A stretch of 64,000 bases of DNA from Nannocystis bainbridge (GCF_028368995.1 NZ_JAQNDL010000001.1:4064001-4128000); one strand, 5' to 3'. Positions 1 through 64,000 are shown, counted from the first letter of the stretch. Translations and numbers: made by a program. The notes: a model not told the origin generated them from the letters alone.

Positions 1-644
1 CAACAATTATCCCAAAGCGAATGGGTCAGCTGATTCGCATCCGTCCACGGGTCGGGATACGTCGGATATTCTGCCAAAGCACTGTCGGGCTGAAGATTTG
101 CGCACTTCCACGGGGACTGCATGCTACAAATGTATTTCGCTCGGCCGTCTTCCGGTCCTGTCGTGCTCGTCGGCTCGTCCGTGGTCGAGCCCGTGGTCGT
201 GGTCGTTCCGCCCGTAGTAGGGTCCGTGGCGGACGCGGAAGACTGACCGCTCCCGGCCGAGCCCATGGAGTAGCAGGCGTTGTCATTTTCAGACTGTGGC
301 GGAAAGTCCTTCGACTGCTGATGGCCGCCAGCACCGAGACAACTCCCTTCCTGCCAATCACTCTGGCCTGCAAACCCGTCTGGGTTCGAAAACTTTGCGA
401 TATCGGAAGATTCTTGGGAGGTGAACACGTTCCAAGCGCAGAACTCCTGGAGATCTGGGAAACTGTTCTTGCAAAAATCCTGGTTTTTGTAGCAAAAGGT
501 AGCCGTCTTCAACTCTGGGCCGCCAGGTGTCTCTTCCTTCCACTCACATGTGAGGATCGTATAGTCCTTTGGCGCCCCACACCCCATGATAGCGAAGGCA
601 CCCACGAAAAGCGCAATCTTGCACGAAGTAGCGTTGTGTGTCAT
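1..644 (-). CDS. Cys-containing lipoprotein with Thr-rich linker (partial, runs off window start)
   Basis: Not in the ORF track; read manually from ATG at 644: MTHNATSCKIALFVGAFAIMGC (lipobox-like)...SATDPTTGGTTTTTGSTTDEPTSTTGPE...; open to position 1; visibly lower GC. Confidence 0.75.
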   Translation of the reverse strand, partial: MTHNATSCKIALFVGAFAIMGCGAPKDYTILTCEWKEETPGGPELKTATFCYKNQDFCKNSFPDLQEFCAWNVFTSQESSDIAKFSNPDGFAGQSDWQEGSCLGAGGHQQSKDFPPQSENDNACYSMGSAGSGQSSASATDPTTGGTTTTTGSTTDEPTSTTGPEDGRAKYICSMQSPWKCANLQPDSALAEYPTYPDPWTDANQLTHSLWDNC

Positions 645-786
645 GCAGTCCTCACGGTCAGTCTAACATGGGGGCTGGCGCTCCACTCGCCCGCCTTCAC
701 GTGCGAAACATCCGTGAGATGGTTTTAACGACAGTGTTTTCGTGACTCGATCTCCTCAGAAATAGGTGATATACCATGGAAACTCC

Positions 787-1854
787 ATGATGCGGATTTG
801 CTCGTTCATCGCGTTGATCGCCATCGCCCCGATGGCGTGTCTGCCGAACTACGAACAATCTCAGGGAGAGCGCGTGCTCTACGAGCATAGCGAGGGGCTT
901 TACCCTTGCGCGGGCACCGCTCACTACGTAGACCGAGTCGTCCCATTCCTTGAGAAGCAGTTGGCGTTCCGTGCCCCCGAACGGCTAAGGTTCTCGTGGA
1001 TCGCGGCGAGCGATTCATGGATGCCGCTCGGGGTGCCGACCCTCGCCAGGGCTGTGGGCGACCATGCATGGGCGACCGATCCGATTCATATTCACGAGCT
1101 CACCCATGTCATCACCGGAGGGATGCCCGCGATGTTCTTCTCCGAGGGGATTGCCACGGCCGTAGATCTGCTCGATGATGACGTCGGACCGCGGTATGTA
1201 TGGTCCGACTCCGCCCTCGCCGAACCGGCATGGGACCCGCGGACGACGATGACGGCCACGAATCCCAGCGACGTGAACTATGAGACCGCTGCTGTGTTCG
1301 TCACATTTCTCATCGTCCGCTACGGCCCCGAGCGCTTTCATGAATTCTATCGCAGCCTCGGGGGGCCAGTGACGATGCCGTGGCTCCAAAGGCAGTTTCG
1401 GCGCGCATACGGGCTCGAGCTTGCCGACGAAATTGCGACCTTCCGCGAGAGGATTCCGCCGTGCGAGGCGGACGCCCACCCCTTGAATGTACACGAGTGC
1501 TCCGGGCCGAGCATTGACTGGAGCTCTGAAAAGTTGTGGGAGCACGAGGTGTCGATGGCCTGTGACGCTCCGGGCGTCGTCGGAGGAATCGGCCCGGACT
1601 GGGTGTGGCCGAGTTTTTATGCGGTCACGCTCGAGGTCCCGGAACGAGGATACTACACCCTCTGGCTCGATAACACCGAGGTCACGGCGCGCTTCGGTCC
1701 GTGCTTCGGCTGCCCCTGGGAGCCGCACGACGTCTTCCTCGCGCGCGAGACTTCGGAGCGCACGATGGTCCTTGAACCGGGGACCTACTATTTGCGGGTC
1801 AACTCGCAGTCGGATGAATCGCCGGCCGTGACGGTGCGATTGCAGCGGCAGTAA
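787..1854 (+). CDS. Putative lipoprotein zinc metallopeptidase (gluzincin-like)
   Basis: Signal with PMAC lipobox; HELTH (HExxH) followed by downstream EGIA third-ligand-like motif. Confidence 0.6.
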   Translation: MMRICSFIALIAIAPMACLPNYEQSQGERVLYEHSEGLYPCAGTAHYVDRVVPFLEKQLAFRAPERLRFSWIAASDSWMPLGVPTLARAVGDHAWATDPIHIHELTHVITGGMPAMFFSEGIATAVDLLDDDVGPRYVWSDSALAEPAWDPRTTMTATNPSDVNYETAAVFVTFLIVRYGPERFHEFYRSLGGPVTMPWLQRQFRRAYGLELADEIATFRERIPPCEADAHPLNVHECSGPSIDWSSEKLWEHEVSMACDAPGVVGGIGPDWVWPSFYAVTLEVPERGYYTLWLDNTEVTARFGPCFGCPWEPHDVFLARETSERTMVLEPGTYYLRVNSQSDESPAVTVRLQRQ

Positions 1855-1937
1855 ACCGCCGGCACGTCTCGTCTGCAACCGTCCGATCCGGCCGGCGCGG
1901 GCCATATCATGGTTCGCTACGATTTCACGAGCTGTCG

Positions 1938-3779
1938 TCAGCGCGGCGAGGACAGCTGGAAGCGGTAGTCCTCGGCCGCCTCGTCGATCGCTCGCAGGTA
2001 GTTCTCGGGGTCGAGCTCCGCCTTGAGCTCGTCCGACAGCGGGAAGATCATCGGCGAAGGCTCGTACGAACATGGCCTTCCGGACGGGTCGACCACGCGG
2101 CCCTCGTGCAGCGCGCGCGCGGCCTCGGCCAGGCTCGCGCCGGGCATCGCCTCGCGGACCGCACGCATGCGCGCGCCGGCGCGGGGGTCGACGAAGCGCA
2201 GCCGCTTCTGCCACTGGACCGCCAGGTGGTACTGCGACGGCGTCACCACCAGGCCGGCCAGGCCGACCCGCTCGCAGGCGATGATCAACAGCGCGACGGT
2301 CTCCTCGAACAGGCCGAGGCCGGGGTGGCGCTGGCCGGGCAGCGCGGGCCTGTCCGCGGAGAAGTGCTCGCGCGGGTTCTGCAGCAGCAGCCAGTCGATC
2401 GCCAGCAGCTCGAAGCCGGGCACGGTGCGACGGTCGCGGCGCACGACCAGCTCGAACAGCAGCTCCTTGTGCTCGGCGTCGCCGAAGATCTTGAGGATGT
2501 GCCGCTGCGGATCGACGAGGTTGAACTCGAGCGACGGCTGAAAGCCCTTGCCGCGCAGGCGGCCGAGGAAGCCGTGGCGCTCGAGCGCCAATTCGAGGCC
2601 CTGGCGCGAGTAGTAGCCCAAAAACCGCGGCTCGCGGGCGGTCGCGGCCAGGCTCGGCACCAGGTCCTCGAGCGTGAGCCCGAGGTCGTCGCCCTCGCCC
2701 GTCAGCTCGGCCGGCTTGAGCAGCGCCGCGTAGTGACGGGCGCGCATCAGCGTCAGCTCGTCGTTGTCGGGCGGCTCGAACCCGCGGTGGCCGCTCTGCA
2801 GCCACGCGAAGCTGCGCGCGCTGTGCTGCCAGGTGCTCGGCCCGTAGCCGCCGGCGAGGCAGACCACCACCGCGGCGTCGGGCGCGAACGCGCGGATCGC
2901 CTCGAACACGGCGATGTCGCGGCCCAGCATGCCCTCGGCGCTGATCTGCCACACGCCGATCTTGTCGCCGGCGGCCGGGTCGGTGCCGGCGAGGAAGTAG
3001 ATGAGCCGCGGCCGGTGCTGCCGCAGGGCCTCGGTCAGGTGCAGCTGCACCGTCTCGAGGTAGAGCGTGTCGCCGACGACGTCGCCGAGCGCGACGCTGG
3101 TCGACGCGACCGCCTCGGTGGCGCCCCAGTGTTGGTTGTGGATCGACAGCGTGAACACGCTGGGGTCGTCGGCGAACAGCGAGCGCGTGCCGTCGCCGTC
3201 GTGCTGGTCGAGGTCGACGACGAGGATGCGCTCGTGGAAGCCGAGCGCGCGCTGCTCGGCGATCGCCACCGCGACGTCGTGGAACACGCAGAAGCCACGC
3301 CCGCGCCCGCGCTGGGCGTGGTGGAACCCGCCGCCGAGGTTGACGGCGATCTTGCCGGTGCCGAGCGCGATGTCGGTGGCGAGCATGGTGCCGCCGGTCA
3401 TGGCCCGCTGCAGGTCGAGGATCCGCGCCGTGTCGACCTCGCTGACCTCGAGCCCGCCGAGGATGTCGACCATGACCTCGGGGCGCTGACAGGCGTCGAG
3501 GTAGGCGTCGTCGTGGACCCGCCGGATCGCGTGGTACGTGGCCAGCGACGGCCGCCGCACCTGCTCGAAGGTGACGAGGCCCTCGGCCGCCAGCGCGGTG
3601 AGGATCCGTTCGCCGCGCACCTCGTCGACCTCGGAGCCCGGCCACGAACACTCGTAATGCGGGCCGTAGACGAACGTGGCCGGGGGCGGGCGCAGGCGCG
3701 CGAACATCTGATTGGCGCGGCGCCGCAAATGACGAAAGATCTTCTCGCCGGTCGTCATCGCCGGGCGGATGGTTGGCAT
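1938..3779 (-). CDS. Histone deacetylase-family amidohydrolase fused to a C-terminal domain of unknown function
   Basis: GGGFHHA, GFC, DLDQHDGDG, GTDP and GGY motifs; about 270 extra aa at C-terminus; start 3779 or 3758. Confidence 0.85.
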   Translation of the reverse strand: MPTIRPAMTTGEKIFRHLRRRANQMFARLRPPPATFVYGPHYECSWPGSEVDEVRGERILTALAAEGLVTFEQVRRPSLATYHAIRRVHDDAYLDACQRPEVMVDILGGLEVSEVDTARILDLQRAMTGGTMLATDIALGTGKIAVNLGGGFHHAQRGRGRGFCVFHDVAVAIAEQRALGFHERILVVDLDQHDGDGTRSLFADDPSVFTLSIHNQHWGATEAVASTSVALGDVVGDTLYLETVQLHLTEALRQHRPRLIYFLAGTDPAAGDKIGVWQISAEGMLGRDIAVFEAIRAFAPDAAVVVCLAGGYGPSTWQHSARSFAWLQSGHRGFEPPDNDELTLMRARHYAALLKPAELTGEGDDLGLTLEDLVPSLAATAREPRFLGYYSRQGLELALERHGFLGRLRGKGFQPSLEFNLVDPQRHILKIFGDAEHKELLFELVVRRDRRTVPGFELLAIDWLLLQNPREHFSADRPALPGQRHPGLGLFEETVALLIIACERVGLAGLVVTPSQYHLAVQWQKRLRFVDPRAGARMRAVREAMPGASLAEAARALHEGRVVDPSGRPCSYEPSPMIFPLSDELKAELDPENYLRAIDEAAEDYRFQLSSPR

Positions 3780-3830
3780 GTAACCAGTGGTTTGGCAACG
3801 CTCGCCCGGCCCGCTACGCTGCTCGCTGCG

Positions 3831-4514
3831 ATGCACGTCTCGCTTCAACGGCTCGTCGCCGGCGCCCTGCTCGGGCTCCACTGGACTTTTGGGACAGGTT
3901 GTGCTGCGCCGCGCGAGGCGACCATCGTGCGCGAGCTGCCGCCCGTCGACTGGCTGGCCGCTCGCATGGACGAGCTGGCGCGCGTCGACCTGCTGCGCAA
4001 CGCACCGCCGCTGGCCCAGGCCCGGCTGGGGTCCCTCGACAGCGAGCTGCGGGTGTGGATCCGGACCCCGGCGCGGCGCGCTCTGGTCGAGCTGCGCAGC
4101 GGCGCCGACGGTGTCACCGGCGAGATGTGGGTGTTCTGGTCGGCGCCGTCGCAAGCGGAGGACGACGGCATCTACGCCGAGTACCGCGACTGGATCGCGT
4201 GCGGCGACCGGCGCACCGGCCACGGCCTCGGGATGTGCCGGCCGCAGCCGCGTGAGCCGGTCGACTGGGCGCTGGTGGCGGCCAAGCTGCAACCGGCGTG
4301 GAAGCTGCCCGATCAGGCGAAGTTCGCGCCTCCGGGCGAGTTCGACGGGCAGCTGATGATCATCGAGCGACGCGAGGGCCGCACCGGCGAGGTCGTGCAC
4401 TGGGACATCGCCTGGCCGATCGCGGCGGGCCCCGGGCGCAAGGAGTCGGCGATGGCCGAGGAGGTCTGGGAGGCGCTGTGGGACACGATATCCCTGGCGG
4501 AGCGGCCCGAGTGA
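3831..4514 (+). CDS. Hypothetical lipoprotein
   Basis: MHVSLQRLVAGALLGLHWTFGTGC signal/lipobox-like; GC-rich third-position codon usage. Confidence 0.6.
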   Translation: MHVSLQRLVAGALLGLHWTFGTGCAAPREATIVRELPPVDWLAARMDELARVDLLRNAPPLAQARLGSLDSELRVWIRTPARRALVELRSGADGVTGEMWVFWSAPSQAEDDGIYAEYRDWIACGDRRTGHGLGMCRPQPREPVDWALVAAKLQPAWKLPDQAKFAPPGEFDGQLMIIERREGRTGEVVHWDIAWPIAAGPGRKESAMAEEVWEALWDTISLAERPE

Positions 4515-4547
4515 GCGGCGCGGCGGTGACGTGGTAAGGAGACCGCG

Positions 4548-7500
4548 ATGCGCGAGGAGTCGTGGGAGTTCTGGATCGATCGCGGCGGGACGTTCACCGA
4601 CTGCGTCGGCCGGGCGCCCGGGACCGGCCGGCTGCGCGCTATCAAGGTGCTGTCGACCGACGACGCGCCGCTGCGGGCGATCCGCGGGCTGCTCGGCCTC
4701 GGCGACCACGAGCCTATCCCGCGGTGCCAAATCCGCCTCGGCACCACCGTCGCCACCAACGCCCTGCTCGAGCGCAAGGGCGCGCCCACGGCCCTGCTCA
4801 TCACCCGCGGCTTCGCCGACCTGCTCGAGATCGGCGACCAGGCCCGACCGGAGTTGTTCGCGCTGGCGATCCACAAGCCGCCGCCGCTGGCCGCGACGAC
4901 CTGCGAGGTCGACGCGCGGCGGGCCGCCGACGGTGCAGTGATTGTGTCCCCCGAGACAGGTGCTTTGGAGCATGTCCTGAGGGACATCCATGATCGCGGC
5001 GTCCGCAGCGCGGCGGTCGCGGTGATCCACGATCACCGCGACGGCGGGCTCGAGCGGATCGTCGGGGCGGCGGCGCGGGCAGCCGGGTTCGAGGAGGTGG
5101 TGCTGTCGCACGAGGTCGCGCCGGCGCAGGGGCTGCTGGCGCGGGCCGAGACCGCGGTGGTCGACGCTTACCTGACGCCGCTGCTGCGGGCCTACGTGCG
5201 CGGGCTGCAGGCGCGCCTGGGCCCGGCGGCGGCGCTGCAGCTGATGCAGTCGAGCGGCGACCTGTGCGCGGCGGAGCGGTTCCGCGGGCGCGACGCGGTG
5301 CTGTCGGGACCGGCCGGCGGAGCAGTGGCGTGCGCGGCGATCGCTGCGCGGCTGGGGCTGTCGCAGGTGATCGGGTTCGACATGGGCGGGACTTCGACCG
5401 ACGTGGTCCGCTGGGGCGGCGAGCTCGAGCGCAGCTACGAGACGCGGGTCGCCGGGGTCCGCCTGCGCACGCCGATGCTGGCGGTCCACACGATCGCGGC
5501 CGGCGGCGGCTCGGTCTGCAGGTACCGCGATCGCAAGCTGGCCGTCGGGCCCGACAGCGCCGGCGCCGACCCGGGGCCGCTGTGCTACGGGCGAGCGAGC
5601 GCGCAGGCGTTGACGCTGACCGACGTCGACCTCGCGCTCGGCCGCCTGCACCCGGCCCGCTTCCCGTTCGCGCTCGACCGCGAGCGCGCGTTCGCGGGGC
5701 TCGAGGCGCTGGCGGCGGAGGTGAACGCCGGCGGGGCCGCGATGTCGCCGCTGCAGGTCGCCGAGGGGCTGCGGCAGATCGCCGACGAGCGCATGGCGGC
5801 GGCGATCCGCGACGTCACGGTGCGGCGCGGCCACGACGTCCGCAAGCACGCGCTGGTGGTGTTCGGCGGGGCCGGGGGTCAGCACGCGTGCGCGGTGGCG
5901 CGGGCGCTGCAGATCCGCACGCTGGTGTTCCATCCGCTCGCGGGGGTGCTGTCGGCCTTCGGCATCGGCGCGGCCCGGCCCGGCTGGCACGGTCAGGCGG
6001 ACGTCGGCGGGCTCGAGCTCGCGGAGTCCCTGGAACTTTCGGACATGTTCCAAAGGCTAGAGGACGAGGGCCGGGCGGCGCTGGCGGCCGAGGGCGCGCG
6101 CGAGGTCTCGGCGGTGCGGCGGGTCGACCTGCGCTACCGCGGGACCCATGTGGCGCTGACGGTCGCGTGGGGTTTGGGTCTGCGCGCGGCGTTCGAGCAG
6201 GCCCACGCGCGCGAGTTCGGCTACGCCCGGCCGGACCACCCGATCGAGGTGGTCAGCGCGCGGGTCGAGCTGCGGGTCGACGACGAGGCGGTCGGCGGTC
6301 ACCTGCCTGAAGAGACAGATGATTCCGACGTACCTGACCGTTCGGACATGTGGGTCGCGGGCGAGTGGCAGCGGGTGCCGACGCTGCGGCGCGAGGCGAT
6401 CGCGGCCGGGCAGGTGATCGTGGGGCCGGCGCTGATCCTCGACGCGACGGCGACGATCGTGCTCGAGCCCGGCTTCGTCGCCGAGCTGGCGGCCGACGGC
6501 TGCCTGGTCGCGCGCGACCTCACCGGCGTCGAGGTCGTCGCCGCCGGCAGCATCGACCCCGTCAGCCTCGAGATCATGGGTGCGCGGATCTCCGGCATCG
6601 CTCGCCACATGGGCGTCGTGCTGCAGCGGACCGCGCTGTCGACCAACATCCGCGAGCGGCTCGATTTCTCGTGCGCGGTGTTCGACGCCGGAGGCGGCCT
6701 GGTGGCCAACGCGCCGCACATCCCGGTCCACCTCGGGGCGATGAGCGAGTCGATCCGCGGGGTGCTGGCGGCCCACCCGGCGCCGCGGCAGGGCGACGTG
6801 TTCGTCACCAACGACCCCGCGGCCGGTGGTTCGCACTTGCCCGACATCACCGTGATCGCGCCGGTGCACGACGACGCGGGGGCGCTGTGCGGGTTCGTGG
6901 CCAACCGCGGGCACCACGCCGACGTCGGCGGCATCACGCCCGGGTCGATGCCGCCCGACGCGCGCACGCTGGCCGAGGAGGGCGTGGTGTTCCGCGCGTT
7001 CCCTGCGGTGCGCGGCGGGCGGTTCGACCGCGCGGGGGTGCTGGCGATCCTGTCCGAAGGGCCATGGCCGGCGCGGCGGCCGGAGGAGAACCTGGCCGAC
7101 CTCGAGGCGCAGATCGCCGCCAACCAGGCGGGCGCGCGGCTGCTGCGGGAGCTGGCGACGAGCATCGGCCCGGAGGCGCTGGCGAGCCACCTGCGGGCGA
7201 TCCAGGACGACGCGGCGGCCTGCGTCGGCGAGCTGGTCGCGCGCATGCCGGCGGGCCCGCGCACGTTCGTCGACGCGCTCGACGACGGCACGGCGATCGC
7301 GGTGACGCTGACGCGCCACGGGTCGCGGCTCGCGGTCGACTTCACCGGCACGGGGCCGCAGTCGGCGAGCAACGCCAATGCGCCGCGCGCGGTCACGGTG
7401 TCGGCGCTGCTGTACGTGCTGCGCGTGCTGGCGGGGCGACCGATCCCGCTGGCGTCGGGCTGCCTGCGCGCGGTCGACCTGGCGCTGCCGGCGGGCACGA

Positions 7501-8078
7501 TCCTGTCCCCGGGGCCAGGTGCGGCGGTGGCCTCGGGCAACGTCGAGACGGCGCAGCGCGTGGTCGATGTGCTGCTCGGCGCGCTGGGGGCCGCGGCCGC
7601 CAGCCAGGGGACGATGAACAACCTGAGCTTCGGCGACGCGAGCTTCGGTTACTATGAGACGATCGGCGGCGGCAGCGGCGCGATCGCGGGCGAGGCCGGC
7701 GCGTCCGGGGTGCACACGCACATGACGAACACGCGGATCACCGACCCGGAGGTGCTCGAGGCGCGATTTCCGGTGCGCGTGCATCGGTTCGCGCTGCGCC
7801 GCGGTTCGGGGGGGATCGGGCGCTGGCGCGGGGGCGACGGGCTCGTGCGCGAACTCGAATTCCTGCGCGGGGGGATCGAAGTCTCGATCGTGGCGGAGCG
7901 CCGCGGGCGAGCGCCGTTCGGGCTGGCAGGCGGCGCTGCGGGGGCGTGCGGGCGCAATCTGCTGGACGGGGCGGAGCTGCCTGGACGCGCGCGGACCACG
8001 GTGCAGGCCGGCCAGCGGCTCACGATCGAGACGCCCGGGGGCGGTGGGCACGGCGAACCGGGCTCCGGCGCGGGCTGA
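4548..8078 (+). CDS. oplA: 5-oxoprolinase (fused hydantoinase A/B-oxoprolinase)
   Basis: [62 protein letters not shown] motifs. Confidence 0.92.
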
Positions 8079-8120
8079 GGGGTTTTGCAGGGCCGGGGGG
8101 CTTGGGCTACCTTGCGGCCG

Positions 8121-8987
8121 ATGCTCGAAGCACTGATCCCGTACATCAAGCCGCCCGAGAAGCTGATCGCCGATCTTCCCGTCATCGGGCCGCTCAAGCT
8201 GCAGGTGTTCGGGCCGCTGGTCGCGCTGGGCGTCATCCTCGGGTACCACCGCTGCCTGGCGTTCGCGAAGAAGCGCGACATGGACGAGTTCATCGCCCGC
8301 GACCTGATGTTCTACATCCTGATCACGGGCTTCGTCATCTCGCACTGGGTCTCGGTGCTGTTCTACTTCCCCGAGGACGTGGCGCGGAACCCCGCGGTGC
8401 TGCTGATGATCTGGAACGGCCTGTCGAGCGTCGGCGGGTTCTTCGGCGCGCTGGTCGGGTTCTTCTGGTACCTGCGCAAGATGAAGCAGCCGTACCTGCT
8501 CTGGTGCGACATGCTGGTGTTCGGCCTGCTGGTCGGCTTCACCCTCGGCCGCCTCGGCTGCTCGCTGGTCCACGACCACCCGGGCGCGATCGTCGACCCG
8601 TCGCACTTCCTCGCGGTCGGCCCGTGGCCCGGCGGCGAGTACCGCTTCGACAACGGCCTGCTCGAGTTCATGTACCTGGTGCCGATCGTGCTGTTCGTGC
8701 ACTTCGTGTTCAACTGGGGCAAGTCGGCACCGGGCCGCATCTCCGGCCTCACGGCCCTGCTCTACGCGCCGTTCCGGTTCGCGCTCGACTTCATGCGCGA
8801 GAAGGACAAGCTGTACCTGGGCCTGACCACGGCTCACTACGCGACGATGATCATCTTCGCCGCCGGCGTGTACCTGGTGTTCATCCGCAAGCCGAAGCCC
8901 GACGACTACGCCTACGCCAAGGACAGCGAGCGCATCGCCCGCGAGCGCGCCGAGGCCGAGGCCAAGCAAGCGGCCGCCGCGACCTGA
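8121..8987 (+). CDS. lgt: Prolipoprotein diacylglyceryl transferase family protein
   Basis: Multi-TM; [25 protein letters not shown] motifs. Confidence 0.8.
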
Positions 8988-9039
8988 GCGGCGATCCGGC
9001 CGCCCCCGGATTCCGCTCGATACGGGCGGCTGATCGAAG

Positions 9040-9091
9040 GGACATGCCCCATGGGGCATGTCCCTTCGCGCATGTCCCGGAGAGCATGCTC
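9040..9091. repeat. 14-bp-phased CATG palindrome array (4 units)
   Basis: CATG cores at 9043, 9057, 9071, 9085; GGGACATGCCCCATGGGGCATGTCCC is a perfect palindrome; between convergent genes. Confidence 0.85.
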
Positions 9092-9105
9092 CGGAGGCCA
9101 GCGCC

Positions 9106-10305
9106 TCAGCGCGGGCTCCAGCGCGGCAACCAGTCGACGCCCTTGCGGTCGGTGAGGCGGACGACGCCGGAGCCGTCGGGGCGCATCAGGTAGAGCTCGG
9201 GGTCGCCGTCGCGGTCGGAGGCGAACACCAGCAGCTTGCCGTCGGGCGAGAAGACCGGCTCACGGTTGGAGCTGGTGCCGGCGGTCAGCGGGACGATCGC
9301 CCCGGTCGCCAGGTCGGCCCGGCGCAGCGCGGCCTGCTGCGAGCCGGTGCGAGTGCTGAACACCAGGCCGCCGCCGTCGGGCGTGAAGGTCGGCTCGGCC
9401 TCGGCCGGCTCGAACTCCTTGCGGTCGCCCGGCGCGTCGGCGGTCAGCCGCCGCAGATCGGTGCCGTCGGGCTTGACCAGGAAGATCCGCTCGGCGCTCT
9501 CGCGGTTGCTGAGGAACGCCAGGAGCCCGCCGTCCCGCGACCACACCGGGCCCCAGTCGTCGAGCTGGAAGTGGGTCACGCGCTGCGGCTCGCGGCCGTC
9601 GGCGTGCATGACATAGATCTCGGCGTTGCCGTCGCGGCTCGAGACAAAGGCGATCCGGCGCCCGTCGGGCGACCAGGCGGGCTCGTAGTTGCCGGCGGGG
9701 TGGTCGGTCAGGCGGTTCAGCTTGGGCGCGGCGCGGTCGGCGAGGTCGACGGCGTAGATGTCGCGGAAGCTCGAGAAGGCGGCCTCGAAGGCGAGCTTGC
9801 GCCCGTCGGGCGACCACGCCGGGCTGCGCACCTGGGGGGCGGTCTCGCTGCGCCACAGCGGCTCGCCGAGCTCGCCGGCGGCCCCGAGCGGCCGGACCTC
9901 GATGCGCTCGAAGTGGCCGCCCTCGTGCTCGTCGACGGTGATGATCGCCATCAGCTCGCCGCTCGGCGAGATCGGGCCGGGCAGCACCGACGGCGGCCCC
10001 TCGCCGCCTGTCCCCTGGAGCATGGTCTTTGCGCCCTGTCCCGAAGGCAAGATGACATCGATCGCGGCCCCGCCCTCGCGCTCGGCGAGGAAGAAGATCC
10101 GCCCGGGCGCGGCGGCCCGCTCGTCGGCGCCGAGCGCCGGCCCCTCGGGGATGGCCGGCGCGGGCGGGAGCGGCTGGGTAGGCGCCTCGGCGGTCGCAGG
10201 CGCGGTCGCAGCGGGCTGGGCAGGGCTCTGGGCGCCGGAGCCACAGGCGGCGAGGAGGAGGCCGCCGAGGGCGACGGAGGAGGAGATCGTGGAGCGTCGG
10301 TGCAT
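9106..10305 (-). CDS. TolB-like PD40 beta-propeller lipoprotein
   Basis: LAAC lipobox; repeated PAWSPDG..IAF.S.RDG..EIY.M units. Confidence 0.85.
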   Translation of the reverse strand: MHRRSTISSSVALGGLLLAACGSGAQSPAQPAATAPATAEAPTQPLPPAPAIPEGPALGADERAAAPGRIFFLAEREGGAAIDVILPSGQGAKTMLQGTGGEGPPSVLPGPISPSGELMAIITVDEHEGGHFERIEVRPLGAAGELGEPLWRSETAPQVRSPAWSPDGRKLAFEAAFSSFRDIYAVDLADRAAPKLNRLTDHPAGNYEPAWSPDGRRIAFVSSRDGNAEIYVMHADGREPQRVTHFQLDDWGPVWSRDGGLLAFLSNRESAERIFLVKPDGTDLRRLTADAPGDRKEFEPAEAEPTFTPDGGGLVFSTRTGSQQAALRRADLATGAIVPLTAGTSSNREPVFSPDGKLLVFASDRDGDPELYLMRPDGSGVVRLTDRKGVDWLPRWSPR

Positions 10306-10471
10306 CGCGCGGGGCCGTTCGTGGCGAGGACTGCGACGATGGCTCATAGCGCAGGTCCACGGGCGCGGGCAACCCGAGCGGGCCCGAGAACGAGGTTCGC
10401 GGCGGCGCAATGCGTCGCGGCGGGAGCGCGCGGCGGGCGATGGCCGCGGGCCGACCTCTGCGATCGCGGCG

Positions 10472-10945
10472 TCACCAGCCGATCGCGCGCAGGGCCGCGA
10501 ACACCAGCCAGCCGATCAGGACGGCGATGCCGACGGGGATCAGCACGGCGGCGACCACGGCGGCGACCACGAGCCGGCGATCGACGGCGCGCCGCTGCGC
10601 GGGCTCGGCGAGGTGGCCCTCGAGCAAGGCGAGGTTGCGCTGGTTGGCCTTGAAGCCGAAATCGAACATGTCCCCGAGGACAGGCACGGAGCCGACCAGG
10701 GCGTCGACGAGCACGTTGCCGGTCATGCGCGCGAGGGTGGCCGGCGAGGCGCCGAGGCCGGCCGCGCGCACGACGATCCAGCCCGACAGCACGGAGGAGA
10801 GGGTGTCGCCGAGGCCAGGCGCGAGGCCGAGGAGGGGGTCGAGGCCGACGCGCCAGTCGGTGCCGGGGATCCGCACGGCGTTGTCGAGCAAGGCGGCGAT
10901 CTGGCGCACGTCGTCAGGAGCGCGCAGCTGCGGGTCGCGGGGCAT
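10472..10945 (-). CDS. DUF4112-like membrane protein
   Basis: LLDNAVRIPGT..RVGLDPLLGLAPGLGD, VGSVPVLGDMFD.GFKAN.RN pattern. Confidence 0.8.
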   Translation of the reverse strand: MPRDPQLRAPDDVRQIAALLDNAVRIPGTDWRVGLDPLLGLAPGLGDTLSSVLSGWIVVRAAGLGASPATLARMTGNVLVDALVGSVPVLGDMFDFGFKANQRNLALLEGHLAEPAQRRAVDRRLVVAAVVAAVLIPVGIAVLIGWLVFAALRAIGW

Positions 10946-11201
10946 GCGAGGACGATGCTTCGAAACGGGCGACCCGGCAACATGGGGCGTTCGCGGCGCG
11001 GACGGAGCGGCTGTCTCTCGGGACATGTCGGCCGGCGACCGCGACGAGGGCCGCGGCGTGCCGGCCCCGCGACGGTCTCGGCGACGCTGTGCGGCCCCAC
11101 AGCCGCTCGAAGGCGCGAGCGGGCCTCCTTCTGCCCGCCCGCGCCCGGTTCATGCCTGCCCGCCTCGCGCGCGGCACCAGCGCGCGGCGAGGCCGGCGAG
11201 C

Positions 11202-13700
11202 TCAGCGGACGAACACGGCGCCGAAGGTGGCGAGGTTCTTGTCGCCGTTGTCGCCGCCGCAGCTGGCGAGGTCGCCGACGGCGTAACCGAGCACGCTGCA
11301 CTGGCCCCCATCGCCGCCGATGCCGATGTACGAGTCGGGCGAGGTGCAGTCGTTCTCCTGGTTGGAGACGACGCCGATCCGCACCCGCGGCCAGCCCGCC
11401 ACCGCCCACGGCATCGAATTGAAGCCCTCGCGGTTGCAGAACGACTGCAGCGAGCTGCCGGTGATCAGGCTCTTCCAGGCGTCGCGGCCGACGCTGGTCG
11501 CGACGTAGGCGCCGCTCAGCAGGTTCTGCAGCGACGGCCGGTTGAGGCCCGGCAGCTTGATGGTCTTGAGCACCAGCGGCCCGTTGCCGATCGGGTACTC
11601 CATGCCGACGAGCACGTCGTTGAACGGCACGCTCATGAAGCTCTGCAGCTTGGCCTCGTTGTGGTCGAGGTCGGGGAACTGCGGCTGGTAGGTCGAAGCA
11701 TTGGTCCACAGCGCGGCGGCGTAGGTGAAGGTGTTGAGGGTGCCGTTGGCCTTGAGGGCGAGGGTCCAGCCGCCGCCGTCGATGGTCATCTCGCAGAAGA
11801 CGTTGAACGGCTGCAGGGCGCCGGCGCCGTCCGGATCGATCGGGTAGACGCCGTTGCCAGCGCCAGGAGTGGCCTGCTTGATGGCCTTGCAGCTGGTGGC
11901 GATGCCACACTTGCCGCCGGTGCAGAAGCCGGTGGTGCAGTCGAGGCCGCCGGTGCACTGGAGGTTGAGGCCGCACTTGCCACACGAGCCGCCGCAGTCG
12001 ACGTCGCTCTCGGTGCCGTTCTTGACGCCGTCGCTGCAGGTCGGCAGCAGACACTGATTGTTGCAAAAATCGTTGTTGTTGGCGTTGCCGTCGTCGCACT
12101 GCTCGACGCCCTGATGGACGATGGCGTCGCCGCAGCTGGCGGACTTGCAGGTGTTGAGGCAGGCGTCGTTGTCGGACAGGTTGCCGTCGTCGCACTGCTC
12201 GCCCTTGCCGGGCTGGACGAAGGTGTCGCCGCAGATCGGGTTGTTGCAGGCGAGGGTGCAGACGCCGGTGTTGCTGTTGCCGATGCCGGCGTCACACTGC
12301 TCGCCGGGCTGCTTGAAGCCGTCGCCGCAGGTGGCGAGCTTGCAGACGTTGGTGCAGGCGTCGTCGTTGCTCTGGTTGCCGTCGTCGCAGGCCTCGCTGG
12401 GGCTCTTGTCGCCGTCGCCGCAGATGTTGGTCTTGCACATGGCGTTGCACGGCTTGCCGGGGCCGTTGTTGACGCCGTCGTCGCACTGCTCGACGTTGGC
12501 CTGGACGAGGCTGTCGCCGCAGGTGGCGAGCTTGCAAGCGACGGTGCAGGCGCCGCTGTCGCTGTTGCTGCCGCCGAGGTCGCACTGCTCGCCCTCGTTG
12601 GGCTGATGGATGCCGTCGCCGCAGGCGGGGAGCTCGCAGCTGTCGGTGCAGCCGTCGTCGTCGTCGCCGTTCTGCCCGTCGTCGCAGTCCTCGCCCGGAT
12701 CGAGGGTACCGTTGCCGCACTCCTCGAGCTTGCAAGTGGCCGAGCAGCCGTCGCCCGGATCGAGGTCGCCGTCGTCGCAGGCCTCGCCGGGGCCCTGGTC
12801 GCCGTCGCCGCAGGTGTTGAATTGACACCCGGCGTTGCAGGCCTTGCCTGCCCCGTTGTCGACGCCGTCGTCGCACTCCTCGATGCCGTCGCCGGTGTTG
12901 TAGAGGGCCCCGTCGCCGCAGACGTTGAGCTTGCAGCTGGTGGTGCAGGCGGCGTTGTCGGCGTTGGCGTTGCCGTCGTCGCACTGCTCGCCGACGCTGT
13001 CCTGGACGTGACCGTCGCTGCAGGTGGCGTCGGTGCAGGTGTCGGTGCAATCGTCGCTGTTGTCGGCGTTGCCGTCGTCACACTGCTCGGTCGGGGCGAC
13101 GATGCCGTCGCCGCAGCTGGCGAGCGCGCAGGAATTGGTGCAGTCGTCGGTGTCGTCTTCGTCGCCGTCGTCGCATCCCTCGCCCGGGCCGACGGCCCCG
13201 TCGCCGCAGACGTTGTCGGTGCAGTCGGCCTTGCAGCTATTGGTGTCCATGTTGTCGGCGCCGTCGTCACACTCCTCGCCGGGGCCCTGATCGCCGTCGC
13301 CGCAGGCATTGGCCTGACACTGCATGTTGCACGGCTTGCCGGCGCCGTTGTCGGGGCCGTCGTCGCAGGCCTCGCCCCGATCGAGCTGACCGTCGCCGCA
13401 GACGGGGTCGGGCTCGCCAGTGGTGGTATCGGTGGTCTCGCCGGTGGTCGTGGTGGTGGTGCTGTCGCCGGTCGTGGCGACGGTCATGCCGCCGGTCATG
13501 CCCTGCGTGGTGGTCGGCGTGTCGGTGACGCCGACGGTGGTGGTCGTCGTCGCCACCCCGGTGCTGGTCTGCACGTCGCCGCCGGTGGTGGTGGCCTCGC
13601 TCGCGCCGACAGTGCCGGCCGTGCCGGAATCACCGCACGCCGCGAGCAACAAGGTGGTCGAAAGGACAGATCGCCGCAGGCCAAGCTCTAACGTTCGCAT
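11202..13700 (-). CDS. Lipoprotein with myxobacterial Cys-rich repeats and C-terminal fibrinogen/intelectin-like domain
   Basis: LAAC lipobox, Thr-rich linker, about 14 CGDG..EQCDDG repeats, C-terminal SCKAI..G.Y.IDPDG..VFCEMTIDGGGWTL. Confidence 0.85.
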   Translation of the reverse strand: MRTLELGLRRSVLSTTLLLAACGDSGTAGTVGASEATTTGGDVQTSTGVATTTTTVGVTDTPTTTQGMTGGMTVATTGDSTTTTTTGETTDTTTGEPDPVCGDGQLDRGEACDDGPDNGAGKPCNMQCQANACGDGDQGPGEECDDGADNMDTNSCKADCTDNVCGDGAVGPGEGCDDGDEDDTDDCTNSCALASCGDGIVAPTEQCDDGNADNSDDCTDTCTDATCSDGHVQDSVGEQCDDGNANADNAACTTSCKLNVCGDGALYNTGDGIEECDDGVDNGAGKACNAGCQFNTCGDGDQGPGEACDDGDLDPGDGCSATCKLEECGNGTLDPGEDCDDGQNGDDDDGCTDSCELPACGDGIHQPNEGEQCDLGGSNSDSGACTVACKLATCGDSLVQANVEQCDDGVNNGPGKPCNAMCKTNICGDGDKSPSEACDDGNQSNDDACTNVCKLATCGDGFKQPGEQCDAGIGNSNTGVCTLACNNPICGDTFVQPGKGEQCDDGNLSDNDACLNTCKSASCGDAIVHQGVEQCDDGNANNNDFCNNQCLLPTCSDGVKNGTESDVDCGGSCGKCGLNLQCTGGLDCTTGFCTGGKCGIATSCKAIKQATPGAGNGVYPIDPDGAGALQPFNVFCEMTIDGGGWTLALKANGTLNTFTYAAALWTNASTYQPQFPDLDHNEAKLQSFMSVPFNDVLVGMEYPIGNGPLVLKTIKLPGLNRPSLQNLLSGAYVATSVGRDAWKSLITGSSLQSFCNREGFNSMPWAVAGWPRVRIGVVSNQENDCTSPDSYIGIGGDGGQCSVLGYAVGDLASCGGDNGDKNLATFGAVFVR

Positions 13701-13943
13701 GTTCACCCTCCACGCCCCGGCGACGGCTCGCCCCACGCATGGGGGCGACTCTCCGCACACTGTCGCTACAAGGCCTCATATGCCTGCCAGAAGCCGTGGA
13801 GGCGCACAAGCGGCCGAATCAGTCGCCTGTCGCGCGAGCGCTGGCGCGCAGCGCTCCTGCGCGCGGAGGGTCGGGCGAGCTGCTTGGCAGCCGAGGCCGG
13901 GCACGCGTCGACGACTTGGCAGTCGACGCGGAGGGCTGGCAGC

Positions 13944-14558
13944 TCAGCCGGCGGCCGGCAGCGGCGCGACCGGGGTGCTGGCGCGGTTGCGGACGAACAG
14001 GCGCTTCAGGCCGAGCTTGGTGGCGAGGGCAGTACCTGTCCCAATGGCCATGACCGCAGGAGCAGCCAGACCGCCGGTCAGGGCGACAGCGCCAGCGGCG
14101 ACGAGCACGCCGACCGAGGTCGAGGCGGCCCCGGTGCCAGCCTCGACGGTGGCGTGGACACAGGCCTGCTTGCCGGACATGGTGCCGCGGCGCCAGGCCA
14201 CGACGCCCTCGGCGGCCCCGAAGGCGGCGTCGATGACGAGGCCGACCACGCCCGCCCGCGCGGCCGTGCGCGCGATCTGGAGCCCCGCCGCGCGAGCGGT
14301 CGTCACCACCGCGAGGCTGACGACCTCGGCCGCGCCGGCCTGCGCCGCGACATCGACGAGCGTCGGCGCCGCGCCCGCGACGGTGCTGCTGGCGGTGCGG
14401 GTGAGCACGGTCTGCAGGCCGGCCTGGGCCACGGTGGGCAGCACTTCGCGGCCACCGGTGTCGTAGAGCGTGCGGGCAGCAGAGCGAGCGGCGAGCGCGG
14501 CCTGGCCCGCGAGCGCGCCCATGACGAGATCCCGGTGACTGCGGGCAGAGTCGGACAT
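13944..14558 (-). CDS. Ala/Gly-rich hydrophobic hypothetical protein
   Basis: MSDSARSHRDLVMG start; GC-biased codons; small-residue-rich hydrophobic helices. Confidence 0.6.
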   Translation of the reverse strand: MSDSARSHRDLVMGALAGQAALAARSAARTLYDTGGREVLPTVAQAGLQTVLTRTASSTVAGAAPTLVDVAAQAGAAEVVSLAVVTTARAAGLQIARTAARAGVVGLVIDAAFGAAEGVVAWRRGTMSGKQACVHATVEAGTGAASTSVGVLVAAGAVALTGGLAAPAVMAIGTGTALATKLGLKRLFVRNRASTPVAPLPAAG

Positions 14559-14766
14559 GATGCTAACGCTAGCAAACCGTGCGGGCGCAGTCCCGTATCG
14601 GCCTGGAGGCGCTGGCGCACGCGGGCTGGCGGGCGCGCAAGCGACTACGCAGACGCGGCGCCGAGGCCGCGGGCCGGGAGGCGTTCGGGATCGTCGGTGG
14701 GCGCGGGTCCGGAGGCAGCGCTGGAGAGCGAACGGAGAGGCCGTGATCGCATCCGCCAAAATAGTG

Positions 14767-14851
14767 AGACATGACCTTTCGGCCATGTCTGATTTTGCAG
14801 CGAGCTGAGCCTTGTGCGAGTCCGTTCGGACATGTCCCATCGGCCATGTCC
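14767..14851. repeat. Two 14-bp-phased CATG palindrome pairs
   Basis: CATG at 14770/14784 and 14831/14845. Confidence 0.75.
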
Positions 14852-14862
14852 GAATCGGCACC

Positions 14863-16611
14863 TCAGGGCACGAGGCCGTTGCGCAGGTTGTTGCCGCGGC
14901 CCGTCGGCCACAGCAGGCACGAGGCGGTCGAGCCGGGCACGGTGTAGACGCGCACGCTCTCGACCATGTCCTCGGCGTCCTTGAGCGAGACGACGATCTC
15001 GACCTGGCCGTCGCCGTCGACGTCGGCGAGGGTGGGCACCGGCATCGCGCCGCGCCGCGGCAAGGGCAGCTGATGCTGCACGGCGCCGTCGCTGCCGAGG
15101 ACGAACAGCGCGCCCTTGTCGTCACCGGTGCTGTAGCTGTTGAACACGACCTCGGGCGCGCCGTCGCCGGAGAGGTCACCGATCACCACGCCGCCGGCCG
15201 CGACCTCGGGGTCGGTGGTGTACGCGGTGCTCCACAGCACCTGGCCGGCGGCGCTCACGGCGTGCACGCGCCCGTCGAAGCCGACGAACACGATCTCGAG
15301 GCCGGGGTGATCGGCGCGCAGGTCAGCGACCGCGACCTGGTTGGTGATGCCGACGATGTTGGTGTCGCCGTAGTCCCACAGGCCCGAGAGATAGTCGGGC
15401 AAGTGCACCGGCGTCTCGAAGCCGGGGCGGCGGCTGGCGTCGGCGCCGACGACCCATACGGCGACGCCCTCCTCGCGGTCGCTCTGGGTGGCGTTCTGCA
15501 CGCTGGCGAGCATGACGATCTCGCGCTGGCCGTCGCCGTCCAGATCGGCGATCGCGGGGGCGGTGTTGGTGAAGTGAGCCTGCAGCGCGCTGTCCTCGTC
15601 GTCGGCGTAGCCCTGCATCGCCTCGGCGAGGTCGTGCAGGTAGCGGACGCCGGGGGTCTTGCTGACGGGGAAGATGTCGGCGGCGTCGAAGGCCTCGCCG
15701 CTGCCGTGATGAATGCTGACGTAGGCGTTGTCGTGCGGGGCGACGAGGTCGGCCTTGCCGTCGCCGTCGAGGTCGCCGACGGCCAGGTTCTGATCGTAGC
15801 AGCCAGCCAGGTAACACTGGTCGTCGCAGCCCGCGCTGCCGGCCTCGTTGGGCGGAAAACCGGGCACCGGGCTGCCATCGCCGCGCCAGGCGTGCACGAC
15901 GTCGGTCGGGCCGCTGCGGCCGACGCTGACGGCGATGTCGAGCCGACCGTCGCCGTCGAGGTCGCCAGCGGCGATGCTGCGCAGCTCGTCCTCCCAGGTG
16001 ACAGGAAAACCAGGCGCGAGGGCACCTGACCGATCGAGCAGGTAGACCTGGTCGCGGGCGGCAAAGGCGATCTCGAGCTCGGGCCCGCCGATGAAGTCGG
16101 CGACGACGGGGCTCGACCAGATCCGCCCGCCCCCGGCCTCGAATTTGAAAAGGACCTCGCCGTCGGCGGCCCAGGCGAGCAAGGCCTGACCGCGCGGGAC
16201 GATGACCTCGTGGGCGCCGTCGAGGTCGAGGTCGGCGACGGCGGGGGAGCCGAGCCAGGCCTCCTCCCAGCGATCTTTCAAGCTGTACGCAAGGACAGGT
16301 TCGGCAGCGAGGGCCGATCCACCGCCGCCGTCACAGCTCGGCGCGGGCGGCTCGCCAGTGGTGCCGCCGGTGGTGCCCTCGGGGCTGCCGGTCGGGTCGA
16401 AGCCGGTCGTCGGCGCGGGCCCGTCGGTGGTGCCCTCAGTGCCACCACCGGTGAGGCCGCCGGGGTCGTCGGTGGTGGACAGCGAGGTCGCTGGGCCGGT
16501 CGCGTTGCCGGTGGGCCCGCCGTCGGTGTCGATGGCGCTCGCCGCCGTGCTGCAGGCGATCGCAAGGGTCGCCACGCCCGCTCCCGAGATCCGCCACGTC
16601 GCTCGTCTCAT
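14863..16611 (-). CDS. FG-GAP/VCBS repeat beta-propeller lipoprotein
   Basis: IAC lipobox, Thr/Gly linker, repeated ADLDGDG motifs. Confidence 0.85.
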   Translation of the reverse strand: MRRATWRISGAGVATLAIACSTAASAIDTDGGPTGNATGPATSLSTTDDPGGLTGGGTEGTTDGPAPTTGFDPTGSPEGTTGGTTGEPPAPSCDGGGGSALAAEPVLAYSLKDRWEEAWLGSPAVADLDLDGAHEVIVPRGQALLAWAADGEVLFKFEAGGGRIWSSPVVADFIGGPELEIAFAARDQVYLLDRSGALAPGFPVTWEDELRSIAAGDLDGDGRLDIAVSVGRSGPTDVVHAWRGDGSPVPGFPPNEAGSAGCDDQCYLAGCYDQNLAVGDLDGDGKADLVAPHDNAYVSIHHGSGEAFDAADIFPVSKTPGVRYLHDLAEAMQGYADDEDSALQAHFTNTAPAIADLDGDGQREIVMLASVQNATQSDREEGVAVWVVGADASRRPGFETPVHLPDYLSGLWDYGDTNIVGITNQVAVADLRADHPGLEIVFVGFDGRVHAVSAAGQVLWSTAYTTDPEVAAGGVVIGDLSGDGAPEVVFNSYSTGDDKGALFVLGSDGAVQHQLPLPRRGAMPVPTLADVDGDGQVEIVVSLKDAEDMVESVRVYTVPGSTASCLLWPTGRGNNLRNGLVP

Positions 16612-16647
16612 CTGCACCTCCGCGGCGACGATACGCCAAAGCGGCCG

Positions 16648-16677
16648 CGACCATGATCACGATCGTGATCATGGTCG
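16648..16677. promoter_or_regulatory. Perfect 30-bp palindrome
   Basis: CGACCATGATCACGATCGTGATCATGGTCG, intergenic between the FAAL stop and the FG-GAP start. Confidence 0.5.
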
Positions 16678-16717
16678 TGGTGTCGGTAGCGACCGTAAGC
16701 GCGCCGGGCGGGGCCGC

Positions 16718-18487
16718 TCAGTCTTCGGCGTCGCGGCTGCCGAAGGCCGCGCGGATGTAGCTCCAGCGCGACGTCGCCAGGTGCTTGATGACGTCGATCG
16801 TGCCGGCCTTGACGACGCCCTTGCCGAGCTGACCGTCGCGGAACAGCTCCGAGGTCTTGTTGCGCTGCAGCTTGCCGCTCGAGGTCTTGGGCAGGCTGCC
16901 GGGCACCAGCAGCACGACCTCGTCAGGCTTGAGCGCGAGGGTCTCGAGGATCTTGGCGGCGATCTTGTCGCGCAGGTCCTCGGCGTGCGGAGCCCGGACC
17001 TCGCAGGCGACGATCACCCGCTCGCGCCCGAGCGAGGCGTCCTCGATGCCGAAGGCGACCACGTTGCCGCGGCGCACGCCCTCGACCTGCGAGGCCTGCC
17101 ACTCGAGGTCCTGCGGGTAGTAGTTGCGGCCGTGGATGATGATGAGATCTTTGATCCGGCCGCACACGTAGAGCTCGCCGTCGGCCAGGTAGCCGAGGTC
17201 GCCCGTCGACAGCCAGCCGTCCTTGAGCACCTGCAAGGTGCGCTCGGCGTCGCCCCAGTAGCCGCGCATCACGCTCGGACCGCGCAGCTCGATCTGGCCG
17301 ACGCGACGGTCCGGCAGCGGGCCGCCCTCGGCGTCGACGATCCGCAGCTCGTGCTCGGGGAAGGTGCGCCCGCAGCAGACGACCTTGAGCGCGTCGTCGG
17401 CGTCGCTGGGCTTCGCCTCGCCGTGGACCAGCGCGTCGGGGTCGACCACGTCGGCGCGCAGGTCCTCCTCCAGCTCGACGAAGGTGACGGCGAGGCTGTG
17501 CTCGGCCATGCCGTAGCACGGCAAAAAGGCGGTGCGCTTGAAGCCCCAGGGGGCGAACCGCTCGGCGAACGCGTTGAGCGTGTCGTACTGGATCGGCTCG
17601 GCGCCGCAGCCGGCCACGCGCAGGTGCGACAGGTCGACGCCCTGCAGCTCGTGGTCCTTGATCCGCGCGGTGCACAGGCCGTACGCGAAGTTGGGCGCGA
17701 ACGAGACGCTGGCCTTGCGCTCCGACAGCTGGCGCAGCCACATCGCCGGCCGCTTGAGGAACAGCAGCGGCGACATGAACTGGACCCCGCGCACCTGCAG
17801 CACCGCCGGCGTGAACACGAAGCCGATGAGGCCCATGTCGTGGTAGAGCGGCAACCAGCTGAGGCCGAAGGTGTCGCCGTCGGCGCGCAGGCCGGCCCCG
17901 AGCGCCGCGATGTTGGCGATCAGGTTGGCGTGGGTGAGCGTGACGCCCTTGGGCTGCGAGGTGCTGCCCGAGGTGAACTGCAGGAACGCGACGTCGTCGG
18001 GCTTCACGTCGACGCCGATCGGCGCCGCGCGCTCGTCGACCGGCTTGACGAACGAGGCGTAGACCTCGACCGCGCGCACGCTCGGCACGTTGCTCATCAG
18101 CTTGCCGAGGATCGGCCGCACCTTGGCGTCGGTGACCACCAGCGAGCAGCCGGCCTGGCGCAGGATGTGGGTGGTGTTCGAGAGGTAGCCCTCGAACTGG
18201 CCGAGGTTCATCGGCGGATACACCGGCACCGGGATCGCGCCGGCGTACATCGCCCCGAAGATCGCCTCGACGAACTCCGACGAGTCCGGGAGGATGAGGC
18301 CGACGCGCTCGCCCGGGCGGACCCCCGCGGCCTGCAGCGCCGCGCCGAAGCGGCGGGCCCGCCGCGCGGTCTCGGCGTACGAGAGGAACCTGACCGGGTC
18401 CTTCTCCTGGACGAGGTGCGAGTAGCCGGCGTCGGCGCGGGCGGTCGCCGCGTCGAGGGCCTGCGTGAGCGTCTCGGGCCGCGTCAT
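16718..18487 (-). CDS. Fatty acyl-AMP ligase (FAAL)
   Basis: QFTSGSTSQPKG, SWLPLYHDMGLIG, YGMAE, TGDLG, KTSSGK. Confidence 0.9.
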   Translation of the reverse strand: MTRPETLTQALDAATARADAGYSHLVQEKDPVRFLSYAETARRARRFGAALQAAGVRPGERVGLILPDSSEFVEAIFGAMYAGAIPVPVYPPMNLGQFEGYLSNTTHILRQAGCSLVVTDAKVRPILGKLMSNVPSVRAVEVYASFVKPVDERAAPIGVDVKPDDVAFLQFTSGSTSQPKGVTLTHANLIANIAALGAGLRADGDTFGLSWLPLYHDMGLIGFVFTPAVLQVRGVQFMSPLLFLKRPAMWLRQLSERKASVSFAPNFAYGLCTARIKDHELQGVDLSHLRVAGCGAEPIQYDTLNAFAERFAPWGFKRTAFLPCYGMAEHSLAVTFVELEEDLRADVVDPDALVHGEAKPSDADDALKVVCCGRTFPEHELRIVDAEGGPLPDRRVGQIELRGPSVMRGYWGDAERTLQVLKDGWLSTGDLGYLADGELYVCGRIKDLIIIHGRNYYPQDLEWQASQVEGVRRGNVVAFGIEDASLGRERVIVACEVRAPHAEDLRDKIAAKILETLALKPDEVVLLVPGSLPKTSSGKLQRNKTSELFRDGQLGKGVVKAGTIDVIKHLATSRWSYIRAAFGSRDAED

Positions 18488-18492
18488 CGTCC

Positions 18493-18774
18493 TCAGGCCT
18501 CGCCGCGTTCCTGCGCGATGACCTTGACGACCTCGCGCGCGACGTCGCCGACGGTGACCACGTGCTGGAACAGCTCCATCGGCATGGTGATGCCGAAGTG
18601 ATCCTCGAGGTCGGACACCATCTCGAAGCTCTGCATCGAGTCGAGCCGCAGGTCCTGGATCAGGTGCGACTGCTCGCTCACCGGAGCAGCTGGCTTTTCG
18701 GCCAGGTTCTCGTCGAAGTAGGCGTAGATCTTGGCGAGCACGGCTTCGTAGGTAGGTCTTGCGGCTTCAGTCAC
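18493..18774 (-). CDS. Acyl carrier protein
   Basis: DLRLDSM phosphopantetheine Ser motif, LEDHFGI; small and acidic. Confidence 0.9.
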   Translation of the reverse strand: MTEAARPTYEAVLAKIYAYFDENLAEKPAAPVSEQSHLIQDLRLDSMQSFEMVSDLEDHFGITMPMELFQHVVTVGDVAREVVKVIAQERGEA

Positions 18775-18856
18775 GGCGCTCCCCGGAGTACCGGCGGCTA
18801 TATCGCAACTGGAGCCGCGCCGGAAGCCGCGCGCGCGCCGGCCACCGTTAGCGGGG

Positions 18857-19996
18857 TCACAGCGTGGTCTCGTACACGCGATACGTGGCGATCGGGTAGC
18901 CGCCCATGCTCTTCACCGCGGCGTTGACCCGGTCGTTGTCCTCGAGGGTCCAGCCGATCTGCCCCTCGGTCCAGCCGAGCCGGGCCGCGGCCCGGTGGGT
19001 GGCGAGGAACAGCAGCGTGTCGATGCCCTGGCCGCGGTAGGCGGCCTTGATCCCGAGCAGGATGAGCCGCCCCCCCTTGACGACCTTGCGCACCTTCAGG
19101 TCCCACAGGAGGCGCAGGACCCCGAACGGGAACAGCCGGCCGTCGAGCTTCTTCAGCACCGGGTTCACGTCGAGCACGGTGATCACGAACGCGACCGGCT
19201 CGCCCTTCACCTCGGCGATGATCGGCAGCCCGGGCTCGAGCACCATCTTGAGGTCCTTGGCGATGTGCAGGTACTCCTCGCGGCCGACCGGGACGAAGCC
19301 CCAGTTCTTCTCCCACGCGTCGTTCATCACCTCGAGCGAGCGCAGGACCTCGGCGTCCCAGTCGTCGAAGCGCATGTCGCGGACGGTGATGCCGCGCCGC
19401 GCGGCGACCTTGGCGGCGATCCGCTCGACGCGCTCGGGGATCGGTCGCTGCGGATCGACGCCCCAGTGCAGCAGGTCCTTGGCCTTGCGCAGACCTGTCC
19501 CTTGGAGCAGGCGGTCGTAGTACGGCGGGTTATACGGCATGTTGATGCCGGGGTCGCGGTCGAACCCCTCGATCAGCACGCCGGAGATGTAGTTCATCGA
19601 CAGCTCGAACGGGCCGATCATCGCGGTGCAGCCGCGGGCCGCGAGCCAGGCCTTGGCGACGTCGACCAGCGCCTGCGCGAGCGCGGGGTCGTCGGGGCAC
19701 TCGAACATGCCGAGGTAGCCGGTCTGCTCGCCATGGAATTTCACGAAGTCTTCGTCGCGTACGGCGGCGACCCGGGCGACGTCGCGCCCGTCCTTGCGCG
19801 CGATCCAGAACGCCGCCTGCGCGTGCTTGAAGAACGGGTTCTTGTCCGGGTTCAGATAGTCCCGCCGGTCCATCAACAGCGGCGGCACCCAGCGCGGGCT
19901 CGGGTGATGCTCGCGGTTGACGTACCAGGGCACCCGGATGAACCGCTCGACCAGCTTGCGGTCGCTGAGAGGGACTTCGATGAGCTCGAACGACAT
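18857..19996 (-). CDS. GNAT-fold N-acyltransferase, bacterial ceramide synthase (bCerS)/YghO-like
   Basis: WVPPL..NPFF, G.FEC.DD, MPYNPPYY, WGFVP, YRGQGID, WTLEDN motifs. Confidence 0.7.
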   Translation of the reverse strand: MSFELIEVPLSDRKLVERFIRVPWYVNREHHPSPRWVPPLLMDRRDYLNPDKNPFFKHAQAAFWIARKDGRDVARVAAVRDEDFVKFHGEQTGYLGMFECPDDPALAQALVDVAKAWLAARGCTAMIGPFELSMNYISGVLIEGFDRDPGINMPYNPPYYDRLLQGTGLRKAKDLLHWGVDPQRPIPERVERIAAKVAARRGITVRDMRFDDWDAEVLRSLEVMNDAWEKNWGFVPVGREEYLHIAKDLKMVLEPGLPIIAEVKGEPVAFVITVLDVNPVLKKLDGRLFPFGVLRLLWDLKVRKVVKGGRLILLGIKAAYRGQGIDTLLFLATHRAAARLGWTEGQIGWTLEDNDRVNAAVKSMGGYPIATYRVYETTL

Positions 19997-20172
19997 GGCG
20001 GCCTCGCAGCCGCGCGCAGCGGCCCGTACGAGCCGGGGGGCTACCGCCCGCCGCACTTCGCGTCAAGTGCGCAGAGGCCGCTCGAGCCCCGCGGGGGCAT
20101 CCCCCCGCGATCGCGAGGGCCTCGCGGGCTATCCTCGTCGCAGTGGCTGTCACGCTCGCGCGGTTTCAATTT

Positions 20173-20196
20173 CGACATGGCTCTTGGGTCATGTCC
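20173..20196. repeat. 14-bp-phased CATG pair
   Basis: CATG at 20176 and 20190 in a divergent intergenic region. Confidence 0.6.
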
Positions 20197-20394
20197 GAAA
20201 GAGCTGGCGAGCGCCCCGGCGCCGACGTCCGCGCGTTCTTCGCCGCCGCCCGTGCTGCCGCGCCGCGACGCGGGCACCCGCGCCGCAGCGGCCCGCCCTC
20301 GCCGGCGGACCGGCGCCCCGGCGCGGCGGTGGTAGCCCCTGCCGCGTCCCCTGCCACCTCGGCGGCTGCATCACCCCGTGGAAGCGAGTGAACC

Positions 20395-21369
20395 ATGCGA
20401 CATGTCCTTAAGACCATCTTCTTCATCGCCCCGCTCCTGCCCGCCTGCGGCGACTCTGGCCAGGGCAAGGACCCGACCGACACCGGCTCGGGGCCCGGCA
20501 TCGACTCGCTGAACACGCTCGGCAGCGACGGCGCCAGCGACTCGACCGCGAGCGGCGGCGCCAGCGAGGCGACGACGGCCACCACCGACGGCGGCAGCGA
20601 GGGCTCGGCGACCGCGGCGACGGTGACGGCGAGCGAGCCGACGACCACCACCGCGACCACCGGCCCGGACGAGACGACCAGCACCTCGACGACCTTCCCG
20701 CAGACCGCCTCGTCGCTGCCGGACACCACCGGCTTCGAGCCGCCGCAGTGCGACCCGGTGATGAAGGCGACGGTCCGCGACTTCCGCACCAGCCACCCCG
20801 ACTTCGAGACCTTCGGCGGCGACGCGGCCTACGAGGGCCTGGTCCAGCAGGACCTCGGGCCCGACAGCAAGCCGGTCTACGCCCACCCCGGCGGCACGCC
20901 GCAGACCACCGGGCCGGCCGAGTTCGCCCAGTGGTACAACGACACGCCGGACGTCAACATGGCGTTCGAGATCGACATCCCGCTGACCGAGGTGTCGCCG
21001 GGTCAGTTCACCTACCAGAACAACGCCTTCTTCCCCATCGACGGCCAGGGCTGGGGCGACGAGGGCAACCCGCACAACTTCCACTTCACCACCGAGATCC
21101 ACACCGAGTTCACCTACCAGGGCGGCGAGGTGTTCACGTTCACCGGTGACGACGACCTGTGGCTGTTCATCAACGGCAAGCTGGCGATCGACCTCGGCGG
21201 CCTCCATCCGCAGCTGACCGACACCATCAGCCTCGACGAGAACGCCGGTTATCTCGGGATCACGATCGGCCAGAATTACACGATGGACATCTTCCACGCC
21301 GAGCGGCACACCACCGACTCGAACTTCCGCATCGACACCAGCATCCAGTGCTTCGTCATCCCCGGCTGA
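20395..21369 (+). CDS. Fibro-slime/PA14 domain lipoprotein
   Basis: PAC lipobox, Thr linker, RDF..SHPDFE, FFPID, HNFHFTTE, FTGDDDLWLFIN, DLGGLH, FHAERH. Confidence 0.9.
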   Translation: MRHVLKTIFFIAPLLPACGDSGQGKDPTDTGSGPGIDSLNTLGSDGASDSTASGGASEATTATTDGGSEGSATAATVTASEPTTTTATTGPDETTSTSTTFPQTASSLPDTTGFEPPQCDPVMKATVRDFRTSHPDFETFGGDAAYEGLVQQDLGPDSKPVYAHPGGTPQTTGPAEFAQWYNDTPDVNMAFEIDIPLTEVSPGQFTYQNNAFFPIDGQGWGDEGNPHNFHFTTEIHTEFTYQGGEVFTFTGDDDLWLFINGKLAIDLGGLHPQLTDTISLDENAGYLGITIGQNYTMDIFHAERHTTDSNFRIDTSIQCFVIPG

Positions 21370-21494
21370 TTGCGGCCTAATACGCGGTGGGCTTCGGATG
21401 CCGAAGCTCACGCCGGATTTCGCTCGTAGCGGGCTGAACTACGCGGGAAAATTGTGTGCTCTTGGCCCCGGCTCCGTCGACGACGGACCTCAGG

Positions 21495-23009
21495 ATGGAC
21501 CCCTTGAAGCACACGATCGCTCCCCCCCGCGCGGCCGCGCTCCTCGCAGCCGGTATTGGCCTCTTCTCCCTCACCGCTTGCGGCGACGACTCCGACCCAC
21601 TGCTGTCGGCCTCCGCGACGCTCTCCGCGGGCCCGACCTCGAACCCGGGCACCAGCAACCCATCGTCCGGCGCTTCGACCGACGACCCCACCGGCGGCAC
21701 CACTGGCGACCCCACCGAGGGCGGCACGGGTGACACCGAAGACACGACCGGCGAGCCGCAGGACGGCCCGCACGCGCTCGGCACCATCTTCCTCGGCGAG
21801 AGCCACCCGGCCGCCGGCGGCAGCATCTCCCCGGCCGTGTCCGCGAGCTTCGTCCCCGACGCCGGCACCGGCGCGGGCCAGGGCTGTACCGAGAGCGTCG
21901 CCGGCTGTCAGTTGGCGCTCGTGCCCGACTGTGGCAGCGGCTGCGACGCCGACGAGTACTGCGGCTTCGACGACAGCTGCGACGCGACATGCCTGCGGAT
22001 CTGCGACGCCCAGTGCGGCGCCGACGAGGTCTGTTACTTCCCGGCCCCGAACACGCCCGGCTGCAAGAAGATCGAGTCGTTCGACGCCGGCGCGCTGACC
22101 TTCCTCGGCACGCCGATCGCGATCACTCTGTTCCCGCCGTACGCCTTCATGAGCGACGACAACGCCGCGCCGTTCGCCCCCGGCGGCACGGCCAAGGTGC
22201 AGGCGTCGGGCGCCAGCAACGCCGGCTTCGAGGCATTCGAGAAGGAGTTCACGGGCACGGCGTTCATCCAGACCAGCCCGAAGCTCGATGCCCTCGACTT
22301 CGCCCAGGTGTTCGGCGACGGCCCGCTGCCGGTGCGCTGGACCCCCGGCGACGGCGAGGTCACGATCACCGCGACCGTCACCTCCAGCGACTTCGCCGTC
22401 GGCACCGTCACCTGCAAGGCCGACGATGCCAGCGGCAAGTTCGACCTCCCGCGCGCGGCGCTCGAGGCGGCGGTCGACGGCGACCCGGCGGTCAACATCG
22501 CCGTGTCGGTGCAGCGCCAGCGCGTCGACGTGTACAAGGACCTGGCCACCAAGGGCGAGCTCACCGGCGTCACCGTGCAGCCGGTCGGCCACCTGCGCAT
22601 CGTCACCAGCTCGACCGAGTTCCACGCGTTCCAGGGCTGCAACCCCGGCGAGGCGGTGTGCAACAACACCTGCGTCGACGTGCAGTACGACGCCGCCAAC
22701 TGCGGCGGCTGCGGCAAGGCCTGCAGCGGCGACGACAGCTGCATCGAGGGCACCTGCAACGGCATCGAAGCCTGCAACGCCTGCGCCGCGGACTCCATGA
22801 CCGGCGGCTGCAAGGCCGAGAACGACGCTTGCGCCGCCAACGCGGCCTGCAAGGCGCTCGAGACCTGCATCGCCGGCTGCCAGGACCAGGAGTGCCTCTA
22901 CATGTGCGGCATGAACGTCGAGACCGCGACGATCGACCTCTACAACGCGCAGATCCAGTGCCTCTGCGACGAGGTGTGCGTCGGCGAGTGCAACGGTCTG
23001 TGCAGCTGA
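21495..23009 (+). CDS. Cys-rich lipoprotein
   Basis: LTAC lipobox; Thr/Gly linker; CVD...D.ANCGGCG.AC and other Cys-rich modules. Confidence 0.8.
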   Translation: MDPLKHTIAPPRAAALLAAGIGLFSLTACGDDSDPLLSASATLSAGPTSNPGTSNPSSGASTDDPTGGTTGDPTEGGTGDTEDTTGEPQDGPHALGTIFLGESHPAAGGSISPAVSASFVPDAGTGAGQGCTESVAGCQLALVPDCGSGCDADEYCGFDDSCDATCLRICDAQCGADEVCYFPAPNTPGCKKIESFDAGALTFLGTPIAITLFPPYAFMSDDNAAPFAPGGTAKVQASGASNAGFEAFEKEFTGTAFIQTSPKLDALDFAQVFGDGPLPVRWTPGDGEVTITATVTSSDFAVGTVTCKADDASGKFDLPRAALEAAVDGDPAVNIAVSVQRQRVDVYKDLATKGELTGVTVQPVGHLRIVTSSTEFHAFQGCNPGEAVCNNTCVDVQYDAANCGGCGKACSGDDSCIEGTCNGIEACNACAADSMTGGCKAENDACAANAACKALETCIAGCQDQECLYMCGMNVETATIDLYNAQIQCLCDEVCVGECNGLCS

Positions 23010-23087
23010 GCCGATGCCCGTGCGCCTGTCCGTCGGGACAGGCGCGCGGCGCCCCGCCCTGATCACCGGCTCACGCGCGGGCCCGAA

Positions 23088-23606
23088 TCAACCTGACCGT
23101 TCGGCCAGGTACTCGGCGGCCCGCTTGACGTAGACCGTCCAGGCGTACTCGATCCACTCGCGGTCCTTGGCCGTGAGCTGGCGGACCACCCGGAACGGGT
23201 TGCCCATCACCATCTCGCCCGAGCGCACGACCTTGCCGGGCGGGATCAGCGTGCCGGCGCCGACGAACGACCACGGCTCGACGACCGCGTTGTCGAGCAC
23301 GATCGAGCCCATGCCGACGAGGCAGTCGTCCCCGATCGTGCAGCCGTGGAGGATGACCTTGTGGCCGACGGTGACGCGCGCGCCGACGCTGGTGTGCGAG
23401 ACGCCCTCGGTCGCGTGGATCACCGTGCCGTCCTGGATCGACGTGTCGGAGCCGATCACGATCGCCCCGTCGTCGCCGCGCAGCACCGCCGCCGGCCAGA
23501 TCGAGGCGCGCGGGCCGACGACGACGTCGCCGATCAGCGTCGCCGCCTCGTGCACGAACGCGGTCGGGGCGACCTGGGGCCGGATGCCGCGGAGCTTCTC
23601 CAGCAT
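23088..23606 (-). CDS. Gamma carbonic anhydrase/YrdA-like hexapeptide-repeat protein
   Basis: IGDVVVG, LRGD, IQDG.VIH, VGH..ILHGC. Confidence 0.9.
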   Translation of the reverse strand: MLEKLRGIRPQVAPTAFVHEAATLIGDVVVGPRASIWPAAVLRGDDGAIVIGSDTSIQDGTVIHATEGVSHTSVGARVTVGHKVILHGCTIGDDCLVGMGSIVLDNAVVEPWSFVGAGTLIPPGKVVRSGEMVMGNPFRVVRQLTAKDREWIEYAWTVYVKRAAEYLAERSG

Positions 23607-23632
23607 GGCGCCTCGCGTACCTGGCCGAAGGG

Positions 23633-25084
23633 TCAGGTAAGGACCAGGAAGGCGACCACGCCGCCGCCCACCAGCAGCAGCACGAGGACGATGATCCACG
23701 CCGAGCCGCCCTCGCCCTTGTTGGTGGGCTCGGGGGGCCGGGCGGTGCGCGGGTCGGGCGGGATGGTGCGGTTGCCCGGCGGCGGGCGCTTGGGCAGCTT
23801 GTTGTCGCCGCCCGGCGAGGTCTTCGGCCGCGGGTTGTCCTTGCCGAGCCCGAGCTGGTCGACCAGGGGCTGGTCGTTCTTGTCGGGCAGCGGCTCGGTC
23901 GGGGTCGGCGACAGGCCCAGGCGGTTCGGCGTGACCCCGCCCGGCGCCGGCGTGAACACGTCGACGTCGAGCGGCTGGCTCGGGTCGTGCTGCTGCTGCT
24001 CGCCGAGCGTGACGACCGGCTGCGCGCCCGCGGAGGCCTCTTTCTTGTCCTCCTGGCCGAGCGAGCGGAAGTGCAGCATCTCCTCGTTGATGAGGTTGAT
24101 GATGAGGTTGTTGCCGCCGGGCGAGCGCTCCTGCTGGGCCTTGTTCTCGGCCTGGCGCCGCTCCGCCTCCTGCTCCTCGCGGATCGGGCGGCAGAAGTCG
24201 ATCATGTCGCGCGCCGAGACCTTGAGCCGGTGCGTGAACAGGAACCCGAGCAGCCCCTCGGCGAAGTCGTCGGCGGTCTGATAGCGCTGCGAGATGTCCT
24301 TGTGCAGGGCCTTGAACAGCACCTGCTCGAGGTCCTCGGGCACGTTCGGGTTGTACTGGCGGATGCTCGGGACCTCGCCCGCGCGGACCAGGGCGATCGT
24401 CTCGTAGTCGTTCTTGCCGCGGAACAGCCGCCGGCCGGTCAGCATCTCGAAGCCGAGGATGCCCGCCGCGTAGAGGTCGGCGCGCGCGTCGATCTCCTCG
24501 GCGCGAGCTGCCTCAGGGGACAGGTAGCTGTACTTGCCCTTGACCACGCCCGGGTCGGTCGACTCGAGCTGCGTGGTCGCCTTGGCCAGGCCGAAGTCCG
24601 TCAGCTTGACCTCGCCGTTCCACGAGATCAGGATGTTCGGCGGCGAGATGTCGCGGTGGATGATGCCGAGCGGCCGCCCGGTCTCGCTGTCCGGGAGGCG
24701 GTGGGCGTACGACAGGCCCTTCAGCACCTCGTTGAGGATGAAGACGGTGAGCGGCACCGGCATCGGCCCGCCGCGCTTCACCTGGCTCTCGAGCAGCGTC
24801 TTCATGTTTATGCCATGGACGAAGTCCATGACGATGAAGTAGGTGCTGTCGCTCTCGCCGATGTCGAAGACGGAGACGATGTTCGCGTGGGCCAGCCGCA
24901 GGCTCAGCCGGGCCTCGTCGAGGAACATGCGGACGAACCGCTGATCCTTGATGAGGCCGGGAAGGATGCGCTTGATGGCGACCTTCTTCTTGAAGCCCGC
25001 CATCGACTCGGCCTCGGCGACGTACACCTCGGCCATGCCGCCGGCGTCGAGCTTGAAGAGGGGTCGGTAGCGTTGCGAGGTCAT
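23633..25084 (-). CDS. Hanks-type Ser/Thr protein kinase with C-terminal TM
   Basis: GGMAEVY, VAIKRI, HRDISPPN, DFGLAK, YLSPE. Confidence 0.93.
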   Translation of the reverse strand: MTSQRYRPLFKLDAGGMAEVYVAEAESMAGFKKKVAIKRILPGLIKDQRFVRMFLDEARLSLRLAHANIVSVFDIGESDSTYFIVMDFVHGINMKTLLESQVKRGGPMPVPLTVFILNEVLKGLSYAHRLPDSETGRPLGIIHRDISPPNILISWNGEVKLTDFGLAKATTQLESTDPGVVKGKYSYLSPEAARAEEIDARADLYAAGILGFEMLTGRRLFRGKNDYETIALVRAGEVPSIRQYNPNVPEDLEQVLFKALHKDISQRYQTADDFAEGLLGFLFTHRLKVSARDMIDFCRPIREEQEAERRQAENKAQQERSPGGNNLIINLINEEMLHFRSLGQEDKKEASAGAQPVVTLGEQQQHDPSQPLDVDVFTPAPGGVTPNRLGLSPTPTEPLPDKNDQPLVDQLGLGKDNPRPKTSPGGDNKLPKRPPPGNRTIPPDPRTARPPEPTNKGEGGSAWIIVLVLLLVGGGVVAFLVLT

Positions 25085-25217
25085 GACGGCGCGGAGTTTT
25101 CGGCGGGTCGGCCCTGTCGGGCAGAGAAATATTCAATCTCGCGGAGCGTGCAAATCGCGGTGACAAACCGCGAAAACGCGAGGCAGTGTAACAAAGGTTT
25201 CGGCTCCAGGGCGCGCA

Positions 25218-26537
25218 TCATCCGGGCCCGGGCCGCGGGGCCGGAACCGCCGCCGGCTGCCGAACAGGCGGTCCGGCGGGCGCTGTCGAGCTTGTCTGCG
25301 CGCGCGGCGGATCGTACTGGGTGAGCACCAGCCGTACGACACCGAACCAGATGTCGCTCTCCACGGCCAGCGGGATGCGGCGACCATCGGCGCTCACCCA
25401 AACCCGCATTTTATACGCTTTTTTGCCGGGAATTGCAGCGCCGTAGCGGTCGACGCGGGTGATCGTCCCCTCGAATTGTTGCACCTGGTCGGGAGCGATC
25501 CCCAGGGCCGTACCGATCGGCGGCATCCCGTCGAACCGGACCATCCCCTTGCCGGTGATGTCGACGCGCAGCAGCACCGTGCCGTCGAGCCCGTACGCCT
25601 TGACCTTCTCGCCCGGCTTGAGCTCGAGCGAGCGGACCCACGCCATGATCGACAGCGGGTCGAAGGTGTCGACCGGCAGCCGCCGCCGCTGCGTCGACGA
25701 CCGCTCGTCGCGCTTGTCGGCGATCTCGACGAAGCCGCGGCCGAAGAACGTGGTGGTCGTCTCGCGCCGCTTGTACGAGCCGGGCAGGCCCTCGCGGCGG
25801 GTGATCGAGCCGGTCTCGAGCGGCGCGCCGGTGGTGGCGTCGACGTAGGCGGCCATGTCGTAGACGAGGGTGGTGAGCAGGGCGACGACGCCGCTGGTGC
25901 GGGCGAAGCCCTCGAGGCGGACGCGGTCGGGCGAGCCGTTCGGGCCCGGCTCGCGGGCGACGACCCCCGCCTCGGCGATGCCGGTCGGGTTGCCGCCAAA
26001 GATGATGTCGTACTTGAACTTCTCGCCGGGCTGCAGCGTGAAGCCGAAGTCCGGCGGCCGCGGCGAGGCCCGCAGCCGCCGCGAACGGTCGATCAGCGGC
26101 GGCCGCGACAGCTCACCGCTGCGCCCGACCAGCGGCGACAGCCCCTGCTCGTCGCGCCCCTGCACGAGGGCGTTCGGCGGCTCGACGCGCGGCAGCCGAG
26201 ACCCATCTGTTGCAAAAAATCCGAGGTCGATCTCCGGCGCCGCCAGGCGACCCTCGGGCCGCGGTGCAGGCTCCGGCGGGGGCTCGCTGCGCGGCTGCTT
26301 CGACGGCGTGATGCGAACCGCCTTGTCCGGCGCGGCGGACCCGGTGGTCGCAGGCGTCGTCGTCGCCGGCGTGGGGCTCGCCGGCGCTTCGCTCGGCGCG
26401 GCGCGAGCATCGGCGTCACGCGGCATGCTCCAGGTGACCGCGCCCGCGGAGGCGCACAGCACCGATGTAGCGAGGGCCGCGAGGGCCGCGCTCAAGGTCG
26501 CGCGTGTAGGCCGCGGGTGAGGAGGGCGCTTCGTCAT
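25218..26537 (-). CDS. DUF3108-like exported protein
   Basis: N-terminal TM/signal, Pro-rich linker, PGEKFKY, DPLS, VWVSADGRRIPL. Confidence 0.65.
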   Translation of the reverse strand: MTKRPPHPRPTRATLSAALAALATSVLCASAGAVTWSMPRDADARAAPSEAPASPTPATTTPATTGSAAPDKAVRITPSKQPRSEPPPEPAPRPEGRLAAPEIDLGFFATDGSRLPRVEPPNALVQGRDEQGLSPLVGRSGELSRPPLIDRSRRLRASPRPPDFGFTLQPGEKFKYDIIFGGNPTGIAEAGVVAREPGPNGSPDRVRLEGFARTSGVVALLTTLVYDMAAYVDATTGAPLETGSITRREGLPGSYKRRETTTTFFGRGFVEIADKRDERSSTQRRRLPVDTFDPLSIMAWVRSLELKPGEKVKAYGLDGTVLLRVDITGKGMVRFDGMPPIGTALGIAPDQVQQFEGTITRVDRYGAAIPGKKAYKMRVWVSADGRRIPLAVESDIWFGVVRLVLTQYDPPRAQTSSTAPAGPPVRQPAAVPAPRPGPG

Positions 26538-26551
26538 GACGCGAGGCAAAG

Positions 26552-27531
26552 ATGGTAGAGTGCCGGCCCTTTTCCGCCAACTTCAGGGAGCGCTTGAGTA
26601 CCGCACTGCCAGCTGTGCCGCACCTCGTGGTGACGCAAGGCGACCCCGAGGGGATCGGCCCGGAGCTGTTGCTCCGGCTGGGTGACGCCGGCGCGCTCCG
26701 CACAGGAGATCGCGTCGTGGCCGATCGCGAGCGCCTGGTCGGGCTCGCGCGCGCCCTCGCCACCCCGTGGGCGACCCGCGGCCTCGAGGCGATCGCCCCG
26801 CTGGTCGACGACGTGCGCGGCGGTCAGGTCGCGGCGCTGGTCCGCGGCGTCGACCTCGTGCTCGAGCACCCGGGCGCCGCGCTGGTGACCGCGCCGATCG
26901 ACAAGGCCGCGTGCAAGGCCGAGGGCTTCGTTTTCCCCGGTCACACCGAGTACCTGGCCCACCGCGCCGGCGTCGACGACTTCGCGATGTTGATGATCGG
27001 CCCGCGCCTGCGCGTGGTGCCGGTGACGATCCACGTGCCGCTGCGCGCGGTGCCCGAGCTGCTGACGCCGGCCGCGATCGTGCGCTGCGGCAAGCTGCTG
27101 GCGCGCACGCTGGTGCATCACCTCGGCCTCCCGGGCCCGCGGATCGGGGTGCTCGGCCTCAACCCGCACGCCGGCGAGCGCGGCATGCTCGGCGACGAGG
27201 AGTTCCGGATCGTCGCCCCCGCGATCGCCGAGCTGACGGCGTGGGCCGCCGCGGAGGCGCTGCCGTGCAGCTTCGTCGGCCCGCTCGCGGCCGACACCGC
27301 GTTCGTCACCCACCTCGATGGCGGCCTCGACGGCCTGCTCGCCATGTACCACGACCAGGGCCTGGGGCCCTTCAAGCTGCTGCACATGCGCGACGGCGTC
27401 AACATGACCCTCGGGCTCCCGTTCACCCGCACCTCGCCCGACCACGGCACCGCGCGTGACATCGCGGGCCGCGGGGTCGCCGATCCCAGCAGCATGCTGG
27501 CGGCCGTCGCCCTCGCTCGGGGACATGTACC

Positions 27532-27535
<4 letters not shown>
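26552..27535 (+). CDS. pdxA: 4-hydroxythreonine-4-phosphate dehydrogenase
   Basis: GDPEGIGPE, TAPIDK, GHTEYL, NPHAGE, MYHDQG, RTSPDHGTA; true start may be about 26616. Confidence 0.92.
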
Positions 27536-30909
<3,374 letters not shown>

Positions 30910-30910
30910 A

Positions 30911-30962
30911 GAGCATGTCCGACGGGGCATGTCGCCGAGGACATCCCCTGTGGGCCACGTCA
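30911..30962. repeat. 14-bp-phased CATG array (4 units, last two degenerate)
   Basis: CATG 30914, CATG 30928, CATC 30942, CACG 30956; between convergent uvrA and hcp. Confidence 0.8.
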
Positions 30963-31523
30963 CCGCTTGACGTTGTGCTTCTCCCAGTCATCCGAGGCGG
31001 TGACGTTGCCGTCGCGCCAGATCCACTCGATCTTCTGGTAGGTCAGGCTGACCTCCTGCACGACCTGGTCGTTCGGCCCCGGCAGCAGGCGGATCGCGGC
31101 GATGCTGGCGTTCGTCAGCTTGACCGTGTACGTCAGCGTCTCCGCCCCCTTGGCGTCCGGCCCGAACACGTTGAGCTCGACCGACGTCAGCAGCTCGTTG
31201 TCGAGGAACGCCTGCTGGATCGTCGGCGTCGCCTTGCCCAGCTCCATCGTCAACACCAGCGGCTTGTGCTGGCGCCTGCCGGTCGCCAGGCCCGAGGCCG
31301 CGTCGCGCGGCATGCTGACCTCGTGGTCCAGCGAGAGGATCGCGATCATGTTCTCGCGGCCCTTCTTCACCACGCTGCCCTTGATGTCCCCGACCTTCTG
31401 GCCCTTCATCCGCAGGTAGGCGTTGAGCGCCGCCTCGGCCTCCGCGAACGGGGCGAGCGCCACCCCCGACACACACGCCACCAGCGCCAGCGAACGCAAC
31501 AGCTGCTTGCTCGACATCGACAT
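30960..31523 (-). CDS. hcp: Hcp/TssD type VI secretion tube-family protein with N-terminal signal peptide
   Basis: [65 protein letters not shown]; AGGAG RBS upstream. Confidence 0.88.
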
Positions 31524-31699
31524 CGTGCTCCTGCGCGACGAACCCTCGCGCGCGAGGCAAGGTACCGCGGATCGTTCACCCACCGCACGCACGCGGGCGA
31601 GCGCGCCGGCGCGCTACGCATAGTTCACGCGCGATGTCGCGGCGGTGCGCTCGCCTCATGCGCTGGGGGCTGCGAGTGACGGGCCGAGCGTAGCAATGA

Positions 31700-31764
31700 G
31701 CGCCTGCTCGTCACGACATGTCACAATGGACACATCGATCACACATGTCCTTTGGATCATGTCG
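31700..31764. repeat. 14-bp-phased CATG pairs
   Basis: CCTG 31703/CATG 31717 and CATG 31744/31758. Confidence 0.65.
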
Positions 31765-31774
31765 ACAACGCGCC

Positions 31775-31804
31775 GGCGGCCCCATGGGGCCCCATGGGGC
31801 CGCC
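31775..31804. promoter_or_regulatory. Perfect 30-bp palindrome in divergent promoter region
   Basis: GGCGGCCCCATGGGGCCCCATGGGGCCGCC. Confidence 0.5.
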
Positions 31805-31954
31805 CCGTGGCCGAAGCTTCATGCCGGCCCGCCTGACCGCGGCGGTGGCTGAATCTCCACGACAAAATTGCGGCACGTCGATTGCCAAAGGGGCCCGGCA
31901 GCCGGGGCGAATCATCGCCCGGCCCGCCGCCATCTCCCTGGAATAGAGAACCGC

Positions 31955-32848
31955 ATGAACACCCGAATGATGATGCCCAGCTGGATCCCCTGCATTGCCC
32001 TCGCCGCCGTCGCCGCTCTCGCGAGCAGCGGCTGTGACGATTCGAGCCCGAGCCTCGACAGCGCCGACGACGACAGCGCGGCGGAGAGCCGCACCGTGGT
32101 CGGCAGCGAACTCGCGCGGATCGACGGCGTCGACGGACGTACCCTGACCTTCCTCGACCTCGGTGACGGCGACATCGGCGTGCTCGAGGCGCGGACCTCC
32201 GGCCAGCCCTCGGGGCTGCTGAGCCTGAGGGCCGAGGACGCGTCGCCACTCGAGATCTACATGGCCGCCGAGGGCGCCGATTCAGCCGTGATCGCCCGCC
32301 TGCGCACCAACCACGACGCTCTGGGCAAGGACACGCCGCGCCCGCTCAAGGCCAACCCGATGATCCCGCTGATCCCGCTCGACCTCAGCACCCACGGATA
32401 CAAGGACATCGAGAACTACTGCGACGATCCCTACTGGGGCGACAAGTGGGAGTACGACCTCGACGTGCTCAGCCAGCATCACGCCTCCTCGTTCCGCGAC
32501 AACGTGAGCCTGGGCGCTTCGGTGTACTTCTATCCCGGCTCGAGCAACAACACGGTGACGTGGCTCGGCATCTGCACCCAGGACCAGAACGACGCCCTCA
32601 ACGACGGCAAGGAGTTCACCGTCCAGAAGCTGACGTCCAGCACCTGGACCGACACCACCACCGCCTACAGGGAACTCGACGCCGACGAGCCCGCCAACTC
32701 GTACGTCTTCTACGCCAGCAGCCCGGGCGGCGCCCGCTACCGCGGCAAGGTGGCGCCGTGGTCGGCCATGTACGGCACCGGCGCCTCGCAGACCGGCACC
32801 TCTTACGGGATCGCCGTCGCCTACACCCCGTACACCATCGTCCCCTGA
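31955..32848 (+). CDS. Hypothetical lipoprotein
   Basis: ALASSGC lipobox; aromatic/Thr-rich C-terminal domain. Confidence 0.75.
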   Translation: MNTRMMMPSWIPCIALAAVAALASSGCDDSSPSLDSADDDSAAESRTVVGSELARIDGVDGRTLTFLDLGDGDIGVLEARTSGQPSGLLSLRAEDASPLEIYMAAEGADSAVIARLRTNHDALGKDTPRPLKANPMIPLIPLDLSTHGYKDIENYCDDPYWGDKWEYDLDVLSQHHASSFRDNVSLGASVYFYPGSSNNTVTWLGICTQDQNDALNDGKEFTVQKLTSSTWTDTTTAYRELDADEPANSYVFYASSPGGARYRGKVAPWSAMYGTGASQTGTSYGIAVAYTPYTIVP

Positions 32849-32860
32849 GGCGGCGAATGG

Positions 32861-32894
32861 ACGAGTCACATGTCTTTAAGGACATGTGACTCGT
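32861..32894. terminator. Hairpin built on the CATG pair motif
   Basis: ACGAGTCACATGTC-TTTAAG-GACATGTGACTCGT, 14-bp perfect stem just after a stop codon; no U-tract. Confidence 0.45.
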
Positions 32895-33231
32895 ATCGGC
32901 CCGTCGCGGCGGCGTATACCGCCGCGCCTGTCCGAGATCGATCGCCCGCGGGCATCACCGATCCGAGCGACGTCGCCCGGAAGCAGCAGGTCGACCGCGC
33001 ATGCCACCGCCGAGATCGTCGCAGGCCGGAGATGCGCGTGACGACACTGGTGCGACCCGGCCGACGTCGGCCGCGAGCGCTCTGCGGGGCCCCATGCAGC
33101 GTCAGCGACGCTCTGTGCGCCCACACGCGCCGGGCCGGCCGTGGGACCGGTCGCGCTGGCCGAGCCCGCGTCGGCCCCCTGCGCTCATGCGCCCGCGGTC
33201 GCGTGCTACGGTTCTTTGGAGGAGGCTCGCG

Positions 33232-33333
33232 ATGAAGAACGACAAGAAGACCCGTCCCTTGACGATCAAGTCCGGCGTGCGCGGCGGCACCAGGCACGAC
33301 ACCATGAAGAACTCGGTCGGCAACATCCGCTGA
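33232..33333 (+). CDS. 33-aa small peptide, possible double-Gly precursor
   Basis: Strong GGAGGAGG RBS at 33218-33225; MKNDKKTRPLTIKSGVRGGTRHDTMKNSVGNIR; GC-ending codons. Confidence 0.7.
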   Translation: MKNDKKTRPLTIKSGVRGGTRHDTMKNSVGNIR

Positions 33334-33447
33334 CCAGCCGCCCCGGCGTCGCCACGACGGCGACCCGGGGCGCTTCGTATCGTCCGCCTCGACGCGGCCG
33401 CGGATCTCGGACCGCGTGCGAGCTCGGTCTGTCCCAAAGGCCAGCCC

Positions 33448-34449
33448 GTGAAATGTCCGGTCTGCCACGACCATCCAGGCGTCTCGCGCCATTGCCGGCG
33501 GCGCCTTGACGCATCGCATGAGCTGGGTCAAATTGCGCGTCGTCTGATGTTCTCTCTCGAGCATCCGCGGCTCGCCCAGCCTCCCGGCGCGGACGAGGGC
33601 GTCCGGCGATTGCTGCATGCGGAGCGCACGGGGGTCCTGCGGACCTACGAGCTGCGGCTTCGCGGCAGCACCTTGGTGACGGCGGTGGGTCGGCCCGAGC
33701 GCAGGTTTCCGCTGCGCACCACCGCGACTGTCCGGCCCGCCGCCGCTGTCGCTTACCTCGAGCGGCAGGTCGCGGCTCTGCTGGCGAAGGGTGCTCGCTT
33801 GCTCGCCGACGACGCCGCCTTCCCGGTCATCGACGAGCCGCGCTTCAAGAGCTTGCCCGGCGTCGAGCCCGAGGTCGCCAGCGAGGTCGCGCGCAGCCTG
33901 CGGGCGCACCGGCGCAAGTTCGCCATGCTCGACAAGCTGCAGTGGGCCGCCGGCGACGACTGGGACCTGCTGATCTGGTCGCTCGTGCGGGCCGGCCGCG
34001 TCCAGCCGCACCGCGACGTCGAGCTGTGGTTGCTCCTCGCCGACGCCGCGCTCGAGGGCGACGCCGTCACGGTGATGGATCTGCTCGTCAGGGTCGGCCC
34101 GCTCACCGAGCTCTATCGCGGTCGCGGCTACGACGAATACGCCGAGGCCATCCCCGGCGGCGACGCGGCCACCGAGGCGCTGCTGTGGCACGCCTACCTC
34201 GACGATCGCCGGCACGTGAACGCGCGGGCTGATGTCCTCCCGACGAATCTGCAGCGCGGCCTGTGGCTGATCCGCGCCCGCGCCGGCGAGCCCGTGCCCG
34301 CGGCGGTCGCCGGCGAGCTCGCCGCGTGGCTGCAGGCCCACCCGCGCCCGTTCACCCCGCTCGAGGCGCTCGACGGCGGCGCCTTTGTCCGCCTCGACGT
34401 CCCGGAGCTGTTGCGCCGCATCGAGGCCCTGGCCGAGGGCCCGGCCTGA
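33448..34449 (+). CDS. Hypothetical protein, possible degenerate WGR-like N-terminal domain
   Basis: YELRLRGSTLVTAVGR...YLERQVAALLAKGA; start uncertain (33448 or 33547). Confidence 0.55.
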   Translation: MKCPVCHDHPGVSRHCRRRLDASHELGQIARRLMFSLEHPRLAQPPGADEGVRRLLHAERTGVLRTYELRLRGSTLVTAVGRPERRFPLRTTATVRPAAAVAYLERQVAALLAKGARLLADDAAFPVIDEPRFKSLPGVEPEVASEVARSLRAHRRKFAMLDKLQWAAGDDWDLLIWSLVRAGRVQPHRDVELWLLLADAALEGDAVTVMDLLVRVGPLTELYRGRGYDEYAEAIPGGDAATEALLWHAYLDDRRHVNARADVLPTNLQRGLWLIRARAGEPVPAAVAGELAAWLQAHPRPFTPLEALDGGAFVRLDVPELLRRIEALAEGPA

Positions 34450-34454
34450 CGCTC

Positions 34455-35315
34455 CTATGATTTGTCGCCGTCGCGGCTGAGCGCGCGTCGCCAGCGGTGC
34501 AGCCGCGCCTCGTCGACGAACAGCACGAAGAACGCGCACATCTGCAGCGCGAAGAACATCAGCTCGCGCATGGTCAGGGCGATGGTGAGGAACATGCCGA
34601 AGCCCATCGCGTAGCCGAGCGGTCGCAGACGGCGGACCATGAACAGCAGCGGCGCCGCCAGCTCGAACGCCAGCGCCAGGTGCTGCAGCCCGGCCCATAT
34701 CGGCAGCGACACGTTGCGTACCATCCACGCCGCCGTGTCGGTCATGAAGTTGACCTGCACCTGATGCCACAGCGTATCGCCGTGGGCCAGCCAATCACCG
34801 TACCTGACCTTGCAGATGCCCGCCCCGAACAGCTGCACGATCAGCGTGAACTGCAGCGCCCGCAGCGGCCACGCCGAGCGGATCGTCGGCCGGCCCGCGG
34901 CGTCCTCGACGATCGGCGGCGCGAGGGCCAGGATCAACAGGCCGCCGAGGAAGATCTTGTTGATCGTGAACGCGGCCAGGCGGTCGGCGCCGGTGACATA
35001 GGCAGTACCGAGCAGGACCGGCCAGATCGCCAGGCGCGGCTTGAAGCCGAGGATGAGCGCCACGATCGCCGCGAAGTAGGCCACACCGAACCACGGCAGC
35101 GCCGCCTCCGGCAGCAGCGGCACCGCCTGCTGGAAGCCCACGCTCGCGCCCCCGCTCGGGTGATAGCCGACCGGCGTGAGCCACTCGGCCGCGAAGCGCC
35201 AGCGGAACGCGACGTAGTAGAGCAGCGTCGCCGCGAACAGGGCGCGGAACACCACCAGCCGCCCGGCGGCGACCGGCCCGAACACGAAATCGACAGCGCG
35301 CTGCAGCGGCTTCAC
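34455..35315 (-). CDS. HTTM-domain membrane protein
   Basis: Multi-TM; WPLRALQ..LIVQLFGAGICK...GDW, LAFELAAP pattern. Confidence 0.7.
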   Translation of the reverse strand: MKPLQRAVDFVFGPVAAGRLVVFRALFAATLLYYVAFRWRFAAEWLTPVGYHPSGGASVGFQQAVPLLPEAALPWFGVAYFAAIVALILGFKPRLAIWPVLLGTAYVTGADRLAAFTINKIFLGGLLILALAPPIVEDAAGRPTIRSAWPLRALQFTLIVQLFGAGICKVRYGDWLAHGDTLWHQVQVNFMTDTAAWMVRNVSLPIWAGLQHLALAFELAAPLLFMVRRLRPLGYAMGFGMFLTIALTMRELMFFALQMCAFFVLFVDEARLHRWRRALSRDGDKS

Positions 35316-35373
35316 GACGCCTCGACTCCCGCGGGGCGCCGATCTTTGCGCGCTACGCAACAATGCGCGGCGC

Positions 35374-35928
35374 TCATCGTCCCGGCCTCCCTGTCTCTTC
35401 GCGCAGGTCGTGGCTCGACAGCACGCGCACCGTCTGCGGCGTCGGCTCCGGCTTCTGCCAGTGGCCGACCGGCGGGCGCGCCGGGTCGATCTTCTGCGAT
35501 CCGGCGAGGAAGCGGACCGCCACCACCGGGTTTTGCTTCGGGTTCAAGGTGCGATCGCGGTCCGCGACCCAGCGGGCCAGGTCGAGGCGCGACGCCTCGT
35601 GCTTGGCGCCGAAGCGCTCCATGAAGCGGTCGAAGCGGGTGCGGTAGCCGAACGGCTCCATCGGGAACAGCGCCCGCTCGTCGACCGGCTCCCACTCGCG
35701 CCGGCCCTCGCGCAGCACCTGCATGAAGAAGTACGGCACGCTCTCGGGCCGGTGGCGGAACAGGCAGGAGATCGATCCGAGATCGCGGACGATCGTGGGC
35801 CACCAGGTCGCCGGCGCCGCCTGGATCGCCCCCTGGCCGATCGGCACCAGCCAGACCACGAGCACCAGCAGCGCCGCCGCGACGTCGCGCCGCAGCGGGC
35901 GCGCGGGCCCGGGCTCCGGCGCGCTCAC
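35374..35928 (-). CDS. Membrane-anchored hypothetical protein (HTTM partner)
   Basis: GTG start overlaps the upstream stop; N-terminal TM; soluble C-terminal domain. Confidence 0.6.
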   Translation of the reverse strand: MSAPEPGPARPLRRDVAAALLVLVVWLVPIGQGAIQAAPATWWPTIVRDLGSISCLFRHRPESVPYFFMQVLREGRREWEPVDERALFPMEPFGYRTRFDRFMERFGAKHEASRLDLARWVADRDRTLNPKQNPVVAVRFLAGSQKIDPARPPVGHWQKPEPTPQTVRVLSSHDLREETGRPGR

Positions 35929-37601
35929 CCCGGCAGGACCTTGCCCGGGTTGCACGTGTGCCTGGGATCGAGGCTGTCCTTGAGGCCAGTCAGGAGCGCG
36001 ACCCCGACCTCGCCCTTCTCGCGCAGCAGCCACGGCGCGTGGTCGGTGCCGACCCCGTGGTGGTGGCTGATCGTCCCGCCGCCGGCGACGATCGCGTCGG
36101 ACGCCGCGCGCTTGACCGCCAGCCACTGCTCGACCTCGGCGCCCTGCTTCTGCGGGAAGATCATCGTGAAGTACAGGCTCGCCCCGTCGACATAACCGTG
36201 GGACAGGTGGCACATGACGATCGCGCGCGCCTCGGGGTCGGCCGCGTTGTCGCGCAGGGCGTCGTGGATGGCCCTGTGGACCCCGCGATAGAGGTGGTGC
36301 AGGTCGGACCAGCGGACCGAGGTCTCGAGCGTCTCGACGGCGATCCCGCGGTCGAGCATCGGGTCGCGCATGTACGGCATGCCGAACCGCCGCGAGTACC
36401 AGCGCTCGCCGACGCGGGTGCCGAGGTGGACGCCGCCCAGCCGCTCGACGATCGCGCGGGTGCGGACCTGCGACTCGAGCACCGTCTCGCGGTCGCCCTC
36501 GAGGCCGACGATCAGCAGGCAGCGGCCCTCGCCGTAGCCGCGCCACGCCAGCGCCTGCATCGCCGCCCGCTCGAGCGCCCCCGGCGGGTGCTGGGCGGCC
36601 GAGAAGCTCTGCAGGAAGTGCGTCTCTGGCCCATCGGACAGGCGGAGCATCGCCACCGGCAGCTCCTCTTGCAGGATCGTGCGCACCGCCTTGGCCCCGG
36701 CCTCGAAGTCCTTGAAGAAGAACCCGCGGTAGTCCTTCTCGGCCGGCACGCGGTGGATCTTCACCGTCGCCGCCGTGATCACCCCGAGGATGCCCTCGCT
36801 GCCGGCGACGAACTGATTGAGGTTGGGTCCGGCCGCCGAGGCGGGGAAGCTCTCGGTCTTCCACGGCCCCTTCGGCGTCGCCAGCTCGGCCGCCACCAGC
36901 CACTTCTCGGCCCGGCCATAACGATACGACTGCTGCCCGGCCCCGCGCGCCGCGATCCACCCGCCGAGGGTCGAGAACTCGAACGACTGCGGGTAGTGGC
37001 CGAGCGTGAAGCCCTCGCGCTGCAGCGTGCGCTCGAGCTCGGGGCCGTAGATGCCGGCCTGCACGCGGGCCGTCAGCGACTCGCCGTCGATCGCCAGGAC
37101 CCGACCGAGCCGCGTCGTGTCGAGCGTCACCACCGCGCGCTGGCCGTCGCCGCGGCTGGCCGTGACGCCGCCCACCACCGACGAGCCGCCGCCGAACGGG
37201 ACCACCGCGATGCCCTCGCGGTCGCAGTGACTCACCAGCGCCTGCACCTCCTCGCCGGTGCCGGGGTAGACCACCGCGTCGGGGGCCTGCCGCAGGTCAC
37301 CTGACCGAAGGGCCAGGAGGTCGAGGTAGCTCTTGCCGCGCGAGTGAAAGGCGCGCTCGTAGCGGTCGGTCTTGACGTGGTCGGCGCCGACGAGCGCGCG
37401 CAGGGCCGCGAGGTCGGCCTCGGTCAGCGCCGGCGCGGCCAGCTCGAGCCGGTCGAGCGGCGCGGCCGGGCGGTGCGGCAGCGTCTTGCGGCCGAGCGAC
37501 TCGGCGACCCAGCGCCACACCTCGGGCTCGCGGCGACCCAGTTCGAAGCCGGCGTGGACGAAGCCCCAGCCGTTCCAGCGCAGCGCGCGGCGGTCGATCA
37601 T
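35925..37601 (-). CDS. FAD-linked oxidase, alkyl-dihydroxyacetonephosphate synthase-like
   Basis: WNGWG, PFGGGSSV, GHYPQSFEFSTLGGW, GSEG.LGVIT, HLSHGY.DGASLYF, SHHHGVG. Confidence 0.85.
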   Translation of the reverse strand: MIDRRALRWNGWGFVHAGFELGRREPEVWRWVAESLGRKTLPHRPAAPLDRLELAAPALTEADLAALRALVGADHVKTDRYERAFHSRGKSYLDLLALRSGDLRQAPDAVVYPGTGEEVQALVSHCDREGIAVVPFGGGSSVVGGVTASRGDGQRAVVTLDTTRLGRVLAIDGESLTARVQAGIYGPELERTLQREGFTLGHYPQSFEFSTLGGWIAARGAGQQSYRYGRAEKWLVAAELATPKGPWKTESFPASAAGPNLNQFVAGSEGILGVITAATVKIHRVPAEKDYRGFFFKDFEAGAKAVRTILQEELPVAMLRLSDGPETHFLQSFSAAQHPPGALERAAMQALAWRGYGEGRCLLIVGLEGDRETVLESQVRTRAIVERLGGVHLGTRVGERWYSRRFGMPYMRDPMLDRGIAVETLETSVRWSDLHHLYRGVHRAIHDALRDNAADPEARAIVMCHLSHGYVDGASLYFTMIFPQKQGAEVEQWLAVKRAASDAIVAGGGTISHHHGVGTDHAPWLLREKGEVGVALLTGLKDSLDPRHTCNPGKVLPG

Positions 37602-37631
37602 CGATCTGTCCCTTCGTACATGTGGTGACTC

Positions 37632-38579
37632 TCAATAGCGCAGGGTCAGCGCCCCGGGCAACACGGTGAAGGTCGCCGGCAACCGGCCAGGGGCCTCGCC
37701 GTCGACGTCGAGCAGGACCTCCGCCCCCGCGGCCGCGCGCGCCTCGACGCGCGTGCCCGAGAGGTGGCGGACCTTGGGCTTGCGCAGGTGCTCGCCGCGG
37801 TAGATCGCGTTCGGGTCGCGGAGGAAATCGAGCAGGCCCATGTCGTGCATCACGATCAACTCGAGCCGGCCGTCGCACGGGTCGGCCATCGGCGCCACGT
37901 GCATGCCGCCGCCGAAGTAGCGGCCGTTGCACACCGCCGCGGTGTTGACGACCAGCCTGAACTCGGGCCCGTCGTCGACCCGCATCACCACCTCGGTCGG
38001 CCGGTAGCGCAGCAGCCCGCGCACGGTCGCCGCGAAGTAAGTGAACTTGCCGCCGAGCAGCTTGGTCAGCCGCGCCTGGTTGACCTCGCGGTCGACCACG
38101 CCCGACACGCCGAAGCTGGCGATGTTGACGAAGTAGCGGGCGGCCGGCGAGCCGTCGTCGGCGACGTAGTCGATGCGGCCGACGTCGAGCGGCCTGGGCT
38201 TGCTCTCGGCGATCCGTCGCACCTGGGCGTCGACGTCGCCGGCGGCGCCGAAGCTCTTGCGGAAGTCGCCGCCGGTCCCGAGCATCAGGATCGACAGGGC
38301 CGCGCCCTCGCCGACGCGGACATCGGGCGCGCCGGGCACGGGCGGCTCGAAGAAGCCGTTGACCACCTCGTTGTTGGTGCCGTCGCCGCCACAGGCGATC
38401 ACCAGCTCGACCCCGTCGCGCAGCGCCTCGCGCGTGAGCCGGGCCGCGGCCATCGGCGCCTCGGTGAACGCGACCTCGACCGGGCCGAGCGCCGCCTGCA
38501 GCTTGGCGTGCACCTCGGGCCAGGCGCGGGCCAGGCGGCCGCGGGAGGAGTTCGGGTTGACGATCGCTCGCGCGCGCAT
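37632..38579 (-). CDS. Diacylglycerol/sphingosine kinase family lipid kinase
   Basis: IVNPNSS, GGDGTNNEVVNG, GTGGDF, NGRYFGGGM, DGE. Confidence 0.9.
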   Translation of the reverse strand: MRARAIVNPNSSRGRLARAWPEVHAKLQAALGPVEVAFTEAPMAAARLTREALRDGVELVIACGGDGTNNEVVNGFFEPPVPGAPDVRVGEGAALSILMLGTGGDFRKSFGAAGDVDAQVRRIAESKPRPLDVGRIDYVADDGSPAARYFVNIASFGVSGVVDREVNQARLTKLLGGKFTYFAATVRGLLRYRPTEVVMRVDDGPEFRLVVNTAAVCNGRYFGGGMHVAPMADPCDGRLELIVMHDMGLLDFLRDPNAIYRGEHLRKPKVRHLSGTRVEARAAAGAEVLLDVDGEAPGRLPATFTVLPGALTLRY

Positions 38580-38640
38580 TCGAGGAACCTTCGCGGCCCT
38601 GCGGCCCGACATGGAGCTTATGTCGCTTCGCCCCGGCGTG

Positions 38641-40275
38641 TCATGCCGCCGACGCGTAGCGGTCGAGCACGCGGTCGACCTGGCGCACCTGCTCCGCGCG
38701 GTCCCAGCCGCGCGCGCCGCCCATCAGCCGCGCGGCCGCCTCCAGCGCGCGCAGCCCGGGGTCGCCCAGCTGCCCGAGGCCCGTGCGGCGCAGCACCGCG
38801 TCGCCGAGCTCGATCGCCCACTCCGCCCGGCTCGCGTGCACGATCTCCGCCCCGCACTCCGGCAGCCCCGGGCGCAGCGGCGCGCCCAGCGTCGGCTCGG
38901 CCTGGATCAGCGCCAGCACCTCGCCTGCGCGCGCCCCGTAGTTGCGCCCGAGGTGGTGCAGCAGCGGCCCCGGCAGGCCCGGGTGGCGCGCCTGCAGCCC
39001 GGCCACGAACGCGCGGAAGTTGCCGATCGCCCCGCCCGGCAGCGGCGTGCGGTCGGTGGTGCAGGGCGCGCGCGGGCGGCCGAGCAGGCGCAGCGCCACG
39101 TCGACGACCTTCTCGGCCAGCGCGCGCGACGTGGTCCACTTGCCGCCGATCGCCGAGACCAGCCCGGGCACGCCATCGGTCTTGCCGTGGTCGCAGACCT
39201 CGGCGCGGCGGCTCTTCTGGTACGAGCCCGACTGCGGGCCGTCGTCGACCAGCGGGCGCAGGCCGCCGTAGCTGTGGAGCACGTCCTCGCGGCGCAGCTC
39301 GGCCGCCGGGTAGAAGCGATTGACCGTGGCGAGCAGCCCGGCGATGTCGGCCTCGGTGACGCGGAAGGCGTCCGGGTGGCCGGCGTAGACCTCGTCGGTG
39401 GTGCCGATGAGCGCGTGGTCGCGCCACGGCAGGACGAAGAAGTGGCCGGTCCCGGCCGCCATCATCAGCGCGTACTCCCGGGTCAGCTTGCGGGTGATGA
39501 TGTGGATCCCCTTCGAGCGGACCAGCTGGGTGAGCGGCTCCGACCCCAGCGTTTCGAGCATCAGGTCGGCCCACGGCCCGGTCGCGTTGACGACCACCGG
39601 CGCGCGCAGCTCGACCGAGCCGTCGCCCGGCAGGCGGCCCTCGATCTTCGCCCCGACCACCCGCGCGCCTTCGCGCACGAACCCCACCGCCTCGGCGTAG
39701 TTCACCAGCTCGGCCCCGGCCGCCGCCGCGCTGAGCAGGCACTCGAGCTCGAGCCGCTCGGGCGAGAACATCTGACAGTCGTGCAGCACCGCCCCGCCCT
39801 TCAGGCCCTCGGCCCGTAGGCTCGGCTCGGCGGCCAGCACCTCGGCGGGCTTCAGCGTGCGGTGGGCCGGCAGCCGCTGGTCGGGGTCGGGCAGGCGGTT
39901 GCGGTCCCAGGACAGCAGGTCGTAGAGGGTCAGGCCGACCCGCAGCTCGGCCAGCGAGCTGCCGGCCGCGCCGGCGTAGACCGGCAGCAGCATCGGCAGC
40001 GGGTAGACCAGGTGGGGCGCGTGCAGCTCCCACAACCGGCGCTCGCGCAGCGACTCGCGCACCAGCCCGAGCTCGAAGTTCTTGAGGTAGCGCAGCCCGC
40101 CGTGGATCAGCTTGGAGGACGCGGCCGAGGTCGCGCTGCAGAAGTCGCGCTTCTCGACCAGCGCGACCCGCAGCCCCCGCAGCGCGGCGTCACGGGCCAC
40201 GCAGGCGCCGGTGATCCCGCCGCCGAGGATCACGAGGTCGTAGTTCCGCTGGGCCAGGCGCGCGAGGCTCCGCAT
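38641..40275 (-). CDS. glpD: FAD-dependent glycerol-3-phosphate dehydrogenase/oxidase
   Basis: GGGITG..A.DAALRG, SSKLIHGGLRYL, NATGPW, IGTTD, GLRPL, GGKWTT. Confidence 0.88.
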   Translation of the reverse strand: MRSLARLAQRNYDLVILGGGITGACVARDAALRGLRVALVEKRDFCSATSAASSKLIHGGLRYLKNFELGLVRESLRERRLWELHAPHLVYPLPMLLPVYAGAAGSSLAELRVGLTLYDLLSWDRNRLPDPDQRLPAHRTLKPAEVLAAEPSLRAEGLKGGAVLHDCQMFSPERLELECLLSAAAAGAELVNYAEAVGFVREGARVVGAKIEGRLPGDGSVELRAPVVVNATGPWADLMLETLGSEPLTQLVRSKGIHIITRKLTREYALMMAAGTGHFFVLPWRDHALIGTTDEVYAGHPDAFRVTEADIAGLLATVNRFYPAAELRREDVLHSYGGLRPLVDDGPQSGSYQKSRRAEVCDHGKTDGVPGLVSAIGGKWTTSRALAEKVVDVALRLLGRPRAPCTTDRTPLPGGAIGNFRAFVAGLQARHPGLPGPLLHHLGRNYGARAGEVLALIQAEPTLGAPLRPGLPECGAEIVHASRAEWAIELGDAVLRRTGLGQLGDPGLRALEAAARLMGGARGWDRAEQVRQVDRVLDRYASAA

Positions 40276-40393
40276 GCGGGGCAAACCTACTGTCCTTCCG
40301 ACCCGGCGACCAGGGCCCTCGTGCGCATTGTCCGCGAGACGCCGTTCAGGCGGTGCCGCTGGGGCCAGCGATCGCGTATTCTCTGCCCGCCGC

Positions 40394-41371
40394 ATGCAGA
40401 GCCGACCGATCTCCGACTTTATCCGCCGCCATTACCGCCACTTCAACGCGGCGGCGCTCGTCGACGCCGCGACGGCGTACCAGGCCCACCTGGACCGCGG
40501 CGGCAGCATGCTGGTCACCCTCGCCGGCGCCATGAGCACGGCCGAGCTCGGTCTCAGCCTGGCCGAGATGATCCGCCAGGGCAAGGTCACGGCGATCAGC
40601 TGTACCGGCGCCAACCTCGAAGAGGACGTGTTCAACCTCGTCGCGCACGACCACTACGTGCGCGTCCCGCACTACCGCTCGCTCACCGCCCAGGACGAGC
40701 AGGCTCTGCTGGAGCGTCACCTCAACCGCGTCACCGACACCTGCATCCCCGAGATGGAGGCGATGCGGCGCATCGAGACCGCGGTGTTGGCCGAGTGGGA
40801 AGGCGCCGACCGCGCCGGCGAGCGCTTCTTCCCGCACCAGTTCATGTACAAGATCCTGCGCTCGGGTGTCCTGAAGGACAGCTACCAGATCGACCCGAAG
40901 GACAGCTGGCTGATGGCGGCGGCCGAGCGCGACCTGCCGATGTTCGTGCCCGGGTGGGAGGACTCGACGCTCGGCAACATGTACGCCGGCCACGTGATCG
41001 AGGGTCACGTCAAGAACGTGCACACCGTGCGCACCGGCATCGAGTACATGATGGAGCTGGCCAAGTGGTACACGGGCACCTCGGACAAGAGCTCGATCGG
41101 GTTCTTCCAGATCGGTGGTGGCATCGCCGGCGACTTCCCGATCTGCGTGGTGCCGATGCTGCACCAGGACCTGCGCCGCACCGAAGTGCCGCTGTGGGGC
41201 TATTTCTGCCAGATCAGCGACAGCACCACCAGCTATGGCTCGTACTCCGGCGCCGTGCCCAACGAGAAGATCACGTGGGGCAAGCTCGGCGTCGACACTC
41301 CCAACTTCATCATCGAGTCCGACGCGACGATCGTCGCGCCGCTCGTGTTCGCCTACGTCCTGGGCTGGTGA
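40394..41371 (+). CDS. Deoxyhypusine synthase-like protein (probable homospermidine biosynthesis)
   Basis: AGAMSTAE, TGANLEED, DSTLGN, IGGG, GSYSGA.PNEKITWGK (catalytic Lys), SDATI. Confidence 0.9.
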   Translation: MQSRPISDFIRRHYRHFNAAALVDAATAYQAHLDRGGSMLVTLAGAMSTAELGLSLAEMIRQGKVTAISCTGANLEEDVFNLVAHDHYVRVPHYRSLTAQDEQALLERHLNRVTDTCIPEMEAMRRIETAVLAEWEGADRAGERFFPHQFMYKILRSGVLKDSYQIDPKDSWLMAAAERDLPMFVPGWEDSTLGNMYAGHVIEGHVKNVHTVRTGIEYMMELAKWYTGTSDKSSIGFFQIGGGIAGDFPICVVPMLHQDLRRTEVPLWGYFCQISDSTTSYGSYSGAVPNEKITWGKLGVDTPNFIIESDATIVAPLVFAYVLGW

Positions 41372-41375
41372 CGTC

Positions 41376-42407
41376 GTGAAGCACCCGCGCATCCGCCACC
41401 CCCTGAACGAGCTGACCCAGTCGGCGGCCGAGCTCGGCTACCGCATGCCTGCCGAGTGGGAGCCGCTGTCGTCGATCTGGTTGGCGCGCCCGCACAACCC
41501 GACCACCTGGCCGGGCTGCCTGGCCGAGGCGCAGCAGCAGCACGCCGACTTCACCGCCGCCGTGCGCCGGTTCGTCCCCGTGCGCATGCTCGGCGAGTCG
41601 ATCGCGATCGTCACCGACGACGCGTGGATCCGCGACTACGGCCCGATCTTCGTCAAGCGCAAGTCCGACGGCGCGCTGGCCCTGCACGACTTCCACTTCA
41701 ACAATTGGGGCGGCAAGTACGGCGATTGTGCGAACGACGACGTCGTGCCGCAGAAGGTCGCGCTGATGCTCAGCCTGCCGCTGTGGATCCACGATTTCGT
41801 GCTCGAGGGCGGCAGCATCGAGGTCAACGGCGTCGGCACGGTCATGACCTCCGAGTCGTGCCTGTTCCACCCTGGCCGCAACGCCAGCCTCGGCCGCGCC
41901 GACATCGAGCGCGAGCTGCACGCCGCGCTCGGCACGACCCACGCGATCTGGCTGCCCGCCGGCATCGAGGGCGACGACACCGACGGCCACATCGACGACC
42001 TGGCTCGCTTCGTCAACGCCGACACGATCGCCGCCGTGCGCGCCCCGCAGGGCCACCCGGACCACGACGTGCTCGAGCGCAACTGGGAGGCCCTCACCCA
42101 GGCCCGCGACCAGAACGGCCAAAAGCTGCAGCTCGTCGAGCTCCCGGTGCCCCCGCCGATGTACTGGGACTTCCCCGCCGAGGACGACTGGCCCGGCGGC
42201 GTCCGCCAGATCCCCGCGAGCTACGCGAACTTCCTGTTCGCCAACCGCGCCGTCCTGGTCCCGACCTTCGACCAACCGACCGATTCGCAGGCGCTCAAGA
42301 TCTTCGAGCAGCTGTTCCCCGACCGCGTGATCGTGCCGGTGGCCGCGAAGTATTTGGTGGTGGGCCTCGGCTCGCTGCACTGCCTGAGCCAGCAGCAGCC
42401 GTTCTGA
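41376..42407 (+). CDS. Agmatine deiminase family protein
   Basis: MPAEWE, WIRDYGP, LEGGSI, DDTDGHIDD, ASYANF, GSLHCLSQQ. Confidence 0.9.
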   Translation: MKHPRIRHPLNELTQSAAELGYRMPAEWEPLSSIWLARPHNPTTWPGCLAEAQQQHADFTAAVRRFVPVRMLGESIAIVTDDAWIRDYGPIFVKRKSDGALALHDFHFNNWGGKYGDCANDDVVPQKVALMLSLPLWIHDFVLEGGSIEVNGVGTVMTSESCLFHPGRNASLGRADIERELHAALGTTHAIWLPAGIEGDDTDGHIDDLARFVNADTIAAVRAPQGHPDHDVLERNWEALTQARDQNGQKLQLVELPVPPPMYWDFPAEDDWPGGVRQIPASYANFLFANRAVLVPTFDQPTDSQALKIFEQLFPDRVIVPVAAKYLVVGLGSLHCLSQQQPF

Positions 42408-42504
42408 AGGCCGCTGCTGTTTAGAAGAGGAGGACGCGCGCGCGCCATGTGCCGCGCGCCTCCAAAACCCAGCAGGGCGGCGGGTCGCCCGAGAGGAGCT
42501 GACA

Positions 42505-44250
42505 GTGATCAGTGACTTGTTGCTCAACTTCCGCCACCTCGAGGGGCTCCAGCTACGGAACCTCGCCGCGGTGAACATCATCGTCGGCCCGAACAACGTC
42601 GGCAAGACGACGCTTTTCCGCGGACTCCAGGCGTTTGCGCTCACCCGGAGTAACCCCCCTGGCTCGGCTGATGGTGCGAGTTTGAACCTCGATTCAGCCA
42701 TCCCCCCTGATCAAGCTTTTGTTCTCCGCTCTGCCCACTTCCCTGACCACATCAGACATTATCGGTCAGAGTTTCACGGCAAATCCGCTCTCCCCCGCTG
42801 GGTAGGAGACGACGGGAAGATTTATGAACAAGTCGAGGACGCGGCTCGAGGGCTTGGCGGGGTAGACAACGGCTTCCTTCGATTCGTTGACGCCACCGAG
42901 CTCGGGCCGATGATTCCGATCAATCTCTCCCAAGCCAAACGCGTCGCATCTCGGATATCGGGACTGCATCGGCATTGGCTATCTCGCTCCTATCATCTTT
43001 GGCACCGCCGCAAATCTCATTATGTCGAGATGTTGGGTTCGCACCACGAGCGCCTGGATTCGGAGGCGGAACATCTGGTGGCTCGACTCGACCATGTGCT
43101 GACGGGCCTCGATGGTGGCCGATTACGTACAGACATCGACCGTTTCATGAATGCCGTGGTTCCCCATATCGGAGAGATCGGAATCAATCGCACCCGTGGT
43201 GCCAATGGGACTGAGATTTCGGTCGCCTTTCATGACGGGAATGCGGTCCGAAGTCTCAATGAACTTGGTGGTGGCGTCGAACAAGTCCTCGCCCTCGCAC
43301 TCGTGCTGCTTGCGGAACCCGATGAAGGTGCCGTGTTCATCGAGGAGCCTGAGTCACACCTCCACGAGTCCGCGCAGCGACGGCTGATCCAGCAGATCAA
43401 GGACCACCGCGGCAAGCGCCAGGTCTTCATCGCCACCCACAGCCCGATCTTCGTCAACGAGTTCCCCGGCGCCAACGTCTATCGCCTCACGCGCGATCCA
43501 ACGACGAAGAAGACCACCGCACATCCCTGCCTCTCCAAGCCGCATCAACGGGAGATCCTCGACGAGCTTGGCGTGCTCCCCAGCAGCCTCACGCAGACCA
43601 ACTGTGTGCTCTGGGTCGAGGGCCCGACGGAGGTCCGGCTCGTCACCCACTGGCTCGGCCTCGTCGCTCCGGAGCTGCTCGTCAACCAGCATTACACCTT
43701 TGCCCAGACCGGCGGCTCGAACATCCTCAGCCTCGCCGCCGACATCGCTCCTGGCCACCTCGAAGACTGGCTGCAGGATATCCGCCGCATCTGTCGTCAC
43801 AACTACTTCATCTGCGACCGCGACGCCGGCATCGGCCAGGATCCCGCCAAGGACCCTGTTCGCAACATCGCCGCGCTCGTCGGCGAAGATCACTGGATCA
43901 CCCACGGCTACGAGATCGAGTGGTACCTCCCCGACGACGCGGTCACCCACCTCTGGGGCGCAGCCGCGGCCGAGCATGTCCGTCCGGCGCGTACGAGCGC
44001 CGACCTCCCCTTCTACAATCACCTGAAGGCTTCCAAGATTCGCGGTACGGCGACAGCGGACGAGCGCAAGACGGCTCATGCCGAACGCGTCATCAAAAAA
44101 CTCATCCCGGCCGAGACATGGTTCGCCGGCCCGACAGGCCAGGACCTGCAGGCTCAGCTCGTTAAGCTCGTCGCGTTCATCCGCCGCGCCAACCAGCTCG
44201 ATGCCCCTGCCGCCACGGCTTGCGCGACCTGCGAGCGCCCGTTCCCCTGA
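42505..44250 (+). CDS. OLD-family ATP-dependent nuclease (ABC ATPase + TOPRIM)
   Basis: GPNNVGKT Walker A, LGGG signature, IEEPESHLH, ATHSP, WVEGPTE, DRD, EIE; C-terminal CxxC. Confidence 0.85.
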   Translation: MISDLLLNFRHLEGLQLRNLAAVNIIVGPNNVGKTTLFRGLQAFALTRSNPPGSADGASLNLDSAIPPDQAFVLRSAHFPDHIRHYRSEFHGKSALPRWVGDDGKIYEQVEDAARGLGGVDNGFLRFVDATELGPMIPINLSQAKRVASRISGLHRHWLSRSYHLWHRRKSHYVEMLGSHHERLDSEAEHLVARLDHVLTGLDGGRLRTDIDRFMNAVVPHIGEIGINRTRGANGTEISVAFHDGNAVRSLNELGGGVEQVLALALVLLAEPDEGAVFIEEPESHLHESAQRRLIQQIKDHRGKRQVFIATHSPIFVNEFPGANVYRLTRDPTTKKTTAHPCLSKPHQREILDELGVLPSSLTQTNCVLWVEGPTEVRLVTHWLGLVAPELLVNQHYTFAQTGGSNILSLAADIAPGHLEDWLQDIRRICRHNYFICDRDAGIGQDPAKDPVRNIAALVGEDHWITHGYEIEWYLPDDAVTHLWGAAAAEHVRPARTSADLPFYNHLKASKIRGTATADERKTAHAERVIKKLIPAETWFAGPTGQDLQAQLVKLVAFIRRANQLDAPAATACATCERPFP

Positions 44251-44280
44251 AGTCATCCGACCCTCGAAGAAGCAAGCCTC

Positions 44281-44892
44281 ATGGGTCTCGACTACCGCTT
44301 CGAGTTCATCGCCCCGCGCAGCGGCGCCGACGCTCTGCTGACCGCGCTCGCCGACCACGTCGAGGACGCCTACGCCCGCCGCCTGCGCGCCTGCTTGCCG
44401 TGGTCACCCAACACCCCGCACCAGGTGAACGCCGGCGTTCACGGCCTCCCGCCTGCCTTCGACATCCCCAACCATTACGACCTCGTCGTCATGGTCCCCG
44501 TCGACCCCGACGTCCGGCGCTACTTCGAAAGCTACCATGAGCCGCTCGCGCGCCACGTCCGGGACGGCAAGGCCGGCATCGGCCTCGTGTACATGTCGCT
44601 GCATGCCGGCCCGCGCTACGTCGCCCTCAAACTTTCGGCCGCGAGCAGCGGCATGAGTCGACTGTTCGCCGGGTCCGGCAGCGTTCGTCGGATCATGACC
44701 TCGCTCGCCGCCGCCGCGCGGGTGCACGCCGCCTTCCTCGACACCGAGGACGGCGACCGCTGGGAGCTGCTGTTCCCGCGACCTTCAGCCCTGACGGCGT
44801 CCCTATCGGTCTCACGGCCCCCCGCCGACCCGGAGGACCCGGCAGACTTCGACGCCTACTGCGACCTCGCCCTCGATCTCGCCGGCCTCTGA
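44281..44892 (+). CDS. Hypothetical protein
   Basis: 203-aa ORF with host-like codon usage 30 bp after the OLD gene. Confidence 0.65.
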   Translation: MGLDYRFEFIAPRSGADALLTALADHVEDAYARRLRACLPWSPNTPHQVNAGVHGLPPAFDIPNHYDLVVMVPVDPDVRRYFESYHEPLARHVRDGKAGIGLVYMSLHAGPRYVALKLSAASSGMSRLFAGSGSVRRIMTSLAAAARVHAAFLDTEDGDRWELLFPRPSALTASLSVSRPPADPEDPADFDAYCDLALDLAGL

Positions 44893-44901
44893 CGATTCCG
44901 C

Positions 44902-44939
44902 AAACATGCATCTCCAGACATGTCCCCATGGACATGTCC
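44902..44939. repeat. 14-bp-phased CATG array (3 units)
   Basis: CATG at 44905, 44919, 44933. Confidence 0.8.
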
Positions 44940-45041
44940 TTGGATGCTCCCGCTTCCCCGCGGAGCCCGCCGCGCCGGCGCCGTTGCCGGACTCGCTTCC
45001 AATTAAATATCTCATGGTGAGTCCACCGCATCGTATGGAGC

Positions 45042-45737
45042 ATGCTGCCGCTCGTGCTTGCCGCGGCTAGGCCGCCGGCCATGGTTCACGTCGCCATGTA
45101 CGACGCCTCGCGTGCCATCGATCTCAGCACGCTGCTCGAGCACGCCGACCACCTGGTGCGGCGGCTCGTCACCGGCCGCGGGCACTTGCGGCGGTGCGGC
45201 GGCGACGGCGTCGGCGCCATGTGGCCTGTCCTCGAGGACACCCAGGGTCGCCGCCTGCGCGTCACCCCGTGGTTGCCCATGGACAATTATTCGCCGCGCC
45301 TCGCCGGCCCGGGCGGTCGGCATCCTCGCGGCCTGCGCGACTTCTTCGGCCACGACGTCCTCCTCACCGGCGTGCTCGAGCGCGACGCTGACGGCGAGCT
45401 CGTGCTCGTCGCCAGGCGGGCTCAGGTCGTCCGCGAGCTGCACCTGCGGCGCCTCGACGCCGCCCAGCTCGCCGCGATCGCCGGCGTCGGCGGCGAGGGC
45501 ACCGTCGGTTACGGCGCGCTCGCCGGGGAGCTCATCATCGACGGCGGCGATCAGCTGCGGCTCGTCACTGCCGACCGCGGCGGCCCGTGCGAGGTCAGCT
45601 TCACCCTCGACGTCCTGCGCCGCGACGACCTCGTGCTCGGGCGCCCGATCCTCGTCCACGGCCTGATCCGCAAGGCCACCCCATGGCTCGGCGCCATCCG
45701 CCGCGCCGCCCTCGCCGTCGACGCTCCCGCTCTCTGA
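45042..45737 (+). CDS. Hypothetical protein
   Basis: 231-aa ORF with GC-biased codons; start uncertain. Confidence 0.5.
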   Translation: MLPLVLAAARPPAMVHVAMYDASRAIDLSTLLEHADHLVRRLVTGRGHLRRCGGDGVGAMWPVLEDTQGRRLRVTPWLPMDNYSPRLAGPGGRHPRGLRDFFGHDVLLTGVLERDADGELVLVARRAQVVRELHLRRLDAAQLAAIAGVGGEGTVGYGALAGELIIDGGDQLRLVTADRGGPCEVSFTLDVLRRDDLVLGRPILVHGLIRKATPWLGAIRRAALAVDAPAL

Positions 45738-45923
45738 AAGCGATCGCGCCCGGCTCGCTCGAGCCGCGGTGCTCGAGATCAAACGGTCGCATCCGCTCCG
45801 GTCGACAAATCAGGATCGCGCCGCCCTGGATCCCGCGCTGTTGGCCGGACCCGGACGATTTCGCGCCTCGCTCTCCTGGCAAATCCGCCTGCTCTCGCCG
45901 CCATCGGGCATGCTGGTGGCGAC

Positions 45924-46850
45924 ATGCCGGTCTCATTCGGCCGCTCCGTGCTCCTGCTCGCCGCGTTCGCCTCCTGCTCGCCGCGGCCGCACGCCTTCGA
46001 GGACAGCGCCGGCGACACCACGGGCTCGCCTGCCACAACGAGCACGAGCACGACCGGCATGCATCTCACTTCCACAAGCGCGGGCGAGCCCACGTCCGGC
46101 ACCTCAGGCGAAGGCACCTCGAGCACCTCCACCAGTGACGACCCCGTCTTCATCGCTCCGCCCGACCTCGGCGACGGCCCGCCGGAGTGCGACCCGTGGG
46201 TGCCCGCATGTCCCGAAGGACAGAAGTGCATGCCGTACTCCGGTGACGGCGACAGCGCCTGGGAGAGCTGGGGCTGCTTTGAAAAAGTCCCCGACCCCGA
46301 CCTGCTCGGCGAGCCGTGCACCAACTTCGGCGACGTCAGCGGCCTCGACTCCTGCGACGCGGGCCACATCTGCTGGGTCACCGAAGCAGAGCCTCCTGGC
46401 AGCACCTGCATCGCCATGTGCACCGGCTCCCCCGAAGCTCCGCAATGCGCCGATCCGCTGACCACCTGCAACATCGCCGCCGATTACGCCGTCATCCTCT
46501 GCCTGCCGATGTGCGACCCGCTGCTGCAAGACTGCAGGGGCACCGACCTGTGCATCCCGAAGTGGCCCTGGACCGAAGCGAGCGAATTCACCTGCGCTCT
46601 GGACGCCAGCGGCGACGAGGGTCAGGTCTTCGACCCGTGCGAGTACGGCAACGAATGTGATCTCGGCCTCCTCTGTCACCCTTCCGCTCTGGCCGACGAG
46701 TGCGACCCGCGGGCCACCGGTTGTTGCCTCCCTTTCTGCGACGTCACCCAGCCGAACAGTTGCCCCGGCGCGGGTCAGGAGTGCGTCTCCTGGTACGAAC
46801 CCGACGCTGCGCCGCCACTCGACGCCATCGGCACCTGCCGCCTGCCCTAG
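45924..46850 (+). CDS. Cys-rich lipoprotein (paralog 1)
   Basis: FASC lipobox, Thr linker, ECDPW...CPEGQKC.P, CTGS...P.C, GCCLPFCD. Confidence 0.8.
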   Translation: MPVSFGRSVLLLAAFASCSPRPHAFEDSAGDTTGSPATTSTSTTGMHLTSTSAGEPTSGTSGEGTSSTSTSDDPVFIAPPDLGDGPPECDPWVPACPEGQKCMPYSGDGDSAWESWGCFEKVPDPDLLGEPCTNFGDVSGLDSCDAGHICWVTEAEPPGSTCIAMCTGSPEAPQCADPLTTCNIAADYAVILCLPMCDPLLQDCRGTDLCIPKWPWTEASEFTCALDASGDEGQVFDPCEYGNECDLGLLCHPSALADECDPRATGCCLPFCDVTQPNSCPGAGQECVSWYEPDAAPPLDAIGTCRLP

Positions 46851-46927
46851 CTCCGACCTCGCGCAGGCCCACTCCAGGACCCTTGCGCGAGCCTTCGCCC
46901 CGCCGCCTCGCTGCTACTCTTGCTGCG

Positions 46928-47827
46928 ATGTCGAGGCGCCCCTCTCGAAGCTTCGCGCTCGCGCTGCTCGGCCTGCACGCGTGCGGCACCGGCCCGGCCG
47001 GGCAGGTCGGCGAGGGCACCGGCTCCGTCATCCTCTCCGACTCGACCACGGCCGCCACCACCGGCTCGACCACCCATCTTTCCAGCACTGACCCGACCGA
47101 GGGCTCCTTCATCGCCCGCCCCGACGCCGCTGCCATCGTCGAGTGCGACCTCTTTTTGCAGGACTGTCTCGAAGGACAGAAGTGCACCGCCCTGAGCGGC
47201 GACGGCGACGGCCGCCTCGACACCTTCCGCTGCGTCCCCGTGGCCCGCGATCCCGACGCTCCGGGCCAGCCGTGCGCGACCGGCGAGCGCCCGCTCGACG
47301 GCCACGACTCCTGCGCCGCCGGATCGATCTGCCACGAGCAGGCCGCCGATCCCGCTGACCGCGTCTGCGTCTCGTTCTGCACCGGCAGCCCCGACGACCC
47401 CGGCTGTCCGCCGCAGGGCCTCTCTGCCTGCAGCACCGCCCATTGGTGCTCGATCTTCGCCTCAGGCCTCTCGGTCTGCCTGCCCGGCTGCGACCCGCTC
47501 CGCGACCCCTGCCCTGGCTCCCAGGTGTGCGCCCCGCTCGCGCTGGGCCTCGGCTTCATCTTCGAGTGCCTGCCCGACATCTCCGGCAGCACCGGCGCAT
47601 TCGCTGACGGCTGCAACGAGAGCAGCGAGTGCGACCCCGGCCTGCACTGCGACGAACCGAGCGCCGCGCTCGAGTGTGATCCAAAGGTCGCCGGCTGCTG
47701 CGTGCCCTGGTGCGACCTCACCAAGGCTTCGGCGTGCCCGGGCGCGGGTCAGACCTGCCAGCCGTTCTACGATGACGGCGAGGCCCCGGAATGCTTGCAC
47801 CTCGGCGTCTGCCGCCTGCCGTCGTGA
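46928..47827 (+). CDS. Cys-rich lipoprotein (paralog 2)
   Basis: LHAC lipobox; same Cys spacing as the upstream gene; ends GVCRLPS. Confidence 0.8.
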   Translation: MSRRPSRSFALALLGLHACGTGPAGQVGEGTGSVILSDSTTAATTGSTTHLSSTDPTEGSFIARPDAAAIVECDLFLQDCLEGQKCTALSGDGDGRLDTFRCVPVARDPDAPGQPCATGERPLDGHDSCAAGSICHEQAADPADRVCVSFCTGSPDDPGCPPQGLSACSTAHWCSIFASGLSVCLPGCDPLRDPCPGSQVCAPLALGLGFIFECLPDISGSTGAFADGCNESSECDPGLHCDEPSAALECDPKVAGCCVPWCDLTKASACPGAGQTCQPFYDDGEAPECLHLGVCRLPS

Positions 47828-47845
47828 CGAAGAAACATCATGCTA

Positions 47846-47951
47846 CGACATGACCGAAAGGTCATATCGTATTATCAGAAATTCATATCACGTTCCGATG
47901 GACATGTTCCTTGGTTTATGTCCATCTGGACATGCCCCGAAGGGCATGTCC
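47846..47951. repeat. 14-bp-phased CATG array (5 units plus a pair)
   Basis: CACG 47889, CATG 47903, TATG 47917, CATG 47931, CATG 47945; also CATG 47849/CATA 47863; between convergent genes, AT-rich. Confidence 0.85.
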
Positions 47952-47967
47952 AAACATTGCACGACTG

Positions 47968-49389
47968 CTACTGCGGCGACTTCGGCCACTCGGAATGAAC
48001 AAACACCCCGGGCGCGTCGACGCGCTCGTACGTGTGGCTGCCGAAGTAATCGCGCTGAGCCTGGATGAGCGAAGCGCTGCCGCGCGACTGCGTGAGCGTG
48101 TCGAACCACGCCAGCGACGCCGAGAGCCCGGGGATCGGCAGCCCCGCCGCCGCGGCCGCCGCGACCACGCGCCGCCAGCCGGGCAGGCGGCGGGCCACGT
48201 CGGCCACGAAGTCGGGCGCGAGCATCAGCAGCTCGGGCTTGTCGGTCTGCGTGAACGCGGCCCGGATCCGCTCGAGGAACACCGCGCGGATGATGCAGCC
48301 GCCGGTCCAGATCCGCGCGATCTCCCCCAGGTTGGTCCCGTAGTCGCGGGCCTCGCTGGCCGCCTGCAGCAGGGCGAAGCCCTGCGTGTAGCTGGCGATC
48401 TTGCTGGCGTACAGCGCGTCGCGCAGGTCGTCGGCCGACACGCCCTGGATCGCCCCGCGGACCGGCTGCAGCGCCGCCTCGGCGCGCGTGCGCAGGTCCT
48501 TCGCGGACGACAGCAGGCGCGCGTCGACGGCCGCGGCGATGGTCGGGATCGCTACCCCGTGCTCGGCCGCCGCCACCACCGTCCACTTGCCGGTGCCCTT
48601 CTGCCCCGCGCGGTCGAGCACCGCGTCGATCAGCAGCGCCCCCGCCGTCTGCGGGTCAGGCACGCGCAGGATGTCGGCGGTGATCTCGATCAGGTAGCTC
48701 TCGAGCTCGCCGCGGTTCCAGCCGGCGAACGTGTCGGCGACCTGTCCCCAGGGCCAGCCCAGGCCCGCGCGCATCAGCGCCGTGACCTCGGCGATCAGCT
48801 GCATGTCGCCGTACTCGATGCCGTTGTGGACCATCTTGACGAAGTGCCCGGCCGAGCCGCGCCCGCAGTAGGTCACGCACACGCCCGACGCGCTGCGGGC
48901 CGCGATCGCCTCGAGCGGCGGGCGCAGGCGCTCCCACGCGTAGCGGTCGCCGCCCGGCATGATCGACGGACCGAGCAGCGCGCCCTCCGAGCCGCCCGAC
49001 ACGCCCATGCCGACGAACCGCCACGGCCGCCCCTCCGCGCGCGCGACCCGGCGGTCGGTGTCGGCGTAGAGGCTGTTGCCGCCGTCGACGACGATGTCGC
49101 CGTCCTCGAGCAGCGGGTCGAGCTGGTCGAGCACCGCGTCGACCGCCGGCCCGGCGTTGACCATCAGCACGATCCGCCGCGGCCGCTCGAGCATCTTCAC
49201 CAGCTCGGCCACGTCCTCGGCGATGCGCAGGTGCGCCTCCGGGTGCGCCGCCGCCAGCGCGTGCGCGTGCTCGACGGTGCGTTGATAGCCCGCCACGCGC
49301 AGCCCGCGGCTGGCGAAGTTGCGGGCGAGGTTGCCGCCCATGACGCCGAGGCCGACCACGGCCAGATCGCACAGCCCTGTTTCACTCAT
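47968..49389 (-). CDS. gnd: 6-phosphogluconate dehydrogenase (decarboxylating)
   Basis: GLGVMG, DGGN, GVSGG.EGA, HFVKMVHNGIEYGDMQ, QKGTGKW, QAQRDYFGSHTYER. Confidence 0.95.
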   Translation of the reverse strand: MSETGLCDLAVVGLGVMGGNLARNFASRGLRVAGYQRTVEHAHALAAAHPEAHLRIAEDVAELVKMLERPRRIVLMVNAGPAVDAVLDQLDPLLEDGDIVVDGGNSLYADTDRRVARAEGRPWRFVGMGVSGGSEGALLGPSIMPGGDRYAWERLRPPLEAIAARSASGVCVTYCGRGSAGHFVKMVHNGIEYGDMQLIAEVTALMRAGLGWPWGQVADTFAGWNRGELESYLIEITADILRVPDPQTAGALLIDAVLDRAGQKGTGKWTVVAAAEHGVAIPTIAAAVDARLLSSAKDLRTRAEAALQPVRGAIQGVSADDLRDALYASKIASYTQGFALLQAASEARDYGTNLGEIARIWTGGCIIRAVFLERIRAAFTQTDKPELLMLAPDFVADVARRLPGWRRVVAAAAAAGLPIPGLSASLAWFDTLTQSRGSASLIQAQRDYFGSHTYERVDAPGVFVHSEWPKSPQ

Positions 49390-50065
49390 CGCTCTCACCC
49401 TCCGAATCGATGTCGGTCGCAATCACGAGGCTTGCGAGCGCCGTCGTCGGCAGCCCGTCCTCGCGCTGAATCACTCGCCGCAGCGCGGCCCGCTTGCCCG
49501 TCCCCGCGGCCATCATCACCGCGTGCGGCGTCGCCTGCAGCACCGGCAGCGTCAGGCTCATCCGTCGCGGCGGCGGCTTCGGGCTGTCCGCCACGAACAC
49601 CGCCGCCCCCGTCGCCTGCAGCGCCGCGTGCCCGGGGAACAGCGACGCCACGTGCCCGTCCTCGCCGAGCCCCAGCAGCGCCACGTCGAGCCCGCCCGCG
49701 AACTCGCGCGCGAACGCCCGCTCGAACCGCGCCACCGCCCGCGCCGGATCGTCGTCGTCGTCGGCCCACAGCGGCAGCGCCGAGGCCGGCGGCGGCAGCC
49801 CGAGCCGCAGGTAGCCCCCGCGGTTGCTGCCCTCGTCGCTGGCCGGCACGCAGCGCTCGTCGACCCACGTGAGCTGCACTCTCGACCATGTCCCTTTCGA
49901 CAGGTCCTCGAGGACATGTGGCAGCACCGCCAGCGCCGAGCCGCCGGGGATCGCCAGGCGGCACGCGCCGCGCTCGGCGTCGACGCGGGCGATCGCGCGG
50001 GCCAGGCGCTCCGCCGCGACCTCGGCCGGCCGCGGCGACCGCAAGATCTCGAGCTGCGGCGTCAT
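49382..50065 (-). CDS. pgl: 6-phosphogluconolactonase
   Basis: [40 protein letters not shown]. Confidence 0.92.
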
Positions 50066-51588
50066 CCTTCCGACCATCCGCCCTCGCAGCCGTTGAACAG
50101 CTCGTCGGCCGCTTCCGGGCCCCACGAGCCGGCCGAGTATTGCGCCGGCGGCGGCGCGTCGGGCCGGTCCCATGCGCCGCGGAACGCGTCGGCGAACCGC
50201 CAGCTGGCCTCGATCTCGTCGGCGTGGAGGAACAGCGTCTGGTCGCCCGTCATCGCGTCGAGCAGCAGGCGCTCGTAGGCCGGCGCGGTGCGGTCGCCGA
50301 AGCGCTCGCGGTAGTCGAAGTCGAGCTCGGCCGGGGCCATCACCATCGCCGCGCCCGGGCGCTTGACCCCGAACGCCAGGCGGATCGCCTCGCGCGGCTG
50401 GATCGACATCGTCAGCGCGTTGGGGCGGATCTGGCACAGGTCGCCCTGGCGCAGCCGCTCGCGAAATTCGTCGTCGGAGATGCCCTCGGGGCGGTTGAAA
50501 AGCTGCACCGGCGGCACGCGGAACTGGATCCGCACCTCGGTGAATTTCTTCGGCAGGCGCTTGCCGTGGCGCAGCAGGATCGGCACCCCGGCCCACCGCC
50601 ACGAGTCGCACTCGGCCCGGATCGCCACGTACGTCTCGGTGCGCGAGTCGGCCGGCACGCCCTCCTCGGCGTGATAGCCCGGCACCTTCTTGTCGGCGAC
50701 CTTGCCCGCCTTGTACTGCCCGCGCACCGAGTAGCGCTGCGCGTGCTCCGGCCCGGGCACGTGCAGGCTGCGCAGGAACTGGACCTTCTGCCCGCGGATC
50801 GCCGCCGCTTCGAGCGAGCTCGGCGGCTCCATCATCACCAGCGCCAGCACCTGCAACATGTGATTCTGCAGCATGTCGCGCAGCGCGCCCGTCGAGTCGT
50901 AGTAGGCCGCCCGCCCGCGCTCCATCCCCAGGTCCTCGGCCACCGTGACCTGCACGTGCTCGACGTGGTGCCGGTTCCACAGCGGCTCGAAGATCGCGTT
51001 GTGGAAGCGGAACCCGAGCAGGTTCTGCACCGTCTCTTTCCCGAGGTAGTGGTCGATGCGGTAGATCTGCTCCTCGCGCAGCGACTCGTGCAGCTGCCGG
51101 TTGAGCGCCGCCGCCGACGCCAGGTCGTGGCCGAACGGCTTCTCCACCACCACCCGCCGCCACGCGCAGGTCTCGTCGGCGCGCACGTGCAGCAGCCCGC
51201 CGACCGACAGCAGCGCGACCGTGGGCGCGAACAATTCTGGCTTCAAAGACAGGTAGAACAGCCGGCCCGCGTCGCGCCCGCCGGGCAGCTCGTCGAGCCG
51301 CCGCGACAGGCGGTCGAGATCTTCGGGGTTGCCGACGTCGCCCTGCAGATAGTGGACGCGCGGCGCGAGGGCCTCGAAGTCGGCGCGCTGCTCTTCGGGC
51401 ATGGCCTCGCGGATCTGCTGGCGATAGGTCTCGTCGTCCATCGGCCGGCGAGCGACCCCGAGCACGTGGAAGCCGCCGCTCGGGCGACCGCGGGCGGCCA
51501 GACTGGTGAGGGCGGGCATCAGCTTGCGCAGCGTGAGGTCGCCGCTCGCGCCGAAGATCACGACGTGCGCCGGAGGAGAGGAGGGCAT
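50062..51588 (-). CDS. zwf: Glucose-6-phosphate 1-dehydrogenase
   Basis: [34 protein letters not shown]. Confidence 0.95.
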
Positions 51589-51679
51589 GGGGCGCGGCAA
51601 TGGTAGCCCGCATCGCCGCGCGCGGCAGCCCCCGCGCCGGGCGGCCGGGGCCGGCTCGCGTGGTACATTGGCGCGCGCC

Positions 51680-54364
51680 ATGGATCCGGAGCGCCAGCGC
51701 CAAGCCGAACAACGCCGCCGAGAGCGGCGCTGGGACCTGTTCGGGCCCTACCTCGCAGAACGCGCGTGGGCCACCGTGCGCGAGGATTACAGCGACGACG
51801 GCGACGTCTGGCGCTACTTCCCCCACGACCACGCGCGCTCGCGGGCCTACCGGTGGAACGAGGACGGCCTCCTCGGCATCAGCGACGAGCACCAGCGGCT
51901 GTGCTTCGCCCTGGCGCTGTGGAACGAGCGCGACCCGATCTTGAAGGAGCGGCTGTTCGGGGTCACCGGGCCGCAGGGGAATCACGGCGAGGACGTCAAG
52001 GAGGTCTACTTCTACCTCGACAACACGCCAACCCATAGCTACATGCGGGCGCTTTACAAGTACCCGCAGGCGGCGTTCCCGTACGAGCGCCTGCTCGCCG
52101 AGAACGCCCGCCGCCGCCGTGACGAGCCCGAGTTCGAGCTGGTCGACACCGGCGTGTTCGACGGCGGCCGCTACTTCGACGTGTTCGTCGAGTACGCCAA
52201 GGCCGGCCCGACCGACATCCTCGTTCAGATCACCGCGCACAACCGCGGCCCCGATCCGGCCCCGCTGCACCTGCTGCCGACGCTGTGGTTCCGCAACACC
52301 TGGGCCTGGTCCGACGACCCGCGCGTCCCCACCCTCACCCCGGCCCCGCGCCCCGACGGCCTGCCCGCGCTGGTCGCCGAGCACCGCGAGCTCGGCGAAC
52401 TGTGGTTCGTCAGCGAGGCCCCCGGCGCCCTCCTCTTCACCGACAACGAGACCAACGCCGCGCGCCTGTTCGGCGCCGACAACCGCACCCCGCACGTCAA
52501 GGACGCCTTCCACCGCCACGTCGTCGACGGTGAGTCCGGCGTGCTCGCGGCGGCCGGCACCAAGTCGGCCGTCCACCTGCGCGCCGTCGTCGCTCCCGGC
52601 GCGAGCTGGACGGTCCGCCTGCGCCTGTCCCCAAAGACAGCATCACCACAGTGCCCCGACGAGCCGGTCCTGGACCCCGAGCTCGCCGCCCCGTTCGCCG
52701 ACTTCGACGCCTTGATGCGAGCTCGCCGGGCCGAGGCCGACACGTTCTACGACGGCGTGCGCGCCGACATGACGGTCGACGAGCGGCAGGTGTTCCGCCA
52801 GGCGATCGCCGGCCTGCTGTGGTCCAAGCAGTTCTACCACTACGTCGTGCGCGACTGGCTCGCCGGCGACCCGGCTCAGCCGCCGCCGCCGCGCGAGCGG
52901 ACGCGCGGGCGCAACACCGACTGGCGGCACCTCTACAACCACCACGTCCTGTCGATGCCCGACACCTGGGAGTACCCGTGGTACGCGGCCTGGGACCTGG
53001 CGTTCCACTGCATCCCGCTGGCGCTGGTCGACCCCGAGTTCGCCAAGTCGCAGCTCGACCTGCTGACGCGCGAGTGGTTTCTGCACCCGAACGGGGCCAT
53101 GCCCGCGTACGAGTGGAACTTCAGCGACGTGAACCCGCCGGTGTTCGCGTGGGCGACCTGGCGGGTCTACAAGATCGAGCAGCGCCACGGCGGCAAGGGC
53201 GACCGCGCCTTCCTCGAGGCGATGTTCCACAAGTTGCTGCTGCACTTCACCTGGTGGGTCAACCGCAAGGACTCGGCCGGCAAGAACATCTTCCAGGGCG
53301 GCTTCCTCGGGCTCGACAACATCGGCGTGTTCGACCGCAGCGCCGGCCTCCCGAGCGGCGGCGTGCTCGAGCAGAGCGACGCCACCGCGTGGATGGGCAT
53401 GTTCTCGCTCAACATGATGACGATGGCGCTCGAGCTGGCGCGCGAGAATCCCGTCTACGAGAAGATCGCCAGCAAGTTCTTCGAGCATTTCCTGTCGATC
53501 GCCGACGCCATGAACAACCTCGGCGGCGAGGGCATCGGCCTGTGGGACGACCAGGACGAGTTCTTCTACGACGTCCTGCACCTGCCTGATGGCCGCGCCC
53601 TCCGCTTGCGGGCGCGCTCGCTGGTCGGCCTGATCCCGCTGCTCGCCGTCGAGACCATCGAGCCGCTGCTGCTCGAGCAGATGCCTGGATTCCGCCACCG
53701 CCTCGAATGGTTCCTCGCCCACCGCCCCGACCTCGCGCGCCTGGTCTCGCGCTGGTACGAGCCGGGCGCCGGCGAGCGCCGCTTGCTCGCCCTCGTCCGC
53801 GGCAGCCGCATGAAGCGGCTCCTGCGGCGCATGCTCGATCCGGGCGAATTCCTGTCCGACTACGGCGTGCGCTCGATGAGCAAGATCCACGCGACCGAGC
53901 CGTACCGCCTGCACATCGACGGCGCCACCCTCTCGATCGGCTACGAGCCCGGCGAGTCGCAGACCGGCCTGTTCGGCGGCAACAGCAACTGGCGCGGCCC
54001 GGTGTGGTTCCCGATCAACTTCCTCCTGATCGAGGCGCTACAGAAGTTCCACCACTACTACTCCGACGACTTCCGCGTCGAGTGCCCGACCGGCTCCGGC
54101 CACTACCTGTCGATCCGCGAGATCGCCGACGAGCTGTCGCGCCGCCTCACCCGCATCTTCCTGCCCGACGCCAAAGGCCGCCGCCCTTACGCCGGCGACG
54201 ACCCGCGTCAGCACGACCCGCACTGGCGCGACCACCTGCTGTTCCACGAGTATTTCCACGGCGACACCGGCCAGGGCCTCGGCGCCAGCCACCAGACCGG
54301 CTGGACCGCCCTGGTCGCCAAGCTGCTGCTGCAGCAGTGCCCTCCGCCCGACGACGACCACTAG
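51680..54364 (+). CDS. MGH1-like/GH63 glucosidase
   Basis: [61 protein letters not shown]. Confidence 0.88.
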
Positions 54365-54540
54365 GCCGCTTCGACGAAGACCTGGAAGCCGCCAGCGTCG
54401 CCGAGGTGCGCACGATCGCCGGCGCCTTCCACCGACCTCCGAGAACGCCCGAGCGCGCAGTCGATCGAGATCGCCGCGCCATCGATCCGTGAATCACAGC
54501 CCCTTGACGGCGCTGGCGCCGGCGGCCGATCGTGCGCGTC

Positions 54541-55074
54541 ATGCCGTTCCGGTGCCTTCTCTTGTCGCTCCTCGTCTCGGGATGCGCGACCCACTACCAG
54601 CTCGACGTCGTCGCTTCCGAGCCCGCGCGGCTGCCTCCCGGCATGTCCCCGCTCGACGCGTCGGCGTGCCCGTCGGCCGCGTGGCGGACGAGCTACGACT
54701 GGCGCGCGTCCCCCGACGATCGGCGCGGGCGTGGCAAGCCGGTGCGCGTCAGCAGCCGCTGCGCGGACCTCGCCACGCAGGCACAGGCGGGCAAGGTGGA
54801 GCTCGCCGGCGACGCAAAGATCGAGCTGACCGGCTCCGCGCGGGGCCCGGGCCCGGCGGAACATCGCATGCTTCAGGAGTTCAGCTTCGACGACGGGAGC
54901 GGCGTCGTCGACATTCGCGACACCAACGGCCGCCCACGCACGATCGGGCAGGTGAAGCGCATCGAATACCACAGCAACGTGGTGATCATCCGTGTAGCCG
55001 ACGGGTCCGGCTTCATCGTCGATCCGCAAGCGGTCCTCGGCGTGCACTGGAACGCCGACGCGGCGAAGAAGTGA
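54541..55074 (+). CDS. Hypothetical lipoprotein
   Basis: LLSLLVSGC lipobox. Confidence 0.65.
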   Translation: MPFRCLLLSLLVSGCATHYQLDVVASEPARLPPGMSPLDASACPSAAWRTSYDWRASPDDRRGRGKPVRVSSRCADLATQAQAGKVELAGDAKIELTGSARGPGPAEHRMLQEFSFDDGSGVVDIRDTNGRPRTIGQVKRIEYHSNVVIIRVADGSGFIVDPQAVLGVHWNADAAKK

Positions 55075-55099
55075 GCGCATCTCGAGCGATGCACTCGAA

Positions 55100-55123
55100 A
55101 GACATGCTCCAAGCGACATGTCT
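55100..55123. repeat. 14-bp-phased CATG pair
   Basis: CATG 55103/55117 between convergent genes. Confidence 0.7.
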
Positions 55124-55169
55124 CGCTCGCGTTCACGCAGGCGAGTGGCCCCGCGTCACCCGCCGAGCG

Positions 55170-55673
55170 TCAGTCGTCCAGCGCCTCGGCCTCGTCGCCC
55201 TCGAGGTCGAGCTCGAGGTTCTCGTAAAAGTCGTCCGACACGACGAACAGCGGCCAGTCGGGCTCGATCTCGACGAAGCCGCGGCGCTCCTGGAACATCG
55301 CCACGTCGTCGAATTCTCCCTGGTACCAGCCCCACAGGAAGCGCACCCGCAGCGGGTCGAGGTTGCGGGCGCGCAGCTCGTCGACCACGTCCGCGATCTC
55401 CTGCTCGTCGAACTCGTCGATGTAGCTCTCCGCCTCGTCGATCAGCTTGCCCAGGTGGGCGATGCCCCGCTTCGTCAGCTTGTACAGCTGCGACTTGCGA
55501 TCGATCTCGATGAAGCCGTCCATCACCAGCTTCTCGAGCACCTCCTCGAGCGGAGCGTGCTGCGGCTCGAGCAGCACGGGCAGGCGGATCCCGCCTTCGC
55601 CGCCCTTGAGGTCGAGCTTCTTGAGGACGAAGATCCCGGCGTAGACGAGCTTCTTGGCGTGCGAGACGGTCAT
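55170..55673 (-). CDS. Acidic hypothetical protein with winged-helix-like segment
   Basis: LEKLVMDGFIE...YKLTKRG pattern. Confidence 0.65.
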   Translation of the reverse strand: MTVSHAKKLVYAGIFVLKKLDLKGGEGGIRLPVLLEPQHAPLEEVLEKLVMDGFIEIDRKSQLYKLTKRGIAHLGKLIDEAESYIDEFDEQEIADVVDELRARNLDPLRVRFLWGWYQGEFDDVAMFQERRGFVEIEPDWPLFVVSDDFYENLELDLEGDEAEALDD

Positions 55674-55683
55674 GGTGCTCCTG

Positions 55684-56217
55684 TCAGCAGCTGTGCCAGC
55701 GTGCGGCCTCGAGCTGGACGAATCCGTCGCCGGCGAGCGACCAGTCGGTCGCTCCGGCCCGGCGGCGCAGCCAGGCGACCACGTCGCCTGTCCCGTAGTA
55801 CATGCGCCGTCCGGCCAGGGCCGGCGGCTTGGATATCCGCGCGCGCCGCGGGTTGCACAGCGCGAGCACGATCGTCCTGGCGTCGCCGACGATCGCCGGC
55901 ACCCGCGTGGCGAGGAACTCCGACAGCAGCGCGATCGCCGAGTCGGACTCGTTCAGCGCGAACTCGAGGTTGATGTCGCTCGGCACCCCGCCGCGGCGCG
56001 GCACCGCGATCTCGTCCTCGTCCGGGCTGTGGAGCGCGAGAACCAGCGGTGCTTCGACCCACAGCGCCTGCTCCTCGCCGATCAGCTCGACCCCCGGCAG
56101 CGCGCACCAGCCGTAGCGCGTGTGTTCGTGGTCGACCGGGACGTCGCCGTCCTGGTCGAGCCCGAACAGCGCCAGCGGCGGCGTCTGCTCGAACGGCAGG
56201 TCGCGCAGCGAGGTCAT
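55684..56217 (-). CDS. Hypothetical protein
   Basis: MTSLRDLPFEQ start 2 bp after the upstream stop; operonic spacing. Confidence 0.65.
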   Translation of the reverse strand: MTSLRDLPFEQTPPLALFGLDQDGDVPVDHEHTRYGWCALPGVELIGEEQALWVEAPLVLALHSPDEDEIAVPRRGGVPSDINLEFALNESDSAIALLSEFLATRVPAIVGDARTIVLALCNPRRARISKPPALAGRRMYYGTGDVVAWLRRRAGATDWSLAGDGFVQLEAARWHSC

Positions 56218-56218
56218 G

Positions 56219-56968
56219 TCAGGCGCGCAGCAGCACGCGCGACCGCTTCGCCTTGGACCCGAACCCGCCGCCGCGTCGACCGCCACCGCCGCCGCCGCCC
56301 GAGCGACCCGAGCCGCCGGAGCCCCAGGCCCCGCCGCGGTTGCCGTACGAGCGGCCGGAGCTGGCGCCGGACTTGGGCGGAAACTTGCTCGGGTTGGCCG
56401 CGCGATGGCTGTCGCGGTGAGCCGCGAGCGCCCCGGCGCGGGCCGGGCTGGTGCTGTAGGGCGTCATGTACATGGGTCGGTAGCCCGGCATGAACATGTT
56501 GCTGAGGAACGAGCCGAGCATCATGCCCGCGGCGATGTCCCACATCGGCGAGCGGTAGTGCGAGTAGCCCCCCGCGCCGGCGATCTGGTACTGCGCCGCG
56601 CCCTCGCCGACGACGTCGCGCTTGATCGTGAAGATCTTCTCGGACTCGCCCGCGGCGCCGTCGCCGTCCTTGTCGAAGAAGCCCGTGACGACCTGGGACT
56701 TGTCGTCCTGGTCCTTCACCGAGATGCTGACGACCTCGTCGCCGGTGTAGATCTCGTTGACGCGCTTCTCGAAGTCCTCCGGCCCCTCCGCGTCACGGTA
56801 GGCCTGGTTGATCGCGTCCCAATCGATCTCGACCCGCGTGTCTTCGGTGACGACCCAGCGCTCGTTCGAGCGCTCCGACCCGCAACCGGTGACTCCGCCT
56901 AGCGCGACCGCCGCCGACAACGCGACGACGAGAGGACGGCCTGCAACCTTGGACAGTGGACTTTTCAT
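56219..56968 (-). CDS. Lipoprotein with Gly/Arg-rich tail (DUF1190-like architecture)
   Basis: VTGC lipobox; AAGMMLGS..Y.P.Y; GRSGGGGGGGRRGGGFG tail. Confidence 0.7.
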   Translation of the reverse strand: MKSPLSKVAGRPLVVALSAAVALGGVTGCGSERSNERWVVTEDTRVEIDWDAINQAYRDAEGPEDFEKRVNEIYTGDEVVSISVKDQDDKSQVVTGFFDKDGDGAAGESEKIFTIKRDVVGEGAAQYQIAGAGGYSHYRSPMWDIAAGMMLGSFLSNMFMPGYRPMYMTPYSTSPARAGALAAHRDSHRAANPSKFPPKSGASSGRSYGNRGGAWGSGGSGRSGGGGGGGRRGGGFGSKAKRSRVLLRA

Positions 56969-57067
56969 GGATTTCTTCCGCAGCGCGAAAACCTCCGCGT
57001 GCATCGCAAAAACTAATGCCCAGGGCCACCCCCGTCAAGGATCGAGGCGGCCTGCCCGCGCGTGTGC

Positions 57068-59206
57068 TCACGGACCCGCGGTCGCGTCCGCCTTGTCGCC
57101 GTCCTTTGCGGCGGCGCTCGCGGAGCCGTTGGCTCGGCCTGGCGCCTTCTTGGCCGCCTGTCCCGCCGCCGCCTCGATCGCGGCGTCTTCGCTGGGCCGC
57201 TCGCCGGCCGCGCCGCGGAACTCCTCGGGCAGCTCCGAGCCGTCGACGCGCTCGAGCAGGATCAGCCCCATCGTGTCTTCGAGCGTGCGGAACTTGTTGC
57301 GCTCGACCAGGCGCTTGTAGCGGCGCTCGTCGTCCTTGCTGAAGCTGTAGACGTCGGTAAACAGGACCACGTATTGCGCGTCGGCAATCATCGGCCAGTG
57401 GTACGCGTGGCGGCGGTTCGAGAAGTGCGGGCCGATCTCGTGGCTGACCGACACCTTCGAGTCCGGCCCGATGCGCGCCACGATCTCCTGCACCTTCGCG
57501 TAGCGGTCCTTCATCGCCTGCGTCGGCCGCCGCTCGAGGCGGGTCCAGCCGGCCACGAACGACGCGTTCTCGAACAGCACCCCGCGCTTCCACGACACCA
57601 GCAGCGACCCGGTCAGCATCCCGAGCAGCAGCGTCCACGCCACGCGCGCGCGGGCCAGCCCGAGCCGGCGCAGGCGCTCGCTGTCGACCGCGCGGGCCAC
57701 CCCGTCGGGCAGCGCCGCGAACAGCATCGGGAACAGCAGCGCCGAGTATTGATAGTGGAGCGAGAACAGGTGCTTGCGGCTGGCCAGCCCGAGGAACAAG
57801 AGCCCATGGAGCATCAGCACCACCTTGCGGCCGGCGGCGAACGGCAGCGCCAGCAGCGGCAGCAGCAGGTGGAAGAAGAACAGCAGCTTCTCCTCCTTGA
57901 ACAGCACCTGCAGCGCGAACAGCGGGTTGACCAGCAGCGTGGTGAACAGCCCGCGCGCGCCCTCCTTCTCGTGCGGGATCATCTCCTCGTAGAAGTAGAT
58001 GTACGAGTACGCCTTGTCGGCCGACATCAGCAGGCTCGAGTCGGCCATCACGAACGCCTTGACGAACGCGAGGTACACTAGGCTGACGGCGATCGTCGCC
58101 AGGCCGGTGCGCGTGCGACCGATGAGGATCGCGTAGGCGCCGATGAAGCAGTTGAGCAGGCTCATGTCCTCGCGCGTCGCCAGCAGCAGCGCGAACACCA
58201 GCCAGTAGCGGCGCATCCCGCCGATGTCGAGCAGGTACACCGCCCACATCGCCAGCGGCACCATCAGCGCCACCGAGTGGAAATCGAACATGTTGACCCC
58301 GTGCAGCGCGGGGTACAGGAAGTAGACGATCGTCAAGATCGTCGCCATCCACTCGTTCTTCAGCCGGCGCCGCGCCAGTAGCCACAGCGGCAGCGCCCCG
58401 CTGGCCAGCCACAGCGTCTGGACCACCAGCAGCGTCTCGGCGTGCGGGTACAGCAGGTAGATCGGCGCGATCAGCAGCAGGATCGGGTCGAAGTGCGCCG
58501 ACATGTGATTGCCGCCGCGGATCAGCGAGCAGTCGAGGAAGTGGCCGTGCGCCGTCTGCCACACCAGGTTGTCGTAGATCCCGAGGTCGTAGACCGTCGA
58601 CGCCAGGTTGCGGTGGTCGAGCAGCGCGAACCAGCACAGCAGCGCGCAGTAGCCGACGAATCCGGCGGCGAACACCGCGCGAGCCAGGCGAGGATCGCGG
58701 GCCGGCACGAACGGGTCCTCCGGCGGCGCGAACCGCTTGAGCCCGAGCGCGCGGTAGAAGAACGTCATCGCCAGCGCGGTGACGGCCGCGATCATGAACG
58801 AGGTGAAGATCGGGTGCTTGACCTCGACGCGGGCCACGCTGATGCCGATCAGCAGCGGCCCGGCGAGCAGCGCGAAGGCCCAGCGGTTGGTCGCGGCGAA
58901 CGACGCGCCGAGCGACAGCCCGGGCTCGGTCCGCCGCCGGCGCCGCCACAGCGCCACGTACGCCGCCGTGGTCGCCACGATCGAGACCGCCACCGCCGCC
59001 AGCACCTCGAACCGCTGGTCGATCGACAGGTCATTGCGGACCACGTAGCGGAGCGCCGGGGCGCGCAGCAGCGGCCACAGCGTGAGCCCCGGTGAGATGG
59101 CGATCAGCAGGTACAGCGGACCCCAGCTCCACAGCTGCGCGACCGTCGCGTCGATGGCCCGCAGCAGGCGTCCCTTCGGCGGTTCGGTCTCCGGTGTCGT
59201 CGTCAT
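57068..59206 (-). CDS. DUF2079-like polytopic membrane protein (putative GT-C glycosyltransferase)
   Basis: YDLGIYDN, HFDPI, FDFH, REDM, HYQY motifs; many TMs. Confidence 0.75.
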   Translation of the reverse strand: MTTTPETEPPKGRLLRAIDATVAQLWSWGPLYLLIAISPGLTLWPLLRAPALRYVVRNDLSIDQRFEVLAAVAVSIVATTAAYVALWRRRRRTEPGLSLGASFAATNRWAFALLAGPLLIGISVARVEVKHPIFTSFMIAAVTALAMTFFYRALGLKRFAPPEDPFVPARDPRLARAVFAAGFVGYCALLCWFALLDHRNLASTVYDLGIYDNLVWQTAHGHFLDCSLIRGGNHMSAHFDPILLLIAPIYLLYPHAETLLVVQTLWLASGALPLWLLARRRLKNEWMATILTIVYFLYPALHGVNMFDFHSVALMVPLAMWAVYLLDIGGMRRYWLVFALLLATREDMSLLNCFIGAYAILIGRTRTGLATIAVSLVYLAFVKAFVMADSSLLMSADKAYSYIYFYEEMIPHEKEGARGLFTTLLVNPLFALQVLFKEEKLLFFFHLLLPLLALPFAAGRKVVLMLHGLLFLGLASRKHLFSLHYQYSALLFPMLFAALPDGVARAVDSERLRRLGLARARVAWTLLLGMLTGSLLVSWKRGVLFENASFVAGWTRLERRPTQAMKDRYAKVQEIVARIGPDSKVSVSHEIGPHFSNRRHAYHWPMIADAQYVVLFTDVYSFSKDDERRYKRLVERNKFRTLEDTMGLILLERVDGSELPEEFRGAAGERPSEDAAIEAAAGQAAKKAPGRANGSASAAAKDGDKADATAGP

Positions 59207-59339
59207 AAAGCCTGTCTCGCACGGCCCGCAGCGGGCCAAAGGACCGCGTTCTCGGGGGCTCGGAAAAGAGGGCGGGAGTGTACCAGCGGGCCCAGCAGCC
59301 CAGCAAGCCGCGGCCTTTTGCGGCACACTTCCACCCGTC

Positions 59340-59816
59340 GTGCTCCTGTTTCTCGTCCGTCACGCCATCGCCGCCGAAGCCACGCCCGACCGCCCTGACG
59401 CCTCACGCCCGCTCACCCCCGCGGGCGAGCGCAAGTTCGCCGCCGCGGTGAAGGGCGCGCGTCGACTCGGCTGGCGCTTCGACCGCCTTTATCACAGCCC
59501 GCTCTTGCGCGCGGTTCAGACCGCGGACCTGCTGCAGCCGCTGCTGGAGGGTCCGCGCCAGACCCTGCCGGACCTCGCGCGCCCGCCCGACATCGAGATG
59601 CTCGCGCACGTCGAGGGCGAGCGTGTCGCGCTGGTCGGTCACGAGCCGCATTTGAGCGCCCTGCTCGCCTGGCTGACCGCCGGTGAGATCGCTCGCGGCG
59701 AGCGGTTTCCGCTCAAGAAGGGCGGCGTCGCCGTCCTCTCCGGACCGCTGCGTCCGGGGTCGATGGAGCTGCAGGCGCTGGTTCTGCCGAAAATGCTGCG
59801 ATTGCTCGGCGCCTGA
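59340..59816 (+). CDS. sixA: Phosphohistidine phosphatase SixA
   Basis: LVRHA, RPLT..G, SPLLRAVQTA, VGHEP. Confidence 0.85.
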   Translation: MLLFLVRHAIAAEATPDRPDASRPLTPAGERKFAAAVKGARRLGWRFDRLYHSPLLRAVQTADLLQPLLEGPRQTLPDLARPPDIEMLAHVEGERVALVGHEPHLSALLAWLTAGEIARGERFPLKKGGVAVLSGPLRPGSMELQALVLPKMLRLLGA

Positions 59817-59838
59817 TACCCTGCTGCCCGCTGCGATC

Positions 59839-61983
59839 ATGGCGCCCGTCGAGCTCACCCATCCGAGTCTCTACATCAATCGCGAGCTCAGCCAGCTCGA
59901 GTTCCACCGCCGCGTGCTCGAGCAGGCGATGGACCCGCGCGTCCCGCTGCTCGAGCGCCTGCGCTTCACCACGATCGTCAGCACCAACCTCGACGAGTTC
60001 TTCGAGGTCCGGGTCGCCAGCATCAAGGAGCAGGTCGGCTTCGGCCTGCCGCAGGTCGGCCCCGACGGCCGGACCCCGCAGGACGCCCTGCGCGCGCTCA
60101 AGGAGCAGGCGCAGAAGCTCGTGCGCGAGCAGTACATGTTCCTGCAGCAGCAACTGCTGCCCGCGCTCGCGGCCGAGGGCATCCGCCTGCTCAAGCTCTA
60201 CACCTGGACCCCGGAGCAGAGCGCCTGGCTCGAGGACTACTTCGACCGCGAGGTCTTGCCGGTGCTCACGCCGATCGGCCTCGACCCGTCGCACCCGTTC
60301 CCCAACATCCAGAACAAGAACCTCAACCTGATCGTCGCCCTCGCCGGCAGCGACGCGTTCGGCCGCGACAGCGGCACCGCGGTGGTGCAGATCCCCCGCA
60401 GCCTGCCGCGCCTGGTGTTCCTGCCGCCCGGCGTCGCCGACTGCCCGCACGGCTACGCCCTGCTCGGCTCGATCGTCACCACCTTCGTCCACAAGCTGTT
60501 CTCCGGCATGCAGGTCCGCGGCTGCTACCAGTTCCGCGTCACCCGCGACAGCGACCTGTGGGTCCAGGAGGAGGACGTCGAGGACCTGCTCAACGCGCTC
60601 AAGGGCGAGCTGCGGACCCGCAACTTCGGCGACGCCGTGCGCCTCGAGGTCAGCGACACCTGCCCGCCCGAGATGGCGGACTTCCTGCTCAGCAAGTTCG
60701 ACCTCCAGCCCGACGACCTGTACCGCGTCGACGGCCCGGTCAACCTCCACCGCCTGGCCGCGATCTACGACGTCATCAAGCGGCCCGAGCTCAAGTACCC
60801 GCCGTTCATCCCCGGGCCGCGGCGCACGCCCGGCGCCGAGGTCGACCTGTTCGCCGAGCTGCGGCGCGGCAACATCCTGCTGCACCACCCGTACGAGAGC
60901 TTCTCGCTGGTGCTCGAGCTGGTGCGCCAGGCCGCGCGCGACCCCAAGGTGCTGGCGATCAAGCAGACGCTCTACCGCACCGGCGCCGACTCGCCGATGG
61001 CCGAGGCGCTGCTCGAGGCGGCCCGCGCCGGCAAGGAGGTCACCGCCGTGGTCGAGCTGCGGGCCCGCTTCGACGAGGCCGCCAACATCGACCTCGCCAC
61101 CCGGCTGCAGCAGGCCGGCGTCACCGTGGTCTACGGCATCGTCGGCTACAAGACCCACGCCAAGGCGTTGCTGATCGTCCGCCGCGAGGACGGCCGCTAC
61201 CGCCGCTACGTCCACCTCGGCACCGGCAACTACCACAGCGTCACCGCCCAGTTTTACACCGACTTCAGCTTCCTCACCTGCGACGACGCGATCGGCGAGG
61301 ACGTGCACAACGTGTTCATGCAGCTCACCGGCCTGGGCAGCGTGCCGCGCATGAACAAGCTGCTCGTCTCGCCGTTCACCCTGATGGACCGGCTGATCGC
61401 CCTGATCGACCGCGAGGCCGACAACGCCCGCCAGGACAAGCCCGCGCGCATCATCGCCAAGCTCAACGCGCTCACCGAGGTCAAGGTCATCGAGGCCCTC
61501 TACCGCGCCTCGCAGGCCGGCGTGTCCATCGACCTGATCGTCCGCGGCGTCTGCTGCCTGCGCCCCGGCGTGCCCGGCGTGTCCGACAACATCCGCGTGC
61601 GCTCGATCGTCGGCCGCTTCCTCGAGCACCACCGCATCTACCACTTCCACAACGCCGGCGACGAGGTCACCTACGGGGCCAGCGCCGACTGGATGTCGCG
61701 CAACCTGCTGCGCCGCGTCGAGACCGCGTTCCCGATCGAGGACCCGGCCCTGCGCGCCCGCGTCGTCACCGAGGCCCTCACGACCTACCTGGCCGACAAC
61801 ACCCAGGCGTGGGAGCTGCAGGCCGACGGCAGCTACGTCCGCTGCTGCCCCACCCCCCCGACCGAAGAGGCCCGCCCGGCCCAGGAGACCCTGCTCCGCC
61901 TGCTGTCGGCCAACCAGGGCGCCGCCCAGGCCCAGCGCCAGATCCTCGAGGACCTGATGGTCCGCCAGGAAATGCTCGAATAG
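59839..61983 (+). CDS. ppk1: Polyphosphate kinase 1
   Basis: NRELS, NLDEFFEVRV, HPFP, HHPYESF, ELRARFDE, KTHAK, GTGNY, GRFLEH. Confidence 0.96.
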   Translation: MAPVELTHPSLYINRELSQLEFHRRVLEQAMDPRVPLLERLRFTTIVSTNLDEFFEVRVASIKEQVGFGLPQVGPDGRTPQDALRALKEQAQKLVREQYMFLQQQLLPALAAEGIRLLKLYTWTPEQSAWLEDYFDREVLPVLTPIGLDPSHPFPNIQNKNLNLIVALAGSDAFGRDSGTAVVQIPRSLPRLVFLPPGVADCPHGYALLGSIVTTFVHKLFSGMQVRGCYQFRVTRDSDLWVQEEDVEDLLNALKGELRTRNFGDAVRLEVSDTCPPEMADFLLSKFDLQPDDLYRVDGPVNLHRLAAIYDVIKRPELKYPPFIPGPRRTPGAEVDLFAELRRGNILLHHPYESFSLVLELVRQAARDPKVLAIKQTLYRTGADSPMAEALLEAARAGKEVTAVVELRARFDEAANIDLATRLQQAGVTVVYGIVGYKTHAKALLIVRREDGRYRRYVHLGTGNYHSVTAQFYTDFSFLTCDDAIGEDVHNVFMQLTGLGSVPRMNKLLVSPFTLMDRLIALIDREADNARQDKPARIIAKLNALTEVKVIEALYRASQAGVSIDLIVRGVCCLRPGVPGVSDNIRVRSIVGRFLEHHRIYHFHNAGDEVTYGASADWMSRNLLRRVETAFPIEDPALRARVVTEALTTYLADNTQAWELQADGSYVRCCPTPPTEEARPAQETLLRLLSANQGAAQAQRQILEDLMVRQEMLE

Positions 61984-62033
61984 GCATGTCCCTCAGGACA
62001 TGCCCCCGGGAGCATGTCCCTTGCGACATGCCC
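61982..62033. repeat. 14-bp-phased CATG array (4 units)
   Basis: CATG at 61985, 61999, 62013, 62027, filling the gap between convergent genes. Confidence 0.88.
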
Positions 62034-62043
62034 TCGCTACACC

Positions 62044-62403
62044 CTACTCCGCCAGCGTGATGGCGTCGCGGTCGACCAGCACGTAGGTCTCGAACACCTG
62101 GCGGCTGTCCTCGAGATCAGGTTCGCGCGCCGCCTCGGGCGCCAGCCACAGCCCCGCGTTGCCGCCGTAGACCAGCCACGACACGCCGGCGCCGCTGTCT
62201 TCGACCGGGCAGGCCCAGGCCGGCGCGTCGGCGTCGAGGCTGCCGTCGGGCCGCCGCTGCAGCCCGCGCGCGCGCCGGGGCCCCGCGCCGTCGAGGTCGA
62301 CCGTGCGCACCCGCTGCAGCGGCCCCGACCGGCGGAAGGTCAGCTGGACCGGCTCGGTGAACGTCGCGTCGTCGACCTCCACGGTCAAGAAGCCGGAGCT
62401 CAT
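62044..62403 (-). CDS. Hypothetical protein
   Basis: MSSGFLTVEV start overlapping the upstream stop (ATGA). Confidence 0.6.
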   Translation of the reverse strand: MSSGFLTVEVDDATFTEPVQLTFRRSGPLQRVRTVDLDGAGPRRARGLQRRPDGSLDADAPAWACPVEDSGAGVSWLVYGGNAGLWLAPEAAREPDLEDSRQVFETYVLVDRDAITLAE

Positions 62404-62873
62404 GGGCCCGGTATCGCACGGACCCGGCCGCACGTCACCAGCAGCCGCGGCGTGTCGATCGGCGCCCACTGCTCGACCGCGAAGCACCCGCGCCCCAACC
62501 ACTCGCCCGCGCGCGCCTGCGAGGCCCGCCGGACCAGCTCGGCCCGCGCCGCCCACCGCGACGGCCGCCACAGCGGCACCACCGGCGGGTGCGCCAGCTC
62601 GACCAGCGCCCCGCCGTCCTGCACCGCCCGCAGCGCGTCCTCCGGCGGCTCGGCGCCGCCGAGCGCGACGACCACCACCAGCCCGTCGAGCCCGCTCGCC
62701 CCCGCCAGCTCGGTCCACCCCAGCCGCTGGCGCAGCGCCGTGGTGGTCGCCCGGGCCGCCCTGCCGCCGCGCCCGCGACCGGCATCCGGACCTGTCCACA
62801 AGGCCACCTTCTTGCCGCCCAGCGCAGCGAGCAACCACTCGGCCAGCCCCGGCCCGGGCAGCAGCAGGTCCAT
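62400..62873 (-). CDS. Hypothetical protein
   Basis: MDLLLPGPG start; GC-biased codons. Confidence 0.5.
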   Translation of the reverse strand: MDLLLPGPGLAEWLLAALGGKKVALWTGPDAGRGRGGRAARATTTALRQRLGWTELAGASGLDGLVVVVALGGAEPPEDALRAVQDGGALVELAHPPVVPLWRPSRWAARAELVRRASQARAGEWLGRGCFAVEQWAPIDTPRLLVTCGRVRAIPGP

Positions 62874-62994
62874 GACCCGGGCGGTGTACCACGCCGCGCG
62901 AGCGCCGGCCCACGCCGCCGCGGCTGCGTCGCTCGCAAGCACGCCCCTCGCGCGAGCGCGCCCGAGCACGGGCACGATCACCCGAATCCCTGCC

Positions 62995-63049
62995 GCCCCG
63001 AGAATCACTCCGCTGCCCCGAGAATCACTCCGCTCCGAGAATCACTGCC
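62995..63049. repeat. Short 20-bp tandem repeat
   Basis: GCCCCGAGAATCACTCCGCT x2 plus partial CCGAGAATCACT in a divergent intergenic region. Confidence 0.75.
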
Positions 63050-63129
63050 ACTCGGACAAACCTGCCCTCGCGACCTCGCATCCCCGTGACCCCGACCTCC
63101 CCTCGCGCTCCGCTGCTACAGTCCTCGCC

Positions 63130-64000
63130 GTGCTCGTCCTCGGCGATCTGCCTGGCCCTGACGCGGCGCCCAAGTCGGCCGTCCTCTCGCGCCTGCTTCA
63201 CGCCGGCCTCCCGGTCCCGCCCGGCCTCGCCGTCGCGCCCGAAGAGCTCGCCGACCCCGACATCCGCCGCCGCCTCCACGCCCTGCTGAGCGGCGGCCCC
63301 GTCATCGTGCGCGCCGCGCTCGCCAGCGAGGACACCGCCGACGCCGCCGCCGCGGGGCTCGGCCTCTCGGTGCCCGACTGCCGCGACCTGGGCGACATCG
63401 ACCGCGCCGCCGCTGCCATCGCCGACGCCGCCCACGACCCCTGGCTGCTGCGCTACAGCGGCGACGTGCCCGCTTACCAGCTGCTCGTCCAGCGCCAGGT
63501 CGAGCGCCGCTGGCTCGCCGTCGCGGCCGCCGATCGCGGCGGCGCCCGCACGCTCGAGCTGCACGACGCCACCCGCCCCGACGCCCTCGCCGCCGGCGCC
63601 AGCCCGACCTGGTCCGGCCCGCTCGCGCTCGCCGAACCCGCGCTCGCCGCTGCCATCACGAGTATCTTCGACCATGTCGCATCGGCCATGTCCGAAGTGC
63701 CAGCCCTCGACCTCGAGCTCGTCGTCGACCCGACCGGCGCCGTGTGGCTGGTCCAGGCCCGCCCGCTCGCGCGCCCGCTCGTGCCCGGGTGGCCGGAGTT
63801 CTGCGCCGCCGTCGCCCCCGACCAGGACCACATCCCCGGCCTGCCCGGCCTGTGGCGGCTGGACGGCGAGCACAACCCGGCCGCGCTCTCGCCCGCGCAC
63901 GCCGGCGTGATCGCCTGGCTCATCGGCCAGGGATCCAGCCTGCGCGTCCTCGGCGGCTGGCTTTACGAGCGCGCCGCGTCCTCCGGCCGCACCGCCGCCA
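63130..64000 (+). CDS. PEP/pyruvate-binding (PPDK/PEP synthase N-terminal-like) domain protein, partial
   Basis: Not in the ORF track; read manually: PKSAVLSRLLHAGLPVPPG, VIVRAALASED...AG, LLVQRQV, LDLELVVD..G.VWLVQARPL; runs off the window end. Confidence 0.7.
   Translation, partial: MLVLGDLPGPDAAPKSAVLSRLLHAGLPVPPGLAVAPEELADPDIRRRLHALLSGGPVIVRAALASEDTADAAAAGLGLSVPDCRDLGDIDRAAAAIADAAHDPWLLRYSGDVPAYQLLVQRQVERRWLAVAAADRGGARTLELHDATRPDALAAGASPTWSGPLALAEPALAAAITSIFDHVASAMSEVPALDLELVVDPTGAVWLVQARPLARPLVPGWPEFCAAVAPDQDHIPGLPGLWRLDGEHNPAALSPAHAGVIAWLIGQGSSLRVLGGWLYERAASSGRTAA

Follow-up and report, generated by a model that had tools for sequence, protein, structure and literature searches.

Within a 64,000-nt stretch of the Nannocystis bainbridge chromosome (GCF_028368995.1 NZ_JAQNDL010000001.1:4064001-4128000; hereafter the window), a short palindromic motif recurs again and again in 14-bp phase, raising the question of what its basic unit is and what kind of repeat or binding site it represents. 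The gene calls, made by us from GC3 and Pfam, divided the window into 8.1 kb of non-coding and 55.9 kb of coding DNA, and the intergenic classes used below are therefore approximate. The window DNA was ~92% identical to that of four named Nannocystis species, in agreement with the myxobacterial host surmised in the initial annotation of this DNA. Scans of the window with Rfam at gathering thresholds and for tRNA genes returned 0 matches and 0 genes, respectively.

The 14-bp phasing of CATG cores was real. Among the 259 CATG tetranucleotides in the window, 20 pairs were 14 bp apart, 9 were 28 bp apart and 6 were 42 bp apart, compared to means of 0.65, 0.61 and 0.66 in 200 dinucleotide shuffles (maximum of 3 at 14 bp). 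Next to the peak, the 13-bp and 15-bp distances held 1 and 4 pairs, respectively, and other distances between 5 and 119 bp averaged 1.4 pairs, with a maximum of 6. All five arrays and seven pairs named at the outset were found in the window. The cores were exact CATG at 9043/57/71/85, 44905/19/33 and 61985/99/62013/27, at 30914/28 (with CATC at 30942 and CACG at 30956), at 47903/31/45 (with TATG at 47917 and CACG at 47889), and in the pairs at 14770, 14831, 20176, 31744, 32869 and 55103; the pair at 23025 was of the CCTG/CAGG type. A position-weight chain delineated 20 arrays of 2–5 units, 52 units in all, close to the earlier estimate of about 40 sites, each unit being 10 nt long and each spacer 4 nt. 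Tandem Repeats Finder detected period 14 at only two arrays, with low scores; in keeping with the initial annotation, these arrays are therefore no simple tandem duplications.

The initial annotation had taken a 10-bp palindrome with a CATG core as the basic unit. This assignment had to be revised, because the primary module is the inverted repeat TGTCC-N4-GGACA, in its fuller form C-M-TGTCC-N4-GGACA-K-G, with arms of 5–7 nt (occasionally up to 15) and a 4-nt loop. Where modules abut head to tail, the junction GGACA/TGTCC creates the CATG core and sets the phase of 14 bp; the CATG decamer is thus a secondary feature, and many isolated modules bear CCTG/CAGG or no CATG whatever. Each module specifies ~10 bases, and its loop and linker are each exactly 4 nt: TGxCC-Nn-GGyCA occurred 27 times in the window with n=4, never with n=3 and once with n=5. 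The half-sites were conserved and the spacer sequence was free, and 8 of the 27 N4 modules carried a central T.C mismatch (TGTCC..GGCCA), which weakens the 5-pair stem. With at most one mismatch, TGTCCNNNNGGACA was present in 34 copies versus 1.77 expected from 100 shuffles, at a density of ~0.5 per kb over the entire window. Low-score single units are common in coding DNA (32 with a position-weight score of at least 10 versus 26.5 in the codon shuffle), as they would be if there were no family and the matches arose by chance, from composition or as ordinary terminator hairpins of independent origin. This explanation is almost certainly wrong in view of the excess of pairs and modules over shuffles, the occurrence of just one array in the 1.16 Mb surveyed from other high-GC genomes, and the arm sequence shared by unrelated intergenic regions and by five species.

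The arrays were strongly biased in their placement relative to genes. Fourteen of the 20 lay in the 8.1 kb of non-coding DNA and 6 in the 55.9 kb of coding DNA, and 10 of the 14 non-coding arrays lay no more than 23 nt from a stop codon. Of the intergenic regions 30 bp or longer, approximately classed, the motif was borne by all 6 convergent ones, by 7 of the 17 tandem ones and by 2 of the 8 divergent ones (p=0.01 for convergent versus divergent, Fisher's test). The four-unit array at 9036–9095 is flanked by the stops of two convergent genes, lgt (8987) and a PD40 gene (9106); its units 1 and 2 form a perfect palindrome of 32 nt, and its RNA fold reached −50.7 kcal/mol (z −6.65), which 0 of 200 shuffles equalled. 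Another four-unit array (61978–62037) extends over the ppk stop codon (61983) to within 8 nt of the convergent stop at 62044, with fold z-scores of −5.2 and −5.7 and with unit types alternating GT, AC, GT, AC across 61982–62033. The interval at 47842–47955, bounded by a stop at 47827 and the convergent stop of gnd (47968), combines a hairpin (47842–47873) with a four-unit array (47896–47955), having arms of 12 and 13 pairs and z-scores of −5.0 and −4.35. Weaker folds characterized the two-unit array at 55096–55127, between convergent stops at 55074 and 55170 (z −1.1 and −1.3), and the 3–4-unit array at 30907–30952, which has degenerate outer units (z −2.0 and −1.3) and occupies the 50-bp spacer from a uvrA-like stop (30909) to the hcp stop (30960). 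Also between convergent genes, at 23018–23049, stands the single module GCGCCTGTCC-GTCG-GGACAGGCGC, in which the CCTG and CAGG cores are complementary to each other and not to themselves.

Other arrays lie just past a stop codon. Two two-unit hairpins (14763–14794 and 14824–14855, arms of 10 and 13 pairs, fold z −4.33) are located immediately downstream of the stop of an FG-GAP gene (14863, minus strand), a hairpin with 15-pair arms (32861–32894, z −6.20) begins 15 nt past the stop at 32848, and a three-unit array (44898–44943, z −5.06) begins 7 nt past the stop at 44892. The units at 32861–32894 are individually non-palindromic and complementary to each other. Divergent regions contained a two-unit hairpin at 20169–20200 (z −2.59; 2 of 200 shuffles equally stable) and, upstream of hcp, two overlapping two-unit arrays at 31710–31768 (z −2.63). 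A weak two-unit array of uncertain membership (45902–45933, scores 10.0 and 9.8) lies beside a candidate start codon at 45924.

Folding and arm pairing were then compared to shuffled controls. Fifteen stretches were folded: 9 were more stable than every one of 200 shuffles (z −4.3 to −6.7), and the remaining 6 were not clearly more stable than shuffles. Adjacent units were complementary at 4.56 of 8 positions versus 3.64 for shuffled partners (reached by 0 of 2000 shuffles), with AC/GT-type neighbours accounting for 8 of 32 adjacent pairs and AC+AC pairs for none. The 4-nt spacer proved to be the stronger symmetry axis and the CATG core the weaker: arms centred on the spacer averaged 6.1 pairs (maximum 15), and those centred on CATG averaged 3.8 (maximum 9). 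Across 45 modules, 69.5% of cells were paired versus 62.7% in shuffles, and the covariation score was 0.273 versus 0.169, neither value being reached in 500 shuffles; slid controls gave 23–46% pairing. The clustering at 3′ ends and the arm covariation extending to 15 pairs point to folded hairpins rather than rows of independent duplex sites. A loop fixed at exactly 4 nt counts against the hairpin reading, since folding alone has no need for it. The sense strand showed no G.U excess, a mark of selection at the RNA level, with 16 G.U versus 25 A.C in a noisy set of 75 sites having up to 2 mismatches; this result, the 8 of 27 mismatched stems and the 6 weak folds are further points against hairpins.

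On the sequence evidence, we favor a Nannocystis-specific repetitive palindromic family, REP/BIME-like in place and shape, that would act as transcript-end hairpins, and we give this explanation about an even chance of being correct. The arrays would have been inserted or expanded in intergenic DNA, mainly just past stop codons and between convergent genes. Transcribed from either side, they may fold as stable hairpins and serve, with no U-tract, as transcript-end elements that terminate transcription or else protect the 3′ end, as is reported for REP elements. That loop length is fixed and arm sequence conserved implies a putative sequence-specific protein partner, which would recognize the module as a fold or as duplex DNA and probably drive its spread; sequence-specific recognition is also favored by a spacer kept strictly at 4 bp, by the tolerance of central mismatches and by the excess of copies inside genes. 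The arrays have in common with intrinsic (Rho-independent) terminators that they are GC-rich hairpins right past stop codons, potentially bidirectional between convergent genes. However, they differ from such terminators in lacking a U-tract, in having a stem sequence common across loci and in occurring inside genes too. The window contained 4 sites with a hairpin and T-tract versus 4.9 expected, none of them at an array; the intrinsic terminator was rejected as the identity of the arrays, and classical terminators are not competing for their positions.

The family is not strictly extragenic, because 18 of the 34 modules lay inside genes, 4.4-fold more than the 4.1 given by a synonymous-codon shuffle and a number reached by 0 of 200 shuffles. 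The 16 modules in 8.1 kb of non-coding DNA were still ~6 times denser than these 18 in 55.9 kb. Coding arrays numbered 6 versus 0.45 in the same kind of shuffle; they include a 3–4-unit array with rare codons in a hydantoinase/oxoprolinase gene (4943–4993), a three-unit array in pgl (49882–49923) and a two-unit pair in a conserved coding region (63668–63695). An isolated exact module, TGTCC-TGAA-GGACA, occurs within a gene at 40867–40880, and the other coding copies, each with one mismatch or none, have their starts at 4945, 4973, 6335, 7051, 7504, 10669, 35975, 36627, 45227, 46209, 47165, 48743, 49889, 49903, 52626, 55789 and 62793. In-frame insertion of the coding arrays (three units equal 42 nt) was rejected, as Pgl and the hydantoinase aligned gap-free to solved relatives across the array site. 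The pgl array was kept in three close species whose compared locus spans all or part of the site, and the pair at 63668–63695 was retained by four close species and is missing from a distant metagenome-assembled genome (MAG; L005). Third codon positions inside coding modules were A/T in 33% versus 7.9%, an excess that is in part circular, A and T being letters of the motif itself; coding copies are fairly tested by the codon shuffle.

The gene-internal copies recall DNA-uptake signals of the Neisseria DUS and Haemophilus USS kind, which are over-represented genome-wide, also inside genes, and often form inverted pairs doubling as terminators; DUS occur about once per kb or two. An uptake signal is defined by a preference for taking up DNA that bears it and by a competence receptor. 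Like inverted DUS pairs, the module is a genus-specific word of ~10 nt with copies inside genes and inverted pairs at gene 3′ ends, and its ~0.5 copies per kb, half of them gene-internal and enriched against codon usage, would suit such a signal. Nevertheless, the uptake words described so far have an uninterrupted sequence and an orientation, whereas the Nannocystis word is bipartite and palindromic with a free spacer, has no known link to uptake and forms phased arrays of 3–5 units that an uptake signal would not be expected to form; competence has, to our knowledge, not been reported in Nannocystis. We consider an uptake role very unlikely.

A palindrome kept hyper-abundant by methylation or repair bias, as proposed for cyanobacterial HIP1, with the CATG junction as the modified site, would agree with the presence of the motif inside genes and with CATG being a palindromic tetranucleotide of the kind that methyltransferases target. 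Yet CATG alone was not enriched in coding DNA (177 versus 197 in the codon shuffle), many isolated modules lack it, the non-coding density was far higher, and the enriched feature was the N4 geometry rather than CATG, making this bias very improbable. The module has in common with HIP1 that it is an over-represented short palindrome, gene-internal against codon usage; HIP1 is, however, a continuous 8-mer spread genome-wide, whereas the Nannocystis motif is bipartite, concentrated in non-coding DNA and array-forming. The proposed likeness to HIP1 thus fails on distribution and that to matS on density: matS/parS-type sites number few to some tens per chromosome and are confined to one region, in contrast to modules found throughout the window, and an architectural site of this type was rejected. 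The likeness to REP/BIME, suggested alongside these two, holds as the closest analogue. A CRISPR array was also rejected, as CRISPR repeats exceed 20 nt and are separated by unique spacers about as long or longer, compared to the 10-nt units and 4-nt spacers found here.

Alternatively, the modules may be duplex sites for an abundant Nannocystis-specific dimeric protein binding TGTCC-N4-GGACA side by side every 14 bp, an unlikely explanation that nonetheless deserves serious weight. Such a protein would act where convergent genes end, on the nucleoid, on supercoiling or as a transcription boundary, and the hairpin potential would be a by-product of palindromy. This idea is kept alive by features that are not REP-like, namely the enriched coding copies, the free spacers, the lack of abundant identical 16-mers, by which the copies resemble sites rather than pasted elements, and the fact that no RAYT was seen among the window ORFs scanned. 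The strict half-site spacing and array phase, the conserved half-sites, the tolerated central mismatch, the retention of gene-internal copies across species and the absent G.U bias are all in line with it. On the other hand, a symmetric dimer does not require arm covariation or complementarity of up to 15 pairs into unconserved flanks, a general nucleoid protein fits poorly with the strong 3′-end bias and the few promoter-region copies, and no candidate protein was found. That a genus-specific dimeric protein fills the phased arrays between convergent genes as a transcription or supercoiling boundary, with gene-internal single sites selected against codon usage, seems rather doubtful.

The REP/BIME-like explanation draws on a detailed comparison with known families. 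BIMEs are clusters of palindromic units in alternating orientation with short linkers, an arrangement also present in our arrays, and they bind gyrase, IHF or Pol I. The REP and REPIN features compared were those given in PMC3337134 and PMC5581495. On these features, REP and REPIN elements and the Nannocystis family all consist of short imperfect palindromes whose inverted neighbours form hairpins; accordingly, the module is a hairpin-capable short imperfect palindrome and its units form inverted, mutually pairing doublets. REP/BIME and the Nannocystis family are also both enriched at 3′ ends, with cluster copy number varying among relatives and with lineage-specific sequence. REP copies are mostly extragenic; the Nannocystis arrays are strongly enriched outside genes, and 18 of the 34 modules are inside them. 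The Nannocystis module differs from REP in being much shorter, in its strict 14-bp phase, in its free spacers and in having half of its copies inside genes, where they are enriched. In PMC5581495, REPINs are recognized by abundant near-identical copies, seen as abundant 16-mers; within the 64-kb window, no motif-derived 16-mer was repeated, and the most frequent 16-mers came from a repeat-rich gene. No GTAG head was seen. RAYT-associated REPs have a cognate RAYT (Y1 transposase) gene, single-copy and with the repeats on its flanks; neither RAYT nor a Pfam Y1 transposase was detected among the 50 window ORFs scanned. The missing recurrent 16-mer, GTAG head and U-tract also stand against a REP/BIME-like reading.

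A survey of relatives found 17 arrays in 88.6 kb of four close species and 4 in 65 kb of distant Nannocystis MAGs, and the single array in 1.16 Mb mentioned above came from 70 other loci; on the loci sampled, the family is evidently confined to Nannocystis. The spacer 3′ of ppk held 3–6 units of differing sequence in five close species, with flanking genes ~92% identical, and three distant MAGs had no array after ppk. In L004 and L005, whose loci yielded no gene call, TCA immediately follows the ppk stop and may mark the end of a convergent gene. An array was likewise carried by the spacer at 55.1 kb in three or four close species, with differing unit numbers. The variation at these two spacers looks like the behavior of an inserted, fast-changing element. 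A longer dispersed element around an N. punicea module was rejected, as it resolved into a local ~250-nt duplication that the window lacks.

Literature searches for the decamer listed p53 half-site and primer papers among their matches and none on bacterial repeats; those for the written forms of the N4 motif had no matches. Searches combining repetitive extragenic palindromes with myxobacteria yielded only unrelated matter, those on Nannocystis palindromic or intergenic repeats nothing on topic, and those on RAYT in myxococci nothing relevant. The main text of PMC5581495 mentions neither myxobacteria nor Nannocystis. The family therefore appears previously undescribed, as had been suspected, and no report of REP-like repeats in Myxococcota was found in the literature searched. 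It combines traits of copied elements (intergenic insertion, variable unit number and arm covariation) with those of recognition sites (fixed geometry, free spacers and gene-internal selection), and this mixture makes it a useful case for how repeat families arise and persist. The family points to a putative sequence-specific partner protein. It would mark gene 3′ ends readably in Nannocystis genomes, where U-tract terminators are not evident, and would thereby aid annotation, and its variable unit number could serve strain typing.

Pairs of the 259 CATG tetranucleotides in the window recurred at spacings of 14 bp (20 pairs), 28 bp (9 pairs) and 42 bp (6 pairs). The 14-bp count compares with a mean of 0.65 and a maximum of 3 in 200 dinucleotide-preserving shuffles of the window, and the other distances between 5 and 119 bp gave on average 1.4 and at most 6 pairs in the actual sequence. 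The 14-bp excess predicted by the initial annotation was thus confirmed, and the arrays and pairs that it named lay where it had placed them, with a few outer units degenerate (CATC at 30942, CACG at 30956 and 47889, TATG at 47917). Its view that the family is not a simple tandem duplication also held: Tandem Repeats Finder detected period 14 at just two arrays, with low scores, the units being too divergent for simple tandem repeats. Chance is excluded as the origin of the repeat family.

The averaged unit, with a period of 14, was W-GGGACATGTCCC-W. The CATG-centred decamer initially taken as the unit was indeed enriched (19 matches vs 2.27 in shuffles), but the inverted repeat TGTCC-N4-GGACA, allowing up to one mismatch, was enriched more strongly (34 matches vs 1.77), and its arms were lengthened by the flanks to C-M-TGTCC and GGACA-K-G. 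Two such modules that abut create the junction GGACA/TGTCC, which produces both the CATG core and the 14-bp period; lone modules lacking any CATG also exist, such as GCGCCTGTCC-GTCG-GGACAGGCGC at 23018-23049. Dyad arms in the intergenic arrays averaged 6.1 pairs (maximum 15) when centred on the spacer and 3.8 pairs (maximum 9) when centred on CATG. The spacer is strictly 4 nt long: of the TGxCC-Nn-GGyCA sites in the window, 27 have n=4, one has n=5 and none has n=3, and TGTCC-Nn-GGACA with up to one mismatch gave 3, 0, 1 and 0 matches for n of 2, 3, 5 and 6, respectively, none above the shuffles. A central T.C mismatch (TGTCC..GGCCA) was present in 8 of the 27 modules. These eight TGTCC-N4-GGCCA sites lie on the plus strand at 7051, 7504, 14037, 14833, 33430, 35975, 48743 and 62793, and the mirror form was seen only once, at 36627, a bias that is independent of gene orientation and based on small numbers. 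The strict spacing and the tolerated mismatches are better accounted for by the model of the initial annotation, in which an abundant dimeric protein occupies phased duplex sites and to which we give about half the weight of a reading based on transcript hairpins.

The position of the arrays relative to genes, as defined by our own calls from GC3 statistics and Pfam with firm stops and less firm starts, is a feature that the duplex-binding model leaves unexplained. A position-weight chain found 20 arrays comprising 52 units in the window, 14 of them in the 8.1 kb called non-coding and 6 in 55.9 kb of coding DNA. Ten of the 14 non-coding arrays were located no more than 23 nt from a stop codon, and in two cases, uvrA and ppk, the array overlapped the stop codon itself. 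When every intergenic region 30 bp or longer was scored for the presence of an array or module, the motif was found in 6/6 convergent, 7/17 tandem and 2/8 divergent regions (p=0.01, Fisher's test, convergent vs divergent), and several convergent spacers were nearly filled by an array (30910-30959, 61984-62043 and 8988-9105). Terminators of the hairpin-plus-T-tract type were no commoner than chance in the 44-64 kb interval (4 vs 4.9 expected), and none coincided with an array. GC-rich palindromes outside the module family occupy the tandem intergenic regions 42408-42504 and 21370-21455, indicating that gene-end hairpins here are not all module-based.

RNA folding of 15 stretches yielded nine structures that none of 200 shuffles could match (z from -4.3 to -6.7), and the six weak folds were both strands of 30905-30960, both strands of 55090-55135, 20160-20210 and 31705-31775. 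Units that are not palindromic themselves were compensated by their neighbours, GGACATGCCC standing beside GGGCATGTCC at 9040, 47928 and 61982-62033, and compensated units also formed a 15-pair stem at 32861-32894, where the flanks of the stem extend outside the motif. Adjacent units matched each other as complements at 4.56 of the 8 non-core positions, compared to 3.64 with shuffled partners (0/2000 shuffles reached 4.56). Covariation was assessed in a chosen set of 45 32-mers centred on the spacer, of which 30 are window sequences and the other 15 belong to four species, with some mutual orthologues among them: 69.5% of cells were paired vs 62.7% in shuffles, two-sided changes affected 84 cells vs 51.6, and the covariation score was 0.273 vs 0.169, each value being reached by 0/500 shuffles, while slid controls of the same set gave 23-46% paired cells. 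Rows that are related may score above shuffles even when no structure is present, and so we take the covariation as support rather than proof. Protein binding to duplex sites leaves this arm covariation unexplained; counted against a pure hairpin reading are the fixed 4-nt loop, the T.C mismatch in 8/27 modules and the lack of a sense-strand G.U excess (16 vs 25, in a noisy set).

Coding DNA contained 18 of 34 modules and 6 of 20 arrays, compared to 4.1 modules and 0.45 arrays after synonymous-codon shuffling within each gene (0/200 shuffles reached the observed values), and CATG alone was slightly rarer there than expected (177 vs 197). The pgl array (49882-49923) and the hydantoinase array (4943-4993) aligned without gaps across the site to solved relatives and are therefore not insertions; this origin was ruled out in favor of native protein encoded with rare codons. 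In the pgl comparison, the row of locus L003 is misaligned, as this locus stops short of the site. Within the region that the window shares with the four close species, five coding sites were mostly kept, often with constant arms and a changed spacer, which is unlike the behaviour of REP elements, and the copies in coding DNA are better explained by a protein recognizing duplex DNA. Two tandem Cys-rich paralogues at 45924-47827 (37% identical, E 1e-50), belonging to no Pfam or PADLOC family, both retain a module in a common C-P/L-E-G-Q-K-C coding stretch.

The window has a G+C content of 70.7% and carries ordinary chromosomal genes identified by Pfam (hydantoinase, lgt, pdxA, a uvrA-like gene, hcp, gnd, pgl, zwf, ppk, a Ser/Thr kinase, and FG-GAP and DUF4215 proteins). 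Its Ppk shares 96-97% identity with the Ppk proteins of N. exedens DSM 71, N. pusilla Na p29, Nannocystis sp. RBIL2 and N. punicea FL3, and the DNA at 49.9-64 kb is ~92% identical to each of them, placing the window in a close relative of these four species. Several local features were observed alongside. Positions 1-2000, with a G+C of just 0.56-0.64 and candidate ORFs 21-728 and 766-1854 lacking a Pfam match, may be foreign or non-coding. The stretch 42505-44892, which has a lowered G+C of 0.63-0.64, holds a 581-aa AAA_21/AAA_15 ATPase that in PADLOC best matches defence ATPases of the AriA and GajA type (E from 1e-22 to 1e-18), followed by a 203-aa ORF without a family match, and may represent a small defence island. 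Cumulative GC skew climbs to ~20 kb and then drops to the window end, and the turn, at about 19000-21000, falls at a divergent intergenic region and could mark a replication landmark or stem from a strand bias of the genes. The N-terminal extension of the uvrA-like gene contains tandem repeats of 36-42 nt at 27812-27943, and a 20-bp tandem repeat at 62984-63046 (consensus GCCCCGAGAATCACTCCGCT, ~3 copies), unrelated to the module, lies in a divergent intergenic region.

At the 3' end of ppk, an array was present in 5/5 close genomes with 3 to about 6 units of varying sequence between flanking genes that are ~92% identical. The three distant Nannocystis MAGs compared at this site (L004, L005 and L008) had no array, and in L004 and L005, which carry no gene calls, the ppk stop is directly followed by TCA, read as the probable stop of a convergent gene. 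The convergent spacer at 55.1 kb followed the same pattern. By unrooted parsimony, this suggests array insertion followed by expansion or contraction in the exedens-pusilla-punicea clade. Excluding locus L007 (2.4 kb), 20 arrays and 0.53 modules per kb in the 64-kb window compare with 17 arrays and 0.36-0.63 modules per kb in 88.6 kb of the four close species, 4 arrays and 0.18 modules per kb in 65 kb of four distant Nannocystis MAGs, and 1 array and 0.014 modules per kb in 70 non-Nannocystis loci (1.16 Mb). No module occurred in the 143 kb of seven loci whose labels are Myxococcota, Myxococcales, Myxococcia, Polyangiales or 'MYXO'. From these counts over the compared loci, the module looks genus-wide in Nannocystis and the CATG-phased arrays typical of one clade. 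In N. punicea (L006, 15330-15740), four modules occupy a 400-nt intergenic stretch with a ~250-nt local duplication, the first having a stop codon within its loop and GTTTTCG after the stem. A distant MAG (L009, 18440-18690) carries a 67-nt tandem duplication bearing GGACCTGTCC-N4-GGACATCTGG close to two abutting modules whose junction reads CAGG, suggesting that array-like forms may occur outside the exedens clade too.

The initial annotation had not recognized the sequence as a described element. Rfam returned no match in the window, and literature searches covering the main texts of openly available papers found no account of the motif, nor of REP-like repeats in myxobacteria, Nannocystis included; the literature matches listed for the decamer concern primers and the p53 half-site, with which it coincides fortuitously. 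Readings of the module as an uptake signal or as a HIP1-like sequence are possible but weak. The module family differs from REPINs in having no abundant identical 16-mer in the window and in not being strictly extragenic; no GTAG head was seen, and no RAYT gene was present among the 50 window ORFs scanned. We read the family as a previously undescribed REP/BIME-like repeat because its position at gene 3' ends, stable hairpins, covarying arms, inverted neighbours, varying unit number and narrow host range match those of REP elements and of their BIME clusters; the REP features concerned are described in PMC3337134 and PMC5581495. Transcripts of the arrays would form gene-end hairpins effective from both directions, and the fixed geometry and conserved arms of the module point to a specific protein partner that may recognize it.
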